This document shows positions 1 through 64,000 of a stretch of DNA of 64,000 nt, one piece after another. The translations under genes and the position numbers were made by a program. Numbering within the stretch: position 1 is the stretch's first letter; every line of letters starts with the position of its first letter. Origin of the DNA: an uncultured Planctomycetia bacterium (GTDB lineage Bacteria > Omnitrophota > Gorgyraeia > Duberdicusellales > 4484-171); the NCBI GenBank assembly GCA_964455085.1, contig CAYVYJ010000008.1:1514-65513 (forward strand), read 5' to 3'. The notes under the pieces were generated by a model. The model did no database searches. It was not told where the DNA came from and was given only the letters and a program-made list of their open reading frames with translations.

Positions 1-333
1 CCGGCAACAACTAAGTAAATCCGATAGAACTGCATCTCTTCCCGTTTTTACAGGAACTTGCAACTCCACCATACTTAGTTGTTAGCAAGGCTAGACCTTG
101 CCTTATGGTAGAACTAAAACCCAATTATTTAATACCCAATAAATAATACAATACTTTACGAAATCGGTCAATTCAAATTAATGTAGACTCAAAAGTGGGA
201 TAGAGTTTGTGACCATCCAGTGACCAAAATTGAGCCAAGTAGCCAAAACAGGCAAGATTAATGCGAATGGACAAGATTGGAAAAGTGCTTGGTTTTAGGA
301 GTTAATCAAGAAAAGCATTGATGCTGTTGAAGA

Positions 334-365
334 AACAAAAAAGGACTGAATTGCATTTTCAGTCC
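334..365 (-). terminator. Intrinsic-terminator-like hairpin with U-run
   Basis: Minus strand reads GGACUGAA-AAUGCAA-UUCAGUCC (8-bp perfect stem, 7-nt loop) immediately followed by UUUUUUGUUUCUU. It lies downstream of the minus-strand gene ending at 611. Confidence 0.5.
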
Positions 366-393
366 CTCGCTCTACCACCTGAGCTACCTCGGC
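355..393 (-). tRNA. Truncated tRNA-Phe(GAA)-like 5' half; no intact 3' half found in window
   Basis: Minus strand GCCGAGG-UA-GCUC-AGGUGGUA-GAGC-G-AGGGA-CUGAAAA-U matches canonical tRNA-Phe positions 1 to 39 (acceptor 5' arm, D-arm, anticodon 5' stem, loop with GAA anticodon). The expected 3' stem UCCCU, T-arm GGUUCGAAUCC and 3' acceptor strand are absent. The sequence runs directly into the terminator-like hairpin. Confidence 0.4.
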
Positions 394-610
394 AATATTC
401 AAAACTCTTTATTTTCAAAGAAAGGTTTAAGACTATTGAAACGGAAGTTAATTATACCAGATTTATCTAAGGCTGCAATAAAGATTTTCTTATGTCGCTA
501 AAGGGTTTTTTGGCCTTATTATAAAAGATATAAAAGCTGCCAAAGCCTGTTTTGCTATGTCATCTATCAATACTTTCCCTTCTCTGCCGCTCCTGGTATC
601 TGGTATCACA

Positions 611-2221
611 CTAATAAATCTTATACAGTTTGTAGATCACTCCACCTAAATTATTGTAGAAGAACTTCTCAGCCTTTATTTTTTTCCCGATTCTTGACAC
701 TGCGACCCCAAGTATGTATTCATCTACTAAATCAAGACTCCCTCTTAAAAAATAGACGCTATCTTGTTTCTCTGAAAATTCGCTTATATAGTGCTTAATC
801 TTATACTCCGCAGGCTGACCCAGTGAAGAAAGTTTTACCCATTCAGGGTCTTGATTGCACCACCGTACAGTAATATTTTCCTTTGATAAAAACTGAACCA
901 GTTTACCTACCGCCCAATCATTAGAATATATTTTTTTTATCCCTTTACTTGATAAATATTCCATAACTTCATCAGTAACCTGAGACCACATATAGGTGTG
1001 GGTCCCAACCTTCTTCATATTCTGATAATAAGCCAAGCTAAAAATGATACCGCCTGTAATAACTATACAGAGAATAAACTTAACAATCGCACGAGCCAGT
1101 TGATAATCTGCTGCTTTCTTCAACAGAAAAGAGAAAAAACAGGCCATAACAATCTGAGGGAAAGGATAGATCATAAATAAATGTGTCGGATCGAGGTTGC
1201 TCGGTGTTAACGGTAACCCTAAAAATGTTATTCCCCAGATAAAACAATAAAGCTTCAATCCCTGTTTAACCTTAATAGAAATCACTCCGGGAACCACCAA
1301 AACATAGATAGCAAAAAAACAAGCTGCTACAAAGAGTACCGGCACCATGTGATTTGCTAGATTTAAAACGACTGGAATATCAAATGTTCCTAATTTATCA
1401 GTTAGACCAATATCACCCTTTAAGAAGTCATACAATTGCAAGACTCTAACCTTAAGATTTAGCAAGTAGTTGGCATTATCGACTCCTACGTAAGTACTAC
1501 TACCGGTGAGAAGGCGATAAAACAGCTTAACCGTCGCCCCTTTGGTTCTTATATTGTAGACAATTGTCATGCTATATCCTAATAAAAATGAAGCTACCAA
1601 AGCGACACTTTTAGACCAGCGAATCGGTAAAAGCGTTCGATAACCTTTAGAGACCAGAAAATACCCAATCATTCCAGTTAAATACCAAAAGAAATTAATT
1701 TTCGCGTGGCTTCCCACCCCAAAAAGAAATAAAGCCAGACAGGCATAGATGAGATTTTTGGTACTGATAAATCTGTTAAGCAAGTAGAGCCCTCCCCACA
1801 AACATAATAACAGCAAAATATATTCACTAAAAAAATTCAGCTTGCTTCCTTGCAGAAAAGGCGCTGATGTGCATAATAAAACAATTAACCATCCAGCGAT
1901 TTGTTTCCCCATCTGATCTCTCACTGTCAGATACAAAATAAAAAGCAACAACAAAGCATTGACCAACGCTGCCAGCCTTAATGCAAAAAGATTTAAACCA
2001 AACAAAGCAATGTATGGAGCTATAAAATAATGTTTTAACGCACCGGTATAGGCATGATACACTAGGGGGAGTTTGCGACCAGAAACGATATCACCAGCAA
2101 CAATACCGTCAGCAGCTTCTTCTGGATGTATAGGAGTAGCTACTAATGTAGTGGTGGAGAAAAAAATGTAAAGCGTTAGACAAAATATAACTAGATATTT
2201 TAAACTCAAGAATTTCTTCAT
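611..2221 (-). CDS. GT-C fold membrane glycosyltransferase (ArnT/PMT_2-like, polyprenyl-phosphate-sugar dependent) with C-terminal soluble domain
   Basis: 536 aa with about 11 predicted TM helices. N-terminal loop has PEEAADG...G motif resembling the DE/ExxA motif of GT39/GT83 enzymes. About 150 aa hydrophilic C-terminal domain. Start is 1 nt after the stop of the upstream radical SAM gene. Confidence 0.6.
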   Translation of the reverse strand: MKKFLSLKYLVIFCLTLYIFFSTTTLVATPIHPEEAADGIVAGDIVSGRKLPLVYHAYTGALKHYFIAPYIALFGLNLFALRLAALVNALLLLFILYLTVRDQMGKQIAGWLIVLLCTSAPFLQGSKLNFFSEYILLLLCLWGGLYLLNRFISTKNLIYACLALFLFGVGSHAKINFFWYLTGMIGYFLVSKGYRTLLPIRWSKSVALVASFLLGYSMTIVYNIRTKGATVKLFYRLLTGSSTYVGVDNANYLLNLKVRVLQLYDFLKGDIGLTDKLGTFDIPVVLNLANHMVPVLFVAACFFAIYVLVVPGVISIKVKQGLKLYCFIWGITFLGLPLTPSNLDPTHLFMIYPFPQIVMACFFSFLLKKAADYQLARAIVKFILCIVITGGIIFSLAYYQNMKKVGTHTYMWSQVTDEVMEYLSSKGIKKIYSNDWAVGKLVQFLSKENITVRWCNQDPEWVKLSSLGQPAEYKIKHYISEFSEKQDSVYFLRGSLDLVDEYILGVAVSRIGKKIKAEKFFYNNLGGVIYKLYKIY

Positions 2222-2222
2222 T

Positions 2223-3356
2223 TTAATTATTAATATTCCTTGTTATCTGTTGCAGCAATAATTTCCAGTTCCTAATACCGTATATCATGCTGGTAATAGC
2301 ACCACAACTCCATACACAAGGTAAACACTTCATTTCTCCTGCAAATTCCTGCACTTTTTTGAATTCAGGTTCTTTCTGCAACAACTTATAGTCATAATTA
2401 TAGTTTCGGATATTAAATTTTTTTACTTCGTTATATTTTTTCTCAAAGATGAACGGCTCACACATCGAAACTAACCCCTCAGGCATGATAACAGATAACT
2501 TTTTACCCGCCATACATCTGTAAATCATCTTTCCTGAGGAAAGCTGTTCTCCTATTATCTTATTGATCAAGAAAACATAATACTGATCAATTACTCCTTT
2601 TAAGCCTCGCCCGCGGCATAAGGATTTCTTGCGCACACTAAGGCAGAGTTTAAAAAACGATTTAATATATTTATCATCTTTCCTATGCTCACCACTATTT
2701 AATCTTTGATCAATCTGAAAATTATGGTAGTAATTCGCTTCACCCAGCGTTTCAATCAAATACTTACTTAACACAATAATTGTATCATAGTTATCTGCCA
2801 ACAATACTGTATTAATCACCAAATTAATATTTTTACACTGCTTCTTTAGGGTAATAATCCGACGACAAAGGTTAACTGCCTTCTCAAAACATCCTTGATA
2901 CCCTCTCATTCGATCATGAACCGCACCATAAGCATCCAGAGAAACTATCAGATTAACTGTCGCCAGAGGACATTCCTTGACAATCCATCCTATTTGATTT
3001 TCGATCCGTTCATCCATAATCCCGTTGGTAGGGATTGAAATTAATCGTGCTTTCGCATAGGTATAAAATGCTTTGGTTATTTTACCAATGTCCTCTCTTA
3101 GAAACGGCTCCCCTCCGCCAAGGACAACCTGAAAAACAGGTTTTATCTTTTTTGCTATGATTTCATATTCCGGAAATTTTAATAACTCCCTATGCTTATA
3201 TTCGTTTTTATTACGGGATAACCTAGTATTAAAGCAGAAAGGACACTCGGCGTTGCATTGATCGGTAACAAATAAAATGACCTGGGCTAAATTCCCAGGC
3301 CAAAAGGCAGTAAAAAAACTTCTAGCAAAGGCTATCGTCCTCAATAATCTTTTCAT
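2223..3356 (-). CDS. Radical SAM enzyme with C-terminal SPASM/twitch-like cysteine cluster
   Basis: 377 aa. CNAECPFC (CxxxCxxC) radical SAM motif near the N-terminus and GGGEPF glycine-rich SAM motif. C-terminal cysteines C...C...CLPCVWSC are consistent with an auxiliary Fe-S (SPASM-type) domain. ATGA start/stop overlap with the upstream GT2 gene. Confidence 0.7.
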   Translation of the reverse strand: MKRLLRTIAFARSFFTAFWPGNLAQVILFVTDQCNAECPFCFNTRLSRNKNEYKHRELLKFPEYEIIAKKIKPVFQVVLGGGEPFLREDIGKITKAFYTYAKARLISIPTNGIMDERIENQIGWIVKECPLATVNLIVSLDAYGAVHDRMRGYQGCFEKAVNLCRRIITLKKQCKNINLVINTVLLADNYDTIIVLSKYLIETLGEANYYHNFQIDQRLNSGEHRKDDKYIKSFFKLCLSVRKKSLCRGRGLKGVIDQYYVFLINKIIGEQLSSGKMIYRCMAGKKLSVIMPEGLVSMCEPFIFEKKYNEVKKFNIRNYNYDYKLLQKEPEFKKVQEFAGEMKCLPCVWSCGAITSMIYGIRNWKLLLQQITRNINN

Positions 3357-4405
3357 TCCCGCCCTAACCGAAAGTATGCTTCCCTAGACGACACCCCTTG
3401 TAATAAATTACCCCCTGCCAAATAATGGATAATACCCCAGAAATATCCCAGCAGGATAACCGGTGTTACGGAAAAATATACCAAATACCAGCCTAGAAAA
3501 TACTTTTTAGGCATAAAGGACCAGATCAATTTATTCATGGCGCCAAATGATATTATAAATAAACTTAAACCGATAGAAAACCCCCAGACCCATACTCGCC
3601 AGTCAAGGAACAAAATAACTAAAGGACTTATTAATAGTAAAAATGCCGATATCCTCCGCCACTTCTCTGCAGGCGAAATCGATAAATCAGGAGTTGTGTC
3701 CATTTTTTTATCGACAATGGCTTGCACAAACGCGGTTAAAAAGTAACTTTTAAACAGTTTAAAGATGTTTGTCGGATAACAATGGCTATGATGTAATTCT
3801 CTGCTAAAATAAGAAATATACCCTAGATGATAACAACGGGTACCAAATTCTCCGTCTTCATTCATTGCTGTGTAGAGAGATTCATGAAAACCACCTGATT
3901 CTCTGAATCTATGTACTCTAATCCCCCCCAGGCGCGTGGTAAAAAACATGATCCGGCCTTCCCTGCTAGGGCTACCTGCGAGTATCTTCCTCATATAGTA
4001 GCTATGGTAAATCGAAGTATTATAAGCAATAGGGTTCTTTATTACTGGCTTAACATCGCTTATCGTGGATACACAATCTACCTGCTTCTTTGTCCGAAAT
4101 ATTTCGGCCATTTTCAGCAAAACATCAGAGTCATCCGGTAAAACTACGTCCGAATCTATAAAAACCAATATATCGCCCTTGGCCTGCAAAGCTCCGATAT
4201 TGCGAGCCCGAGCAGGACCGGCATGCACTTTACTTTCTATTACCTTCACCTGCTGATATTGCCGGGCAATATCCAGGGTATTGTCAACAGATGTATCGTC
4301 AACAACAATAATCTCATAATCTTTGAGCCTGGTTTTTAAAATGCTGTTGAGTAAATTGCCAATTACTAAAGAACTATTGTAGGTGGGTATTATAATCGAT
4401 ATCAT
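3353..4405 (-). CDS. GT2 polyprenyl-phosphate glycosyltransferase (GtrB/ArnC/Dpm1-like) with C-terminal TM anchors
   Basis: 350 aa. IIIPTYN...VDDTSVDNT...DSD GT-A signature and DxD. Two to three C-terminal TM helices as in GtrB/ArnC. First gene of a three-gene coupled unit. Confidence 0.75.
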   Translation of the reverse strand: MISIIIPTYNSSLVIGNLLNSILKTRLKDYEIIVVDDTSVDNTLDIARQYQQVKVIESKVHAGPARARNIGALQAKGDILVFIDSDVVLPDDSDVLLKMAEIFRTKKQVDCVSTISDVKPVIKNPIAYNTSIYHSYYMRKILAGSPSREGRIMFFTTRLGGIRVHRFRESGGFHESLYTAMNEDGEFGTRCYHLGYISYFSRELHHSHCYPTNIFKLFKSYFLTAFVQAIVDKKMDTTPDLSISPAEKWRRISAFLLLISPLVILFLDWRVWVWGFSIGLSLFIISFGAMNKLIWSFMPKKYFLGWYLVYFSVTPVILLGYFWGIIHYLAGGNLLQGVSSREAYFRLGRE

Positions 4406-4551
4406 TAGTTTTCGTCTCTGGTTAGCTTAAGCACTTCTGGGGGATTTTACGATGAGACAAAGCAAACGTGTAATATTCTGTACCGTCTCTTCATTTTTTG
4501 ATTATACTGCTCTAAAATTATTCTGTCAACATTAGGCCAGCCGAAAGCTGC

Positions 4552-4579
4552 TTGACTTGTTTGTATCAAGCTCTATAAT
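4552..4579 (+). promoter_or_regulatory. Sigma70-like promoter (TTGACT, 16 nt spacer, TATAAT) for the + strand B12-radical SAM gene
   Basis: Exact consensus-like -35 TTGACT at 4552-4557 and -10 TATAAT at 4574-4579 in the 299-bp divergent intergenic region. It is about 125 nt upstream of the ATG at 4705. Confidence 0.45.
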
Positions 4580-4704
4580 TTTACTAGGGTTAAATAGCTA
4601 TGTCCTTCCTTACCGTATCAACAACTGATTGAACATAAATTATGGGAAAAATTGCTTGCTTAGGGTAGTGCAGCATAAAGAAGTAATCCTATCAGAACGT
4701 CTAA

Positions 4705-6162
4705 ATGCGTATTTTACTAATCAATCCATCTCCTGATCTACAATCACTATTAGGAGCCGGTAAGTATTTTGTACAGAAATATGAACCTCTTGGTCTGCTC
4801 TATATTGCCGCGATATTGCAAGCAAATAACCATGATGTGTCAGTTATCGACGCCTATGCCGAAGATCTTTCACTGGAACAACTAAAGCTAAAGATTAGCC
4901 GTAGAGACCATGATATTATCGGTATTTCAACACTTACCTGTACTGGTGAAATTGTTTTCCTGTTGGGAAAATGGATCAAAAAAAATCTCCCCAAGACTAC
5001 GGTCGTTTTGGGAAATATTCATGCTTCAGTATATTCGAAACAGTATTTACAATTTAAATGTTGTGACCTAGTGGTGCATGGAGAAGGAGAAGAAATATTT
5101 CTTAAAATAGTGGCCTGGAAACAAGGGAAGATTAAGCTCGAAAACATACCTAGTATATCTTTTGCAGATAAAAACAATCAAGAGATTAGAACCGGAGGGG
5201 AAGCAAATGTCCAAGATTTAAATCAACTGTCACCTCCGGCAAGGGATTTACTCGACCAAAATCTCTACAATCTAACTGAAATTAGCAACCAGCTATATAT
5301 TGGAAGAAAAGGAATGGTAGCCAAGACCATGGTCACATCCAGAGGCTGCCCTAACCGCTGTACGTTTTGTGTAGTTCACGGAGAACGCTCCCAACGGTTC
5401 ATCGATCCTGCCAAAGTTGTCGACGAAATGGAAATGTTGCAGAAAAAGTACAACGCATCCTACATTACCTTCATGGATCCTTGTTTCTTCGGTAACACTG
5501 CAAGAGTACTAGCTATCTGTTCTGAAATCATAAAAAGAGGTCTAAAGATACACTGGGGGGCAGACGCCCATATTAATTTTATGACTAAAGAGATAATAGA
5601 ATCTATCGCCGCGGCCGGATGCTACGAACTTCAATTCGGGATAGAATCAGGGGTTCAAAGACTTCTTAATGTAATTAAAAAAGGAACAAATATACAACAA
5701 ATTAGTAAAACAATAGATTTGATAAAAAAACACTCCAAAATAAAGCTGGGGGGATTGTTTATACTGGGCTTACCCGAAGAAACCTATCAAGATTCGCTGC
5801 AAACCATTCGATTTGCTAAAAGATTACCTCTGGATATTGCGCAATTTAGTATCCTAGTTCCTTATCCGGGGTCTTTTTTGTTTGAACAATTGAGAAAGGA
5901 AAAAGCTATTGACACCGGAATTGGTGAAGGCGGTAAGTTAGATACCTCTGTCTGGAGGCGCTATTTATCCTACATATCGTTTACTGAAAACGAGCCCATT
6001 TGGGTAACACCTAGGCTATCGGCAGATCAACTTAAATATCTTCAGAAACGGGCTCAACGCGAATTTTACCTGCGGCCGAAACAAATCTTCCGCCACATAA
6101 GAAGAATCCGCCCTTCAAATATCGTCAGAATAATCAAAATCATCTCCAAGGGATTCTTCTAA
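4705..6162 (+). CDS. Class B (B12-binding domain) radical SAM enzyme, probable C-methyltransferase/tailoring enzyme
   Basis: 485 aa. N-terminal Rossmann-like B12-binding region (MRILLINP...). SRGCPNRCTFC CxxxCxxC motif. Paralogous to the ORF at 52957..54366. Confidence 0.75.
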   Translation: MRILLINPSPDLQSLLGAGKYFVQKYEPLGLLYIAAILQANNHDVSVIDAYAEDLSLEQLKLKISRRDHDIIGISTLTCTGEIVFLLGKWIKKNLPKTTVVLGNIHASVYSKQYLQFKCCDLVVHGEGEEIFLKIVAWKQGKIKLENIPSISFADKNNQEIRTGGEANVQDLNQLSPPARDLLDQNLYNLTEISNQLYIGRKGMVAKTMVTSRGCPNRCTFCVVHGERSQRFIDPAKVVDEMEMLQKKYNASYITFMDPCFFGNTARVLAICSEIIKRGLKIHWGADAHINFMTKEIIESIAAAGCYELQFGIESGVQRLLNVIKKGTNIQQISKTIDLIKKHSKIKLGGLFILGLPEETYQDSLQTIRFAKRLPLDIAQFSILVPYPGSFLFEQLRKEKAIDTGIGEGGKLDTSVWRRYLSYISFTENEPIWVTPRLSADQLKYLQKRAQREFYLRPKQIFRHIRRIRPSNIVRIIKIISKGFF

Positions 6163-6308
6163 TTACGCAACTTCTCTCTGCAATAGGCTTACTTAGATAA
6201 ATACTGCTGGTAATCTTTGTTGCCTACAAATAAGTCAAACCAAATTAAAAAGTTCAAAATGCACCATAAGGGGCGCCCGTAATCTTTTTTTTTATTGCTA
6301 TGATCTTC

Positions 6309-8117
6309 CTAAAATCTTTGGACTGCGTCGGGATTGAGAATTCCGGTTCGTTCAATGTTCTTTTTTGAAAAATACTTCTGGGCTACAGACCTGAATTCAT
6401 TCATAAACCAAAGTGAATGCGGCATCTCAAGCCCCATATTGGTTCTTCGCAATATTTTTCTCGGTAGCGTATCTTTCATCGCCAACTTTTGAATATATCT
6501 CCTGTTAAAACCACAGTTTCTGACCTTCAGATGCGGCGGAATCTTGCTGGCAAACTCCGCGACTATCCTATCCATATAAGGAAACCGCGCCTCTATGGAG
6601 TGGGCCATAATAGAGCGATCGTTCTTCACCATAAGATCCCCCACAAAGTAATACTTTATATCGATTAATGATATTTTACTCAAATCATCGTCAAATAATA
6701 AACTATCAAAAAGATCGTTAAAAAACGAATTTGTTGACCGGAAGTTCGAATATTGCGGCAATAAATCCTTCTTCTCTTGGTCTGAGAAAACATGTCGCCA
6801 GAACAAATGAGCTTCAGGGATACTTTTTTCTGCGCCGGCTGTAAAACGTTTCAGTAAAAAATCAAAGCTTAATTTCTCATATGATGTTGGCACCATCTGC
6901 ACAAATTTTCTGATAATCTTTCTGATGAAAGCAGGAGAATACTTCCTGTATAACTTTCTCATCAAATATGCACCATGAGTTTCGTAGGCGTTAAATACCT
7001 CATCACCCCCCTCACCGGAGAGAAGGACAGAGACGTACTTCTTGGCTTCTTTAGCCATAAGAAATGAGGGAATAACCGCCCCGTTCCCACTGGGCTCATC
7101 CATATATGCCATCTGGACAATGAGATTATCAATAACGTCTTGGGGATCTACGACAATTTCATGGTGAATCGACCGGGCAAAACCAGCCATAAATCTTTGA
7201 TAGTAAGATTCATCAAAACTAGATTGATTCATCTTGATGGAAAAAGTATGAATCGTATTGCTTACTCCTAATTCTTTTGCTAGGGCTAATAAGGAACTGG
7301 TATCAACCCCACCGGATAAAGTAAGCCCTACAGGAACATCGGAAATAAGATTTCTGCGCACTGAATCTAACAATATATCATGCAATTGATGAGCAGTTTC
7401 ATTAACTGGTAATGAATAATCGGGTTGATAGTCCAGCCTATAGTACTCTCTTTCCTGAAACGAATTACCTAGGCAATCTATCTCTACAAGATGACTATCT
7501 GGTAACTCCTGTATTGATTTAAAAGGGGGCAGCTTCCCAGGAATATAGGCTAAAGAGAAAAAATGATATATCGCCGCAGGATCAATTTTATAACTGAATG
7601 AAGCAAGCTTAAGAAAAGACTTGATCTCCGAAGAGAAGTATAATCGATCCCTCTTAACCATGTAAAACAGCGGCCGGATACCAAAGAAATCCCGGACTAA
7701 ATATATCTTACCAATTTTTTTATCGTATAACGCAAAAGCAAACATCCCGGAAAGATGCTTGAGAAAATTAATCCCCAGCTCTTCATAAAGGTGTATAACA
7801 ACTTCGGTATCAGAAGTAGAGCGAAACCGGTATTTGTCATCTAATTTGAAATTCTTTTTTAGTTCTTTGAAATCAGTTACCTCTCCGTTGTAGGTTATCC
7901 AAACCGTTTTATCCTCATTAGACATCGGTAAATGAGCATTTTCGGATAAATCAATAATATTTAGGCGGGTATTGCCGAAAACGCAATGGGGGCTAACGAA
8001 GGTATCAATTGAGTCAGGCCCTCTATGTTTAAGGATAGCTGTCATCTGCTCAGCTTCCTTAATATCATTATCGTTGATTTTTGAACCCAAAGATACAATG
8101 CCGGCAATGCCACACAT
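6309..8117 (-). CDS. asnB: Asparagine synthase (glutamine-hydrolysing) family amidotransferase
   Basis: 602 aa. N-terminal MCGIAG Ntn-amidotransferase nucleophile Cys2. SGGVDTS/SGGxDS PP-loop ATP pyrophosphatase motif. Confidence 0.85.
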   Translation of the reverse strand: MCGIAGIVSLGSKINDNDIKEAEQMTAILKHRGPDSIDTFVSPHCVFGNTRLNIIDLSENAHLPMSNEDKTVWITYNGEVTDFKELKKNFKLDDKYRFRSTSDTEVVIHLYEELGINFLKHLSGMFAFALYDKKIGKIYLVRDFFGIRPLFYMVKRDRLYFSSEIKSFLKLASFSYKIDPAAIYHFFSLAYIPGKLPPFKSIQELPDSHLVEIDCLGNSFQEREYYRLDYQPDYSLPVNETAHQLHDILLDSVRRNLISDVPVGLTLSGGVDTSSLLALAKELGVSNTIHTFSIKMNQSSFDESYYQRFMAGFARSIHHEIVVDPQDVIDNLIVQMAYMDEPSGNGAVIPSFLMAKEAKKYVSVLLSGEGGDEVFNAYETHGAYLMRKLYRKYSPAFIRKIIRKFVQMVPTSYEKLSFDFLLKRFTAGAEKSIPEAHLFWRHVFSDQEKKDLLPQYSNFRSTNSFFNDLFDSLLFDDDLSKISLIDIKYYFVGDLMVKNDRSIMAHSIEARFPYMDRIVAEFASKIPPHLKVRNCGFNRRYIQKLAMKDTLPRKILRRTNMGLEMPHSLWFMNEFRSVAQKYFSKKNIERTGILNPDAVQRF

Positions 8118-8170
8118 ATTTAATTTATTCTTTTTCTAGGGCTGAAAAAACAGGTTTTTTAATATAATCA

Positions 8171-9292
8171 TTACTGGTATTCCTTAACCATATCCCTCAC
8201 TGTCTTGGCAATAGCCAGAGAACTAGTTAAGCCTGGTGACTCAATACCAATAAGGTTTATTAAGCCGGGAAAACCATTATCGGCTTCATCCTTGATTAAA
8301 AAATCTCTAAAATCCTCACCCGGCCCCTGAAGTTTAGGTCTTATTCCCGATGTATCCGGTCCTAAATCTTCCAAGTTAATAAAGGGTAGCATCGGTTTAA
8401 CATCTTGGCAAAAGGCTCTATTTTTAGATTGATCAATGTCATAATTAATCTCATCTATATATTCATCGTCAGGCCCCAGACGCAGGCCTCCGGCTAAGTC
8501 TAAAGTAGCATGTATCCCTAATCCTGAACCCTCTTGCTTGGGGAGCGGATATATTAATCTATTAATTAATTTTGCTTTGTTATTATGAACCCTGAAGTAA
8601 TCACCTTTGGAGTATTTTATTTTGTATTCATCTTGCTTAATACCCGCCATTGCGGCTACTTTGTCAGAATTTAAGCCCGCGGCATTAATTAAGATTCGAG
8701 TCGATAAGCTAAATGATCCCTCTTGTTTATCCTCTACTGAAAGCTCAAAGCCATCACTAATTTTATCTACGCCGACTAATTCCGTATTATAAACTATTTC
8801 ACCGCCTCGTTCTTTAAACTCTAAAAGTAGCTTCTTGAGTAAAGTATGGGAATCTATAATGCCGGTAGAAGGTGAGAATATGGCTGAGTTTGCTCTTATC
8901 CGGGGCTCAATTTTCCTTATCTCGACTGGCGAAAGTATTTCTAAATCCCTTAGGCCGTTAGCTAAACCATTTTGAAAAAGTTTCTCTAACTCACCTTGCC
9001 TCTGGTTGTCAGTTATGACAATAAGCTTACCGATTTTTTTATATCCGATATTATTTTTCTGGCAATAGGTATAAAGCAACTCCTTACCCTCAAGACAAGT
9101 CTCGGCTTTAAGAGAATTCTCCGGGTAATAAATTCCAGCGTGGATTACCTCACTATTTCGTGAACTTGTCTCCTGGCCAAAGGAAGGATTTTTCTCAACT
9201 ACTAAAATATCCTTACAGTCTCCTGAAAGCTCTCTGGCTACCGCTAAGCCGATTATCCCTGCACCGACGATAGTAACTGCAACTCTCTCCAT
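8171..9292 (-). CDS. FAD-dependent oxidoreductase (DAO family, L-2-hydroxyglutarate oxidase-like)
   Basis: 373 aa. N-terminal VTIVGAGIIGLAVAREL Rossmann dinucleotide-binding motif and EVIHAGIYYP motif typical of LhgO/glycerol-3-P dehydrogenase-like DAO enzymes. Confidence 0.7.
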   Translation of the reverse strand: MERVAVTIVGAGIIGLAVARELSGDCKDILVVEKNPSFGQETSSRNSEVIHAGIYYPENSLKAETCLEGKELLYTYCQKNNIGYKKIGKLIVITDNQRQGELEKLFQNGLANGLRDLEILSPVEIRKIEPRIRANSAIFSPSTGIIDSHTLLKKLLLEFKERGGEIVYNTELVGVDKISDGFELSVEDKQEGSFSLSTRILINAAGLNSDKVAAMAGIKQDEYKIKYSKGDYFRVHNNKAKLINRLIYPLPKQEGSGLGIHATLDLAGGLRLGPDDEYIDEINYDIDQSKNRAFCQDVKPMLPFINLEDLGPDTSGIRPKLQGPGEDFRDFLIKDEADNGFPGLINLIGIESPGLTSSLAIAKTVRDMVKEYQ

Positions 9293-9309
9293 GATGTCAA
9301 TAATTTCAC

Positions 9310-9747
9310 TTATTGTTTAAGATCTGACTCTTCTTCCACCTTGAGTCTAGGAGATACCCTTCCCTCCAGGTGGTCAAAAATCACCGCTGCTGCAAATTCA
9401 GCAAGTAAGTAATTAAGTGACGCTACTTCTACCTGAGTTCTCCGCTCATCTAATCGATTAAAAAATATTGCCACCTCAGTCGATTCGGCGCATTGTGCAA
9501 AAACGCTAGTAAAATCATAAACCACAATAAAGCCCTCTTCCTGGCTGCCGCGGTAGAAGTTAGTCCCTATTTCTTTTAGCTGGCTGTTAACTTTTTTATA
9601 GCAGGCAGGAAGGTCTTTATCAAAAACTTTGCTGTAAACTTTACCCTTTTCTCTAAACGGTTTAATTCCGGCACCGAAGAGACGGCTTAATTCCAGCGGC
9701 GAGCAACCCAAAGCGAAAATAAGAAAAAGAAAAAATATTTTCCTCAT
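9310..9747 (-). CDS. Lipoprotein, unknown function
   Basis: 145 aa with signal peptide and lipobox LGC|S. No recognisable catalytic motifs. Confidence 0.55.
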   Translation of the reverse strand: MRKIFFLFLIFALGCSPLELSRLFGAGIKPFREKGKVYSKVFDKDLPACYKKVNSQLKEIGTNFYRGSQEEGFIVVYDFTSVFAQCAESTEVAIFFNRLDERRTQVEVASLNYLLAEFAAAVIFDHLEGRVSPRLKVEEESDLKQ

Positions 9748-9753
9748 TCTGGC

Positions 9754-10020
9754 CTAATCTTTTACTCTTTCTCTTCTGTAAACTAATACAAAGATGAGTA
9801 CTAAGGTAAAAAGAACAAAATTTATAATATTAAATGTCCGCCAAACTAAATCTTCAGACACAAATCCATCCGGGGCCATCAAGACAAAACATAGCCACAC
9901 ACCTATTGCCCAATAGATACTAATATCCCGGGATGATTTCCGTTTTATTATTCTCAAGATCAGCGGTATATTCCAAAAGGGAAGGATAATCGCTGCGATA
10001 AGTGCCACTTTTTCTGCCAT
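9754..10020 (-). CDS. Small two-TM membrane protein (possibly LAB_N lipid-A-biosynthesis N-terminal-like)
   Basis: 88 aa with two hydrophobic helices separated by a basic loop. Weak resemblance to small LpxB-N-terminal-like membrane proteins. Confidence 0.4.
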   Translation of the reverse strand: MAEKVALIAAIILPFWNIPLILRIIKRKSSRDISIYWAIGVWLCFVLMAPDGFVSEDLVWRTFNIINFVLFTLVLIFVLVYRRERVKD

Positions 10021-10093
10021 TTACTAGTTTTGTTTTAGATAAATTTACCTCACCGAAGACGGCAGACCTATTAACCGCCTCCGCTTAAACCGA

Positions 10094-10249
10094 TTACTTT
10101 TTAAGTAAAGTTAATATTTCTTCAAGCTGTTTGGATATCTTCGATAAAATATCCATCTGTTCGCGCTGGGAACGCTCCTGCTTTTCCTGGAGCTGTTTTG
10201 CCTGATTAGCCATTTTCGACAAATCTCCTAATTTGCCTAAATCAAACAT
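10094..10249 (-). CDS. Unannotated small ORF (51 aa) with strong RBS; coiled, Q/K/E-rich
   Basis: Minus-strand ATG at 10249 is preceded by AGGAGG 5 nt upstream. It reads MFDLGKLGDLSKMANQAKQLQEKQERSQREQMDILSKISKQLEEILTLLKK and stops at 10094. Below the 60-aa cutoff of the ORF track. Confidence 0.4.
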   Translation of the reverse strand: MFDLGKLGDLSKMANQAKQLQEKQERSQREQMDILSKISKQLEEILTLLKK

Positions 10250-10320
10250 AGATCCTCCTTTTGAACTGATTCGGTTTAGGTTAAACCTAACCTTATTGAC
10301 TGATCAAAAGCTGACAGACT

Positions 10321-11469
10321 TCATTTGGCTTTAGTGAAAGATTTAAGTGACTTGAGGTAATTACGATAATTAGAGCTTATTTCTCCTAGGCTATCAAATC
10401 CAAATTTATCCAAAAAACTCTCAGTTATGGCAATTGCTGACATACTTTCAGCAATAAGGCCGCAAGCAACTATCGCACAAACATCTGAACGCACAACTGG
10501 TGCTTTTTGAGCTTTCTTGGTAATAATATTTACTGAATCAAGTGGTTTAGCCAAAGTAGCAATCGGTTTCATAGCCAGCCTTAAGATAATTGGTAATCCT
10601 GTAGAAATACCCCCCTCGATGCCGCCGGAATTATTGGTCTTTCTGGTAAAACCTTTATTGACTGTGTAATATATCGCATCGTGAGTGAGTGACCCACTTT
10701 TTTTGGCGTAGTCAAAACCTAAACCTATCTCAACCCCTTTAACCGCAGGAATACCCATTAAATAAGAACTAAGTTTAGCATCCAGGCGGCGATCAAAGTG
10801 CATGAAACTCCCAACTCCTGCAGGCACACCTTCTATCCAAAGCTCAACTACTCCACCTAAGCTGTCCCCGGCCTCTTTTGCTTCAGCAATCTCTTCAATC
10901 ATTAGCTTCTCTTTATTCTTATCGAGACAATTTAATTTTGACCCCTTAATTTTATTAATAATCTCATTTATGCTCCTAGGTTGCTTTTGAGAAGAAATGC
11001 CTCCCAGGCTGAGAGTGAAACTGGCAATCTTTATTCCGAAGTTTAAAAGAAATTGTTTACATATAGCACCAGCAGAGACTCTGGCTACTGTTTCCCGGGC
11101 CGAAGCTCTTTCGAGAATATTCCTCATATCTGTTTCTTGATACTTTAAGGCACCGGCTAAATCAGCATGCGAAGGTCTCGGCACAGAAAGAGAAGATAAG
11201 CTATCTTTAGCTTGAGTAAATATCTTGGTATCTTTATTTTTGACCAGTATAGCTATCGGGCTACCTAAAGTTATTTTGTTGCGCAGGCCGGATACAATCT
11301 TAACTCTATCCTGCTCTATTGACATCCGCTTTCCTCTCCCTTCACCAGAGGCCCGCTTCTTTAACTCTTCATTGACGAATTTCTGATCAACCTTTACTCC
11401 TTTAGGAAATCCTTCCAGAATCGCCACAATATACTCCCCATGGGATTCGCCAGCAGTTAAAATTCGCAC
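10321..11469 (-). CDS. aroC: Chorismate synthase
   Basis: 382 aa. N-terminal RILTAGESHG and GxSxxGR motifs typical of AroC. Confidence 0.9.
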   Translation of the reverse strand: MRILTAGESHGEYIVAILEGFPKGVKVDQKFVNEELKKRASGEGRGKRMSIEQDRVKIVSGLRNKITLGSPIAILVKNKDTKIFTQAKDSLSSLSVPRPSHADLAGALKYQETDMRNILERASARETVARVSAGAICKQFLLNFGIKIASFTLSLGGISSQKQPRSINEIINKIKGSKLNCLDKNKEKLMIEEIAEAKEAGDSLGGVVELWIEGVPAGVGSFMHFDRRLDAKLSSYLMGIPAVKGVEIGLGFDYAKKSGSLTHDAIYYTVNKGFTRKTNNSGGIEGGISTGLPIILRLAMKPIATLAKPLDSVNIITKKAQKAPVVRSDVCAIVACGLIAESMSAIAITESFLDKFGFDSLGEISSNYRNYLKSLKSFTKAK

Positions 11470-11482
11470 CTTTTCCTCCTTT

Positions 11483-12304
11483 TCAAAATATAAAACTCAC
11501 TATTTTGTTTCCCCAGAAAAATACAATCACAGTAGCTAAGGACAAATAAGGCAGATAAGGTATCAAGTGTGATCTTTTAAAGATAAGGGCAAAGATCGAG
11601 TAGAGTAAGGCTATAAAAGGAGCAATAAAAAACACCAGAACTACCGCTTTTATCCCTAAAAATACACCTACCATTCCCATAAAATCCACATCACCTAAAC
11701 CCAAAGATTCCCTTTCTCCTTCAATTGACTCTTTTTTACGCAACTTAAGATAAAAATCAATAAAAATATCGCCAAAGAACTTAAAAAGATAAGTAAAGCC
11801 AAAGCCAAAAAGCAGACCTTTAAACGCTGCATAAAGAGGCAATGCTCCTAAGTCAAAGACTCCGGTTCTAAGAAGCTGTGAGGTAGGCCAAAGACTAAAG
11901 AGCAGCCCGATGATGATTCCTAAAAAGCATAAGTGTACAGGAATCGCATGGTAATCAATATCAATAAAAGAAACTACTAATAACAGGGCAAAGAGAAACA
12001 TATATTTTAATAGTTCCAGGCCAAAACCTAACTTTAAATAAAGCGCCAGAAAGAATGCGCCGCTGATAAGCTCGACTAAGGGATACCTAAAGGATATTCT
12101 TTTCTGGCAACTGCGACAGCGGCCGCCTAAGAGAAGATAACTAATTAAAGGAATATTGTCATGCCATTTAACCGGAGTTTTACACTTGGGACAAAAAGAA
12201 CCAGGAGTAATAATCGATTTCTCTTGGGGGAAGCGATGAATGCAGACATTAAGAAAGCTACCCAGACAACTACCAAAAATAAATATCCATATCCTTGTAC
12301 TCAT
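11483..12304 (-). CDS. pilD: Type IV prepilin leader peptidase (A24 family)
   Basis: 273 aa. N-terminal tetra-Cys zinc motif CPKC...CRSC followed by polytopic membrane domain with conserved Asp-containing regions. 4-nt overlap with aroE. Confidence 0.8.
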   Translation of the reverse strand: MSTRIWIFIFGSCLGSFLNVCIHRFPQEKSIITPGSFCPKCKTPVKWHDNIPLISYLLLGGRCRSCQKRISFRYPLVELISGAFFLALYLKLGFGLELLKYMFLFALLLVVSFIDIDYHAIPVHLCFLGIIIGLLFSLWPTSQLLRTGVFDLGALPLYAAFKGLLFGFGFTYLFKFFGDIFIDFYLKLRKKESIEGERESLGLGDVDFMGMVGVFLGIKAVVLVFFIAPFIALLYSIFALIFKRSHLIPYLPYLSLATVIVFFWGNKIVSFIF

Positions 12305-13167
12305 CTCTTTGTAAACCCGCCTTCAATTGCTCCCCACATTGCTTCTACTATTTTAGCATAAGGCACTTGAGTTCCTGTGAAATAAATAAAAGAAAAAGCT
12401 CCTTGGTAAACCAACATCCCCAGTCCATTAGAATGCTCTAAGCCTTTAGCTTTGGCGAGTGACAATAACTTAGTTGAAGCCGGATTATAGATAAGGTCAT
12501 AAATAAATAAATCTTCATGCAACATACCCTCATCTACCAGGCAAGGATCATCGCCTTTTAAACCTACAGGAGTTGCATTTACAAGCAAGTCTTTATGCCT
12601 GATATCTAATCCTGTGACCGTATCCACTATTGATAGCTTAAGATCCGGGAAAATTTCTTCAAGCAGTTTACCAACACTCTCTGACTTATCCCGCTCAAGG
12701 TCAAAGATAGCTATCTCCTCTGCACCCTTTTTGGCTAGAGAGTAAGCTACCGCCTTCCCCGCTCCTCCGGCACCCAATAAGGCTATTCTCTTCTTACGTG
12801 GCGCAAAACCTACTTTATTCAGATGCCTCAAGAATCCAGCCACATCGGTATTATATCCTTTTAATTTTCCGTCTTTCCTTACTATAGTGTTCACAGTTCG
12901 TATCTCCTTGGCGTAAGGAGCTGTATTATCCAGCTCGATGAGATTGAAATCCAAAACTTTCTCTTTGTAAGGAACAGTGACGTTTAATCCCCAGATATTC
13001 TCTCTTTCCAAACTCCCCAAGAAAGATGCAAGCTCCTGGGGTTGCTTTTGAAATAGCTGGTATTGGCCAGGAATATTTAATTTTCTGAAGACAGCATTAT
13101 GCATCCGGGGGGAGAAAGAATGTTCCAGGGGATAACCAAGTAAACCGTATATTTTAGAAGAACTCAT
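12301..13167 (-). CDS. aroE: Shikimate dehydrogenase
   Basis: 288 aa. N-terminal YGLLGYPLxHSxSP shikimate-binding motif and GAGGAGKA NADP Rossmann motif. Confidence 0.9.
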   Translation of the reverse strand: MSSSKIYGLLGYPLEHSFSPRMHNAVFRKLNIPGQYQLFQKQPQELASFLGSLERENIWGLNVTVPYKEKVLDFNLIELDNTAPYAKEIRTVNTIVRKDGKLKGYNTDVAGFLRHLNKVGFAPRKKRIALLGAGGAGKAVAYSLAKKGAEEIAIFDLERDKSESVGKLLEEIFPDLKLSIVDTVTGLDIRHKDLLVNATPVGLKGDDPCLVDEGMLHEDLFIYDLIYNPASTKLLSLAKAKGLEHSNGLGMLVYQGAFSFIYFTGTQVPYAKIVEAMWGAIEGGFTKR

Positions 13168-13622
13168 ATTTTTTCCTTAAAGACAATACTCCAAAAATAA
13201 TCCCAGTGCTCCTTATTAAAATAAGAAAAAGGATTGGGATAATTGTATTTAAGGTGAGATTGTATCTCTTCTTGGGTACGGTATCGCTTCACTTTCGCAG
13301 ACTCTTGTTTTTCCTCAATAGGGTCATAAATTAAATTCCAGAATTCTGCCCATTGAGACGGGGTGAATTGGCCAAATACATCTTTAGCTAAATGGATAAG
13401 CTCACTTTCTCTGCTGATAAAACTCAAAGGGCGTCTCCTTTGAGGATTAAAGGTAAAAGATGTGTCCTGTTTAAAAGATTCTACCTTTGCTTTGGTAAAT
13501 TCCCGCAAGATATTAATCTTTGATCTTAAAAAACTTAACTTCTCTGTTTTATGAAAGTTAATTATAGCTAGGGCTAGGAAAATAACTGTGGCTATTCCGA
13601 TTAAATTCTTAATATACTTCAT
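13164..13622 (-). CDS. Hypothetical membrane-anchored protein
   Basis: 152 aa. Single N-terminal TM helix followed by an aromatic-rich soluble domain. 4-nt overlaps with both leuA (upstream) and aroE (downstream). Confidence 0.5.
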   Translation of the reverse strand: MKYIKNLIGIATVIFLALAIINFHKTEKLSFLRSKINILREFTKAKVESFKQDTSFTFNPQRRRPLSFISRESELIHLAKDVFGQFTPSQWAEFWNLIYDPIEEKQESAKVKRYRTQEEIQSHLKYNYPNPFSYFNKEHWDYFWSIVFKEKI

Positions 13623-15133
13623 CTAATTCGATTTAGAGCATCCAGATAGGCTTTCGCCGAAGATTCTAAAATATCTGTGCTCGAACCCCGGCCGCTAACC
13701 GTTTTACCCTTAACAACGATTTCCACCCTTACCCGGCCTTGAGCATCTTTTCCTCTGGTAATTGCATCAAGTTTATACCCAAGAAGTTTTGTTTTTATCC
13801 CTGTAATCTTATCAATTGCTCTATAACAGGCGTCTACCGGTCCATCACCGGTAGATTTTGCTTCCCGGACCTTTCCCTTATACCTAATTTTAATTTCGGC
13901 TTGAGGCAAAGTTCCGGTCTCGGTAACTACTTTTATTGAAACCAAATCATAAACCTTAACCCTTGGCTTTACCTGTTCTTCGGCTAAGGCAATTAAATCA
14001 TCATCAAAAACTTCCTTTTTCTTATCAGCCAGTTGTTTAAACTGTTTAAAAAGTACATCTATTCTGCCTTTGCTAAAATTAAAGCCCAGTTTTCCCAACC
14101 TCCTAGCCAGAGCATGTCTTCCAGAATGCTTTCCCAAAACTATCTGGCTTTTATCCACCCCTACATCCTTAGGGTTCATTATTTCATAAGTACTTCTCTT
14201 CTTAAGTATGGCATCTTGATGAATCCCCGACTCATGAGCAAAGGCGTTTCTACCCACAATAGCTTTATTAGGAGGAACAATGAATCCAGTAAGATTGCTT
14301 ACCAGACGGGAGGTATGAACAATCTCCTTAGTCTTTATACCAGTTACCAGATTGGCAAAAACATCTTTACGAGTATTCAGGGCCATTACTATCTCCTCTA
14401 GCGATGCATTACCGGCTCTCTCACCAATGCCGTTTATTGTACAATGCACTTGGCGGACTCCAGCTAAGACTGCCGAGAGAGAATTTGCAACAGCCATGCC
14501 CAAATCATCATGGCAGTGTATAGCAATAACTGCCTTGCCGATATTGGGAACATTGTCGCGGATATCAGAGATTAAGCTGTAGATCTCTTGAGGGTAAGAG
14601 TAGCCCACTGTATCAGGAATATTTATTGTTCTTGCCCCGTAAGCTATAGCTGTCTCAATTACCCGGAAAAGAAATTCTTTCCTTGAACGAGTAGCATCTT
14701 CAGGAGAAAACTCGATATCCCCACATAGATTGCGAGCCAGTTTAGTAGCGCCTTTAGCTAAAGCTAAAATCTCATCTTCAGCTTTTTTAAATTTGTACTT
14801 AAGGTGAATTTTTGAAGTAGCTAGAAAAATGTGGATACGGGGATTCTTTGCTCTCTTTAACGAATTTTGAGCTGCCGCAATATCCTTAGGCAAACATCTT
14901 GCCAGGGCGCAGATAGTACTTCCCTTAATATTCCGGGCAATAAGATCTACAGCCTTAGAGTCATCAGGGCTAGCAATAGGAAAACCAGCTTCGATTACGT
15001 CTACCCCTAACTTGGCCAGCTGATAGGCAACCTCTAACTTCTGTTCAGAAGTCAAAGTTGCCCCCGGAGCCTGCTCCCCGTCTCTTAAGGTAGTATCAAA
15101 AATAACAATTTTTTCTTTTGCCACTTCTTGCAC
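13619..15133 (-). CDS. leuA: 2-isopropylmalate synthase
   Basis: 504 aa. IFDTTLRDGEQ substrate-binding motif, HxH metal motif (HCHDDLG) and C-terminal LeuA regulatory domain. Confidence 0.85.
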   Translation of the reverse strand: MQEVAKEKIVIFDTTLRDGEQAPGATLTSEQKLEVAYQLAKLGVDVIEAGFPIASPDDSKAVDLIARNIKGSTICALARCLPKDIAAAQNSLKRAKNPRIHIFLATSKIHLKYKFKKAEDEILALAKGATKLARNLCGDIEFSPEDATRSRKEFLFRVIETAIAYGARTINIPDTVGYSYPQEIYSLISDIRDNVPNIGKAVIAIHCHDDLGMAVANSLSAVLAGVRQVHCTINGIGERAGNASLEEIVMALNTRKDVFANLVTGIKTKEIVHTSRLVSNLTGFIVPPNKAIVGRNAFAHESGIHQDAILKKRSTYEIMNPKDVGVDKSQIVLGKHSGRHALARRLGKLGFNFSKGRIDVLFKQFKQLADKKKEVFDDDLIALAEEQVKPRVKVYDLVSIKVVTETGTLPQAEIKIRYKGKVREAKSTGDGPVDACYRAIDKITGIKTKLLGYKLDAITRGKDAQGRVRVEIVVKGKTVSGRGSSTDILESSAKAYLDALNRIR

Positions 15134-15136
15134 CGG

Positions 15137-16126
15137 TTATTCCATCCAGGGCATCATTCCGCGGAGTTCCTTCCCAATTTTTTCAATCGGATGATTCTTT
15201 TCTTCTTCGGTTATTCTGTTGTAGTTTGGTCTACCTTCCTGATTCTCTTTTATCCACTCCCGAGCAAAAGAACCTGATTGAACTTCGCCAAGAATCTTCT
15301 TCATCTCCTCCCGAGTTTGTTTATTAACTATCCGCTTACCTCTGGTTATGTCGCCATATTCAGCAGTATCGGAAACTCTCTTTCTCATACCATAAATACC
15401 AGTCTTGTAAATAAGGTCAGTAATCAGTTTAAGTTCATGTAAACATTCAAAGTAAGCGATTTCCGGTTGATACCCGGCTTCGACTAAAGTGTCAAAACCA
15501 GCTTTTATCAACTCTGAAGTGCCCCCGCAAAGAACTGCCTGTTCACCAAAAAGATCAGTCTCGGTCTCTTCTTTAAAGGTAGTTTCAATAACACCGGCTC
15601 TTGTCCCACCGATAGCCTTAGCATAAGCTAAAGCTTTATTTCTAGCTTTGCCGCTAAAGTCCTGAAATACTGCGATTAAGCAAGGAACTCCCTTGCCTTG
15701 TTCGTACATCTCCCTTACCAAAGCACCCGGCCCCTTAGGCGCAACCATAAAAACATCAACGTTTTCCGGAGGTACAATTTGCTTAAAATGAATGTTAAAT
15801 CCGTGAGAAAATACTAAAGCATTGCCTTGTTTAAGGTTAGCCACTATAGAATTTTTATAGACCATACCCTGGACATGATCCTGGGTTAATATCTGGATGA
15901 TATCGGAAGCTGCTGCAGCATCTTCAGCAGACATAACCTCAAATCCGTCCTGTTTAGCTTGTTGATAGTTTGGTGTGCCTTTAAGTTCACTCACTAAAAC
16001 TCCCACTCCACTATCTCTTAAATTTAAAGCCTGACCCCGGCCCTGTATACCATAGCCAATAATAGCTATTTTAAGATTTTTAATTATATCCAGATTAGCA
16101 TCCTGATCATAATACATCTTAGCCAT
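15137..16126 (-). CDS. ilvC: Ketol-acid reductoisomerase
   Basis: The ORF track gives a start at 16141. The likely true start is MAKMYYD at 16126, with GAGGAGG RBS at 16134-16140. GYGxQG NADPH motif and class I KARI length. Confidence 0.9.
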
Positions 16127-16140
16127 CTTTAACCTCCTCA

Positions 16141-16212
16141 ATGAGACTTAGTCCGCCAAAGGCGGACTGTAGTCGAATTGATACTGAGGGTATGAAATAC
16201 CCGAAGTATCTT
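16141..16212. repeat. 72-nt structured intergenic repeat, copy A (two predicted hairpins), between ilvN and ilvC
   Basis: 65/72 nt identical to 29767-29838. Hairpin 1 AGUCCGCC-AAA-GGCGGACU. Hairpin 2 GGGUAU-GAAA-UACCC. Four of the 7 differences between copies are two compensatory pairs (C-G to U-A in hairpin 1, U-A to C-G in hairpin 2). Confidence 0.75.
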
Positions 16213-16213
16213 C

Positions 16214-16708
16214 TTACTTCCCGATTGCAATTCTCCCGGTCCTTACTAATTCTTTTAACTCTACACCCTTCAATTCTTTTAGAATTTCTTCTTCCTGGTA
16301 GTGATCCGAACAAATCTCTAAGAAATAATCCTCTTTAGTTTCCTCAATGATCTTTATTGGAAACTTCTTGACTAGTTTTTCTATAGTCTTTTTACTCTTT
16401 TTGCTTTTAACTATTTTGGCTAAAATCAGGTCTCGATCAATATAATCCCGACGGGTAAAGTCAATGACTGTAATTACATCAATTAACTTATGAAGTTGCT
16501 TTTTTATCTGTTCAAGAACCTTCTCATCCTGCGCGTCTACAACAATAGTCATACACGAGACAGAAGAATCTTCAGTTTCACCGACTGCTAAAGATTCAAT
16601 GTTATAGCCGCGGGCGCTAAACAAAGAAGAAACCCTTGCCAAAACTCCAAACCTGTTTTCAACTAAGGCTTGTATAGTATGACGCATTGTATTAAGCCAT
16701 ACCTCCAA
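16214..16708 (-). CDS. ilvN: Acetolactate synthase small (regulatory, ACT domain) subunit
   Basis: 164 aa. N-terminal ACT domain ([26 protein letters not shown]) typical of IlvH/IlvN. Overlaps the ilvB stop. Confidence 0.85.
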
Positions 16709-18368
16709 TCATTCGGTTAATGGCCTCTCCGGCCGGCACCATAGGAAATACGTTCTCCTCGGGTTCAATCAAAAAATCAGCCAAAACAGAACCTTTAAAT
16801 TTAAGGATTTCCTCTATTGCCTTCTTTACTTCGCTTACTTTCTTTACCTGTATGCCCTTTATCCCATAACCTTGGGCAACTTTCACAAAATCAGGATTCT
16901 TTAAGGGTGTTCCTGAATAACGCCGGTTATAAAAAAGCTCCTGCCATTGTCTAACCATTCCTAGGTAACCGTTATTCAAAATGATTATCTTGATCTTTAA
17001 ATTATAGGTATTCAAAGTAGCTAATTCCTGGATATTCATTTGTATCGAACCATCACCGGCAATAACAATCACTTCTTTCTTAGGGTTAGCTATCTTGGCT
17101 CCGATTGCCGCCGGGAAACCATAACCCATTGTTCCCAAACCGCCACTGGAGAGGAAATGACGAGGGTAATCAAACTTATAAAACTGTGATGCCCACATCT
17201 GATTTTGTCCTACTTCAGTGGTAATAATAGCCTTACCCTTGGTTTGGTGGTAAAGTTCTTCAATAACGTATTGCGGTTTAATTTTACCGGTCTTCTTATA
17301 TTTATATTTAAGCGGGTGCTTCTTCTTCCACTCTTTTATTTTCTTGTGCCAGTTTTCTAGATCAACTAATTTAGTCTCATCGACCTCTTCGGTGAGCTGA
17401 CCAACGATATTCTTAGCATCACCGACAATCGGAACATCAACGTTTATAGTCTTACTTATCGATGTAGGGTCAATATCAATATGAACTATCTTTGCCCCAG
17501 GGGCAAAAGCATCTAATTTTCCAGTAACTCGGTCATCGAAACGGGAACCAACCGAAATCAAAAGGTCACTCTCAGTAACTGCCAAATTAGCATATACAGT
17601 TCCGTGCATGCCCGGCATACCTAAAGATAGTTGATGGGTAGAAGGGAATCCTCCCAATCCCATAAGGGTAGTTGTGACCGGGATATTGGTTTTTTCAGCA
17701 AATCTTAATAACTCCTCACAAGCTCCCGCTATAATAACCCCTCCTCCGGCCATAATAACCGGCTTCTTAGAATTATAGATAAGTTTAAGTACTTTTTTTA
17801 TTTGTCCGGGATGTCCAAAATGAGTTGGACTATAACTTCTCATCTTTATTTTCTTAGGATAGTTAAAATCTGCCTCTTGTATCTGTGTATCAACCGGTAA
17901 ATCAATAACTATTGGCCCAGGCCTTCCGGTACTAGCTAGATAAAAAGCTTCTTTTACGATATAGGCAATATCCTTGGCATCCTTTATCAGATAATTATAC
18001 TTACTTATCGAACGGGTTATCCCGGTTACATCGGCTTCTTGAAAGGCGTCATTACCGATTAAAGATGTTTTTACCTGGCCGGTAATAGCTATAATCGGCA
18101 CAGAATCCATATGGGCAGTGGCAATACCAGTAGTCAAGTTAGTCGCCCCGGGCCCTGATGTAGCCACACAAACTCCTACCCTGCCTGTAGAACGAGCATA
18201 ACCATCAGCAGCATGAGCGGCTGCCTGCTCATGACGGGTCAAAATAAATTTTATCGGAGAATCATAGAGATAATCAAATAAAGGTATGACTGTCCCGCCG
18301 GGATAGCCAAAAATCACCTCTACTCCCTCCCGAATCAAACTCTCAATTAGAATTTTAGCACCTTTCAT
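16692..18368 (-). CDS. ilvB: Acetolactate synthase large subunit (ThDP-dependent)
   Basis: 558 aa. ThDP-binding GDGS...NN motif and N-terminal Pyr domain (GYPGG). Length and context are typical. Confidence 0.9.
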
Positions 18369-18467
18369 CTCTCTACTTTCCCTATATTTAGACTAGGCTT
18401 TAGCTAACCCCAATTATATCATTGCTTATTAAAAAAACAATAAGAAAGGATAAGCCTTAAGCTTTCC

Positions 18468-20039
18468 TTATTTTGGAGAGTCTTTAAGGAGTTTATACTC
18501 AACGCTATCGGATAAAGCCTGCCAAGATGCCTCAATAATATTTTCTGAAACACCAATAGTTGACCAGCTATCTTCCTTGTCCTGGGATTGAATCAAAACT
18601 CTCACCTTTGTTGCGGTCCCGCCTTTCTCATCAAGCACTCTAACCTTAAAATCAGTAAGGTGCATCCCAGAGAGTGTTGGATAAAACTTAGATAAAGCCT
18701 TTCTCAAAGCGTTGTCTAAAGCGTTGACCGGACCATCACCAAGAGAGGTTGTATGCTCTAATTTCCCGTTAATCTTCAACCTTATTATTGCCTCTGAAAC
18801 TAACTTGTTATCTTCACCTTTTTCAACAACAACTTTAAATCCCAGCAAATCAAAAAAGTTTTTATATTTCTTAAATTCTTTCTGAAGCAGCAGTTTAAAA
18901 GAACCTTCAGCAGCTTCAAACTGATATCCTTCTCTTTCTAACCTTTGGATCAGTTGATGTAAATTCTTAGCCTTATCTGACTTCTTATCTAAATCAAACT
19001 CTAGCTCTTTCGCCTTTACTACTAAAGTAGACTTACCAGCCAGTTCTGAAACAATAAGCTTCCGCTTATTCCCTACTAAAGCCGGATCAATATGCTCATA
19101 GGCCCGGGGATTTTTTATAACTGCATCAATATGTACTCCTCCTTTATGAGCAAAAGCGCTGTGACCTACAAAAGGATGATTATCGCGATGGACCATATTA
19201 GAGACTTCACTTACAAAATGCGAAAGATGGGTTAATTCAGCTAACCTTTTAGCAGATATAACCTTTTTCCCCATCTTAAGCTGCAATATGCTGATTATGG
19301 TCACTAAGTCAGCATTCCCACACCTTTCCCCGTAACCATTCATAGTCCCCTGGATCTGTATACAACCCTCATCTACACAAACTATCGAATTTGCCACTGC
19401 CAACCCTAAATCATTGTGGCAATGCACCCCAAAAGTGGCCAAAGAAAGTTTACTCTTTACCTCTTGAATTATTGTCTTAATTCCCCAAGGTAAATTTCCG
19501 CCATTGGTATCACAAAAAACAATTAGCTCAGCTCCCGACTCTTTAGCTACTCTTAAAGTCTTAAGGGCGTAACTGGGATCAGCCTTATACCCGTCAAAGA
19601 AGTGTTCAGCATCATAGAAGACACGTCTTCCTTTGCTTTTCAAGAAACTTATACTATCAGCAATAATCCTAAGATTATCATCAGGTTTTATCTTCAAAAC
19701 TTCTTTTACGTGTAAATTCCAGGTTTTACCGAAAATAGTAACACACTCAGTCTCGGAATCAAGTAGACTGATAAGATTCTGATCCTCCTTGGCCGGCTTT
19801 GAAGGATGAGCTGTAGAGCCAAAAGAGGTGAGTTTGCTATTTTTTAAAGAGTATTTCTTAAAATATTCAAAAAGCTCTTTATCCTTGGGATTAGAATAGG
19901 GCCAGCCACCCTCGATAAAATCAATGCCAAAATCATCTAACTTTTTGACGATATTGATCTTATCCTGACAGCTTAAAGAAATCCCTGGAGTTTGAGTTCC
20001 GTCCCTTAGGGTTGTATCGTAAATATATACTTTTTTCAT
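18468..20039 (-). CDS. cimA: Citramalate synthase / LeuA-family paralog
   Basis: 523 aa. IYDTTLRDGTQ and HCHNDLG motifs. C-terminal regulatory domain. A second LeuA-family member is in the same operon and the N-terminus is CimA-like. Confidence 0.7.
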   Translation of the reverse strand: MKKVYIYDTTLRDGTQTPGISLSCQDKINIVKKLDDFGIDFIEGGWPYSNPKDKELFEYFKKYSLKNSKLTSFGSTAHPSKPAKEDQNLISLLDSETECVTIFGKTWNLHVKEVLKIKPDDNLRIIADSISFLKSKGRRVFYDAEHFFDGYKADPSYALKTLRVAKESGAELIVFCDTNGGNLPWGIKTIIQEVKSKLSLATFGVHCHNDLGLAVANSIVCVDEGCIQIQGTMNGYGERCGNADLVTIISILQLKMGKKVISAKRLAELTHLSHFVSEVSNMVHRDNHPFVGHSAFAHKGGVHIDAVIKNPRAYEHIDPALVGNKRKLIVSELAGKSTLVVKAKELEFDLDKKSDKAKNLHQLIQRLEREGYQFEAAEGSFKLLLQKEFKKYKNFFDLLGFKVVVEKGEDNKLVSEAIIRLKINGKLEHTTSLGDGPVNALDNALRKALSKFYPTLSGMHLTDFKVRVLDEKGGTATKVRVLIQSQDKEDSWSTIGVSENIIEASWQALSDSVEYKLLKDSPK

Positions 20040-20060
20040 CTAACCTTTACCCTTTAACAC

Positions 20061-21302
20061 TTATGAATTTATTTTATCCAATTTAAATCCCTTGTGAAGC
20101 GCTTTTAAGGCTTTCTTGCCTACCCCTTTCTTTACCACGCAAGAGATGCTAATCTCTGAAGTTGAAATCATATCAATATTAATCTTATTTTTGGCTAAGA
20201 TTGAAAAACACTTTGCTGCTACTCCGGAATGAGTCTTCATCCCCACCCCCACGACAGAAACCTTAGCTATAGTCTCATCAGAAATAACTTCTCCAGCACC
20301 AATACGCTTGGAAATACCTTTTGAAATTTTAAGCGTCTTGATTAGATTATTTTTGGGGACGGTGAAAGAGATATCAGTTGCTTTTCTATGGCTTACATTC
20401 TGAACAATCATATCTATATTAATGTTCTGCCGACTCAACTCTTTAAACATATGGGCGGCAATTCCTGGTCTATCCGGAACGTTACACAAAGTTATTTTGG
20501 CCTCATTGCTGGTAAGAGTTATTCCCCTTACCACCGGTTCCTCTATTAATGGTGTCTTTCCCATAATTATTGTTCCCTCCTTTTTAGTAAAGCTACCCTT
20601 CACCTGTATCGGGATATTAAACTTCTTTGCTACCTCAACTGCCCTGGTGTGCATAACTTGGGCTCCACGAGATGCAAGCTCCAGCATTTCATCAAAAGTA
20701 ATATATTTTAATTTTTTTGCGTTAAGTACAATTCGCGGATCAGCAGTATAAATTCCTTCAACATCAGTATAAATCTCACATAAATCTGCCTTCAAAGCTA
20801 CAGCTAAAGCTACAGCGCTTAGGTCTGAGCCACCACGACCCAAAGTGGTTATCTCTAAGGCCGTACTTAAGCCTTGAAACCCGGCCACAATAACAATATT
20901 ACCATTTCGTAATTCTCTCTTTATGCGGTTAGTCTCGATCTTTAAAATCTTAGCCTGGGTATGATAGGTGTCGGTGATTATTCCAATCTGAGGCCCGGTA
21001 AATGATATTGCCCCTTTGCCTCTCTTATGAATCGCCATAGCCAACAAGGAACAAGAAATCTGCTCGCCAGTAGATATTAACATATCCATTTCGCGCTCCG
21101 AAGGATGAGGATTTATCTTCTTGGCCAAACTAACTAAATCATTAGTAGTACCCCCCATTGCCGAAATAACAACTACCACCCTATTGCCCTGCTTAGCGTA
21201 AGCAATAACTTTCTGGGCAGCTTTTTCTATCTTTGCGATATCAGCTACTGAGCTACCGCCGTATTTCTGAATAACCAATTTATTTTTTAATTTGCTCGAC
21301 AT
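20061..21302 (-). CDS. lysC: Aspartate kinase
   Basis: 413 aa. KYGGSS N-terminal kinase motif, amino-acid kinase fold and two C-terminal ACT domains. Confidence 0.9.
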   Translation of the reverse strand: MSSKLKNKLVIQKYGGSSVADIAKIEKAAQKVIAYAKQGNRVVVVISAMGGTTNDLVSLAKKINPHPSEREMDMLISTGEQISCSLLAMAIHKRGKGAISFTGPQIGIITDTYHTQAKILKIETNRIKRELRNGNIVIVAGFQGLSTALEITTLGRGGSDLSAVALAVALKADLCEIYTDVEGIYTADPRIVLNAKKLKYITFDEMLELASRGAQVMHTRAVEVAKKFNIPIQVKGSFTKKEGTIIMGKTPLIEEPVVRGITLTSNEAKITLCNVPDRPGIAAHMFKELSRQNINIDMIVQNVSHRKATDISFTVPKNNLIKTLKISKGISKRIGAGEVISDETIAKVSVVGVGMKTHSGVAAKCFSILAKNKINIDMISTSEISISCVVKKGVGKKALKALHKGFKLDKINS

Positions 21303-21401
21303 TTTATCTCATTCTTCCTTTAGTATCACTCATTTTACACTTATCCACTAACAAAGGCAATACCCCCCAACTCGCTCACTGTGATGCTCACCCTTGAAGT
21401 T

Positions 21402-22970
21402 TTAATCAGAACGGAGTTTTGCTAATTTCCTGAATTCCAATATTCCTAAAATACCAAAAACTATAAGAGCTAAAGATATTCCCGAAAGAAGATAATTACC
21501 ATCGCCCATGAAATCTGCTATTTTAAAACCTAAAGCAAAGATAGTTATCAATACCATTATAATAGCAGGAATAAGAGTAATTTTGTAGTTTTTTTTCCGA
21601 TAAAACAACCATCCGCTAACTACGACTAAAGCTAAACCAGCTACCAACTGATTAGATGCCCCAAACATTGGCCAAAGAATCTGCCATTTATTCATTACAG
21701 CTAAATACCCGGCAACCAGAACAACTACTAAGGTAGCCAGCCACTTATTATTTACTCCAAACAACTCTTGGGTTATAAGACGGGTTATCCGGGTTGCAGT
21801 ATCAAGAGTGGTCAAGATAAAAGCATTAAGAATCACTAAAGCAATGATCTGGGCATTATTGCCTAATAAGAATCCTACTTTGGCAAACCCCAAGGAAAAG
21901 ATTTCAGCGTAAGTCTTCTCTTGCGGTATATCTTTTAATCCAAAGGCTATTGAGAATAAAACTATCACTGCTAAAATACCTTCTAAAATCATGGCTCCAT
22001 AACCCACTTTAAGGGCGTCTTTCTCGCTATTTAACTGTTTACAGGTTGTTCCGCTAGCAACCAGGGAATGAAAACCAGATATTGCTCCGCAAGCTACGGT
22101 TATAAACATTATCGGGAAAAGATAACCAGCCGGGGCACTAAAACTAATCAGCTTTGCGCCGCTAAGCGGAAAGGGCTTGAGAATAATCCCGATGAAAGCT
22201 ACGATAATACCGAAAAATAGTAAAAAACTAGCTAAATAATCCCGGGGTTGAAGCAGGATATTTACCGGGATTATCGAAGCAAAAAAAGCATAAATAAAAA
22301 GAACAATAATCCAAAATGTATAAGGGTCAGCTAATTTTATTTGTAAAGGATAAAATCGACTCCAAAAAATCAAAATCCCTAAACAACTGATTCCGATTAA
22401 AGTGGCTAAAACAATATTTACTCTTAGCTTATAAATTAAGAACCCAATAACCATAGCAACCGGAATTAAGCCTAAAGAGGAACCTACTATCTGAGGTTGA
22501 CTAATAAAACTTTTGGCACAAATGGCAGCAAAAACAGCAATAACAACAATTAAGGCAAACCATAAGAATATCAGAAAAAACATGCTTCCTCTCTTAGAGG
22601 TGTACTTCCGGGAAAGCTGCCCAATACTTACTCCCTCCTCGCGCAGCGAAATCATAAGAGTAGAGAAGTCATGTACTGCCCCGATAAAAATAGTTCCCAG
22701 AATAATCCAGATCAGTGTGCCTAACCAACCCCACCAGATATAAGCTAAAATCGGTCCGATAATCGGCCCAGCTCCGGCAATAGAGGCAAAATGATGGCCA
22801 AAGATAACCAGCCAGTTTTTTGCCGGAACATAGTCAACACCATCATATTTAGTGTGGGCTGGTGTTCTCCTTGCCGGGTCAATGCCAAATACTTTAGCCA
22901 CAAAACGACCATAGAAAAGGTAGCCGCCGATAAGTGAACTAATCGCCAAGATAAAAAGGATTGTGCTCAT
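21402..22970 (-). CDS. cstA: Carbon starvation protein A family transporter
   Basis: 522 aa polytopic membrane protein with CstA N-terminal signature (WFLISGAGPI-like region). Confidence 0.7.
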   Translation of the reverse strand: MSTILFILAISSLIGGYLFYGRFVAKVFGIDPARRTPAHTKYDGVDYVPAKNWLVIFGHHFASIAGAGPIIGPILAYIWWGWLGTLIWIILGTIFIGAVHDFSTLMISLREEGVSIGQLSRKYTSKRGSMFFLIFLWFALIVVIAVFAAICAKSFISQPQIVGSSLGLIPVAMVIGFLIYKLRVNIVLATLIGISCLGILIFWSRFYPLQIKLADPYTFWIIVLFIYAFFASIIPVNILLQPRDYLASFLLFFGIIVAFIGIILKPFPLSGAKLISFSAPAGYLFPIMFITVACGAISGFHSLVASGTTCKQLNSEKDALKVGYGAMILEGILAVIVLFSIAFGLKDIPQEKTYAEIFSLGFAKVGFLLGNNAQIIALVILNAFILTTLDTATRITRLITQELFGVNNKWLATLVVVLVAGYLAVMNKWQILWPMFGASNQLVAGLALVVVSGWLFYRKKNYKITLIPAIIMVLITIFALGFKIADFMGDGNYLLSGISLALIVFGILGILEFRKLAKLRSD

Positions 22971-24160
22971 TTAGTAAGGAAATATTTAAGTAAATCCGTA
23001 CCTTTATCAAAATAGAGTGAACTATTCTGAGCTTCTCTCTCCGAGTATGAAGATAAATCATCTTTGTCTATTCCCGAACCAGAGATTAAGAAAGGTACCG
23101 GTTCAGCGGTATGGGTCCTTATACTGATAGGGGTGGGATGGTCTGGAGTAATTAGAATTCGGAAATCTTTATTCTTTAGCCTCTCCACTATGGTACCGAC
23201 AATGAGTTTATCTATCCGCTCAAGACAAGCTATTTTCATCCGCAAGTCTTGGTTATGGCCAGCCTCATCAGTAGCTTCTATGTGAACAAAGACAAAATCA
23301 CAATCTTCTAAGGCTGCCAGAGCCGCTTCTGCCTTACCCAGATAATTAGTATCGTAGTAGCCATTGGCACCTTCGACTTCTGGCACTTTCAGCCCAATTA
23401 TTTTTCCGATACCCTTGATTAAATCTACGGCTGAGATAACTGCGCCCTTAATGCCAAATTCAGTTTCAAAGAGCGGCATTGTCGGCTTGCCACCGCAACC
23501 CCAAAGCCAAATCATATTAGCCGGATTTTCGCCCAGATCTATTCTCACCTTATTGATCTCATGGGCAGCGAGAAAATCTTTAGAACGATTCATCAGGTCG
23601 GTAATAACCTCATTGCCCTTACCCCGCGGCAGACTTCGAGATATTTCCTTACCCATGATATCGTGAGGAGCAAGATACTTTAGTTTATCTAACCCTAAAT
23701 CCACTCCTCCCCGAATAACCATAAGGTTACGGTAACTAGTCCCGAAAAAAAACTGAATTTTGTCGGTCTTTAGATTATCATTGATGCAATCAATAAGGAT
23801 TTTAGCTTCTTTATCGGTTATATGTCCTCCGCTATAATCCTGGAGTTTACCTTCAGCTTCAGTGATAAGATTGCAACGAAAAGCTAAGTCTCTCTCACCT
23901 AATTCTACCCCCAAATTCACAGCCTCCAGCGGACCCCGGCCGGTATAGTAGATTTCCGGGTCATAACCAAGCAAAGAAAGATTAGCAATATCACTAGAAG
24001 GGGTAAATCCGCGGGGAATGGTCTTGGCTCTTCCTAATATCCCGGATTTAGCCAAGGAATCCATAAAGGGGATATCAGCCACCTCAAAAGGTGTCTTTGC
24101 TCCTAAAATATCAAGGGGATAATCGCTGGCACCGTCAGGAATAACTACAATATACTTCAT
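22967..24160 (-). CDS. apgM: Cofactor-independent phosphoglycerate mutase, archaeal-type
   Basis: 397 aa. IVVIPDGASD N-terminus and metalloenzyme phosphopentomutase/ApgM-like core (HIEATDEAGH). Confidence 0.8.
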   Translation of the reverse strand: MKYIVVIPDGASDYPLDILGAKTPFEVADIPFMDSLAKSGILGRAKTIPRGFTPSSDIANLSLLGYDPEIYYTGRGPLEAVNLGVELGERDLAFRCNLITEAEGKLQDYSGGHITDKEAKILIDCINDNLKTDKIQFFFGTSYRNLMVIRGGVDLGLDKLKYLAPHDIMGKEISRSLPRGKGNEVITDLMNRSKDFLAAHEINKVRIDLGENPANMIWLWGCGGKPTMPLFETEFGIKGAVISAVDLIKGIGKIIGLKVPEVEGANGYYDTNYLGKAEAALAALEDCDFVFVHIEATDEAGHNQDLRMKIACLERIDKLIVGTIVERLKNKDFRILITPDHPTPISIRTHTAEPVPFLISGSGIDKDDLSSYSEREAQNSSLYFDKGTDLLKYFLTK

Positions 24161-24299
24161 TGTTAAGCTTATTAACTTCTTACTGGTTTAAGTTATAGGA
24201 GAACTAACCTCTTTCCAACAGACCTTTATGGGTCTTATCAGAGTTTAATACAAAGAATATCTCCTTGCAAGATATTTTTCTAGTGATATATTCTATACT

Positions 24300-25061
24300 A
24301 TGATCAAGCAAGGAGATCTAATATTCCTCTATAACGATGAAAAAAGGAACTTCCTCCTTAAGGCCGAAGTAAAAACTCTCCACACTGACAAGGGTTTCTT
24401 AAAAATCGGCTCGCTTATCGGCAAAGAATTCGGCCAAAAAACAGAGACAAATCTAGGGTTCCCCTTCTATATCCTCCGCCCTTACCTCTATGAGCTGGTA
24501 ATGAAAGTGAGAAGAAAAACACAAATCCTTTATCCCAAAGATATTGGAATGATTCTTCTTCGGGGAAACATCTTTCCGGGAGCTAAGGTAATTGAGTCCG
24601 GCATAGGTAGCGGGGCATTAACTACGGCTTTGGCTAATTTCGTCAGGCCCAACGGCCGAGTCTATAGTTACGAACGAAATAAAGAATTTCTGGAAAATGC
24701 TAAGAAAAACTTAGAAAAAAATGGCTTAAGTGAATGGGTGGAACTCAAACATCAGGAAATTACCACTGAATTCGATGAAAAAGAAGCTGACTTTGTAATG
24801 ATTGATATTGGAAGCCCCTGGGAATTGATTGACGCTGCTTATAAATCACTAAAAGGGGGTTGCCGGCTTGCTACAATATGTCCCACCTTTGAACAACTTA
24901 CGAAAACTGTATTTAGTCTGGAAGAAAAAGGATTTGTCAATATTGAAACTATGGAAATTCTCCTGCGGAGAATTCTGGTAAGAAGAGGAAAAACCCGGCC
25001 GGAACAACGGATGCCCTGTCATACTGGCTGGTTAGTCTTCGCAACAAAAATTATTCTCTAG
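24300..25061 (+). CDS. trmI: tRNA (adenine58-N1)-methyltransferase
   Basis: 253 aa. GSGSGALT SAM-binding motif, TrmI/Gcd14 architecture. Sole + strand gene in a divergent position to apgM. Confidence 0.75.
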   Translation: MIKQGDLIFLYNDEKRNFLLKAEVKTLHTDKGFLKIGSLIGKEFGQKTETNLGFPFYILRPYLYELVMKVRRKTQILYPKDIGMILLRGNIFPGAKVIESGIGSGALTTALANFVRPNGRVYSYERNKEFLENAKKNLEKNGLSEWVELKHQEITTEFDEKEADFVMIDIGSPWELIDAAYKSLKGGCRLATICPTFEQLTKTVFSLEEKGFVNIETMEILLRRILVRRGKTRPEQRMPCHTGWLVFATKIIL

Positions 25062-25929
25062 TATCAAACTTATCTAAATCAGGCTTGGGCAAAGAATCGT
25101 AAGTAGGAATTTTCCTGCCGATAAAATAAGGGTAATCTAAAAATAGCTTTTCCCATAAACTACTTCTTTTGGGACCACAAATTCCTCTGCCAGAAGAGAG
25201 GATAAAAACTACCATCTCCTTTACTTCAGGAGAATCAATCTTCTTTAAATTTTCCAAAGCAGTTTTAAGGGGCAAGTCCTTACGGTAAAGGAAGTTATGG
25301 GCTTTTCTAATTTGACTTATCTGGTTAGCTTTAAAGCTTGCTCGCCTTAGGCCTACTGAATTGAGCCCCCAGATTCGGGAGTCTCCTACTAACAGCATAA
25401 AGGGAAGGATATCCTGGTTAACCCTGGAGAGACCTCCAACCATTGCTAACCTGCCAATCCTTACGAATTGATGGATAACTACATTTCCGGAAATAAAGAC
25501 CTTATCTTGAATTTCAACGTGACCGGCAACCAGAGTACCATTACAAATAACAATATTATTGGCTAACTTACAATCATGGGCAATATGTGAACAGGCCATA
25601 AGAAAATTACTGTCGCCTAAGAAGGTAGCCTTATCGGGAGAACTTGCGCAATTGATCGTAACATACTCCCGGATAATATTATTTTTTCCGATATAAACTT
25701 TACCCTTAGAGACTCTGGACTCTAAAACCTGGGGGGCTTCACCAATAACGCTACCGCTGCCAATAAAGGTATTATCACCAATATAAGTATTGGCCTTTAA
25801 GTGCACAAAAGCAGAAACCCTTACCCCCCGACCTAGATGAACCCCTCCTTCGATATAAGTATAAGGACCTATGCTTACCTCTTCTCCTAAAATTACATCT
25901 TTTTCGATAATTGCTTTAGGATGAATCAT
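25051..25929 (-). CDS. lpxA: Acyl-ACP--UDP-GlcNAc O-acyltransferase with about 30-aa C-terminal extension
   Basis: 292 aa. N-terminal MIHPKAIIEKDVILGEEVSIGPYTYIEG and hexapeptide LbH repeats throughout. The C-terminal helical domain is extended relative to typical 262-aa LpxA. Confidence 0.85.
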   Translation of the reverse strand: MIHPKAIIEKDVILGEEVSIGPYTYIEGGVHLGRGVRVSAFVHLKANTYIGDNTFIGSGSVIGEAPQVLESRVSKGKVYIGKNNIIREYVTINCASSPDKATFLGDSNFLMACSHIAHDCKLANNIVICNGTLVAGHVEIQDKVFISGNVVIHQFVRIGRLAMVGGLSRVNQDILPFMLLVGDSRIWGLNSVGLRRASFKANQISQIRKAHNFLYRKDLPLKTALENLKKIDSPEVKEMVVFILSSGRGICGPKRSSLWEKLFLDYPYFIGRKIPTYDSLPKPDLDKFDTRE

Positions 25930-26660
25930 TGTAAATCCCCATTTTTTAAAATAGTAACTTTACCGGCTAATGAAATGAATTCTAAACGCAAAGGAATCTT
26001 TTTTTCTTTATCTAACCAGAGATTAAATCTTCTTGCGCCTTTTCCAACCAGAAAGTAAGTATCCCGGTTTTCACCATTGGCCTTCAAGACTCTCTCCCTT
26101 ACCATCTTTATTTTTATCTTTTGAGTGGGAAGGTTAAAGCCCATCCATTTACCTGGCGTAAGCGTTAAGTCTTGAGGGAAAAAATAGAGAAGTTCCAAGA
26201 TATTATGGATTGGTTTGTCTTGGTAAATGACCCTCTCTCTATTTTTGGAATTACTTTTATTGATCCTAATATACCCGACATCTTGGTTGTAAGTTTCAGA
26301 AATCTTTTCCTTTCGGCCAAAGAAAACGATATCCCTCTCAACTCTTAGGGGAAGACCGGTTCTACTATCAAGGAAAACTTTTTCTTTCCCGGCTAAACTT
26401 AGAAGCTTAAGGATTTTTGTATTTGAATTCAGTAAAAGAATATCAGCAGTTACCCCGTTAATATCTTCTTGCCCTAAATACTCCCATTCGATATAACCAG
26501 AGGGAATTCCGTTAAAATTAACCTTATAAACCAGTTTATCCTGGTCTTTGAACCTTGCACCAATGTTTTCTCCGGAAACAAAACCGGCACCCGCTACAGT
26601 TATTGCCAAAAACATAACCCCACCAATAATAGAAGCAAAATTAAATCTCCTCATCTTCAC
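25926..26660 (-). CDS. Exported protein of unknown function
   Basis: 244 aa with signal peptide (AITVAGAGFVSG), predicted beta-rich. 4-nt overlap with lpxA start. Confidence 0.5.
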   Translation of the reverse strand: MKMRRFNFASIIGGVMFLAITVAGAGFVSGENIGARFKDQDKLVYKVNFNGIPSGYIEWEYLGQEDINGVTADILLLNSNTKILKLLSLAGKEKVFLDSRTGLPLRVERDIVFFGRKEKISETYNQDVGYIRINKSNSKNRERVIYQDKPIHNILELLYFFPQDLTLTPGKWMGFNLPTQKIKIKMVRERVLKANGENRDTYFLVGKGARRFNLWLDKEKKIPLRLEFISLAGKVTILKNGDLQ

Positions 26661-26672
26661 CTTAGGCCAATC

Positions 26673-28547
26673 TTAAAAAGAGACCAGTTTTTTGATCTCA
26701 TCTAACTTCTCTCTAGCAGCCAGCTCTCCTCTTTTAATAAATTCCGCTATCTTTTCAAATTCCATCCACCCTAACCCTTCGAGGTTAGTATGAATAACTA
26801 TATCAGCAATCTTGGCTGCCTGTTCCACAAATTGCTGCTGCATGGTTTCAATGCTTCCGAAAATAAAATCAAAAATATGAAAACGGCTACGTGTACGATT
26901 TATTCTTAAGGCTTGTTCGGACGAAAGAGATATATTAGAAGCAATTATCTTATGAGCATCATAATTTAAGAGAACCTTTGTCGGCAAGGGATTTAAGATC
27001 CCTCCATCTAGGAGAATATCCTTCTTGAAATTCACCGGTTCAAAGATACCGGGAAAAGCACAGCTAGCTGCTACAGCCTTATAAAGAAGCCCTTTGTCTA
27101 AAATTATCGATTTTCGCTTAAGAAAATCAAAGGCAACTATTTTAAGGTTGTGTTTTAAATCATAGAATGTCATGTCCTTGAAAATATTCCTAAATATACT
27201 CTCGAGCCTCTTAGCTCTCATAATCCCTCTAAAAGGGAAAGAGAAACCAGTCAGTGAGAATTTGTTAATTTTCTTCCCGAATTGATTGGAAAGTTTTTCG
27301 ATATCATCAACACTAAAACCAGCCGCCCAAAGAGCAGCAATTATTGCTCCGATACTTGAGCCACAAATAACATCTATGACTATATTATTTTGTACTAAAA
27401 CTTTTAGTACACCGATATGCGAAAACCCATAGGCAGCTCCGCTACCTAAGGCTATACCTAAGGTAACTTCACCAATTTCACGGGATATTCTTCGCAAAGT
27501 CTTAATATATTGCTGATCACTAACAGAAGGCAGAGTAGCATAAATCGGGTGATTAATCAACTTTTGCTTCTTGGCAAGTAGCAGACCTTCCTGATTAAAG
27601 CTTTCAGTAATAATAACTTTGATCTTTTCCTGATTCAAAGGGTTATGGGCCTTTAATTCCTTTAGCAGGGATGCACCCTTACTCAACTCCCTTTTTTGAG
27701 GAAAAAGAATAAAGTGTATTTGATGGGCAGATATGATAAAATCGTCAAAGTGTTTTTCTAAAAATTTATGGGGAATCTCATAAAGAATAAAGTGATAACT
27801 TTCGGAAAGAAAGTTTAGAAGGGGAAGAAAATTATCTCCAATATCAGCCCTTATGTAAAGATAAGCGACTTTACTCTTTATAATATACTTATCTAAAGAG
27901 CCCTCACTGAAAACCTTTAAAGATAAAATATTATTGCGCTTATTCGTAAGCGAGACCTCAGGAATAAAATGAGCAATTTCAGCCCCGGGAGGAATAATCT
28001 GAATACAGATAATGTCTTTTTTGGTCTGTTCCTTTAATCTTACTCCTAAATCAAACATGTAGCGAGTCTTGCCAGCTAAAGGACTCCCCATGATTCCTAT
28101 TTTTTTGGATTGGAATATCTTCTTAGGCTTAAATCGGGATTTCACTCTTTGAGATAGAATGCGTGCGAAATCCAAAGAAAGATAAGGATTCATCTTTAAA
28201 AATTCTTTAAAGGCTTTTTTCTCTGTCTGCAAAACGAGAGAAGTTTCGATTGATTTTGTAGTTACTGAATGCGGATCATCAGTGAGTAAAGAGATTATCC
28301 CGAAACAGGTGCCGCGCTTTAAGATCTCTATCTTACGATGCTTTGATCCGGATTGAGTTAAAACTGCAATTCTTCCCTTAATCAGAAAGTAGAGATAGTC
28401 TGGAAGGTCCTTTTCGTTATAAATTACCTGGTCATTTCTGTATTCTCTGACTTCAGATATACTAATTAATCTACTTATCTGATGCTTGCCTAAAGCATTG
28501 AATGGCGGGCTGTTACTAATAATTAATCTTATCTCCTTATCACTCAT
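26673..28547 (-). CDS. Cyclic-nucleotide-binding domain fused to patatin-like phospholipase (NTE-like)
   Basis: 624 aa. N-terminal CAP/cNMP-binding beta-barrel (about residues 10-135). C-terminal patatin domain with GxGxxG oxyanion region GIALGSGAAYG, GSSIG nucleophile Ser motif (GxSxG) and DGG catalytic Asp. Confidence 0.8.
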   Translation of the reverse strand: MSDKEIRLIISNSPPFNALGKHQISRLISISEVREYRNDQVIYNEKDLPDYLYFLIKGRIAVLTQSGSKHRKIEILKRGTCFGIISLLTDDPHSVTTKSIETSLVLQTEKKAFKEFLKMNPYLSLDFARILSQRVKSRFKPKKIFQSKKIGIMGSPLAGKTRYMFDLGVRLKEQTKKDIICIQIIPPGAEIAHFIPEVSLTNKRNNILSLKVFSEGSLDKYIIKSKVAYLYIRADIGDNFLPLLNFLSESYHFILYEIPHKFLEKHFDDFIISAHQIHFILFPQKRELSKGASLLKELKAHNPLNQEKIKVIITESFNQEGLLLAKKQKLINHPIYATLPSVSDQQYIKTLRRISREIGEVTLGIALGSGAAYGFSHIGVLKVLVQNNIVIDVICGSSIGAIIAALWAAGFSVDDIEKLSNQFGKKINKFSLTGFSFPFRGIMRAKRLESIFRNIFKDMTFYDLKHNLKIVAFDFLKRKSIILDKGLLYKAVAASCAFPGIFEPVNFKKDILLDGGILNPLPTKVLLNYDAHKIIASNISLSSEQALRINRTRSRFHIFDFIFGSIETMQQQFVEQAAKIADIVIHTNLEGLGWMEFEKIAEFIKRGELAAREKLDEIKKLVSF

Positions 28548-28551
28548 AAAA

Positions 28552-29763
28552 CTAGATTTCCAATCTATTTTCTTTAATTATCGTACTATAAGTAGCGGAA
28601 AAAGGCTTAGGAGTACGTTTAAAAGTCTTGTAGTCAACTCCGGCTAAGCCGAAACAGGGACCAAATCCCTTATCCCACTCGAAATTATCGATTAGAGACC
28701 ACCAAAGATAGCCTCTTATATCTACCCCTTCATTTATTGCTGCCGCTAAACTCCTCAAGTGTCTAATTAGAAAATCTTCATAAAGGGAATTTTCATATTC
28801 AGCAGTTCCGTTTTCGGTAATTATTATCGGCAAATTATATCTGGCTATTTTTTTAAGCAATCGGTAAAACCCTTGAGGATAAATATTCCAGCCAAGATAA
28901 TTTTTTCTTCCCCTCTTCGGTTTATAATCTGATTCTGCGCCGAATAAATCTTTAAACTTAGAGAACTCGCGACAGTAGTAATTTATAGCCAGGAAGTCTA
29001 AAGCATTCCGTTTGGTCAAGTAGTCAAGGAGCCAAAAATTAAAGTAACGGCTACGCAAACTGGCGCTTAAGGAGTTTAACCATAAGTTAAGGCCCGGGTG
29101 AGGCGAAAATACTCTTAAGCTCTTAGCTATGGAGACCTGTGCTGGAAGCGCACTTCCCTGATATATTCTCTTTAGTTCCTGATAGCCAGTGAGGTAAGCG
29201 GCTATAATATTATTCAAGACTCGCTTAGCCTGCTTAAACGACTTCACCCCTGGCGGCCAAATACCCCTAACAAAACTATTATAGATATAAACCAGAGGTT
29301 CGTTAAAAATAACCCAAAACTCTACCTTTTCTCTTAAAGCCTCTACTGTTTTGATTAAAAAATTTAAGAAATAATCAACATTTTTGGCTTCCAACCACCC
29401 CCCTCTTTTAACAAACCAAAGCGGATTGGTGAAGTGATGAAGAGTAATTATTGGTTTTAACTTATATTTAATCAAAGTATCCACTACTTCTTTGTAATGT
29501 GCAAGCTCCTGCTGCGAAAAATAAGAAGCATCGGGGTGGATTCTTGACCACTCCAGAGATATTCTTAAACTATTTAGATTAAAGCTGCTGGCGAGTTGGA
29601 AATCTTTTTTAAAAAGGCGATAGTGGTGACAAGCAGACCCCGCGACTCCCAATCCCTTTTCTTTTTCCCAAAGATACCAGTCACAATTAAAGTTTTCTCC
29701 TTCACATTGGTAACTGGAAAGAGCGGCTCCCCACAAAAAAGAAGAAGGAAATTGTATCTGCAT
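28552..29763 (-). CDS. GH1 family beta-glucosidase
   Basis: 403 aa. N-terminal FLWGAALSSYQCEG and catalytic nucleophile ITENG motif (TENG). NEP acid/base region present. Confidence 0.85.
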   Translation of the reverse strand: MQIQFPSSFLWGAALSSYQCEGENFNCDWYLWEKEKGLGVAGSACHHYRLFKKDFQLASSFNLNSLRISLEWSRIHPDASYFSQQELAHYKEVVDTLIKYKLKPIITLHHFTNPLWFVKRGGWLEAKNVDYFLNFLIKTVEALREKVEFWVIFNEPLVYIYNSFVRGIWPPGVKSFKQAKRVLNNIIAAYLTGYQELKRIYQGSALPAQVSIAKSLRVFSPHPGLNLWLNSLSASLRSRYFNFWLLDYLTKRNALDFLAINYYCREFSKFKDLFGAESDYKPKRGRKNYLGWNIYPQGFYRLLKKIARYNLPIIITENGTAEYENSLYEDFLIRHLRSLAAAINEGVDIRGYLWWSLIDNFEWDKGFGPCFGLAGVDYKTFKRTPKPFSATYSTIIKENRLEI

Positions 29764-29766
29764 TTA

Positions 29767-29838
29767 ATGAGACTTAGTCCGTCAAAGACGGACTGTAGTC
29801 GAATTAATACTGTGGGCATGAAATGCCCGCAGTATCTT
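29767..29838. repeat. 72-nt structured intergenic repeat, copy B, between tandem-ACT gene and GH1 gene
   Basis: See copy A. Hairpin 1 AGUCCGUC-AAA-GACGGACU. Hairpin 2 GGGCAU-GAAA-UGCCC. It fills the intergenic gap exactly (GH1 start 29763, ACT stop 29855). Confidence 0.75.
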
Positions 29839-29854
29839 ATATAGGCCTTAAAAC

Positions 29855-30250
29855 TTAACCAGAAATTATCTGTAAAGCTTTGTCATTATTATCGGAGGAA
29901 AACACAATGGTCGCTGAGGTGCCCGGTTCATAAGTTGTCCCATGTATGGCGCAAAGGTTAATATTATTATCTTTTAGCTTAGAAGCAAGAAAATGAAGTT
30001 GCCCTATCTTATCAGCCATCTCAACAATTATTACTTCTTTCTCATCCACACTTCCCTTACTCAGGAGTATTTCTTTTACCTTTAAGTTATCAGAGGTTAT
30101 CAATTTAAAGAATGCCTTACCAGAATCAGCCCAGGCTGCTATTGACCTGATGTTAATCCCACTATTCTTAATTGCACCAGTTACATCTTCCAACAAACCT
30201 ACTTTGTCTTCTCCGATGAAAAGAATCTCTTTTGCCTTTACCGCCTTCAT
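29855..30250 (-). CDS. Tandem ACT-domain protein
   Basis: 131 aa, two about 65-aa ACT-like ligand-binding repeats (GEDKVGLLEDVTGAIKNSGINI; EMADKIGQLHFLASKL). Confidence 0.6.
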   Translation of the reverse strand: MKAVKAKEILFIGEDKVGLLEDVTGAIKNSGINIRSIAAWADSGKAFFKLITSDNLKVKEILLSKGSVDEKEVIIVEMADKIGQLHFLASKLKDNNINLCAIHGTTYEPGTSATIVFSSDNNDKALQIISG

Positions 30251-30398
30251 TGTCCACCTCCTTATTTAACCAAAATATCAGGTAATTAATAAGTGGAAGA
30301 ATTCTACCATTTTGGATTTCCCCTGTCAATGCTCGGCTCCCACTTAGGAAATAAATTTCTCTAACCCAAAATTAACCTTTTGTGGTAAGATAATTGCT

Positions 30399-32366
30399 GT
30401 GAAAAGTTATAAATTAAAGACTAACTATCAAGGGGCGGCTGTTGATTACCAGAAAAACTTAAATCCTCAACAGTTAAAGGTAGTTAAAGAGGCTGAAGGA
30501 CCCTCTTTAGTTTTAGCTGGAGCCGGCAGCGGCAAAACCAGAGTTTTAATCTACCGTTTAGCTTATCTGCTTGAGAAAGGAATTCCGCCTCAGAATATTC
30601 TCCTAGTAACCTTTACTAATAAGGCAGCAAATGAGATGACTAACCGGGCAGAAATCCTTCTTAAGTCATCGCTTAAGAATCTTTGGGCCGGAACATTTCA
30701 CCATGTGGGTAATGTCACCTTAAGAAAGGAAGCACAAATCTTAAACTATTCTCCTAATTTCACCATAGCTGATAAAGAAGATGCCAAAGATTTAATTGAA
30801 GATTGTCTTGAAGATTTAGGCTTTTACAAACGTGAGAAAATGTTCCCGAAAAAAGGACTTATCTATAATATTTATTGTTTAGCTGCTAATTCTCAAGAGT
30901 CACCTGAAGCAACCATAGCTAACCGATATCCCCATATCCAAGAATATGCACCCCAGATAAAGAAAATTATCGCCAGATACCAAAAGAAGAAGAAACAAGC
31001 CAATATTATGGATTTCACTGACCTGCTCACTAACTGGTTATCAGTCCTGCAAAATAAAGAAACTTGCCAGGAGTACACCAAAAATTTTCACTATATACTG
31101 GTTGATGAATACCAGGATACAAACAAGCTGCAGTTTGAAATTCTAAAAATCCTCTCCTCTTATCATAAAAATATCCTTGTGGTCGGTGATGATGCTCAAT
31201 CAATATATTCTTTCCGAGCTGCTGACATAAATAATATTCTCGATTTCCCTAAAACATTTGAAGGAACTAAAATATTTAAACTCCAGATAAATTACCGCTC
31301 TCCCCCTCCAATACTCTCACTGGCTAACGAAATCATACGACATAACATAAATCAATTTCCCAAAGAATTAGAAGCCATAAAGAAAGGCGGAGAGATTCCC
31401 TCTGTTGTAAAAACAAAAGATGTTTATCAACAAGCAAGGTTTATCGGCCAAAAAATATTAGAGCTAAACCGAGAAGGCATACCTTTGAAGGAAATAGCAA
31501 TTCTTTTCCGCTCACGGTTCCAGGCTTTAGAGCTGGAAATGGAACTCTTGAAAAGGAATATCCCTTACCTGGTCCGGGGAGGTTTAAGGTTTTTTGAACA
31601 GGCCCATATAAAAGATGCTTTAAGTTATCTAAAAATAATTATTAACTCCCAGGATGAATTATCTTTTAAGCGGGCAATTTGTCTGCATAAAGGAATCGGG
31701 AGGAGCTTTGCTTATAAAATTTGGGATAAACTGATTAATCAGAAAAAAAGTGTTGCTGATGTCAGGAGAATCCTGCCTTCAAGACAGCGAGAAGGATTCA
31801 AGGAATTTACAGATATCTGCGAGGCTTTAAAAAAACTCAGGAATCCTGAAAGCTGTTTAAGAAGAATAATCGAAACTTACCAAGATTACTGCCATCTTTC
31901 ATTTGATAATTCCGAGGAGAGAATACTTGATCTAGAAGAGCTGGCTAAGATGGCTTCTACCTATTCAACTACCAAGGAATTTCTCCTTGATTTAGGCTCC
32001 TTTGAAGAATTTAAGGGTGAAACCATACTAAGTGGTTATGAAAAAGAAGATACTTTAGTCCTCTCCACCATCCATCAGGCCAAAGGATTAGAGTGGGAGG
32101 TAGTTTTTATTATTGGTTTCTGTGAATATAGCTTTCCCCACCCCAAAGCCCTTGATTCCCAAAATAACCTCGAGGAAGAAAGAAGATTATTTTATGTTGC
32201 TGCAACCCGGACTAAATCAAACCTTCATATAACTTACCCCCAGACAAAGTATACATTCAAAAATGGGCTAATTATTACCCGCCCCTCAATGTTCCTTTAT
32301 GAGTTGCCAAACCAAACTTATGAGGAGATAATAGTAGAAGAAGATCAAGGAGCAGGCATATTATGA
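30399..32366 (+). CDS. UvrD/PcrA/Rep-family ATP-dependent DNA helicase
   Basis: 655 aa. Walker A AGAGSGKT, helicase motifs II (VDEYQDT), III, IV, V and VI (VAATRT). Confidence 0.85.
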   Translation: MKSYKLKTNYQGAAVDYQKNLNPQQLKVVKEAEGPSLVLAGAGSGKTRVLIYRLAYLLEKGIPPQNILLVTFTNKAANEMTNRAEILLKSSLKNLWAGTFHHVGNVTLRKEAQILNYSPNFTIADKEDAKDLIEDCLEDLGFYKREKMFPKKGLIYNIYCLAANSQESPEATIANRYPHIQEYAPQIKKIIARYQKKKKQANIMDFTDLLTNWLSVLQNKETCQEYTKNFHYILVDEYQDTNKLQFEILKILSSYHKNILVVGDDAQSIYSFRAADINNILDFPKTFEGTKIFKLQINYRSPPPILSLANEIIRHNINQFPKELEAIKKGGEIPSVVKTKDVYQQARFIGQKILELNREGIPLKEIAILFRSRFQALELEMELLKRNIPYLVRGGLRFFEQAHIKDALSYLKIIINSQDELSFKRAICLHKGIGRSFAYKIWDKLINQKKSVADVRRILPSRQREGFKEFTDICEALKKLRNPESCLRRIIETYQDYCHLSFDNSEERILDLEELAKMASTYSTTKEFLLDLGSFEEFKGETILSGYEKEDTLVLSTIHQAKGLEWEVVFIIGFCEYSFPHPKALDSQNNLEEERRLFYVAATRTKSNLHITYPQTKYTFKNGLIITRPSMFLYELPNQTYEEIIVEEDQGAGIL

Positions 32367-32839
32367 TTAAAAAACTAAAAAAAATTATAACTATTTTGGG
32401 GAAGAGCAAAAAAACTCTTGCTTTAGCTGAATCGGCTAGCGGAGGTTATGCTTCCTATCTGTTGACTAAAACTCCCGGAGCATCAAAGGTATTTAAAGGT
32501 GCTATCATTGCTTATTCTTTAGGTAGTAAGAGTAAGTTTTTTAAAATTTCTCACCCTTCTTTGCTAAAAACCCAAGGCGTATCAAAAAAAATAGCTTTAA
32601 AATTAGCAACCGGGGTACGAAAAAAGTTCAATGCTGATATTGGTGCTTCTTTAGTGGGATTTGCCGGGCCTCAAACAAAAAAAGGAGTGAAGGCCGGTAC
32701 TACTTTTATAGCCCTCTGCAGCAGGAATCAAAAAATAGTCAAAAAAATAGTAGTTAAAGGAAGTCGCGATACTATCAGGAAAAAAACCAGTGCTCATCTA
32801 ATCAATCTAATTTATAAATCACTATTGCCCAAGGCTTAA
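32363..32839 (+). CDS. CinA C-terminal domain / nicotinamide-nucleotide amidohydrolase (PncC-like)
   Basis: 158 aa. LALAESASGG...AYS motif of the CinA_C domain. 4-nt overlap with helicase stop. Confidence 0.75.
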   Translation: MIKKLKKIITILGKSKKTLALAESASGGYASYLLTKTPGASKVFKGAIIAYSLGSKSKFFKISHPSLLKTQGVSKKIALKLATGVRKKFNADIGASLVGFAGPQTKKGVKAGTTFIALCSRNQKIVKKIVVKGSRDTIRKKTSAHLINLIYKSLLPKA

Positions 32840-32860
32840 TGTCAGCTAAACTACTAAATT

Positions 32861-33409
32861 ATGAGAACCTTTATAGCAATTGAGCTGCCCGGATACTTAA
32901 AAGACAAACTAACTAGATTAATAAAGGACTTCACAGAGTGTGACCTTGCCTTTAGATGGGTAAACGTGAAAAACCTTCATCTCACCTTAAAGTTTTTAGG
33001 AGATATAGAGTTGAGTCAAATTGATCAAGTCAAACAAGTGATTCTTGAGGTAGCCGGCAGTTTCAAAGCATTTACAATCAGTTTTGACAACTTTGGTTTC
33101 TTTCCTAACCAGAGAAGACCAAGGATATTCTTTGTCGGCGCAAGTAAAAAAGGACTTCTTGAAGATATGGCTAGAAAAATAGAAGACGAGCTAGAAATCT
33201 TGGGCTTTAAAAAGGGAGGTCGATTCAAATCTCATGTAACCTTAGCCAGGATAAAGGATCTCAAGAACATTGATTGTCTAAAAAATAAAATTAAGCAGAT
33301 TAACTTAAGCGAGGCTTCTCCCGTAGCAGCAATAACCTTTTATAAGAGCATCCTTACCAGGGAAGGTCCGATTTATGAAGAAATCTTCAGGAGCAACCTG
33401 ACTACCTGA
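32861..33409 (+). CDS. thpR: RNA 2',3'-cyclic phosphodiesterase (2H family, LigT/ThpR)
   Basis: 182 aa. Two H-x-T/S-x motifs (HLTLKF and HVTLAR) spaced about 80 aa apart, diagnostic of the 2H phosphoesterase fold. Confidence 0.8.
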   Translation: MRTFIAIELPGYLKDKLTRLIKDFTECDLAFRWVNVKNLHLTLKFLGDIELSQIDQVKQVILEVAGSFKAFTISFDNFGFFPNQRRPRIFFVGASKKGLLEDMARKIEDELEILGFKKGGRFKSHVTLARIKDLKNIDCLKNKIKQINLSEASPVAAITFYKSILTREGPIYEEIFRSNLTT

Positions 33410-33840
33410 AGGATTAGGTTAGCATAAATTCCCGCCACCAAATCATCACCAACGACTCCTCTTGCACCCTTAAGACGTTCCATTCTGTCAGCCGGGGGAA
33501 TCTTAAGCATATCTAACATTCGAAAAAGAAAGAAGGCAGAAATTATGAATTCTACTCGCTTAGGGATAAAAAGCAAGGTAATCAGCATACCCGAAAAATC
33601 ATCAATGACTATTCTTTTACAATCCTTCACTCCGAATATTTCCTCAGCTCTAGCCGAGGCCGGAAAAGAAAGAATTAAAGAAAGCAAGGTGAAGAGAAAA
33701 AAGTAAATAGAATTCCCTAGGATAAGAAAGACAAGAACCGCCACTAGACAGGAAGCAGTTCCCGGACAAAGAGGAGTAAATCCCACCCCAAAAAGCGTGG
33801 CTATGCTTAAATTAATCTTATCAAACAATGACTTAATCAT
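33373..33840 (-). CDS. pgpA: Phosphatidylglycerophosphatase A
   Basis: 155 aa membrane protein with PgpA signature (GSGFFPxAPGT-like N-terminus, DDxxAG). Confidence 0.75.
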   Translation of the reverse strand: MIKSLFDKINLSIATLFGVGFTPLCPGTASCLVAVLVFLILGNSIYFFLFTLLSLILSFPASARAEEIFGVKDCKRIVIDDFSGMLITLLFIPKRVEFIISAFFLFRMLDMLKIPPADRMERLKGARGVVGDDLVAGIYANLILQVVRLLLKISS

Positions 33841-33852
33841 CTTATCAACAAT

Positions 33853-34419
33853 TTAAAATGTTCTGATGGCTTGACGGTTCACCCAAAAATAGTAGGCGCC
33901 GGAAAAAAGGGTAATGACTACAATGTACCACATTAAGATTGGGATCAGTTTTCCGTAGAAGAAAATAGCAACCGGACTGGCCGGAAAAATCTTCCTAAAG
34001 ATAAGCGTAAAAAGGACAATAAATATTCCCAAAACCTGCGATAGGGTTTTATGCTTACCCAGCCTTCTTGCCTCCAAGGTAACCCCCTTATTTAAACCGT
34101 ATAATCTTAAACCGGTAATAATAAATTCCCGAAACATTATTAAACTCACCATCCAGGTATTTATAATACCTAATTCTAAAAAAGCACAGAATACCCCGAT
34201 AATAAGTATTTTATCGGCAATAGGATCTAAGATCTTACCTAAATCCGAGATTAAATTTCTTCGCCGGGCTAAATAGCCGTCCAAAAAATCGGTTATCGAA
34301 GCTAAACAAAAGACGATAAAGGCGACAATGAGTGAGATGAGGCTGTTCTTAAGTATGAAACCTATACAGACAAAAGAAAGCATTATCCGTAGAATGGTAA
34401 GTTTATTAGGCGTATTCAT
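33853..34419 (-). CDS. pgsA: CDP-diacylglycerol--glycerol-3-phosphate 3-phosphatidyltransferase
   Basis: 188 aa. CDP-alcohol phosphatidyltransferase motif DFLDGYLAR...G...DPIADK. Confidence 0.85.
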   Translation of the reverse strand: MNTPNKLTILRIMLSFVCIGFILKNSLISLIVAFIVFCLASITDFLDGYLARRRNLISDLGKILDPIADKILIIGVFCAFLELGIINTWMVSLIMFREFIITGLRLYGLNKGVTLEARRLGKHKTLSQVLGIFIVLFTLIFRKIFPASPVAIFFYGKLIPILMWYIVVITLFSGAYYFWVNRQAIRTF

Positions 34420-34514
34420 CTCTTAGTTACAATAATTTTCTCTATGTATTTATTATCTTTTTTGTATAAAACTCTGTTATTCATAACGGATAACGATGGA
34501 TCCAATTTTGCACC

Positions 34515-34580
34515 TGCCTGTCGGCAGACAGGCAATCTGCGGTTGAGGCTTAGCCTCAACCGGCTCCGCCTTAGGCGGAG
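34515..34580 (-). terminator. Cluster of three consecutive GC-rich stem-loops downstream of rimO (complex terminator or structured element)
   Basis: Hairpins UGCCUGUC-GGCA-GACAGGCA (34515-34534), GGUUGAGGC-UUA-GCCUCAACC (34541-34561), CUCCGCC-UUA-GGCGGAG (34564-34580). Perfect 7-9 bp stems in an otherwise AT-rich spacer between rimO stop (34599) and pgsA start (34419). Confidence 0.5.
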
Positions 34581-34598
34581 ATTGGATACATCTCTTAG

Positions 34599-35873
34599 CT
34601 ATTGGGCAACAAGATCGTAATCAAGACAATCGATTATTTTCACTCTATAGAAATCACCGATCTTTAAGCCTTTTTTCTTTAAGAATATTGCGCCGTCAAC
34701 ATCAGGAGCATCATATTGACTTCTGGCTATAGTTACATCAGAGTCTTTGGCTTCGACGAGAACATTTAATTCCTGATTAAGAAATCTCCTATTTACTTCA
34801 TTGGCAATTTTTCGCTGTTGTTCCATAACCTGACTAAGACGTCTCTTTTTTGTATTCGGATGCACCTGGGGCGAAAATCCATAGGCTTGAGTGCCTTCTT
34901 CCCGAGAATAGATGAATCCGCCTAAACGTTCAAATTTAATATCATTTAAGAAGCCTAATAGTTCTTTAAACTCTTTTTCGCTCTCAGTAGGAAAACCGAC
35001 AATCACTGAGCTCCTGATAACACAACCAGGGATACCTTCTCTTATTCTCTGGACTAAATCTATTGTCTGCTTCCGGGTAATTCCTCGGTTCATCAACTTT
35101 AAAATTCTATCATTGATATGTTGAATAGGCAAATCAATATATTTACAAATCCGCTCTTCATTAGCTATCAATTCAATTAAAGAATTATTAAAATGCTTAG
35201 GGTGAGTATAAATTAACCTTATCCATCTTATGTTTTTAGTTACCTTCAGAATTTCTCTCAAAAGCTCAGTTAAATCGCCCTCGGGCTTTAAGTCCTTACC
35301 CCAGCTGGTAATATCTTGACCAATAATATTTAATTCTGCGAGGCCCTGCTTATCCAAATATCTTACTTCTTTTATGATCTCCTGGCTAAACTTACTATGT
35401 AAGGAGCCCTTAATCAGGGGGATCGCGCAAAAACTACATCTGTTCAAACACCCTTCGCATATCTTTAAAAAACTCACCTGATTAGGAGAAGATAATTTGC
35501 CTCTTTTAGTGAATCCGCGACCAAATTTCACCAAACCCTGCCATTCGTCGATTAAAGGAAATGAGTTCTCTAGCTCCTTCTGGTATCTTTCTACTAAACA
35601 TCCTAAAACTATTATTCTCCTTACCCTGGCTTTTTTCTTTAAATCTACTGCTTCAGCTATTACTTTTAAAGACTCCTTCTTGGCATTATCGATAAAACCA
35701 CAGGTATTTACAATTAGTAAATCGACAATCTTAGTCTTTTTCTTATTATCTAGAAACAAGGAAGTTGGGGAAGTAAAAACATAACCCTGATTAGTGAATT
35801 GAGGAATAAGAATCTCTGAATCATAGGTATTGCGAAAACACCCTAAGGAAATAATCGAGAATGCTCTTGGCAT
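34599..35873 (-). CDS. rimO: Ribosomal protein S12 methylthiotransferase (MiaB-family MTTase with TRAM domain)
   Basis: 424 aa. N-terminal LGCxxNxxDSE RimO-type MTTase motif. CEGCLNRCSFC radical SAM motif. C-terminal TRAM domain. Confidence 0.75.
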   Translation of the reverse strand: MPRAFSIISLGCFRNTYDSEILIPQFTNQGYVFTSPTSLFLDNKKKTKIVDLLIVNTCGFIDNAKKESLKVIAEAVDLKKKARVRRIIVLGCLVERYQKELENSFPLIDEWQGLVKFGRGFTKRGKLSSPNQVSFLKICEGCLNRCSFCAIPLIKGSLHSKFSQEIIKEVRYLDKQGLAELNIIGQDITSWGKDLKPEGDLTELLREILKVTKNIRWIRLIYTHPKHFNNSLIELIANEERICKYIDLPIQHINDRILKLMNRGITRKQTIDLVQRIREGIPGCVIRSSVIVGFPTESEKEFKELLGFLNDIKFERLGGFIYSREEGTQAYGFSPQVHPNTKKRRLSQVMEQQRKIANEVNRRFLNQELNVLVEAKDSDVTIARSQYDAPDVDGAIFLKKKGLKIGDFYRVKIIDCLDYDLVAQ

Positions 35874-35874
35874 A

Positions 35875-36618
35875 TTATTTATCGACTACTATTCCTGAAG
35901 GTGTTATCTTGAGACTCTTTATCGGTTTACGCAAAGAGCTTAAGGTGGGGATAGCTCTGCCATTTACCTCCAAAGCTATGGCTAAACCGTCACGGATCAT
36001 CAGTTCTATCTCTTTTTCTCCTTGCCAGGTCTCTCTAGCCCCTTTCCTGAGAACTCCTTCAAAAAGGATCTCTTTATCAACTCTAACTTTAAGAAAACAA
36101 TTCTTCTTAGCAACAAGAGTTACTACTAACTCCTCAGCTAAAGGGGCGATCGGAACTAACTCCTCACTTGATTCTTCAGTAGCCTTTGGGGAGGCAGTGA
36201 AAATAAGCGAAACCTTTCTGATTAGAAAACTGCCAAGCGCAAGAAAACCCCAAAGTAAGATTATCCCTGCCAATATAAGAAAAATTTTTCTCTTAACCTC
36301 GGGAGGTATCTGTTTTATTATCCGCCCTATACCTCCTAAGATATTACTTTCTCTTATCTTTCTTAATTTTGACTTATCTCTGCCTTGAGGTTTAAGGCCA
36401 GCCAGATCATCCAAAGCGTTCCCGATATCTACCTTTAAAAATGCAGCATAAATCTTTACAAAGCCTTTAAGGTAGGTAGGGTTTATGGTGGTTAGATTAC
36501 CCTCTTCAATATCCCTGATCATTGAAGGATGCAGTTTGGTTTTCTCAACAACATATTCAATACTATAACCTAGCTCTCCTCGCTTATCCCTCAATTTATT
36601 ACAGATCTCTTTGATCAT
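35875..36618 (-). CDS. rodZ: RodZ-like cytoskeleton protein (HTH_XRE + TM + DUF4115)
   Basis: 247 aa. N-terminal XRE-type HTH, central TM helix, C-terminal beta domain. Overlaps ftsK stop. Confidence 0.65.
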   Translation of the reverse strand: MIKEICNKLRDKRGELGYSIEYVVEKTKLHPSMIRDIEEGNLTTINPTYLKGFVKIYAAFLKVDIGNALDDLAGLKPQGRDKSKLRKIRESNILGGIGRIIKQIPPEVKRKIFLILAGIILLWGFLALGSFLIRKVSLIFTASPKATEESSEELVPIAPLAEELVVTLVAKKNCFLKVRVDKEILFEGVLRKGARETWQGEKEIELMIRDGLAIALEVNGRAIPTLSSLRKPIKSLKITPSGIVVDK

Positions 36619-38855
36619 GCCTGCTCCTCCTGCTCCAGGTAGCTCTCAGGGTCAACTAGGATCTCCCGGGCTTTGGAACCGCAAAAAGGACCAACAATAC
36701 CATCCTGTTCCATTAAATCTAGGAGTCTGGCTGCCCGGGTATAACCTACCCGCATTCTTCGCTGCAACAGAGATGCCGAAGCCTGACGTGCCTGTAAAAT
36801 AACTTTTACGGCCTCATCAAAAAGCTCATCCCCTTCTATATCTATAGCTCTCTTTTTCTCACTCTCAGCAATAGCTTTCTCGTAAATAGGCTTGCCTTGT
36901 TCCCGGATAAAATTAGCAACAATATCAATATCTTCATCGTCAATTAATGAACCTTGAGCCCGAATTAACTTTACTGCTCCCGGCTTTAAGAATAATAAAT
37001 CACCTTTACCGATAAGCTTATCAGCTCCCATCATATCCAAGACTGTCCGGGAATCAACTTTTGATGATACTTTGAATGATATCCGGGCCGGAAAATTAGC
37101 TTTAATTACACCGGTAATTACATCTACCGATGGCCTTTGAGTAGCCAGGATAAGGTGAATGCCTACAGCCCGGGAAAGCTGAGCCAACCGTTGGATTGTA
37201 ACCTCAATGCTTTCTCTGGCTACTATCATCAAATCAGCCAGCTCATCAACAATAATTATAATATAGGGAAGTTTAGCCTCACTCTTATGGCTGCTATTAT
37301 AAGCATCTATATTTCGGCACCCCTCACTGGCTAAGGTTTGATACCTTCGCTCCATCTCCTCTACGGCCCAATTCAGGGCAGCAAAAGCTTTCTTGGCATC
37401 AGAGATAATCGGATGTATAAGATGAGGAATACCAGCAAAAGATGCCAACTCTACCATTTTTGGATCAACCATAATGAACTTAACTTCATCGGGCTTAGCC
37501 TTAAAAATTATTGAAGAAATTAAAGAGTTAACACAAACAGTCTTACCGGCACCAGTGGCCCCGGCAATTAAAAGGTGAGGCATATCATTAAGGTCGGCAA
37601 CAACCGGATTTCCCGATACATCTTTTCCAATTGCCAGAGTAAGTTTAGAACTTGCTTTAATAAATGCCTTCTCTTCTAACACTTCACGCAAATAAACAAG
37701 GTGTTTCTTCATATTGGGAATCTCAACCCCTACTGTACCTCTGCCGGGAAGAGGAGCAACAACCCTAACCTGTGAAGACTTCATCGCTAAAGCAATATCA
37801 TCAGCTAAGGCAGAAATCCTATTTATTTTTACTCCGGCCTGCGGCTGAAGTTCATACATAGTAACGACCGGCCCTCTCTGTACACTAACCACCTTAGCCA
37901 TTACACCAAAATTGGAAAGAGTAGTTTCCAAATTTTTAATATTACCTTCTATGTTCTCTTTTGCCTCCCGCTGGTCAGGGAAAGGCGGAACTTTTAAAAG
38001 TCCCGGATAAGGTAGCTTATAGGTGGCGGAATCAAAGGTCTTGCCTCCAGAATTTTCTAAATCTTCGATCTTCTTTTTTGCTTTATCTCTGCTAATCGGT
38101 CTGAGACTGCTCTTTGTTACTGAATTAGAGCTATCTACTCCCAAGGGATGCGACAGATCTTCCTTAAGGGATGAATCAACTTTAGGAGCGTAAACTTTTA
38201 TCTCCGGTTTTATCTTTGAATCTGCCCTGGCTGTGATATCTTTCGGACTCACTTGAAGTCTCCTCCGCTTAGTGATAACCTTACTTTCTCTTGCCTGCCT
38301 TAAATCATTTAAGAAATCAACAAGTTTAACTATGAGGTTTTTTACTCCTCTTACGATATCAACAAAGAAAAAACCGAAAAATAAAATAGCATTTACCGCT
38401 AAAAGCAGAAAAATTGTAAGAAAAGACCCAAAGGCTAAATATTTTTTGAAGAATGAAGCCAGAAAGAATCCGATGACTCCGGCAACAGCAAATACTTCAG
38501 ATTCGACTTTGGGAAATAATCCGATAAATGCCGAAAGAAATATAATGAAGAATAGAAAAGCTAGGATATTAATAACTTTACTCTTCCCCAGTCCGGAGAA
38601 ACGTAAAAAGCCTAACTTATCTAAACTTAAGAAGAAGAGAGAGAAAGGTATAAAGTAAGCCGCAAAACCAAGGATAAAACGAAGAAAAAAGGCTAAATAA
38701 GCCCCACCAATACCAATAAAATTAGAAATAGTTTCCGGGGCAGGAGAAGTAAGGAGTTTGATATCTTTGGGGGTGTAAGAAACTAAGCTCAAACCCACCA
38801 ATATAGCTACAAGAAACAGGATGGTACTCTTCAGGAAAGAAGAGAGGTGCCTCAT
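36615..38855 (-). CDS. ftsK: DNA translocase FtsK/SpoIIIE
   Basis: 746 aa. N-terminal 4-5 TM helices, linker, RecA-like motor with Walker A GATGAGKT, C-terminal gamma (winged helix) domain. Confidence 0.9.
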   Translation of the reverse strand: MRHLSSFLKSTILFLVAILVGLSLVSYTPKDIKLLTSPAPETISNFIGIGGAYLAFFLRFILGFAAYFIPFSLFFLSLDKLGFLRFSGLGKSKVINILAFLFFIIFLSAFIGLFPKVESEVFAVAGVIGFFLASFFKKYLAFGSFLTIFLLLAVNAILFFGFFFVDIVRGVKNLIVKLVDFLNDLRQARESKVITKRRRLQVSPKDITARADSKIKPEIKVYAPKVDSSLKEDLSHPLGVDSSNSVTKSSLRPISRDKAKKKIEDLENSGGKTFDSATYKLPYPGLLKVPPFPDQREAKENIEGNIKNLETTLSNFGVMAKVVSVQRGPVVTMYELQPQAGVKINRISALADDIALAMKSSQVRVVAPLPGRGTVGVEIPNMKKHLVYLREVLEEKAFIKASSKLTLAIGKDVSGNPVVADLNDMPHLLIAGATGAGKTVCVNSLISSIIFKAKPDEVKFIMVDPKMVELASFAGIPHLIHPIISDAKKAFAALNWAVEEMERRYQTLASEGCRNIDAYNSSHKSEAKLPYIIIIVDELADLMIVARESIEVTIQRLAQLSRAVGIHLILATQRPSVDVITGVIKANFPARISFKVSSKVDSRTVLDMMGADKLIGKGDLLFLKPGAVKLIRAQGSLIDDEDIDIVANFIREQGKPIYEKAIAESEKKRAIDIEGDELFDEAVKVILQARQASASLLQRRMRVGYTRAARLLDLMEQDGIVGPFCGSKAREILVDPESYLEQEEQA

Positions 38856-40936
38856 TATTTTGCTTGCTTTAAGCTAAGTCTAATTTTTCCTTGGGGATCA
38901 ATTCCGATGACTTTTGCTTTCAGAATGTCTCCTTCTTTTAAAAAACTTTCTACATCTTTAACAAATTCATTAGAAAGCTCAGAGACATGGATTAAACCGC
39001 TCTTTCCCGGTGCAATTTCGCAAAATGCACCAAAATTAACTATTTTTTCAACTTTAACCTCGTAAATTTCTCCGATTTCTATATCCTTAACTAAATTAGT
39101 AATCTGTTTTACAGCTCGTTCTAAATCTTCAGCTGTCTGGGCTGCTACTGAAACTACGCTTGTCTCATCATCAATATCCACAGTAACATTATTTTCCCGT
39201 TGAATTCGCTTTATTATCTTCCCGCCAGGGCCAATAATCGCGCCAATCTTATCGGGATTTACGGCAAATGACTTTATCTTCGGTGCATATTCTGAAAGTT
39301 CGTTTCGTGATGAAGATATAGCCTTCTTCATCGCATCTAAGATGGATAAGCGCGCTTCTTTGGCTCTTTCTAAAGTTTCTTCGATAATCTCAAATGTCAA
39401 CCCGTCTATTTTTGTATCTAATTGAATAGCATTAATGCCATTGACAGTTCCGGCAACTTTAAAATCCATATCACCATAATGGTCTTCGGCTCCAGCAATG
39501 TCAGTAAGAATCTTATAGTCTTTATCTTTACTAATTAAACCTATGGCAATCCCAGCTACTGCTTCTTTTATCGGGACACCGGCATCCATCAGTGATAATG
39601 AACTGGCGCATACCGAAGCCATGGATGAGGAGCCATTGGATTCTAAAATCTCCGAGACTACCCGAATAGTATAAGGAAACTTCTCCTTGGAAGGGATTAT
39701 TGGAACCAGTGATTTTTCAGCCAAAGCACCGTGGCCGATATCTCTTCGAGAAGGGCCGCGCATAAATTTTACCTCACCGACACTAAAAGGGGGGAAACTG
39801 TAGTGCAGCATAAAATGCTTTGAACTCTCTCCCTCTAAAGCCTCGATAAACTGGGCATCAGAACTAGTTCCCAAAGTTGTAATTGCTAAAGATTGAGTTT
39901 GCCCCCGGGTAAAAGTGGCTGAACCATGGGTACGCGGCAAAGCCTTAGCTACACACTCAATCGACCGGATATCTTTAAGAGACCTACCGTCAGGCCGCTT
40001 ATCCTCTTTTAATATTTTCCTGCGTAAAACTTCTTCCCCTAAAGCATCTAATCCATTCTCTATGTCTTGGTCAGTAACTCCCGACTCCTCACTTACTAAT
40101 TCTTCCTTTAACGAAGAAGCTATCTGGTTTATAAATGCTCCCTTTTCTTCTTTGCTGGGTAAACTATAAGATTCTTCTATTCTCGCACCAACCTTACTGC
40201 GCAGGTTATTCAATAGCTCTTTATCTACTCCAGATAAAGAAACTTCCTTTTTATCCTTACCCGCCTTCTTCCTAAATTCGTGCTGTAATTTAATTATTTC
40301 TTTTATAAAAGGATGAGCGAATTTTATTGCTCCTAAAACCTCTTTCTCTGGTATCTGGTTAAATCCACCTTCAAGCATTATTATTTTGTTGTCCGTCCCT
40401 ACCACTACTAAATCTATAGGGGAACCTTCTCGCTCCTCATAAGTAGGATTAACCACAAACTTATCTTTGACTTTCGCCACCCTTACTGCTCCCACAGGAT
40501 TAACAAAAGGAATATCTGAGATGAGAAGTGCACAACTGGCAGCATTGACGGCTAAAATATCAGGATCATTCTCACCATCACTGGATAAAACCATGGCAAT
40601 GATCTGAACTTCATTGGTCATCCCTTGAGGGAAAAGGGGTCTTAAGGGACGGTCAATAAGGCGAGCGGTAAGTATCTCTTTATCTTTAGGTCTACCTTCT
40701 TTTTTGAAAAACCCACCGGGGATTTTCCCCATAGCATAGGTCCTCTCTTGATACTCTACCATTAAAGGAAAAAACCCTCTACCAGCAGATGCATCTTGGG
40801 ACATACAAGTAGTGGCTAAAACAACCGTATCCCCATAAGAGACACTAATACTGCCATTTGCTTGTTTAGCCCATTTGCCGGTTGAGAAAACAAAAGGATT
40901 CTTTCCTAAATTGGGAATAGATAACGAAGTAACCAT
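38855..40936 (-). CDS. pnp: Polyribonucleotide nucleotidyltransferase (PNPase)
   Basis: 693 aa. Two RNase PH domains, KH and S1 C-terminal domains. Immediately downstream of rpsO as in the conserved rpsO-pnp arrangement. Confidence 0.95.
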   Translation of the reverse strand: MVTSLSIPNLGKNPFVFSTGKWAKQANGSISVSYGDTVVLATTCMSQDASAGRGFFPLMVEYQERTYAMGKIPGGFFKKEGRPKDKEILTARLIDRPLRPLFPQGMTNEVQIIAMVLSSDGENDPDILAVNAASCALLISDIPFVNPVGAVRVAKVKDKFVVNPTYEEREGSPIDLVVVGTDNKIIMLEGGFNQIPEKEVLGAIKFAHPFIKEIIKLQHEFRKKAGKDKKEVSLSGVDKELLNNLRSKVGARIEESYSLPSKEEKGAFINQIASSLKEELVSEESGVTDQDIENGLDALGEEVLRRKILKEDKRPDGRSLKDIRSIECVAKALPRTHGSATFTRGQTQSLAITTLGTSSDAQFIEALEGESSKHFMLHYSFPPFSVGEVKFMRGPSRRDIGHGALAEKSLVPIIPSKEKFPYTIRVVSEILESNGSSSMASVCASSLSLMDAGVPIKEAVAGIAIGLISKDKDYKILTDIAGAEDHYGDMDFKVAGTVNGINAIQLDTKIDGLTFEIIEETLERAKEARLSILDAMKKAISSSRNELSEYAPKIKSFAVNPDKIGAIIGPGGKIIKRIQRENNVTVDIDDETSVVSVAAQTAEDLERAVKQITNLVKDIEIGEIYEVKVEKIVNFGAFCEIAPGKSGLIHVSELSNEFVKDVESFLKEGDILKAKVIGIDPQGKIRLSLKQAK

Positions 40937-40940
40937 TCTA

Positions 40941-41201
40941 TTAAATTTTAAGCTCCTTTACAACCTCTCCGTAACTTTGAGGGTCTTTACCTTTAAGGTA
41001 AGTAAGCAGACGACGGCGTCTTCCGATGAGGATTAAAAGGCCTCGGCGGGAATGAAAATCCTTCTTGTGCTTCTTGAGGTGCTCGGTAAGATAGCTTACT
41101 CTCTCACTAAGCAAAGCAATCTGCACTGCTGCTGAACCTGTGTCTTCCACATGCTCCTTAAACTTATCGATTATTTTCTTCTTTTTAGTCTTATTTATCA
41201 T
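40941..41201 (-). CDS. rpsO: 30S ribosomal protein S15
   Basis: 86 aa. [20 protein letters not shown] motif typical of S15. Confidence 0.95.
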
Positions 41202-41381
41202 AATATAACCTCTATAATACCCTTATAGTATTAATCTGTCAACCCTATTGACTAATAGCTTTTACTCAAAAATAAGGCGGGATCTGCTAATAACCGCTTC
41301 TTTTAAGCGGTATTATTGTAACAGAAGTATGGCTAAGGGTCAACTCCTGTTTTTAGGGTCAAAATTGACTCTATCTAGGGC

Positions 41382-42080
41382 TTATCCAATAAGATTATAC
41401 TTAATGATGGCCGCCAAGGTCTTTAGCCCGTCTCGCCAGCCGATCTTCTTACCTTGGGCATAAGTTCTTCCGCTATAAGAGATGCCAACTTCATAAATCC
41501 TACACTTTAATTTTGCCACTTTTGCAGTAATTTCCGGATCAAACTCGAATCCACTCTCCTGCAAAGAAATTTTATCCAGGATATCTTTCTTAAAAACTTT
41601 ATAGCAAGTCTCTACATCTGTAAGGTTAAGGTTGGTAAATATATTGGAAAGAAGCGTAAGAAATTTGTTCCCCATCATATGCCAAAAATATAAAACCCTA
41701 TGCTCCTGGGAACCCACAAATCTTGAACCATAGACTACATCGGCCTTACCATCTAAAATGGGTTTAATTAACCGTTTATACTCCTGGGGGTCATATTCTA
41801 AATCCGCATCCTGAACAATAACTATATCTCCGCAAGCTTCCTTGAATCCGCTCCGCAGGGCTGCTCCCTTACCCAGATTTCTGTCGTGATAAATTACCTT
41901 GGTTACCTTTTGCTCTATCTCATTCTTAATAATATCTTTTGTTCCGTCAGTAGAACCATCGTCAATTAAAATTATCTCTTTATTAACTATAGAGGTGTTT
42001 CTTACTCGATCCACCAACTCCTTTACAAACTCTTTTTCGTTAAAACAAGGTATAACTATTGATAACAGAAAATTATCCAT
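41382..42080 (-). CDS. GT2 polyprenyl-phosphate sugar synthase (Dpm1-like, soluble)
   Basis: 232 aa. SIVIPCFNE...DDGSTDGT...QDADL GT-A motifs. No TM segments. Confidence 0.75.
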
Positions 42081-42112
42081 TTTCTACTCCTATTATTAAT
42101 TAAGTTAACACT

Positions 42113-43264
42113 TTATCCGTAAAATTTTAAATGAGCCAGCAAAGAATTTATACCACATATAAGAAGGAAGCCAATATAGAATATATTAAGCCCCAGGTAT
42201 AAAGGCTTAATTTTCCTAAAAGAACCAATAGCTTTTATAATGAAATAAAAAACAAAAGGTGCAAAAAATAGGGTTATTCTCTCGCCGGTAAAAGGGTATT
42301 TCTTCAATAGCCCTAAAACAATTAGTTCCAGAAAGATAACCATACCGATTGTATCGATACTCATAATCCTAAATTTATCCTTTCGGATAGATTTAATACC
42401 GCACCTAAACAGTGAGATTATAAAGAAGGGGATAAAAACAGACGCAGTTCTCCTGAAGAAAGTGCTATTACCAAACCACCAGACTGTTAACTTCCGTAAC
42501 CCTTCTCCGAATGACTTAAAGAAATAATAAAAGGATTTAGTGGATATGAAATAATCGTCCCAATACATGAAAAGATCCCTGATGAGGAGATCGTGTCTTA
42601 AATCGAACCAATAAGCAAAAATTATAACTGCAAAAGAAATAGCTGTGTAACCTAAAATTAAGGGTAAGATTTTACGATTTTTCCTAACCCAAGATAAAAA
42701 ATTGTAAACAACAATCCAAAAGACAAAAAAGCTACCATACGATAAAAGAAGTGTAAAAGGCAATAGCAACGTTATGATGATAAAAGGCTTCGAGGGTTGG
42801 CTATTTACAAACCGCCTCTGATGAATAAAATAAAGACAAAAGATTCCCACAACTAAAACATCAAGTGAATAGGGCTTTAACTCTGCCGCATAATAACTGA
42901 AGGCGTAACTGTTAGCAAAAGAAAATAAAACCAGCAGAAATTGCCATTTATTAGATAGTGACCCCTTGTATAATTTTTTCCAAATAAAAAACGCACCAAG
43001 CATACTTATTAACGAAAAAAATCTTAAAGAAAGAATGCTATAGTTAAACATTTTAGAAAAAATCTTAATTATAATAAGATAGACTCTGGGAAACACCTGG
43101 CAGTGTTCAAGAGGCCCGAGGAGCTGAGCGGCCTTAAAGGTTTCTATATTTTTAAAAACAGAATCTTCATCAACCCAAAGAGGTCTTGCCGAGAAATAGT
43201 GCACAAAACAGAGAAAAATAAACCAGATTATACAAAAAATGAGTAAAATTCTATACTTTCCCAT
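42113..43264 (-). CDS. GT-C fold membrane glycosyltransferase (ArnT/GT83-like)
   Basis: 383 aa, about 10 TM helices. First periplasmic loop has RPLWVDEDSVF, matching the RxLWxxDE motif of ArnT-type polyprenyl-P-sugar transferases. Confidence 0.6.
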   Translation of the reverse strand: MGKYRILLIFCIIWFIFLCFVHYFSARPLWVDEDSVFKNIETFKAAQLLGPLEHCQVFPRVYLIIIKIFSKMFNYSILSLRFFSLISMLGAFFIWKKLYKGSLSNKWQFLLVLFSFANSYAFSYYAAELKPYSLDVLVVGIFCLYFIHQRRFVNSQPSKPFIIITLLLPFTLLLSYGSFFVFWIVVYNFLSWVRKNRKILPLILGYTAISFAVIIFAYWFDLRHDLLIRDLFMYWDDYFISTKSFYYFFKSFGEGLRKLTVWWFGNSTFFRRTASVFIPFFIISLFRCGIKSIRKDKFRIMSIDTIGMVIFLELIVLGLLKKYPFTGERITLFFAPFVFYFIIKAIGSFRKIKPLYLGLNIFYIGFLLICGINSLLAHLKFYG

Positions 43265-43272
43265 TTTAGAAG

Positions 43273-43494
43273 TTATTTCAGGTCCTCTTTTGAGTCTTTT
43301 TCAAACTCTTTAACAATTTTTCTTACCTCTAACTCGGTTTTTGTTATTTTTTCCCGGCAGAGCTTGATAAGTTCTATCGCCCTTTTTACTTTTAAAGCCA
43401 CATCGTCAACATCAATTTGTTCTGATTCAAGTTCAGCCAGTATCTTATTTAGCTCTTGGGAAGCTTCAGTGTATTTTATAGCTTTTTTACCCAT
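43273..43494 (-). CDS. xseB: Exodeoxyribonuclease VII small subunit
   Basis: 73 aa helical protein with XseB-like LEELExIVxxLE-type motif (LNKILAELESEQIDVDD). Confidence 0.8.
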   Translation of the reverse strand: MGKKAIKYTEASQELNKILAELESEQIDVDDVALKVKRAIELIKLCREKITKTELEVRKIVKEFEKDSKEDLK

Positions 43495-44837
43495 TATCCC
43501 TCCTCATTCTTCACTTTATTTTTTATACTTCTTACTCTGGATACTATACTTCCTTGGTAAAGAACTGTTTCGATTAAATCGCTCTCCTTAACATCATTAA
43601 TAAATTTTAATGCTTTCCCCCCTTTAAAAGTTATCGAATAACCCCGCTTCAAGGTATTTTTGGGGGAAAGAATTCTCACCTTTCCGTCTAAATACTTTAG
43701 ATAATCTTGAGAATTCTTAAATATCTTATCCAATGATGAACTTAAAATTTCGCTACTTCTTTTAAGCATTTGTTGCTTCTGGGTTAAAATAACTTTTAAG
43801 GTACTTAAAATATTATGCTTCTTTTCTAAAAGCGCCTCTTGATGAGTCCTAAAATAAACTGACGATAAAGATTCGGTTTTGGCTGCTAAACTTTGTAGCT
43901 GCGCTTTTTCCCCGGAGATAAAATCTTTACTCCGGTTAAGAATTGTCTCTTCTAAATAATCTAAATTCTCTACTACCGCTCTTAATCGCTCAACTAATAT
44001 TCCAGCAACTTTAGTAGGAGTTTTACAAAAAGTATGAGCAACCATATCAGTAATCGTAGTATTTATCTGATGGCCAATGGCTGAGACAACTGGAAATTTT
44101 AAACCGGCAATACTTTCTGCAATCTTTTTATTATCAAAATAAGCTAAGTCGGCGGTTGAACCGCCACCACGGGTGATTACTACCAAGTCTAAATTGGCTG
44201 AAGATAAACTATTAAAAAAATATAAAGCGCCAGTTACATCCTTCTCTACTGATTTACCCTGCATATGAGAGTCTTTAACTAGAATCTTAAACCCATAGCC
44301 ACTATTTTTTAGTTCATTAATAAAGTCATGGTAAGCTGCTGAGCCAAAAGCAGTTATCAAACCGACCCTTAAGGGAATGGTTGGAAAAGGCCATAATTTA
44401 TTCTTCTCCAGAAGACCGTGCTTTTTTAAGTCTTCAATAATTTTAAGACGGTTCTGGGCTATCCGGCCAAGCGTATAAACTGTATCAACATCAACAACCA
44501 CCAAGCTATATTGGCCGGTGGGTGGATGTAGACTTACTTCACATAAAAATTTTACCTCAATATCATTTTTTAGTTCAAAACCCCCTTGGGCCTCTTTAAT
44601 CCGCCTCTGAATCAGTGGCTTTCTGCCGGCAAATAAAGCTACCTTTACTTTGGCAACAATTCTGTCACCTTCGGCTTCCTTTTCTACTAATTCGAAGTAA
44701 ATATGTTTTTTACTTCGTTCTGGGCGCAAGCCCTGAATCTCGCCACAAACCCAGATACTTTGGGGAAATGCTTCCTGGATAAGACCACGAACAACAGTGT
44801 TTAGCTCTAAGACTGTAAAAACTTTTTCTATATCCAT
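43494..44837 (-). CDS. xseA: Exodeoxyribonuclease VII large subunit
   Basis: 447 aa. N-terminal OB-fold, central catalytic domain, C-terminal coiled-coil. Start overlaps xseB (unusual order xseA-xseB directly coupled). Confidence 0.85.
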   Translation of the reverse strand: MDIEKVFTVLELNTVVRGLIQEAFPQSIWVCGEIQGLRPERSKKHIYFELVEKEAEGDRIVAKVKVALFAGRKPLIQRRIKEAQGGFELKNDIEVKFLCEVSLHPPTGQYSLVVVDVDTVYTLGRIAQNRLKIIEDLKKHGLLEKNKLWPFPTIPLRVGLITAFGSAAYHDFINELKNSGYGFKILVKDSHMQGKSVEKDVTGALYFFNSLSSANLDLVVITRGGGSTADLAYFDNKKIAESIAGLKFPVVSAIGHQINTTITDMVAHTFCKTPTKVAGILVERLRAVVENLDYLEETILNRSKDFISGEKAQLQSLAAKTESLSSVYFRTHQEALLEKKHNILSTLKVILTQKQQMLKRSSEILSSSLDKIFKNSQDYLKYLDGKVRILSPKNTLKRGYSITFKGGKALKFINDVKESDLIETVLYQGSIVSRVRSIKNKVKNEEG

Positions 44838-44862
44838 ATAAGTATTTGTCTTATATTTTTTA

Positions 44863-45948
44863 TTAATACTCTAGTAAACCTTTAGCTGAATTAAATACCT
44901 CATCTACAGTAATATCTTTAAGACACTTTAAATCTCTCAAACATTTCGTGAGTCTAAACCTCTGGTAACAAGGCCGGCAGGACAAATCTTTTTTTATCAC
45001 AACATGTTTCTGAAGATTTTCAGGGTACGGTCCGTAAACTGCCTCGCTCACCGGGCCAAAAATTGAAACTGTTCTTATTCCTGAAAATACACCCATATGT
45101 ACTGGGCCACCGTCATTGGCAATTAACAGGGCTGATCTTTGAAGTAGGGCCAAGAAATCAAGCAAAGGCAAATCTATGGCCTTCACCGGCTTATTTTGCA
45201 TCAGGCCTTCTATAGCCTCAATAGTTTCTCTTTCGCTACTGCTTCCGGCCAGAATAATCCGCACCCCACATTGATTAATCAGCTTATCAGCTAACTCCGC
45301 GAACTTAATTCTGGGCCAGTGCTTACGATAAGAGTCGCGTCCCCAGCTCACTCCGCCACAAGGCGTAATCGCGATAAGCGAATCATCAGCCCCAATGCCT
45401 TGTTGGTTTAAGAAATTTGCTGCCTGATTCTTTTGAGTTGCAGTTAAGTTTAACTGAACCTTGCGATACTCGGGCTTAAGGCCTAGCAGTTTCAGAAGTT
45501 CCAGGTAATACTCGATGACGTGTTTGGCTTCATACCCTTTAAGGCTAATCTTCTTAGTTAAAAATCTTCCCCGCTTTTTATAATCATAACCGATTCTTTG
45601 TTTTATCCCCGCAGCCCAGGCGAAAAATCCAAACTGTGAATTTAAAGATAGGTCTATTACAATATCGATGTTTTCTTTTTTTATCTCGGAGATAAAACTC
45701 CCTATTTTCCTGACCCAGGAAAATAGGGACCTTCTCTTAACAGCCTCAAATTCATCTCGCTCATAGACAAAAGTCTTATTGATCAGGATAAAATTTTCTA
45801 ATAGGGCTTGAGTCCTCCGATTGCAGAGGTAAAAAATCTTGCTGGAAGGAAAGTTTTCTTTTAAGTTACTTATAAGCGGTAAAGAGAATAAAACATCTCC
45901 GATACCAAAGGGATTTATTATCAAGAAAGACTTCAGCCTATCTTCCAT
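44863..45948 (-). CDS. GT9 family glycosyltransferase (LPS heptosyltransferase-like)
   Basis: 361 aa. N-terminal LIINPFGIGDVLFSLPLI motif characteristic of ADP-heptose:LPS heptosyltransferases. Confidence 0.75.
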   Translation of the reverse strand: MEDRLKSFLIINPFGIGDVLFSLPLISNLKENFPSSKIFYLCNRRTQALLENFILINKTFVYERDEFEAVKRRSLFSWVRKIGSFISEIKKENIDIVIDLSLNSQFGFFAWAAGIKQRIGYDYKKRGRFLTKKISLKGYEAKHVIEYYLELLKLLGLKPEYRKVQLNLTATQKNQAANFLNQQGIGADDSLIAITPCGGVSWGRDSYRKHWPRIKFAELADKLINQCGVRIILAGSSSERETIEAIEGLMQNKPVKAIDLPLLDFLALLQRSALLIANDGGPVHMGVFSGIRTVSIFGPVSEAVYGPYPENLQKHVVIKKDLSCRPCYQRFRLTKCLRDLKCLKDITVDEVFNSAKGLLEY

Positions 45949-46723
45949 TCTTAATTAAATCTCTATATTTAGCGTAGCTAGTAATCTGATAAAGCGAAGC
46001 AAAGTAAGCTACCATAAAACCAATAAACCCGTCGCGGTAACCTCTCTTAGCAATAAAAGCTCTTAGGAACCTATCGCCGGTGCGCCAGAGGGCATGAACA
46101 AAATTCATCTTATAACCTGCCTTTTTTGGGTCACTCTTGGACAATTTGTACCACTTCTTAGCTTCTAAAGTAGTTTGATTATTAAGCTTGCTCAAGAAAA
46201 TTGCCCAATCCTTGTAAGTATAGTGGATTAAATCACCCCTTAGATGTCCGCATTCACCGATTAAATCAGCCCGAGGGTGAACTTCTACCTCTTCCCACTT
46301 AAATTTATCTCTGCGGAATAACTTTAATTGGGCTGAAGGATATAACCCTCCCCAGCGTACCCAATAATCACCGATAAAGTTTCTTCGGGGTATAGTAAAA
46401 GCATTCACGGCCGGGTGCGAAGCAAGAGTTACTTCAATCTCACTCTTTAACTCCTCAGTCAGCCGTTCATCAGCATCAAGACTTAAAACCCACTGATTAC
46501 TTGCCTGAGAGTAGGCCCAATTCCTATGCCGCCCCTCTATATCCATCTTCCGCACTAAAACCTTTGCACCCAGGCTTTGAGCAAAGCTGCGGGTATTATC
46601 AATCGACTGATCATCAACAACAATTACCTGATCTGCCCACTCCCCTACTGACTTTATGCAATCAACAATTCTCTCTTGTTCATCCTTAGTAAGAATCACT
46701 ATTGATAATGGAATCTTACTCAT
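45938..46723 (-). CDS. GT2 glycosyltransferase
   Basis: 261 aa. SIVILTKDE...DDQSIDNT...DADE GT-A motifs. Confidence 0.75.
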   Translation of the reverse strand: MSKIPLSIVILTKDEQERIVDCIKSVGEWADQVIVVDDQSIDNTRSFAQSLGAKVLVRKMDIEGRHRNWAYSQASNQWVLSLDADERLTEELKSEIEVTLASHPAVNAFTIPRRNFIGDYWVRWGGLYPSAQLKLFRRDKFKWEEVEVHPRADLIGECGHLRGDLIHYTYKDWAIFLSKLNNQTTLEAKKWYKLSKSDPKKAGYKMNFVHALWRTGDRFLRAFIAKRGYRDGFIGFMVAYFASLYQITSYAKYRDLIKNGR

Positions 46724-47439
46724 CCTCTCCTCCCTCTAAAAGAAAACAAATTTAGAAAATTTTTCATAACTACCCAAGAATACAACTTTATATAGACCGG
46801 AATTAGTTTCATCATCTTAAAACTGGATTCACCTTCCTGTCGGGAATTCCAGACTGTAGGTATTTCAGTAATCTTGAATCCTTTAAGGTAGGCTTTAAGT
46901 GGAATTTCCATGGAAATCTCAAAACTTTCAGCCTCCAAATCAATCGCCTCAATGATCTCTCGCTTATACATCTTAAATGAATTAGTAATATCATGAGTTG
47001 GTACTCCTAAAATATAAATGATTCGTCCGGCTAAGCTAGATAAAAAAGTCTTAACTGACGGTCCACCTATTTTTTGGCCACCCCGCATATAGCGAGAACC
47101 ACAGACAATATCATAACCCTGATTGATTTTTTGATACATCTTATTAATTAAGACAGGATCATCACATAAATCAGCCATAACCGAAACAATCAACTCACCC
47201 CTTGCAGCTTTAAAACCAGTTAGCAGTGTATTAGCAAAACCTCTAGGTTCATTATTATCGACTAAGATGATATTTTTATAACGCTTCCTTAATTCTTCTA
47301 CTATCACCCTGGTATTATCGCTGGAATGATCATTAACTACTACAACCTCATAATCTACGGTTAAAGCATCGATAAGGCGAATGATCACCTCTCTGATGCT
47401 CTTCTCCTCATTGTGTGCCGGAATAACTACAGATACCAT
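46720..47439 (-). CDS. GT2 polyprenyl-phosphate sugar synthase (Dpm1-like)
   Basis: 239 aa. VSVVIPAHNE...NDHSSDNT...DLCDDP motifs. Immediately downstream of and abutting a large GT-C-like membrane protein. Confidence 0.75.
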   Translation of the reverse strand: MVSVVIPAHNEEKSIREVIIRLIDALTVDYEVVVVNDHSSDNTRVIVEELRKRYKNIILVDNNEPRGFANTLLTGFKAARGELIVSVMADLCDDPVLINKMYQKINQGYDIVCGSRYMRGGQKIGGPSVKTFLSSLAGRIIYILGVPTHDITNSFKMYKREIIEAIDLEAESFEISMEIPLKAYLKGFKITEIPTVWNSRQEGESSFKMMKLIPVYIKLYSWVVMKNFLNLFSFRGRRG

Positions 47440-49484
47440 TATTTAATTACCTTATAAATTCGAGCATCAGGGTTATTCAAAACTAATTGGAATTTATCAG
47501 AATGTACCTGGGCCCAAAGACCTTCTACCGGTGTATACCTCTCTTCAAGTATATAAACAAAGAGATAATCTGTATTCTCTCCAACCAGATTTCGATACCA
47601 GCGGTTAAAATCAGCTTTACCGCGATAGTTCTCACTTCTCCTTAATACTCTATCAATATGATCATAGCGATATTCTTTCCAATTTAGATTGCCTTGAGGA
47701 TAAAGGTGGAGTTGGGCTGGATGAATATTATTTACTGATACGTAGTAGACATCATTTTTCAAACCTGTCCCGTATAAAGGAAAGGGAACCGGCCGGCCGG
47801 TATAAGCAATTCTTTGGGCTTTAGTGTTATCATTCAACCACTGCCAAGCCTTCATTGCTCCTTCCCAATAAGGAGCGTGACTGAGGTAACGCTGATACTC
47901 ATGATTAAGATACCACTGCTGGCCAATAACAAGACTTAAACTAAGAATAATGAATAACGAAGAAGTCATAGTTACCCTGACTTTTCGCCTTTTAAAACGC
48001 TTGATAAATAGTGGTAAGATAAGAAAAAACGAAACCGTCGCCAGTAAAGAAAATCCTAACTCCCAATATCCGCAGAATTCCGCTATTGAAGTCAGAAAAC
48101 AGATAACCACTAGTGCCCGTATTGCTTTTGAGGGAACTTTTAAAGTCTTTAAGAGATAGGTGGCCATAACCGAGCCGACAGCAAGATAAGGATAGAGAAA
48201 TCTGGTCCAGAGCTGAGGGATAATAAAAGTAAAAATAGCGAAAAGAATGGCCGGAAGCAGGGATAAATAAACTAAGGGAAAACTTAATTTTATTCCCTTA
48301 CTTCTAATTAGAATTATCGGAAAGGCTAAAAAGGTAGCAGGAAATATCAAAATCAGCAGCTGTAGTCCCATACCTTCATGGAAGAACAATTTTCCTAAAT
48401 TATAACCTTCATAGGTCCAACGGACCAGATAGGTAGCGGTGGGCATCACCCCTTTAAAAACAGTTTTTCCCATTAAAACCGCCTTTAAAGGAAATAAGGG
48501 GTTACCGCTAAGAATAAAATTTCTTATATAGCCATAACCGCCAAACAAGGCAATAAGCCCCAGGAACAAAGAGCCATAGCCAACCAATCTTAAACCTTTA
48601 GAGTTTTTAACTAGGATATAAATGAAAAATAATCCTAAAGCTAAACTATAGGCTAAGCTTAAAGTCTTAGTCCCAAAAAATAGCCCAAAGGATATCCCGG
48701 AAATAATTAAGTACCTTAGATTAAACTTCCTATTTAAACTAAATAGAAGATTTAAAGTAGTGAGCAAAAGTGCAGTCATCATAATGTCGGCATAACCAAC
48801 CTCAATCTGTTTAAAAAAGTTAGGAGTAATTACAAACAGACCGGCTGAATAAAATGCCAGCTCCCGAGAAAGGTTGAACTTTCTGGCAATTGCAAAGCAA
48901 GCTATAAAGGAAAGTATAAGAAATGGTATCTGGCCCAAATCAGCGATAAGAACATTCTTAAAAGGGGCGATTAACCAAAAATAATAAAGACAATTATTTA
49001 TCGGATAATAGGTCGGTGTGGGATCATCAGAGATAGTAGGGGGGTTATAGAGATTACCTTGCTTTAGCCACTCAACCGGAAAGGTAAAGTGATAATTAAG
49101 GCTATCCCAGCCAAAAGGAGGGTTTATAAGGTTAAAAATTCCCTTTACTAAAATAAAACCTAAGATACAGGCCAGACAGAATAAAATCACCTTATTTTCA
49201 GTTATCCAACTAAAATCCCTTCTGCCTGCTGCGTATAAAATTTCGTTTTTATTTCGTAAGATAAAACTGACTACTAAGAAGATAAAAAAGTTTACTAAGA
49301 TCAGATTACCCAAGAAAAGCTTACCAAAGATACCTAAAATCATCTCAGTAAGTATGATCTGGGCCAGAAACAGAAGCGAAAAATTACATATCCGATCAGA
49401 AAGGTTGGGACAATAGAAAGCTTTTCTTACGATACGGGCAGAAGTAAAAGCAACAATGAGATTAAGAATAAGGAAATTAATCAT
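47439..49484 (-). CDS. Large polytopic membrane protein, putative GT-C-fold glycosyltransferase
   Basis: 681 aa. At least 12 TM helices in N-terminal 500 aa (loop with GWDSLNYH), C-terminal about 170-aa soluble aromatic-rich domain. Abuts the downstream Dpm1-like GT2 gene (stop at 47439 adjoins its start). Confidence 0.5.
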   Translation of the reverse strand: MINFLILNLIVAFTSARIVRKAFYCPNLSDRICNFSLLFLAQIILTEMILGIFGKLFLGNLILVNFFIFLVVSFILRNKNEILYAAGRRDFSWITENKVILFCLACILGFILVKGIFNLINPPFGWDSLNYHFTFPVEWLKQGNLYNPPTISDDPTPTYYPINNCLYYFWLIAPFKNVLIADLGQIPFLILSFIACFAIARKFNLSRELAFYSAGLFVITPNFFKQIEVGYADIMMTALLLTTLNLLFSLNRKFNLRYLIISGISFGLFFGTKTLSLAYSLALGLFFIYILVKNSKGLRLVGYGSLFLGLIALFGGYGYIRNFILSGNPLFPLKAVLMGKTVFKGVMPTATYLVRWTYEGYNLGKLFFHEGMGLQLLILIFPATFLAFPIILIRSKGIKLSFPLVYLSLLPAILFAIFTFIIPQLWTRFLYPYLAVGSVMATYLLKTLKVPSKAIRALVVICFLTSIAEFCGYWELGFSLLATVSFFLILPLFIKRFKRRKVRVTMTSSLFIILSLSLVIGQQWYLNHEYQRYLSHAPYWEGAMKAWQWLNDNTKAQRIAYTGRPVPFPLYGTGLKNDVYYVSVNNIHPAQLHLYPQGNLNWKEYRYDHIDRVLRRSENYRGKADFNRWYRNLVGENTDYLFVYILEERYTPVEGLWAQVHSDKFQLVLNNPDARIYKVIK

Positions 49485-50688
49485 GTTTAGTTACTAATAA
49501 TTTATTATGCACCACTGCTAGACCGATAATTATCCAAAACAGAGACTGAATTCGCTCATCCCATATATTATCCACTATATTTACTATAACAAAAGCTAAG
49601 AAACCGGTAAATAATCCATACCATAGTAAATCCTTCTTTGATGATAAGAATACTTTAAAGGTCCGCTTAAGGAACCAGAAATAAACCAACAGACCCAATA
49701 GACCAGCTTCTACAGCAATTAATAAATACCAGCAGTGAGGATTGGCTTTAATAACCAAAGGTGATTGAGTATATTTTTTAGCTATTTGAACGCTTGTTGT
49801 ATTTATCCCCTTTCCTAAAATAGGATTTTTTGCGGTCTCAAGCAAATACTCCTTCCATATAGCAACTCTTCCCCCTTGATCATAGAATACAGCATTAACG
49901 CCAGTAATAATTCTTCCTTTAAAAATAGGTGAAAAAAATACACTAGATATCACCAGCAGCAGCAGAATAGGTATAATTCGGACTATTTTTAGTTTACTAA
50001 AAAATAAAGTAATACTAAGGCTGGCGATTAAGGCAGCCCAGGAGATAAGCGAGCAGCTGATGAATAAACATATCAGGAATAACCAAAAAAGAATTAAGCC
50101 ATATACCTTAACTCTTTTCTTCTTGCTGCTGAATAAGAAAGACAATATTATCGGCGAAAGTAAAATAAGAAATGCACCAAAAGGGTTTAAGCCGCTAAAA
50201 TAGCCCCTTACCCAGGTTCCTTTAATCGGATAGGAACGCAAGAAATCAACGCCAGTCACAAACTGCCAGATACCATCGATAAATATTATTCCTAAAGATA
50301 CCGAAAATATTCCCAATACTATCCTTAATTTCTTTCGAGAGTCAATAATATCTACGGTGAAGAAATATAGCATAATATATTGGACCCACTTAGTGAAAAA
50401 GGTTCTTAGGCTCTTAGCCGGAGCAAAACTATTAAAAATCGTAAGGAATAATACAGTCAGCATAACTACAATCGGTAAATTTAGAGTTGTCTTGGGAAAG
50501 TACTCTTTTATTTTCCATTTCTTTACTAAAAAGTTTTCAATAACCCAAAGAAGAAATATCAACCCAAAAGTTACTTCGATAACTGCCTTAGACATTGCCA
50601 CAAAGGCAATTAGCAGGCAAAAAATATAAAACTTAATATTTCGCAAATGGTTAACTGCTGAAATGCTCTGATCAAGCATCACTGTCAT
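49477..50688 (-). CDS. O-antigen ligase/polymerase (WaaL/Wzy_C)-like membrane protein
   Basis: 403 aa, about 10-11 TM helices with a larger periplasmic loop in the C-terminal half. No diagnostic motif can be read with certainty. Confidence 0.45.
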   Translation of the reverse strand: MTVMLDQSISAVNHLRNIKFYIFCLLIAFVAMSKAVIEVTFGLIFLLWVIENFLVKKWKIKEYFPKTTLNLPIVVMLTVLFLTIFNSFAPAKSLRTFFTKWVQYIMLYFFTVDIIDSRKKLRIVLGIFSVSLGIIFIDGIWQFVTGVDFLRSYPIKGTWVRGYFSGLNPFGAFLILLSPIILSFLFSSKKKRVKVYGLILFWLFLICLFISCSLISWAALIASLSITLFFSKLKIVRIIPILLLLVISSVFFSPIFKGRIITGVNAVFYDQGGRVAIWKEYLLETAKNPILGKGINTTSVQIAKKYTQSPLVIKANPHCWYLLIAVEAGLLGLLVYFWFLKRTFKVFLSSKKDLLWYGLFTGFLAFVIVNIVDNIWDERIQSLFWIIIGLAVVHNKLLVTKHD

Positions 50689-51895
50689 CTCTCCTTTGTT
50701 TATTCTTCCCTAGAGCTTCGGTTTCAGAGAAAGCCCGATTGAAAATATTTTCTGCTAAGCAAAATGGCCTAAACATCTTAATCCCTTCACGATAGTTTTG
50801 GAAGTCCTCTTCGCTGGCAATAATCTTTTTTACCGCTGAAATAAAATCACTAATACGATACTCAATAACCTCACCAGCACCGGTTTCAGAGATAAGCTCG
50901 GAAACGTAAGGTGCAGAAGTAATAATAGTCGGTAATCCTAATAAGGCGTATAATTTTGGTTTGCCAGGATCAGCATAAAGTGAATTATCGCTTTCATCTC
51001 CGGTCCAAGTAGCTAAACCCACCATGCACTGGGAGAGTATAGTATAAGCGTATTTATCATCACGGATAAATCCCTGAAATATGAAGTGTTTATTTAACTC
51101 CTTATCTTTAACTTTCCTTTTTAGTTGAGCAGCATAGGGGCCATCCCCGATTATGCGAACTTTTATTTCCGGGAATTCTCTAATTAGTTCAGGGATAGCA
51201 TCTATAACCATCTGCAGCCCTTGATTTTCAGAAAGAGTCCCTATAAACCCTAAACTCCAGCGCTCTCTGTCCTCAAGGGATAAATCATAAGAGATACCCG
51301 GTGCATAACCCAAAGGAACAATTACCTCACCATAAGAATCAGCAGCTAATCCTGAATAATGCTGGCGGGCCCACTTAATACGGGGAGATATATGCCATAC
51401 AGTATCAACGCTCCTAATAATTAATTTATCGATATTCCTAAACATAATATTAATTAACCAATTAAAGTTAATTCTCTTAGGGGGTGGATAGTAATCGAGG
51501 CAGTAGTAAACTACCCTTTCTACCTTACCTAACTTCTTTAAAATTAACCCGAGCATTGTAGAAAAAGTGGCAACTCCGATAAAAAGATCAAATTTTTTAT
51601 TTAATCTCCTCACCGCTTTAAAAAAAGAATAGATATATACTAAAAAAGAGAAACAAATGCGCACTTGAGTTAAGACACTCATTTTTCCTACCTTATAGCT
51701 AGGGAGACTAAATTCTCTTTTCTTTACACCTTGCTCATAAAGGGTGCAGCGCGATTCATTATAAGAAGCAAAAGGACTCATTACTCCGATGACCCCCAAA
51801 GAATGTGCTTTTTTGCAGAGATAATCCTCTAAAGCCTCTGTACGGCTGGTTTTTAGCTGGCCGGCTATTAAAACTTTTAGTTTTCCTAAATCCAT
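50672..51895 (-). CDS. GT4 (GT-B fold) glycosyltransferase
   Basis: 407 aa. C-terminal IIGDGPYAAQLKR...E motif resembling the GT4 EX7E region. Confidence 0.7.
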   Translation of the reverse strand: MDLGKLKVLIAGQLKTSRTEALEDYLCKKAHSLGVIGVMSPFASYNESRCTLYEQGVKKREFSLPSYKVGKMSVLTQVRICFSFLVYIYSFFKAVRRLNKKFDLFIGVATFSTMLGLILKKLGKVERVVYYCLDYYPPPKRINFNWLINIMFRNIDKLIIRSVDTVWHISPRIKWARQHYSGLAADSYGEVIVPLGYAPGISYDLSLEDRERWSLGFIGTLSENQGLQMVIDAIPELIREFPEIKVRIIGDGPYAAQLKRKVKDKELNKHFIFQGFIRDDKYAYTILSQCMVGLATWTGDESDNSLYADPGKPKLYALLGLPTIITSAPYVSELISETGAGEVIEYRISDFISAVKKIIASEEDFQNYREGIKMFRPFCLAENIFNRAFSETEALGKNKQRRDDSDA

Positions 51896-51902
51896 AATCT
51901 AT

Positions 51903-52952
51903 CTAAAAATATCTCTTCCACCTCTCGGCCCCAGGATTTAAGAAGAAATCAATTGAAGATATAATTTTTTCGGACCTTTTAAGCATTCTGCTGACTATTT
52001 CTGAATCTCTAACTTTTCTAAAATCTTGAACTTTCCCTTTCATAACTAAAGTGTCTTTAAGGTGTAACAGATTCCAGACAATTGCTTTAGGCCCGGACAT
52101 TGCAATTCTATACTTATGTATTAATATAAAGAATAGCATCTCTAAGAATAATATGAACAAGTAAGAGGGCAAAATTAAAGCCAAGTAACCCCAGGAATAG
52201 TTTTTAAGTAAGGTTCTGAAAGTATTTCGTTCTGAAATGTATCTCTTCTGAGCTCTGTTGTGGGTTTTACTTAATGTTGCACTCACCCGATGATAAAGAT
52301 AAGCCTTTGGCTCAGCCACAACCCTAAAACCAGCTAAATGCGCCCGCCAGGAAAGATCAATATCATCAGCCAAAGTTAAATAATCAGGGTCGTAGCCTCC
52401 GATTATTGAAAGCAAACTCTTGCGTATAAACATTGCCCCGCCAAAAGAAAAGAACACATCTGTTACCTGAGCATATTGGCCAAGGTCTTTTTCATTTATA
52501 CCCCGGGAAAAAGGGAAACCAAAAATATCAATATCCGCACCAACGCTATCAATCTCATCGACAAGTTCCTCATCCTTTATCCGCAGCATCTTTACAGTAC
52601 AGATACCAATAGTTTCATCTGACTGGCAACGCGCAACTAGATGATTCAATATATGGGGATCAAACTCCATATCATTACTGACCCAAAAGATATATTCGCC
52701 TTTTGCTTGAGCGATTGCTACATTACTGCCTTCAGCTGTACCGAGGTTGGTTTCATTCTGGATTACCTTAAGCTCAGGATAATTTTCCCTAACAAACTCA
52801 ATACTCCCGTCAGTTGAGGCATTATCAACAATTATTACCTCGTAATTAGGGTATTTAAGATTACTTAGGCTGGGTAAATACTTCTTTAAGAGTTCTTTAC
52901 CATTCCAGGTTACATTGACAACGCTAACTAAAGGGCTACTTTTATCAACCAT
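51903..52952 (-). CDS. GT2 glycosyltransferase
   Basis: The ORF track gives a start at 53009. That start overlaps the upstream gene by 53 nt, so the internal Met (MVDKSSPLVSVVNV) at 52952 is the more likely start. NVTWNGKE...VDNASTDGS...DDID motifs. Confidence 0.7.
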   Translation of the reverse strand: MVDKSSPLVSVVNVTWNGKELLKKYLPSLSNLKYPNYEVIIVDNASTDGSIEFVRENYPELKVIQNETNLGTAEGSNVAIAQAKGEYIFWVSNDMEFDPHILNHLVARCQSDETIGICTVKMLRIKDEELVDEIDSVGADIDIFGFPFSRGINEKDLGQYAQVTDVFFSFGGAMFIRKSLLSIIGGYDPDYLTLADDIDLSWRAHLAGFRVVAEPKAYLYHRVSATLSKTHNRAQKRYISERNTFRTLLKNYSWGYLALILPSYLFILFLEMLFFILIHKYRIAMSGPKAIVWNLLHLKDTLVMKGKVQDFRKVRDSEIVSRMLKRSEKIISSIDFFLNPGAERWKRYF

Positions 52953-52956
52953 AGGT

Positions 52957-54366
52957 TTAATTTGTTGACTGGTATTCTTTAATGAGATTCTTTTTGAAAA
53001 AAACTGCAATAACTTTTTTGAAGGCGTAGATAAAAGTGCTACGTGATCTAAAGTAACCCATAAAAGTCCTGGGCCGTAAGTAAAATCTAAGAATAGCTCT
53101 CTTTCGAACTCCCTCCAGCTCTTCTGTAGTCATGCCCTTGGGAGCATAAACAACTTTATTTTGAGCAACCAGGCTAAAATCATAATCTTCAGGCAATTCT
53201 TTGCTGGCAATAAGAGCATTTGTGGCTTCAGTAGCCGGTAAAGGCTGAAAAGCCGTAAAGCTAGCCTCTCTGATACCAAGCTTTAAGGCTAATTTTATTG
53301 TCTTCTCCATCTCCTCTCTGGTCTCACTGGGATAACCTAATATAAAATAACCATTTGGCTCAAATCCCATTCTATTCATTAGATTAACCTTTGCCCAAAC
53401 CATATCTAAGTTTATCTCTTTCTTCATCAATTTAAGAATACGCTCTGAACCAGACTCTATTCCCAGAACTATTGCTCGCTCAAAACCAGCTTCTTTCATG
53501 GCTTCTAGCAGTTCTTGGTCAATAAAATCTAATCTCATACCTACGCCTAAAGTAAAACAGGCTTTAAAGTTCTCTCTCTCTATTCTTTGGCAAAAATCCA
53601 TTATGAATTTCTTGGTTACGCCAAACCCCTCATCTTCTATAACAAACCTCTTTATACCGTATTCTCTCTGCAAAAAATGTAGTTCAGCAAATATATGGTC
53701 TAGCCCTCTTCTTCGCAAGCGTTGTCCAGAGGTAACTTTAGCAGCACAAAAAGTACATGAATAAGGACAACCCCGAGAGAAAAATACCGGAACAGTATTA
53801 GGACCCATGCTTAAGTATTTAAAGTACTCTGAAGGTTTAATTAGATCCCAAGCTGGAAAACCATATTCTTCAATATTTTCAGGGAAGTAAGGCTCATTTA
53901 TCCGAATCGTATTATTTTCGCGATAGATAAGACCGGGGACTTGAGAAAAGTTTTTATCTCCGGAATCAAGAGCTTTTACTAATTGTCTTAGGGGAATCTC
54001 ACCTTCACCACTGACAGCAAAATCAACTTTTTCAAAATTCTTTAAAACCTTATTGGGAAGAGAAGATACATGAGGGCCGCCTAAGACGATTATAGTCTTT
54101 GGTAATTCCTTCTTAACCATATCGACCATTTTTTTCACAAAAGGAATCGATATCGAAAACAGGCTAATACCAATTAAATCCGGAGAAATTTTTTTAACCT
54201 CTTGAAGAAACTTCTTATAATTATAATTATCTTTTAAACAATCAAGGATAGATACTTGATGTCCACTCTCTTTTACTGCAGTTGCAAGATAACCTAAACC
54301 AGCAGGTGGGTATGATTCCCCGGAAATGCCAAAATCCTTAAAAGGTTGAACTAATAGTATTTTCAT
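52957..54366 (-). CDS. Class B (B12-binding domain) radical SAM enzyme, paralog of 4705..6162
   Basis: 469 aa. N-terminal B12-binding fold (MKILLVQP...). SRGCPYSCTFC motif. Alignable with the + strand paralog along its length. Confidence 0.75.
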   Translation of the reverse strand: MKILLVQPFKDFGISGESYPPAGLGYLATAVKESGHQVSILDCLKDNYNYKKFLQEVKKISPDLIGISLFSISIPFVKKMVDMVKKELPKTIIVLGGPHVSSLPNKVLKNFEKVDFAVSGEGEIPLRQLVKALDSGDKNFSQVPGLIYRENNTIRINEPYFPENIEEYGFPAWDLIKPSEYFKYLSMGPNTVPVFFSRGCPYSCTFCAAKVTSGQRLRRRGLDHIFAELHFLQREYGIKRFVIEDEGFGVTKKFIMDFCQRIERENFKACFTLGVGMRLDFIDQELLEAMKEAGFERAIVLGIESGSERILKLMKKEINLDMVWAKVNLMNRMGFEPNGYFILGYPSETREEMEKTIKLALKLGIREASFTAFQPLPATEATNALIASKELPEDYDFSLVAQNKVVYAPKGMTTEELEGVRKRAILRFYLRPRTFMGYFRSRSTFIYAFKKVIAVFFKKNLIKEYQSTN

Positions 54367-55028
54367 TTCTCTAAAACTTTTTTGCCTGTTTTCGAAACAA
54401 CTACCATTTGGCCTTGAGGTATAAAACCAAAATATGTACGATTTTTCTTATAGCGGATTACTTCAAATCCCTTCTGCCTAAGCAGACCTGATAAATTATT
54501 TTTAGTAAAATAACGAATATGAGGCGTAGTAGGATAAAAATACTTATCAAGAGATATCAGGATGATAATAAACAACTTCAGACGCGTTAACTGAGAAGTA
54601 GCTATTAACAGATGGCCATTTGATTTTAAAACTCTGTTTGTTTCTTCAAGCAAAGTCTCTGTATCCAAAATGTGTTCAAGAACGTCAATCATAAATATCG
54701 CATCAAATGATTCGTCAGGGTAAGTAAATTTACTGCTTTCCCCTAATAGTTGAAAGTCGATTTCTGGATAGCTGTTCTTTGCTTTATTGATAGCAATTTC
54801 GGAACAATCAATCCCGCAAACTGAACTGCAATATTTACTAGCTATATATGTAAATTCTCCCTGACCACATCCAAAATCTAAAATCTTACCCTTAATAAAC
54901 GGTTTAAAAAAACTTAAATGGCGGTTAAAATTATCTTCTGTCCATTTTCCAGGAGAGCGGTCAAAAGGATTTATTTTTATATGCCCATCTTCCCAATAAC
55001 GTTTATAAAATGTCTTTTCTCCGCCCAT
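54363..55028 (-). CDS. Class I SAM-dependent methyltransferase
   Basis: 221 aa. ILDFGCGQG motif I and acidic motif II (DCSE). Confidence 0.75.
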   Translation of the reverse strand: MGGEKTFYKRYWEDGHIKINPFDRSPGKWTEDNFNRHLSFFKPFIKGKILDFGCGQGEFTYIASKYCSSVCGIDCSEIAINKAKNSYPEIDFQLLGESSKFTYPDESFDAIFMIDVLEHILDTETLLEETNRVLKSNGHLLIATSQLTRLKLFIIILISLDKYFYPTTPHIRYFTKNNLSGLLRQKGFEVIRYKKNRTYFGFIPQGQMVVVSKTGKKVLEK

Positions 55029-55056
55029 CTATCCTCCTATCTTATTGATACCTTTC

Positions 55057-56016
55057 TTATACTTTTACCTGTTCGCTAATCCACTTGTATGTTTTCTCTA
55101 AGCCCTCTTCTAAACTAATTTGAGGCTCCCAGCCAAGTACTTCACGCAATTTTGTATTATCGCTGTTTCTTCCTCTTACCCCTTGAGGTTTTGAAAGGTC
55201 ATACTTCTTGGTTATTTTCTTGCCGGAAATTTTAGCTATAATATCCACTAATTCATCTACGGTAACCAGCCTATCTTGGCCTAAATTAAGGGGCTGCAGA
55301 TAATCAGATTGCATCAGCCGGTATATTCCTTCGACGCAATCATCAATGTAGCAGAAAGAACGACTCTGCTTCCCATCACCCCAAACTTCTATCTTATCTT
55401 CATCTTTAGCTAAGGCAATTTTACGGCAGATTGCTGCCGGAGCCTTTTCTCTTCCACCCTCATATGTTCCTAAGGGTCCAAAGATATTATGGAAACGGAC
55501 TGAATGAGTTTTAAAACTATAATCTTCTGTATAATATTGACAAGCCAGCTCAGAGAATAGTTTCTCCCAGCCATAACCTGGTTCAGCGTCTGCCGGGTAT
55601 GCGTCCTCTTCTTTTAACATCTTTACATCAGGGCTCTTTTGTAAATACATCGGGTAAATGCAAGCTGAACTTGTATAGAGGTATCTTTTTACCTTGTTTT
55701 TCCTAGCTGCCTCTAGCATATGCAAATTTATTAAAGCATTGTTTCTGAAAATCTCAGCATGAGAAGAAGTAATATAACCTATACCACCCATATCAGCAGC
55801 CAGCTGATAGACTTCATCTATTCTTTCGCAGGCCTCCATACAATTATCAAATTCACGTAAGTCCAACAATTTAAAATCATCAGCAGCAGTTTCTTCAAAC
55901 TCAGGATTCTTTATATCATCACCTCTGACCCAGTAACCTTTTTTCTTTAAATATTTAACCAGATGGTGTCCAATAAATCCTCCAGCACCGGTAACTAAAA
56001 CCCGTTTTCTCGCCAT
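55057..56016 (-). CDS. GDP-mannose 3,5-epimerase-like SDR (plant GME homolog)
   Basis: 319 aa. VLVTGAGGFIGHHL Rossmann motif. Long stretches recalled as matching plant GME: LAADMGGIGYI, SSACIYP, GWEKL, FHNIFGP, GGREKAPAAICRK. Confidence 0.7.
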   Translation of the reverse strand: MARKRVLVTGAGGFIGHHLVKYLKKKGYWVRGDDIKNPEFEETAADDFKLLDLREFDNCMEACERIDEVYQLAADMGGIGYITSSHAEIFRNNALINLHMLEAARKNKVKRYLYTSSACIYPMYLQKSPDVKMLKEEDAYPADAEPGYGWEKLFSELACQYYTEDYSFKTHSVRFHNIFGPLGTYEGGREKAPAAICRKIALAKDEDKIEVWGDGKQSRSFCYIDDCVEGIYRLMQSDYLQPLNLGQDRLVTVDELVDIIAKISGKKITKKYDLSKPQGVRGRNSDNTKLREVLGWEPQISLEEGLEKTYKWISEQVKV

Positions 56017-56026
56017 AATTCCCTCT

Positions 56027-57358
56027 CTAATTTTTTCCTTCTCCTAAATATTTAATATTTATCTTAAAATTCTTATCTCTAAATATCCCCCAACAATCAA
56101 AAATAACTAAATCTTTTTTGCAAACAGACAAATCGATCTCTCTGAACTCATCCCAGGGAGTTGTGATTAATAGAATATCGGCTTCTTCTGCACAGGCCTG
56201 GCTATTATTAGCATACCTGACCCCATCACCAAAAACACCCCTGGCTGCATCTAAACTCTGGGGGTCATAAACCATTATTCTGTAACCCTGGTTAATTAAC
56301 AGCTCTACAATATCTATAGCTTGTGAATCTTCAATGATTGGTGTATTCGGTTTATAAGAGAGTCCCAAGACCCCGATAAGAACATTCTCACTTTTCTTGC
56401 CTGACTGACCAATCAAATTCTTTACTATATTTTCAATTCTCCGTACCTGATCTTGGTTAACCTCGTCAACCATCTCAGCTAACTTTGCTTTTTGTCCAAC
56501 TTTTCTGGCAAAAGCAGCGAAGGCTACGTTATCACGCGGAAAACATGGCCCGCCAAAACCCAAACCGGGTTTTAAGTATTTTCTTCCGATACGAGTATCC
56601 ATTCCGATTGCCCTGGTAATAGCTTGAGAGTTGGCTCCGGGAACTTTCTCACAAACCGAAGCTAAAGAATTTGCATAAGTTATCTTCATGGTCACGTAAC
56701 AATTAAGTGAAATTTTGGCAATCTCAGCACTGACCAGATTCATCCTCCCAAACTTAGGATTATTCTCACAGGTTCTCTTATGGATTTCCTCCAAGATATC
56801 TCCGTCCTTTTTGCTGAACTCCCCGATTAGAATAAAGTCAGGGTTTAAGAAATCATGGATTACACTTCCTAAAGCAATAAACTCAGGATTATAAGCTATC
56901 CCAAAATCCTTACCGCATTTTTTCCCCGATATTCCTTCCAAGATAAATTTTCCCACATGTTCAGTAGTCCCGGGCATGACGGTTGAAGTAATAGCTACCA
57001 GATGGTAGCTATTTTTATTCTTCAAAGCTGAGCCGATTGCTTTTAGTGATTCCTCTAGCTGCTGATTGGAAAATGAACCATCAGCTTCTGAAGGTGTAGC
57101 AACAACGATAAAAGTTACATCAGAATTATTAATCGCTTGGCTGTAATCAGTCGTTGCTTGTAAATTACCTTTACACGCCTCAAGAAACGCAGTTAACCCG
57201 GTTTCACTAACTGGGTTCTTCCCCTTATTAATCAAGTCTACTCTCTGAGCATCAATATCCACTCCAACCACCTTATAGCCCTTGCTGGCAAAACAGGCAG
57301 CCGAGCATAAACCCAGTTTACCTAAACCAATTACCGATATTGAATTAATATTCTTCAT
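56027..57358 (-). CDS. Nucleotide-sugar 6-dehydrogenase (UDP-glucose/GDP-mannose dehydrogenase family)
   Basis: 443 aa. N-terminal ISVIGLGKLGL NAD motif. Catalytic Cys region GFGGPCFPRD. Confidence 0.85.
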   Translation of the reverse strand: MKNINSISVIGLGKLGLCSAACFASKGYKVVGVDIDAQRVDLINKGKNPVSETGLTAFLEACKGNLQATTDYSQAINNSDVTFIVVATPSEADGSFSNQQLEESLKAIGSALKNKNSYHLVAITSTVMPGTTEHVGKFILEGISGKKCGKDFGIAYNPEFIALGSVIHDFLNPDFILIGEFSKKDGDILEEIHKRTCENNPKFGRMNLVSAEIAKISLNCYVTMKITYANSLASVCEKVPGANSQAITRAIGMDTRIGRKYLKPGLGFGGPCFPRDNVAFAAFARKVGQKAKLAEMVDEVNQDQVRRIENIVKNLIGQSGKKSENVLIGVLGLSYKPNTPIIEDSQAIDIVELLINQGYRIMVYDPQSLDAARGVFGDGVRYANNSQACAEEADILLITTPWDEFREIDLSVCKKDLVIFDCWGIFRDKNFKINIKYLGEGKN

Positions 57359-57512
57359 ATATATCCCTCCAGATAAAAACTAATTATAAGACTCTTCTAT
57401 TACCAAAGCATTGTTGAAGCCACAGACTTTTTCCACTAAATGAGTTTCGCCTCCACCGGTGTTCGGAGAAAAAACGGTGTCAAAATCAATATTCCCTTAC
57501 TATTCATATTTA

Positions 57513-59309
57513 TTATGATTTCTTTGATATCATAAAATTCTCAATTGCCATATATTCAAGACCAGAATTATCAAAAGTAAAAACGGCCTGTTCCAATGTC
57601 CCTACCAAAGGATAGCCATGCAAATTTAGGCTAGTATTAAGCAATCCTCCTATTCCAGTTAAGTTTTCAAAGTGTTTTAGAAGACGGTAATAGTCTGGGT
57701 CTATTTCTTGATTTAAAATCTGAGGCCGCAAGGTTTTATCTTTAGGGTGTATAGCGGCTAAAAGATGTTCTATGGCCAATGGAGTTGAATCAAAAGCAAT
57801 TATCATAAACCGTGAAGAATCTAGTATCCTATCCTTTAGTGAATCCCAATTCTTAATATACTTTGGCGCCCATTCTTGAAGAATTGTCGGTGCAAAAGGC
57901 ATCCAAAAATCCCTCATCTTGATCATATCATTAACTCTGTAAAAAGTTCTTATATCGGAAGGATTTCCTAAAATTGAACGATGCCCCAAAGCTCTTGCCC
58001 CGAACTCTCCTTTACCCTTAAACCTTGCGACTATCTCTTTGGAAGCAAGAAGGCAAGCTATTTTATCTTCCATATCATCAAAGAAATCAACTTTGTATTT
58101 TTGAAAATAACCCTTTTCTTTAAGAAACTTCTCTGCCTCTTGATTGTTATACTCTAAACCTAAATACATACTCCTAGGCAAGTGAGAGGTAGAATTATTT
58201 TCCATAGTTTGAAGGTAATATGCACCGAAGACAGTACTCTCGTCGCCAGCTGAAGGCATAAAATAGGCTTTATCGATATTATTGCTTTCCGAAATAATTT
58301 TATTCATTTTAACATTCAAAAATACTCCTCCGCTACAAGCTATTTTTCTAATACCGGTTTTCTCTACTGCCGCCTCAATCCATTCACAAACATAATTTTC
58401 TACTAACTTCTGTATCGCTGCAGAAACATTATCAAATCTAATACCGCTAAGTCTTTCTCTAAGGAAATTATGAGCTATATTAAGATTTATTTTGGATTTA
58501 AAAGTTAGGCTTTCCTTATCCAACCACACTAAATCTTTTAATCTATCATAAGCTAAAGAATAGTATTTAGGATCATTGACAAAGGCTGCTAACCCCATAA
58601 CTTTATACTCATGTTCGTTCGGCTTCATTCCCAAAAACTTAGTTACTTCTGAATACAGGAGCCCTAAAGAAGCTTCAAAGCCTGAAGAAGACACTAAAGA
58701 ATATTCATCTTTGCCTTTAGTCGAATCATAGATAAATATCTTAGCAAAAGACATATCTCCGGCACCATCCATTGAAATTAACAAATACTTATCTTTTTTC
58801 TCATTTAAGTTATAAAAAGAGACTGGGGAAAAACAATGACAGGTGTGATGGTCCATGTATTTTATTTTTGAATCCGGAATGGAAAAATTTCTATTTAAAA
58901 AGACTTCAAACTCTTTTTTGCAATTAGGGGATATAATTCTATTAAGAATAAAATTTCTTATACCTAACATAGAATTCTTTATCAAAGAGCACCTATAACC
59001 ACCTTTATATTCTAAATAATTCCAAATCGACCTTAGCCTGCTACGCGAGGCTTCTTCAATCAAATCCTTTTTGTCCGGAATAAACAAAAATAACATATTC
59101 TTCATAGGGTTAAGAAAACTTTCGATTTTATGGAAATCTTGGCCTAACTTACCAGAGAGGTATTTTATTGAATTATCAGGGGTACCTATGTAATTTTTGA
59201 TATTGGTAAGCTTCTCTTCCTGAAGGATAAAGGGAGGTTTCCCTTCTTCAAATAACCCTACGGTTGCATTATGCCCCGGATAGATAACTAAAACTTTTGA
59301 ACTATTCAT
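57513..59309 (-). CDS. Carbamoyltransferase (NodU/CmcH family)
   Basis: 598 aa. Two-domain architecture with HHxxH-like region (MDHHTCH) and C-terminal LNTSLN...PLV motif typical of NodU/CmcH O-carbamoyltransferases. Confidence 0.7.
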   Translation of the reverse strand: MNSSKVLVIYPGHNATVGLFEEGKPPFILQEEKLTNIKNYIGTPDNSIKYLSGKLGQDFHKIESFLNPMKNMLFLFIPDKKDLIEEASRSRLRSIWNYLEYKGGYRCSLIKNSMLGIRNFILNRIISPNCKKEFEVFLNRNFSIPDSKIKYMDHHTCHCFSPVSFYNLNEKKDKYLLISMDGAGDMSFAKIFIYDSTKGKDEYSLVSSSGFEASLGLLYSEVTKFLGMKPNEHEYKVMGLAAFVNDPKYYSLAYDRLKDLVWLDKESLTFKSKINLNIAHNFLRERLSGIRFDNVSAAIQKLVENYVCEWIEAAVEKTGIRKIACSGGVFLNVKMNKIISESNNIDKAYFMPSAGDESTVFGAYYLQTMENNSTSHLPRSMYLGLEYNNQEAEKFLKEKGYFQKYKVDFFDDMEDKIACLLASKEIVARFKGKGEFGARALGHRSILGNPSDIRTFYRVNDMIKMRDFWMPFAPTILQEWAPKYIKNWDSLKDRILDSSRFMIIAFDSTPLAIEHLLAAIHPKDKTLRPQILNQEIDPDYYRLLKHFENLTGIGGLLNTSLNLHGYPLVGTLEQAVFTFDNSGLEYMAIENFMISKKS

Positions 59310-60124
59310 TATCTTATTAGTGATTCTTTAAGATACAAAAAACCTGATACAATCTTTAAAAAATACATCCCTAAAGATAGTAATGGGTGTCTAAACAATT
59401 TTTTCCATTTACCTTTTTCAGAAAATACTCCAAAGTACCGATAAAAGAAACCTAATTGTTTTTTAATCGTTTTATCTTTTCTGCCCCATTTGTCTATATA
59501 CCTACTAAGATTTTTAGCATAGTAACCTTTTTTTTGTAAATATCTCTTAAAGCTGAACGCTTCTTCGCTATGATACAAAGGACTTTTAATTATACCTACT
59601 TCTCCTATCGCCCTAATCCTTCTATCAAGATCCCAATCTTCAGGCCCGGTTAGATTCTCGTCAAAGCCATCGATTTTTAAAAATTCATCTCTTCGAATAA
59701 ATCTTATACAATCTATTACTGTTGCATTATAAAAACTTCTTTCAAAATCTCTTATTTTAGTCCAGAATCCTCTACCAACTATCCTTTCCGGAATGTATAA
59801 AGCAATCAAGCTTTGACACTCACACATTTGTACACACTTACCTAAAACACCCTCCGATAAACTCATATCAGCATCCAGATATAAAATATACTTTCCCGAT
59901 GCTTCTTTGATACCTAAATTTCTCTGTACGCTTCTTTCAGGACCGTAATTAAAAACTTTATTGGTATATTTTTTTGCTATTTCTTTAGTCCTGTCGGTTG
60001 AATTATTATCAACAACGATTATTTCTATCTCAGTCTGCGGATAAATCTGTCCTTTAATCGAATTTAAACAATTCTCGATATTTTTTTCTTCGTTTTTGGT
60101 GGTAATTACTACTGAGACTAACAT
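59309..60124 (-). CDS. GT2 glycosyltransferase
   Basis: 271 aa. SVVITTKNEE...VDNNSTDRT...DADM motifs. Confidence 0.75.
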   Translation of the reverse strand: MLVSVVITTKNEEKNIENCLNSIKGQIYPQTEIEIIVVDNNSTDRTKEIAKKYTNKVFNYGPERSVQRNLGIKEASGKYILYLDADMSLSEGVLGKCVQMCECQSLIALYIPERIVGRGFWTKIRDFERSFYNATVIDCIRFIRRDEFLKIDGFDENLTGPEDWDLDRRIRAIGEVGIIKSPLYHSEEAFSFKRYLQKKGYYAKNLSRYIDKWGRKDKTIKKQLGFFYRYFGVFSEKGKWKKLFRHPLLSLGMYFLKIVSGFLYLKESLIR

Positions 60125-60182
60125 CTTTTAGATTAAACTATATTTTGGTAGTTGCTTGAAAATTACAGATAGGGAATTAATT

Positions 60183-61364
60183 TTACTTGCTAACATACCT
60201 CCTGCAAATCTCTGCTAATTTTTTTGCATAGCCCTCCCAGGTGTAACTCTTAGCCCTTAACCAGGCTTCTCGACCCATCTGCTCTGTCTTAACCTTATCG
60301 TTAAATATTTTATTAATACAATTTAGGAGTTCTTTAGAATTTCCTCTTTCCGGAAAATATCCCTGCACCCAGTTTTCAAACAAATCAGCAGCACCAGAGC
60401 CTTTAGGAATGATTATCGGACATCCGCAGGCCGCAGCTTCCAGTGACTGCATGCCAAAAGCTTCATGGACAGGATGAACATGAACCATAGCCTCTGAACA
60501 TAATTTCATAATCATCTCTTCATCTAAAGGACCAATCAATTTAACCCTATCTTCTAACTTTCTTTTTCTGACTTCTTTCTGAAACTCCCCACGCAGTGTT
60601 AGTGGGTGCCAAAAACCACCAATGGTTAATTTTATATCCTTTTGATTCAACCCCTCTAAAATGTCTAAAAAAACATTAGGGATATTTCCAATATCCCAAC
60701 GGTCGTAGGTAAGAATCATCTTTTTACGAGAAGAAAATGCAGGCAATTGGTCTTTCACGAAACATCCTGGCACCAATATCTCTAAGGGTTTCTTAGTTAA
60801 CCTCTTAAAATGCTGATGATGAAATTTACCGCTGGTAATTATTGCTTTTGCCTTGGCAAAGGCAAACTTATCCAATATCCTTGCCCCCAAATAAAGAAAA
60901 GGATACTTCCAACCAAATCTATTCTTGTATATTTTGCTAGCTGTAAAAGTAGCTGGATCCCAAACTAGTAATAAGAATGGTATTTTACAATGTTTTTTAA
61001 TATTTCGGGCAGCAAATGTACTATATTGACAATTTGCAATAATTAAATCAAATTCATTTCTCCTGATGCTTCGATGGGCAAAAAACCAGCTAGCAATATG
61101 GTGCAAAGAAAAGAATGACATTCCGGGAAACTTGAAATTTATTCTCTGAATCCATTTAGGAAACTTAGAAAATAAATACTTCACCTTCACGCCTTGAAGA
61201 TGAAAATCGTAATGCTCTTTATTATTCTTCCAATGGTCTTTCTCAATAATTATCAAGGCTTCTGCATTAAGGCCTAATTCCTTTAGTTTACGAATCGGCC
61301 AGCCGATAAGTTTGGGGGCACTTCCGGGAGCTATTTCATCAACTAAAATTCCTATTTTCATCAA
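60183..61364 (-). CDS. GT4 (GT-B fold) glycosyltransferase
   Basis: 393 aa. C-terminal E...E region (HPVHEAFGMQSLEAAACGCPII) characteristic of GT4. Confidence 0.7.
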   Translation of the reverse strand: MMKIGILVDEIAPGSAPKLIGWPIRKLKELGLNAEALIIIEKDHWKNNKEHYDFHLQGVKVKYLFSKFPKWIQRINFKFPGMSFFSLHHIASWFFAHRSIRRNEFDLIIANCQYSTFAARNIKKHCKIPFLLLVWDPATFTASKIYKNRFGWKYPFLYLGARILDKFAFAKAKAIITSGKFHHQHFKRLTKKPLEILVPGCFVKDQLPAFSSRKKMILTYDRWDIGNIPNVFLDILEGLNQKDIKLTIGGFWHPLTLRGEFQKEVRKRKLEDRVKLIGPLDEEMIMKLCSEAMVHVHPVHEAFGMQSLEAAACGCPIIIPKGSGAADLFENWVQGYFPERGNSKELLNCINKIFNDKVKTEQMGREAWLRAKSYTWEGYAKKLAEICRRYVSK

Positions 61365-61408
61365 ACTTTAATCTCCTTTGGAATCCTTAGTAACAAATAT
61401 TTTCTTAC

Positions 61409-62425
61409 TCATACTTTTCCCCCTCTTAAAAATTCTCTAATCATCTTCCTGCCTTCAGGCCTAGTCAAAGTAAGATAAATATAAGTTGCAGCTTGAAAAA
61501 AACTAACTACCGGGTGGTATAGCCAATAAATGTTTCTGTCGCGTATCATGAGCCATAAAGCATGGGCCAGGGAAAATACAGGGATAATACTATAAACGGC
61601 CCATAAAAAAACTTTGGTTTTAAAACCTCTACTGACAATCCAACCTAAATTTCGTGTTTTTCTCTGTTGCAGGAAGTGACTGACATAATTTCTCCTCCAC
61701 TTCGAAACCCACTGACTTAAAGAGCGCAAATGGTGATGGCAAACAAATAAATCCTTAAAATAGATTACTTTATTCTTACCACCCTCTATTAAAACTTGAA
61801 AAACATCATTGTCACCTAAGAAACCTTTTCTTAAAATGATATCTCGAACCCAAGCAGTCCTATAGGTAAGTCCATTTGCACCCCAGATAAGAGACCGTCC
61901 TTCCTCTATCTCGAACAAATAACCTGTTCTGCCATCAAAGTTCATTCGAGATGCCTTCTTTAAATAACGTCCGAGATTTTTGCTAATACAAAAAGAGAGT
62001 GGATCATTCTGAATGAGTTCATAATAGCGATTAATTTTAGAATCTCCTGGAGATGGAATCATCTTACACCAGAATGTAGAAATATCTTTGTCTGATAAAA
62101 AAATCTGATTAATCGTTTTTAGCCAATCTCTTCCCACTAAACTATTATCAGCGGCAAAGGCTACGAAAAGCTCTCCGGTTGCCTCTTTTGCTGCAATCTT
62201 TGCGCCAAAATCAGCTAATCTTTTAGGATTAGAAAAGATCTTTACGAATTTATACTTAGAAGCAATTTCTACTGTTTTATCTATTGACTCACCGTCAACA
62301 AGTAAAACTTCGATTTTATCCTGGGGGTAATCTTGACAAGCTATGCTATCCAAACATTCCTTAATCATCGCCTCTTCGTTGTAAACCGGAAGAGAGAAAC
62401 TAAATTTTAAAAATTTATCACTCAT
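61409..62425 (-). CDS. GT2 glycosyltransferase with C-terminal TM segment
   Basis: 338 aa. SFSLPVYNEE...VDGESIDKT GT-A N-terminus. C-terminal hydrophobic helix. Confidence 0.7.
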   Translation of the reverse strand: MSDKFLKFSFSLPVYNEEAMIKECLDSIACQDYPQDKIEVLLVDGESIDKTVEIASKYKFVKIFSNPKRLADFGAKIAAKEATGELFVAFAADNSLVGRDWLKTINQIFLSDKDISTFWCKMIPSPGDSKINRYYELIQNDPLSFCISKNLGRYLKKASRMNFDGRTGYLFEIEEGRSLIWGANGLTYRTAWVRDIILRKGFLGDNDVFQVLIEGGKNKVIYFKDLFVCHHHLRSLSQWVSKWRRNYVSHFLQQRKTRNLGWIVSRGFKTKVFLWAVYSIIPVFSLAHALWLMIRDRNIYWLYHPVVSFFQAATYIYLTLTRPEGRKMIREFLRGGKV

Positions 62426-62426
62426 A

Positions 62427-62696
62427 TTAACTTACCCCTTTAGAAATATCTTCAAGATTTGAAATTAGAAAATCCGGCTTCTCTTTATTTACCAACATCC
62501 TTGTCCTTATCCCGCTAGTTACGCCTATAAAACCGGCTTTTTTAAAAATCTTTGGCCACGAAGTCTTCTTCTTCTTCAGACCCCAAAAGGCTCTTTTCCC
62601 AAGCTTTAATTTGCCTCCAGCAATATCAAGAAATACCTTATAGTATCTCTTCGATACATCAAGAATTGGTCCGTCAAAATCAAAAAATATCTTCAA
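62427..62696 (-). pseudogene. Truncated HAD-superfamily hydrolase fragment (motif I only) or small HAD-like domain protein
   Basis: 89 aa. FDFDGPILD HAD motif I at the N-terminus. Motifs III/IV (K, DD) are not present. Overlaps upstream ATP-grasp stop by 4 nt. Confidence 0.35.
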
Positions 62697-63691
62697 GACA
62701 AACTCTTTTTCTTAGAAAATAAATATTTTTCTTCCCAATACCTCATCATGTAGCACCCATCTACAAAATCTAACTCTTGAGGAGTTAAATCTAAAGGGGT
62801 CTTCGACCCCAGATGCATTTTTATAAGCAATAAGGGCAGGTTAACTCCAGCTTCTACGGCAAGAGGGAGGCCGGCGCCAAACTTAGGATTAACTTCAATC
62901 AAATAAAAATCATTATTTCTCTCAATAAATTGGATGTTACAGGGTCCGTTTATATCAAATTTCTTAGCAATTTCCTTAGCCAGACTCATTAGTTTCTCAT
63001 TTTTAACAGTTTTCCCTTTAAAAATCTGCCCGGCTTTTACTACGATCCGTTCCCGAGGAATTGCCTGAAGGATTTCACCCTCTGGTGAAGCAAGAATGTC
63101 CACTGTATATTCTCTTCCTTCAATGCGTTCTTGCCATATATATTCTTTTATATTGCCAATTTGCAGGCCCTCAAGTTGTTTCTCATTCTCAATAAAGTAA
63201 AGGTCTTGACTACCACGCCCATTCAATGGCTTTATAACGCCTGGATATTGAGCGACATTTTCGTTTGAATTAATACCTATTTTAGCAGTATGCGGGCATC
63301 TGATATTATTCTTTTCACAAAACTGATAGGTTTGCCACTTATCATTAGTCCGTTTAACAACTTCTAAATCATTTACCAAAACTTTTATCCCTAACTTATC
63401 ATTAAATACTTTCTTCTCAGCAGCAAAAATCGCTAATTCTTCATCGATTATAGGAATTATTACCAAAACATTTTTATCTTTACAAATTTTCTTTATTTTA
63501 GGAATAAAATTTGAGTCGTTTGAGGCCGGGGTTATACAGTAGTCATTTGCCAGTTGAAATCCTGCTGAATATTCGCCCATATCAATAGCAATAATATTTA
63601 TGTCCAGTTCTTTCTGCTTACGCAAAGCCTTAATTACACTGATTGCTGGCGTAGAACCGGCACTGCTCACTAGAACATTAATCTTCTTCAT
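62693..63691 (-). CDS. ATP-grasp domain enzyme (carboxylate-amine ligase-like)
   Basis: 332 aa. N-terminal pre-ATP-grasp Rossmann-like region and central ATP-grasp fold (KP.GSG...E.IEG.EYTVD). Confidence 0.65.
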   Translation of the reverse strand: MKKINVLVSSAGSTPAISVIKALRKQKELDINIIAIDMGEYSAGFQLANDYCITPASNDSNFIPKIKKICKDKNVLVIIPIIDEELAIFAAEKKVFNDKLGIKVLVNDLEVVKRTNDKWQTYQFCEKNNIRCPHTAKIGINSNENVAQYPGVIKPLNGRGSQDLYFIENEKQLEGLQIGNIKEYIWQERIEGREYTVDILASPEGEILQAIPRERIVVKAGQIFKGKTVKNEKLMSLAKEIAKKFDINGPCNIQFIERNNDFYLIEVNPKFGAGLPLAVEAGVNLPLLLIKMHLGSKTPLDLTPQELDFVDGCYMMRYWEEKYLFSKKKSLS

Positions 63692-64000
63692 CTAATCAGT
63701 TACCTTTACTGCTTTACCGCCGCTGGCTATTGATTTTTTTGCTGCTCCTAATACCGCTACAGCATCTAGACCTCTCTTTAAATAGCTATTGGCGGCCTTT
63801 CCTTTTCTAACAAAACTGATAAAATCTTCACACTCTATTAACAAAGGCTCTCTTATCTTAATACTAGAAGCAATTTCTTGCCCAGATTTTATAATCATCT
63901 TAAATTCTTCAAAAGTATGATAAGGCTGCTCGTACTTTCGCTTCATGACCCGCTTATCATAAATCTTTATCGGATGAGTGTAATCTAAATCATTAAACAT
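63692..64000 (-). CDS. Hypothetical protein; ATG lies at the window edge, so the N-terminus may extend beyond 64000
   Basis: 102 aa ORF whose ATG is at 63998-64000, the last bases of the window. No recognisable motifs. Stop abuts the ATP-grasp start. Confidence 0.35.
   Translation of the reverse strand: MFNDLDYTHPIKIYDKRVMKRKYEQPYHTFEEFKMIIKSGQEIASSIKIREPLLIECEDFISFVRKGKAANSYLKRGLDAVAVLGAAKKSIASGGKAVKVTD

Follow-up and report, generated by a model that had tools for sequence, protein, structure and literature searches.

What does a tightly packed run of glycosyltransferase and tailoring genes at one end of a 64,000-nucleotide stretch of DNA (the window) build, and does it build one product or several? 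The named best matches of its proteins are from Omnitrophota and lpxA is present in the window, and the host is most likely an uncultured, LPS-making bacterium of this phylum. The glycan gene cluster is contiguous and co-directional across 44863-64000, and since all of its genes lie on the minus strand it is read from 64000 down to 44863, with intergenic gaps of -53 to +154 nt and the majority of genes abutting or overlapping. I counted 18 ORFs in this interval, so that the twenty co-directional genes of the earlier note keep their direction but not their number; similarly, five GT2 genes (with lower coordinates 45938, 46720, 51903, 59309 and 61409) lie within it rather than six, the sixth (41382-42080) being found outside, past xseA (43494-44837) and xseB (43276-43494). 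The proposed cluster of about 19 kb is nevertheless real, being contiguous and on one strand, and its arrangement is not due to chance, since four or more other contigs share synteny with most of it. With the Pfam gathering score as the threshold for family calls, the GT9, all five GT2, both GT4, Wzy_C, B12-radical-SAM, class-I SAM-methyltransferase, extended-SDR epimerase, NDP-sugar dehydrogenase, ATP-grasp and carbamoyltransferase assignments all score above it. The description as a surface-glycan locus is supported, as is the presence of tailoring genes for carbamoyl and methyl transfer and of the ATP-grasp type. Clusters of this type, for a decorated polysaccharide of the cell surface, are fairly ordinary, but this one is genuine, and the region as a whole is probably best explained as the downstream part of a one-strand cluster of more than 21 kb that builds a decorated cell-surface heteropolysaccharide.

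As seen in the window, this cluster is neither complete nor one fixed unit. The window end truncates it inside a Gfo/Idh/MocA oxidoreductase gene (63692..64000), so that 102 codons are left, for the C-terminus of a protein of 340 aa whose top NCBIfam match is an archaeal UDP-GlcNAc 3-dehydrogenase (148 bits, below the cut-off of 450); the identical sequence carries on in contig L090 (L090:1621-2643), where the proteins are identical and where a DegT/PseC-like aminotransferase gene lies upstream along with part of an SDR gene, its C-terminal half. Next comes an ATP-grasp ligase of the 'CPS-like' PRK12767 type (62693..63691; Pfam ATP-grasp_3 / PylC-like_N), with NCBIfam matches all below their cut-offs and 2pn1 as its best PDB match (E 1.4e-28). 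In L115, L116 and L117 the ATP-grasp gene is followed by a HAD hydrolase, and in the window by an 89-aa remnant of one (62427..62696); what had been called a HAD fragment proves, by alignment to the full-length 208-aa HAD_2 hydrolase at L116:7999-8625 (69% identity across the retained ends), to be such a hydrolase from which about 119 central residues have been lost in frame. The remnant itself has no Pfam match, HAD_2 being found only in the full-length protein; motif I (DFDG) survives in it along with the C-terminus, the deleted stretch includes the match to motif IV (GDTEIDI), and the same 89-aa ORF is present in other samples. The HAD partner is inactivated, and with that partner dead the ATP-grasp module may be decaying. 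Two glycosyltransferases complete this end, a 338-aa GT2 with one C-terminal hydrophobic segment (61409..62425; 68-75% identical in L115 and L116) and a GT4 (60183..61364; 70-73% identical in L010, L115 and L116).

Comparison with related loci shows a mosaic, in which a conserved core stands beside exchangeable cassettes that differ in GC, at a chromosomal position conserved across relatives, upstream of xseA-xseB ... rpsO-pnp-ftsK. The core consists of the dehydrogenase, a GDP-mannose 3,5-epimerase (GME) homolog, the B12-radical-SAM enzyme, a GT2 (51903..53009, with one C-terminal hydrophobic segment), a GT4 (50672..51895; 65-79% identical in L009, L010 and L114), the Wzy_C protein, a GT-C-like protein and a small GT2 of polyprenyl-phosphate sugar synthase type. 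The GT2 at 51903..53009 probably starts at the ATG at 52952 and not at the TTG at 53009, its L009 ortholog beginning past the radical-SAM stop. The cassettes that vary among relatives are GT2 plus carbamoyltransferase, the methyltransferase, GT2 plus GT9, and the Gfo/ATP-grasp/HAD/GT2/GT4 block. It is accordingly conceivable, although I consider it doubtful, that the interval holds several adjacent systems juxtaposed at a recombination-prone site, namely an O-antigen/capsule-type repeat-unit set, a periplasmic pair for modification (polyprenyl-phosphate sugar plus GT-C-like protein) and a GT9 plus GT2 extension of the LPS core. Blocks have been gained and lost independently among relatives and differ in GC: the GT2 beside the GT9 gene (45938..46723) has a higher GC of 0.416, is 85% identical in L009 and is absent in L010, and the GT9 itself, of the heptosyltransferase family (44863..45948; Pfam 89 bits), was seen in none of the related loci compared, its tie to the LPS core being merely suggestive since it scores below heptosyltransferase cut-offs (113 bits against the Heptosyltransferase II model, cut-off 134.6). 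The GT-C-like protein and the small GT2 also move as a pair in L009, L010, L013 and L114, and a similar pair lies beyond xseA/xseB, made up of a polyprenyl-phosphate-sugar-synthase-like GT2 (41382-42080, minus strand) and a polytopic membrane protein of 383 aa that matches no family (42113-43264, minus strand), which is possibly related to the cluster. Against this, the genes are packed on one strand with stops and starts overlapping throughout, and L009, L010 and L114 all keep the core intact from the dehydrogenase through the small GT2; moreover, such a composite is compatible with the heteropolysaccharide reading and does not exclude it.

The carbamoyltransferase (57513..59309) is of the NodU/CmcH/TobZ type (Carbam_trans_N 107 bits, Carbam_trans_C 166 bits), matches NovN, GdmN and TobZ in the PDB (E 1e-41 to 1e-32) and is 93% identical in L114. 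Translationally coupled to it is a GT2 of low GC (59309..60124; 0.314), and this accessory cassette recurs in L114 (82%) and is absent from L010, L098, L115 and L116. The class-I SAM-dependent methyltransferase (54363..55028; Pfam Methyltransf_23/11) is likewise accessory, low in GC (0.335) and missing in L010. Of 80 loci seeded on GME, 16 have a carbamoyltransferase no more than 3 kb from it, in 11 of them directly upstream. GME, carbamoyltransferase and methyltransferase are found together in L004/L011 and L015 as well as in the window, and their repeated association across phyla is a new lead. The B12-binding radical SAM enzyme (52957..54366; B12-binding 87 bits, Radical_SAM 73 bits) carries its Cx3Cx2C motif as GCPYSCTFC, is found in L009 (93% identity), L114 (87%), L010 (75%) and L098 (68%), and reaches the cut-off of no NCBIfam equivalog; enzymes of this kind have several known chemistries, of which C-methylation is just one.

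Enzymes resembling GME have been described or put forward for the pathways to the antibiotics bleomycin and A201A, and the extended-SDR epimerase at 55057..56016 passes every sequence test for this type. Plant GME is its top match in a phmmer search of the PDB (344 bits, E 7e-102), with GDP-fucose synthase at 121 bits and 4-epimerases at 107 bits or less, the next-best family standing at E ~1e-34 as against ~1e-101. The blocks quoted by the earlier note (LAADMGG, SSACIYP, FHNIFGP, GGREKAPAA) are present and conserved, and the phylogeny that it proposed as a check groups the protein with GME and not with 4-epimerases or dehydratases, since in a neighbour-joining tree the clade of the window protein and AtGME leaves out Fcl, Gmd, RfbB and RfbD. 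GME residues are retained, all eight of the key ones (S117, C119, Y148, K152, N177, K191, R219 and R283, as named in PMC8787198), including the Cys/Lys/Arg set that parts GME from GDP-fucose synthase, C/K/R here and C/H/K in E. coli Fcl. The protein is 47-48% identical to plant GME, a value close to that of the characterised enzyme from Methylacidiphilum (50.5%; PMC6678494). By sequence the plant-like GME is thus genuine, but its supposed rarity in bacteria does not hold. Such enzymes are common in environmental bacteria: hundreds of species-level genomes encode close homologs (64-92% identity), relatives being found in at least 468 from about 10 phyla, and a bacterial GME was already characterised in 2019 (PMC6678494). 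It is unlikely, though not far-fetched, that this homolog mainly or only makes GDP-L-gulose by 5-epimerisation, or another epimer such as GDP-altrose, and not GDP-L-galactose. GM35E enzymes do yield mixed L-galactose, L-gulose and altrose products, 5-epimerisation to GDP-L-gulose has been proposed for BlmG of the bleomycin pathway, and the disaccharide of bleomycin, L-gulose plus 3-O-carbamoyl-mannose, offers a parallel to the pairing of GME with a carbamoyltransferase (PMC8787198); however, the catalytic set is the same as in AtGME and MfGM35E, whose main product is L-galactose, and these outcomes are indistinguishable by sequence.

Upstream of GME lies an NDP-sugar 6-dehydrogenase (56027..57358) with all three UDPG_MGDP_dh domains (TIGR03026, 363 bits), which is about 35% identical to AlgD and to UDP-glucose dehydrogenases (UGDHs) alike. 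At the group-specific positions taken from PMC4794789 it matches neither UDP-glucose nor GDP-mannose dehydrogenases (signature T/M/V/G, NPEFIALGS, GGPCFPRD, KPNTPIIEDS), so that it can be read as a putative supplier of a hexuronic acid, whichever the sugar and the nucleotide. It belongs to a separate subfamily (T/S at index 215, V/I at index 359, NPEFIALGS, GGPCFPRD, KPNT..(I/V)E.S) that is tightly linked to GME, a second new lead: its members adjoin GME in several phyla, some with the two genes in reverse order, and in a small set of dehydrogenase-seeded loci, partly related by descent, GME is adjacent to 6/8 subfamily members and to 0/8 canonical UGDH-like enzymes (Fisher p = 0.007). This linkage, together with motifs that fit neither UGDH nor AlgD and an N-terminal domain nearer AlgD (43%) than the UGDHs (32-36%), would suit a single pathway to a GDP-L-hexuronic acid (GDP-L-galacturonate or GDP-L-guluronate), either by way of GDP-mannuronate that is then 3,5- or 5-epimerised or by oxidation of GDP-L-galactose/L-gulose at C6, with a carboxylate that may then be amidated by the ATP-grasp enzyme. 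I regard this as improbable, since the AlgD substrate contacts His217 and Ala263 are Val and Gly here, near the Leu and Gly found there in UDP-glucose dehydrogenases, no such nucleotide sugar was found in the literature searched, the locus sample is small and in part related by descent, and co-location may just reflect two enzymes supplying one polymer.

The Wzy_C-domain membrane protein (49477..50688; 53 bits, about 11 hydrophobic segments, a weak match to TIGR03097) is a putative O-antigen ligase, polymerase or O-oligosaccharyltransferase, the fold being common to WaaL, Wzy and PglL. The 681-aa polytopic protein that follows (47439..49484) has about 12 hydrophobic segments, a C-terminal soluble part and, as residues 153-154, a DD motif that is invariant; the GT-C label given to it earlier draws on a PMT_2 match that is present but below its cut-off (23 bits against 26.1), and further checks gave no support, so that it is only possibly a GT-C glycosyltransferase. 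Its partner, the small GT2 (46720..47439), has ArnC, PgfS and DPhHxTase as top NCBIfam matches, each below cut-off. That the glycan is instead placed on proteins and not lipid A, by a PglL-type O-oligosaccharyltransferase and a PMT_2-like protein O-glycosyltransferase, is the least probable reading. In its favour are the sole NCBIfam match of the Wzy_C protein, to a 'putative O-glycosylation ligase' model though far under its cut-off, the fold that WaaL and Wzy share with PglL, and PMT_2 as the one Pfam match of the 681-aa protein; against it, both matches are below or near thresholds, lpxA and the GT9 gene point to LPS, and no acceptor protein is evident.

A surface heteropolysaccharide would then be made as follows. 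The window holds no flippase, initiating phosphoglycosyltransferase or chain-length regulator, and no GDP-mannose pyrophosphorylase or phosphomannomutase, but three relatives (L114, L115 and L116) carry Wzx-like Polysacc_synt genes on the upstream side, and GDP-mannose context appears in L008 (a GMPPB-type nucleotidyltransferase) and L015 (Gmd). The repeat unit would be assembled on undecaprenyl phosphate, flipped by a Wzx-type flippase, a gene seen in relatives alone, past the upstream end of the window, and polymerised or ligated by the Wzy_C protein. GME would convert GDP-D-mannose to GDP-L-galactose and/or GDP-L-gulose, the L-hexose being transferred by one of the GT2/GT4 enzymes; the dehydrogenase would provide a hexuronic acid, and the upstream SDR, DegT and Gfo/Idh/MocA genes an amino sugar, on whose amine, or on the uronate, the ATP-grasp enzyme would form an amide. 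The methyltransferase would O-methylate a sugar, and the carbamoyltransferase would O-carbamoylate one of the repeat-unit sugars, perhaps a mannose or the L-hexose; it is assumed to follow TobZ in consuming carbamoyl phosphate and ATP by way of carbamoyl-AMP. Finally, the small GT2 and its polytopic partner would act as ArnC and ArnT do, drawing on a polyprenyl-phosphate donor to attach a further sugar at the periplasmic side.

The extended-SDR epimerase encoded at 55057-56016 on the minus strand (Pfam Epimerase, 165 bits; N-terminal NAD motif GAGGFIG) is, judging from its sequence, correctly named as a predicted GDP-mannose 3,5-epimerase (GME, or GM35E), and the plant-type assignment made in the earlier note stands. 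Its best PDB matches are plant GMEs aligned over the full length (8sg0, E 6.9e-102, 344 bits; Arabidopsis 2c59, 4.3e-101) at 47-48% identity by BLASTP, the next family being GDP-fucose synthase at 5e-34 (121 bits), with UDP-glucose 4-epimerases at 1e-29 or worse; the characterised enzyme of Methylacidiphilum fumariolicum (MfGM35E) is 50.5% identical to the Arabidopsis enzyme, AtGME (PMC6678494). The residues that define a GME, in AtGME numbering, are the S143/Y174/K178 triad, the C145/K217 acid-base pair, R306, which acidifies the catalytic Cys, and the substrate contacts N203 and R243, and the same set separates GME from GalE and from GMER, which has His for K217 and Lys for R306 (PMC8787198). 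All eight are kept in the window protein (S117, Y148, K152, C119, K191, R283, N177 and R219), and E. coli Fcl, the GDP-fucose synthase (GMER), reads C/H/K at the three discriminating columns of the same alignment, in agreement with the published account (PMC8787198). In a distance-based neighbour-joining tree without bootstrap, covering 109 sequences (50%-identity family representatives, two plant GMEs, five named bacterial homologs and the MG1655 outgroups Fcl, Gmd, RfbB and RfbD), the clade spanning the window protein and AtGME leaves out all four E. coli outgroups. Since the protein groups with GME and has the GME residues, it is not the ordinary 4-epimerase or dehydratase relative, devoid of those residues, that the earlier note had named as the outcome counting against its call.

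The companion statement that such an enzyme is rare in bacteria is wrong, because homologs are plentiful across phyla and a bacterial GME has already been characterised. A word-indexed search at E <= 1e-20 returned at least 8000 clusters, the best 120 being 73-91% identical to the window protein, with the named ones among these 120 coming from MAGs of Omnitrophota, Nitrospirae, Scalindua and Chlamydiae, some already annotated as GDP-mannose 3,5-epimerase; an exhaustive search over 50%-identity representatives gave 150 clusters among the matches listed, all at E <= 6.5e-72. Scanning a single genome for each GTDB species with the window GME as the one seed protein gave at least 468 confirmed relatives, and the best 80 of these (64-92% identical) belong to Omnitrophota, Planctomycetota, Acidobacteriota, Binatota-like 'delta proteobacteria', Chloroflexota, Actinomycetota, Gemmatimonadota, Rhodothermales, Chlamydiota and one cultured Clostridium. 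For two antibiotic pathways, those of bleomycin and A201A, GME-like enzymes have likewise been described or proposed, beside the one bacterial GME characterised (PMC6678494). Usually treated as a plant vitamin-C enzyme with a single characterised bacterial example, GME is a routine component of loci for surface glycans in Omnitrophota, Acidobacteriota, Planctomycetota, Binatota, Chloroflexota and other phyla, which makes it probable that residues of L-galactose or L-gulose are common among uncultured bacteria. In practical terms the locus would offer several candidate biocatalysts, namely a mesophilic bacterial GME, the carbamoyltransferase and methyltransferase linked to it, and a dehydrogenase of atypical kind.

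The epimerase lies within a run of 18 ORFs (44863-64000), all on the minus strand, with intergenic gaps of -53 to +154 nt and stop/start overlap or abutment in most cases, so that the co-directionality reported earlier holds and the count of 20 genes does not. Read from 64000 down, these are an ORF cut by the window end (63692-64000), an ATP-grasp protein (62693-63691), an 89-aa ORF that matches no Pfam family (62427-62696), a GT2 (61409-62425), a GT4 (60183-61364), a second GT2 (59309-60124), a carbamoyltransferase with both Carbam_trans domains (57513-59309), an NDP-sugar dehydrogenase with all three UDPG_MGDP_dh domains (56027-57358), the epimerase, a class-I SAM methyltransferase (54363-55028), a B12-binding radical SAM protein (52957-54366), a GT2 (51903-53009), a GT4 (50672-51895), a Wzy_C protein (49477-50688), a 681-aa polytopic protein with a sub-threshold PMT_2 match only (47439-49484), two further GT2 (46720-47439 and 45938-46723) and a GT9 (44863-45948). 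Pfam thus recovers the GT9, two GT4, Wzy-like, B12-radical SAM, methyltransferase, NDP-sugar dehydrogenase, carbamoyltransferase and ATP-grasp families of the earlier observation, which was largely right; its six GT2 genes come down to five in the cluster, the sixth (41382-42080) sitting past xseA (43494-44837) and xseB (43276-43494). The last of these encodes 72 aa, below the 85-aa minimum of the ORF listing, and its ATG has one base in common with the xseA stop codon. The mechanically called TTG start of the GT2 at 51903-53009 overlaps the radical SAM gene by 53 nt, and comparison with a related contig (L009) suggests that an ATG at 52952, four bases past the radical SAM stop, is the real start. 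Between 44001 and 64000 there are 57 promoter-like sites against 60.5 in shuffled sequence and 15 terminator-like sites against 14.9, so operon boundaries cannot be set by such scans, and tRNA and Rfam scans of the whole window gave no matches. A perfect palindrome with a 14-bp stem (TCCCTATTTTCCTG ACC CAGGAAAATAGGGA) lies at 45699-45729 within the GT9 coding sequence.

The most interesting lead is the dehydrogenase at 56027-57358, which would belong to a GME-linked subfamily. It is about 35% identical both to Pseudomonas aeruginosa AlgD (GDP-mannose 6-dehydrogenase) and to several UDP-glucose 6-dehydrogenases (UGDHs), its N-terminal domain being 43% identical to AlgD versus 32-36% to UGDHs, and it keeps the family-invariant catalytic K, N, C and D at the AlgD K210, N214, C268 and D272 columns (TIGR03026, 363 bits). 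The UGDH group-specific positions are Lys 215, Pro 219, Leu 359 and Gly 406 (Freas et al., 2016, PMC4794789); here the window enzyme has T, M, V and G, where UGDH has K, P, L and G and AlgD has R, L, H and A, and the AlgD group-specific Arg122, Leu126, Cys213, His217 and Ala263 are replaced by T, M, L, V and G, so that by this test it fits neither group. Its motifs also depart from those found elsewhere, with NPEFIALGS versus NPEFLRE(G/S), GGPCFPRD versus GGSCxPKD and KPNTPIIEDS versus K..TDDxRES. No UGDH equivalog model in NCBIfam scores above its cut-off (AglM 321 vs 670; TuaD 274 vs 700); a UDP-GlcNAc dehydrogenase of the WbpA/TviB type is unlikely, with the TviB model at 83 bits versus 321 bits for AglM, and an AlgD-type GDP-mannose dehydrogenase is ruled out at residue level by the differing group-specific positions.

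Some 30 dehydrogenases from the fetched loci have the same features, nearly all within about 3 kb of a GME homolog and in both gene orders, varying by phylum. When loci were seeded with the dehydrogenase rather than with GME, a GME lay next door in six of eight subfamily members versus none of eight canonical UGDH-like enzymes (Fisher p = 0.007, for a small set whose six positives are fairly close relatives). Dehydrogenase and GME may share one pathway, and if they do, a new nucleotide sugar would be added to bacterial glycobiology, but the Val and Gly at the substrate-contact positions are nearer UGDH than AlgD. That this pathway leads to a GDP-hexuronate is improbable on present evidence, and a search of the literature found nothing relevant to a GDP-L-hexuronate pathway. 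The two genes are only 10 bp apart in the window. In relatives this gap holds inserted selfish or defence-like genes and looks like an insertion hot spot, the inserts including a DUF4143 AAA ATPase, 23S_rRNA_IVP proteins, a HEPN and nucleotidyltransferase pair and YhcG/DUF1016 (L009:995-2185; L114:11347-11733; L116:3294-3650 and 14626-14996; L008:6208-7327 and 8899-9981, on contigs carrying related loci).

A second and modest lead is the recurrence of GME with a carbamoyltransferase and a methyltransferase. The window carbamoyltransferase (Carbam_trans_N 107 bits, cut-off 24; Carbam_trans_C 166 bits, cut-off 27) has the NodU/CmcH/TobZ two-domain architecture, a Kae1-like N-terminal and a YrdC-like C-terminal domain, together with an HHxxH-like stretch recognized by eye (MDHHTCH), and matches NovN, GdmN and TobZ at E 1e-41 to 1e-32, the first two over the full length and TobZ over the C-terminal half of the window protein (query 291-596). 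Of 80 loci seeded with GME, 16 have a carbamoyltransferase, 25-34% identical to that of the window, no more than 3 kb from GME, and in eleven Binatota-like loci among them it lies directly upstream at a distance of about 100 bp. The full trio is present in Omnitrophota (the window and L004/L011, contigs of an Omnitrophota MAG) and in a distant phylum, where contig L015, one of the eleven Binatota-like loci, reads methyltransferase, GT4, unknown, carbamoyltransferase, GME, GT4 and Gmd, and a methyltransferase gene is also near that of MfGM35E (PMC6678494). Carbamoylation and methylation of sugars are what I would infer for this cluster. The broader proposition, that the dehydrogenase subfamily, itself uncharacterised, is functionally coupled to GME across several phyla, the two jointly making a GDP-L-hexuronic acid of the L-galacturonate or L-guluronate type, for which no biosynthetic route is known, and that the trio marks a carbamoylated, methylated L-hexose epitope widespread on uncultured bacteria, must be considered doubtful. 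The B12-binding radical SAM protein (B12-binding 87 bits, Radical_SAM 73 bits; Cx3Cx2C motif GCPYSCTFC from the translation) was assigned to no functional subfamily by NCBIfam, and C-methylation of a sugar is one possible role among others.

Turning to the upstream end of the cluster, the ATP-grasp protein has NCBIfam 'CPS-like' matches under cut-off and a structural-genomics entry as its best PDB match. Three relatives, down to 40% ATP-grasp identity, have a HAD_2 hydrolase of 186-208 aa directly after it, and the 89-aa ORF in this position in the window matches the two ends of the HAD protein on contig L116 (58 residues at the start and 31 at the end, 69% identity) with the central ~119 residues gone; because it aligns with both ends and lacks the middle, it is the remnant of an in-frame deletion, and because it is identical in other samples it is not an assembly error. 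The "HAD fragment" of the earlier note is thus of HAD origin as proposed, and its nature is that of an internal deletion remnant rather than of a mere fragment. Motif I and the C-terminal tail are kept, the stretch matching motif IV of the L116 protein (GDTEIDI) falls within the missing part, and the ORF, which has no Pfam match, does not contain the full set of four motifs of a HAD phosphatase (I DxD, II S/T, III K, IV DD/GDxxxD). That the ATP-grasp enzyme supplies carbamoyl phosphate is unlikely, given its single 332-aa domain, its conserved HAD partner and its place in another cassette than the carbamoyltransferase. The step catalyzed by the ATP-grasp/HAD pair may be altered or decaying in the window. 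L090, a contig whose proteins are identical to those of the window, shows the truncated ORF (63692-64000) to be the tail of a Gfo/Idh/MocA oxidoreductase of 340 aa; before it come an aminotransferase of the DegT family (PseC, its best NCBIfam model, scores 273 bits, under cut-off) and the C-terminal half of another SDR. In two relatives a 333-aa SDR epimerase/dehydratase lies between the orthologs of the GT2 at 61409 and the GT4 at 60183 (L115:9614-10615; L116:9640-10641), where the window has a gap of 44 bp (61364-61409), and L116 has an extra B12-radical SAM gene ahead of the GT4. The absent SDR and the HAD deletion together suggest that this block is being trimmed.

Comparison of the window proteins with related contigs by tblastn, and with the called genes of those contigs, resolves the locus into blocks. 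The core (dehydrogenase, GME, sometimes the methyltransferase, B12-radical SAM, GT2, GT4, Wzy_C, polytopic protein and small GT2) recurs in L009 (70-93%), L114 (67-88%) and L010 (51-86%, where tblastn finds no methyltransferase) and partially in L098 and L115. The GT2 at 59309 and the carbamoyltransferase form a second block, complete only in L114 (82% and 93%) and absent by tblastn from L010, L098, L115 and L116, with L094 having a close homolog of the GT2 (78%) without the carbamoyltransferase. A third, made up of Gfo/Idh/MocA, ATP-grasp, HAD, the GT2 at 61409 and the GT4 at 60183, is found in L115 and L116 (61-75%); of a fourth, the GT2 at 45938 and the GT9, L009 has the GT2 (85%), and tblastn found the GT9 at none of the related loci compared. 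Against surroundings of 0.36-0.39, GC is low in the GT2 at 59309 (0.314), the carbamoyltransferase (0.340) and the methyltransferase (0.335), and high in the GT2 at 45938 (0.416) and the GT9 (0.404). Such a pattern is typical of surface-antigen loci diversifying through cassette exchange, and the locus is a clear example of modular glycan diversification in a phylum with very few cultured members. L004/L011 read Wzy_C, carbamoyltransferase, methyltransferase, GME, xseA and xseB, then rpsO, pnp, ftsK, rodZ-like and miaB-like, the same chromosomal backbone as in the window with a shorter and different glycan set; the position of the glycan locus, upstream of xseA, is therefore constant, and its content differs from genome to genome. 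Almost all named closest homologs of the GME, dehydrogenase and ATP-grasp are Candidatus Omnitrophota, and the lpxA gene of the window indicates a diderm host that makes lipid A. Contig L010 (CAZGLF010000022.1), labelled 'uncultured Planctomycetia', is syntenic with Omnitrophota loci (rpsO 89%, xseA 63% to the window), and its bin may be misclassified.

As for how the glycan is assembled, measured against a Wzx/Wzy locus the cluster has Wzy_C and seven glycosyltransferases by Pfam, and the 64-kb window, past whose end the cluster runs, contains no flippase, initiating transferase or GDP-mannose synthesis genes. In relatives, genes next to GME include a GMPPB-type nucleotidyltransferase (L008) and Gmd (L015), and L115 and L116 have two SDRs ahead of the homologous block and a Wzx-like Polysacc_synt further upstream (L116 with an extra ATPase gene between, L115 with a B12-radical SAM upstream too, and L114 with a similar upstream set); these Wzx-like genes make a Wzx/Wzy-type route likely. 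The GT9 (Pfam, 89 bits) is above no heptosyltransferase equivalog cut-off of the WaaC/WaaF/WaaQ models (II, 113 vs 134.6; III, 100 vs 170; I, 50 vs 185). The small GT2 at 46720-47439, with ArnC, PgfS and Dol-P-hexose transferase as best but sub-threshold matches, is translationally coupled to the 681-aa protein, a pairing kept in four relatives, and its character and coupling suggest an ArnC/ArnT-like periplasmic step. The partner has some 12 hydrophobic segments, and the DD at its residues 153-154 is invariant. A GT-C identity gained no support for it: PMT_2, the sole match in a relaxed Pfam search, scores 23 bits vs a cut-off of 26.1, a profile of five orthologs found no match among PDB sequences, and hhalign against the true PMT_2 protein of the window gave 1% probability; an AF2 single-sequence model has a pLDDT of 41.

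Elsewhere the window carries housekeeping genes (lpxA, ilv/leu, aro, ftsK, pnp, rpsO) and a small second glycan set at 611-9292. This comprises a bona fide PMT_2 GT-C (611-2221), a radical SAM protein (2223-3356), a GT2 (3353-4405), a plus-strand B12-radical SAM protein 27% identical to that of the cluster (4705-6162), an AsnB-type amidotransferase (6309-8117) and a DAO-family oxidoreductase (8171-9292), and the combination of GT-C, radical SAM and GT2 is repeated in the window genome and in relatives such as L008. Between xseB and rpsO, 41382-43264 encodes a Pol-P-sugar-synthase-like GT2 (best matches AglJ and PpgS) and a polytopic membrane protein of 383 aa that matches no family. The two may be a second synthase/transferase pair; the syntenic L004 has a Methyltransf_21 protein and a different GT2 in their place. 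Two genes upstream of lpxA (25051-25929), a minus-strand gene (26673-28547) fuses a cyclic-nucleotide-binding domain to a patatin-like phospholipase.

Taken as a whole, the region would be an O-antigen or capsule-type locus of modular build that includes a bacterial GME; its product and most of its tailoring roles are predictions. This kind of locus is already known, and what is new are two modest leads: the subfamily of dehydrogenases linked to GME, and the recurrence of GME together with a carbamoyltransferase and a methyltransferase. The polyprenyl-phosphate sugar synthase and GT-C pairs ArnC/ArnT and Ppm/Pmt resemble the window in joining a small GT2 to a large polytopic partner, which is here only a putative GT-C. 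Like AtGME (PDB 2C59), with which it aligns over the full length, the window epimerase is an extended SDR with the same triad, Cys/Lys pair, Arg, and Asn and Arg contacts; unlike the plant enzyme it has no N-terminal extension of about 25 residues and no role in ascorbate synthesis. In bleomycin biosynthesis the carbamoyltransferase is BlmD. That pathway uses the GME-type BlmG and an O-carbamoyltransferase-type activity on GDP-mannose-derived sugars (PMC8787198, PMC6678494), the disaccharide consisting of L-gulose and 3-O-carbamoyl-mannose (PMC8787198), and here too a carbamoyltransferase is near GME; however, bleomycin is an actinomycete secondary metabolite with its disaccharide on a peptide, whereas the window has a polysaccharide locus with Wzy_C, many glycosyltransferases and no NRPS/PKS. 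Both MfGM35E and the window GME adjoin glycosyltransferase and methyltransferase genes (PMC6678494). Pseudomonas WapO/PA5005, of the LPS core, is likewise a putative carbamoyltransferase of the NodU family in an LPS glycan cluster with GT9 enzymes (PMC8005017), but the window GT9 is under the heptosyltransferase cut-offs, there are no heptose-synthesis or kinase genes here, and the window carbamoyltransferase travels with a GT2 in a mobile cassette. Finally, in Campylobacter jejuni HS:2 the C-terminal ATP-grasp domain of Cj1438 joins serinol phosphate or ethanolamine phosphate to glucuronate in amide linkage, and the phosphate is taken off by Cj1435 (PMC11800379). Both systems pair an ATP-grasp with a phosphatase, and both polysaccharide loci include an NDP-sugar dehydrogenase (in HS:2 a UDP-glucose dehydrogenase) and an aminotransferase; they differ in that Cj1438C is a TupA-like ATP-grasp, whereas the window protein is of the ATP-grasp_3/PylC-like_N type and its phosphatase partner is internally deleted.
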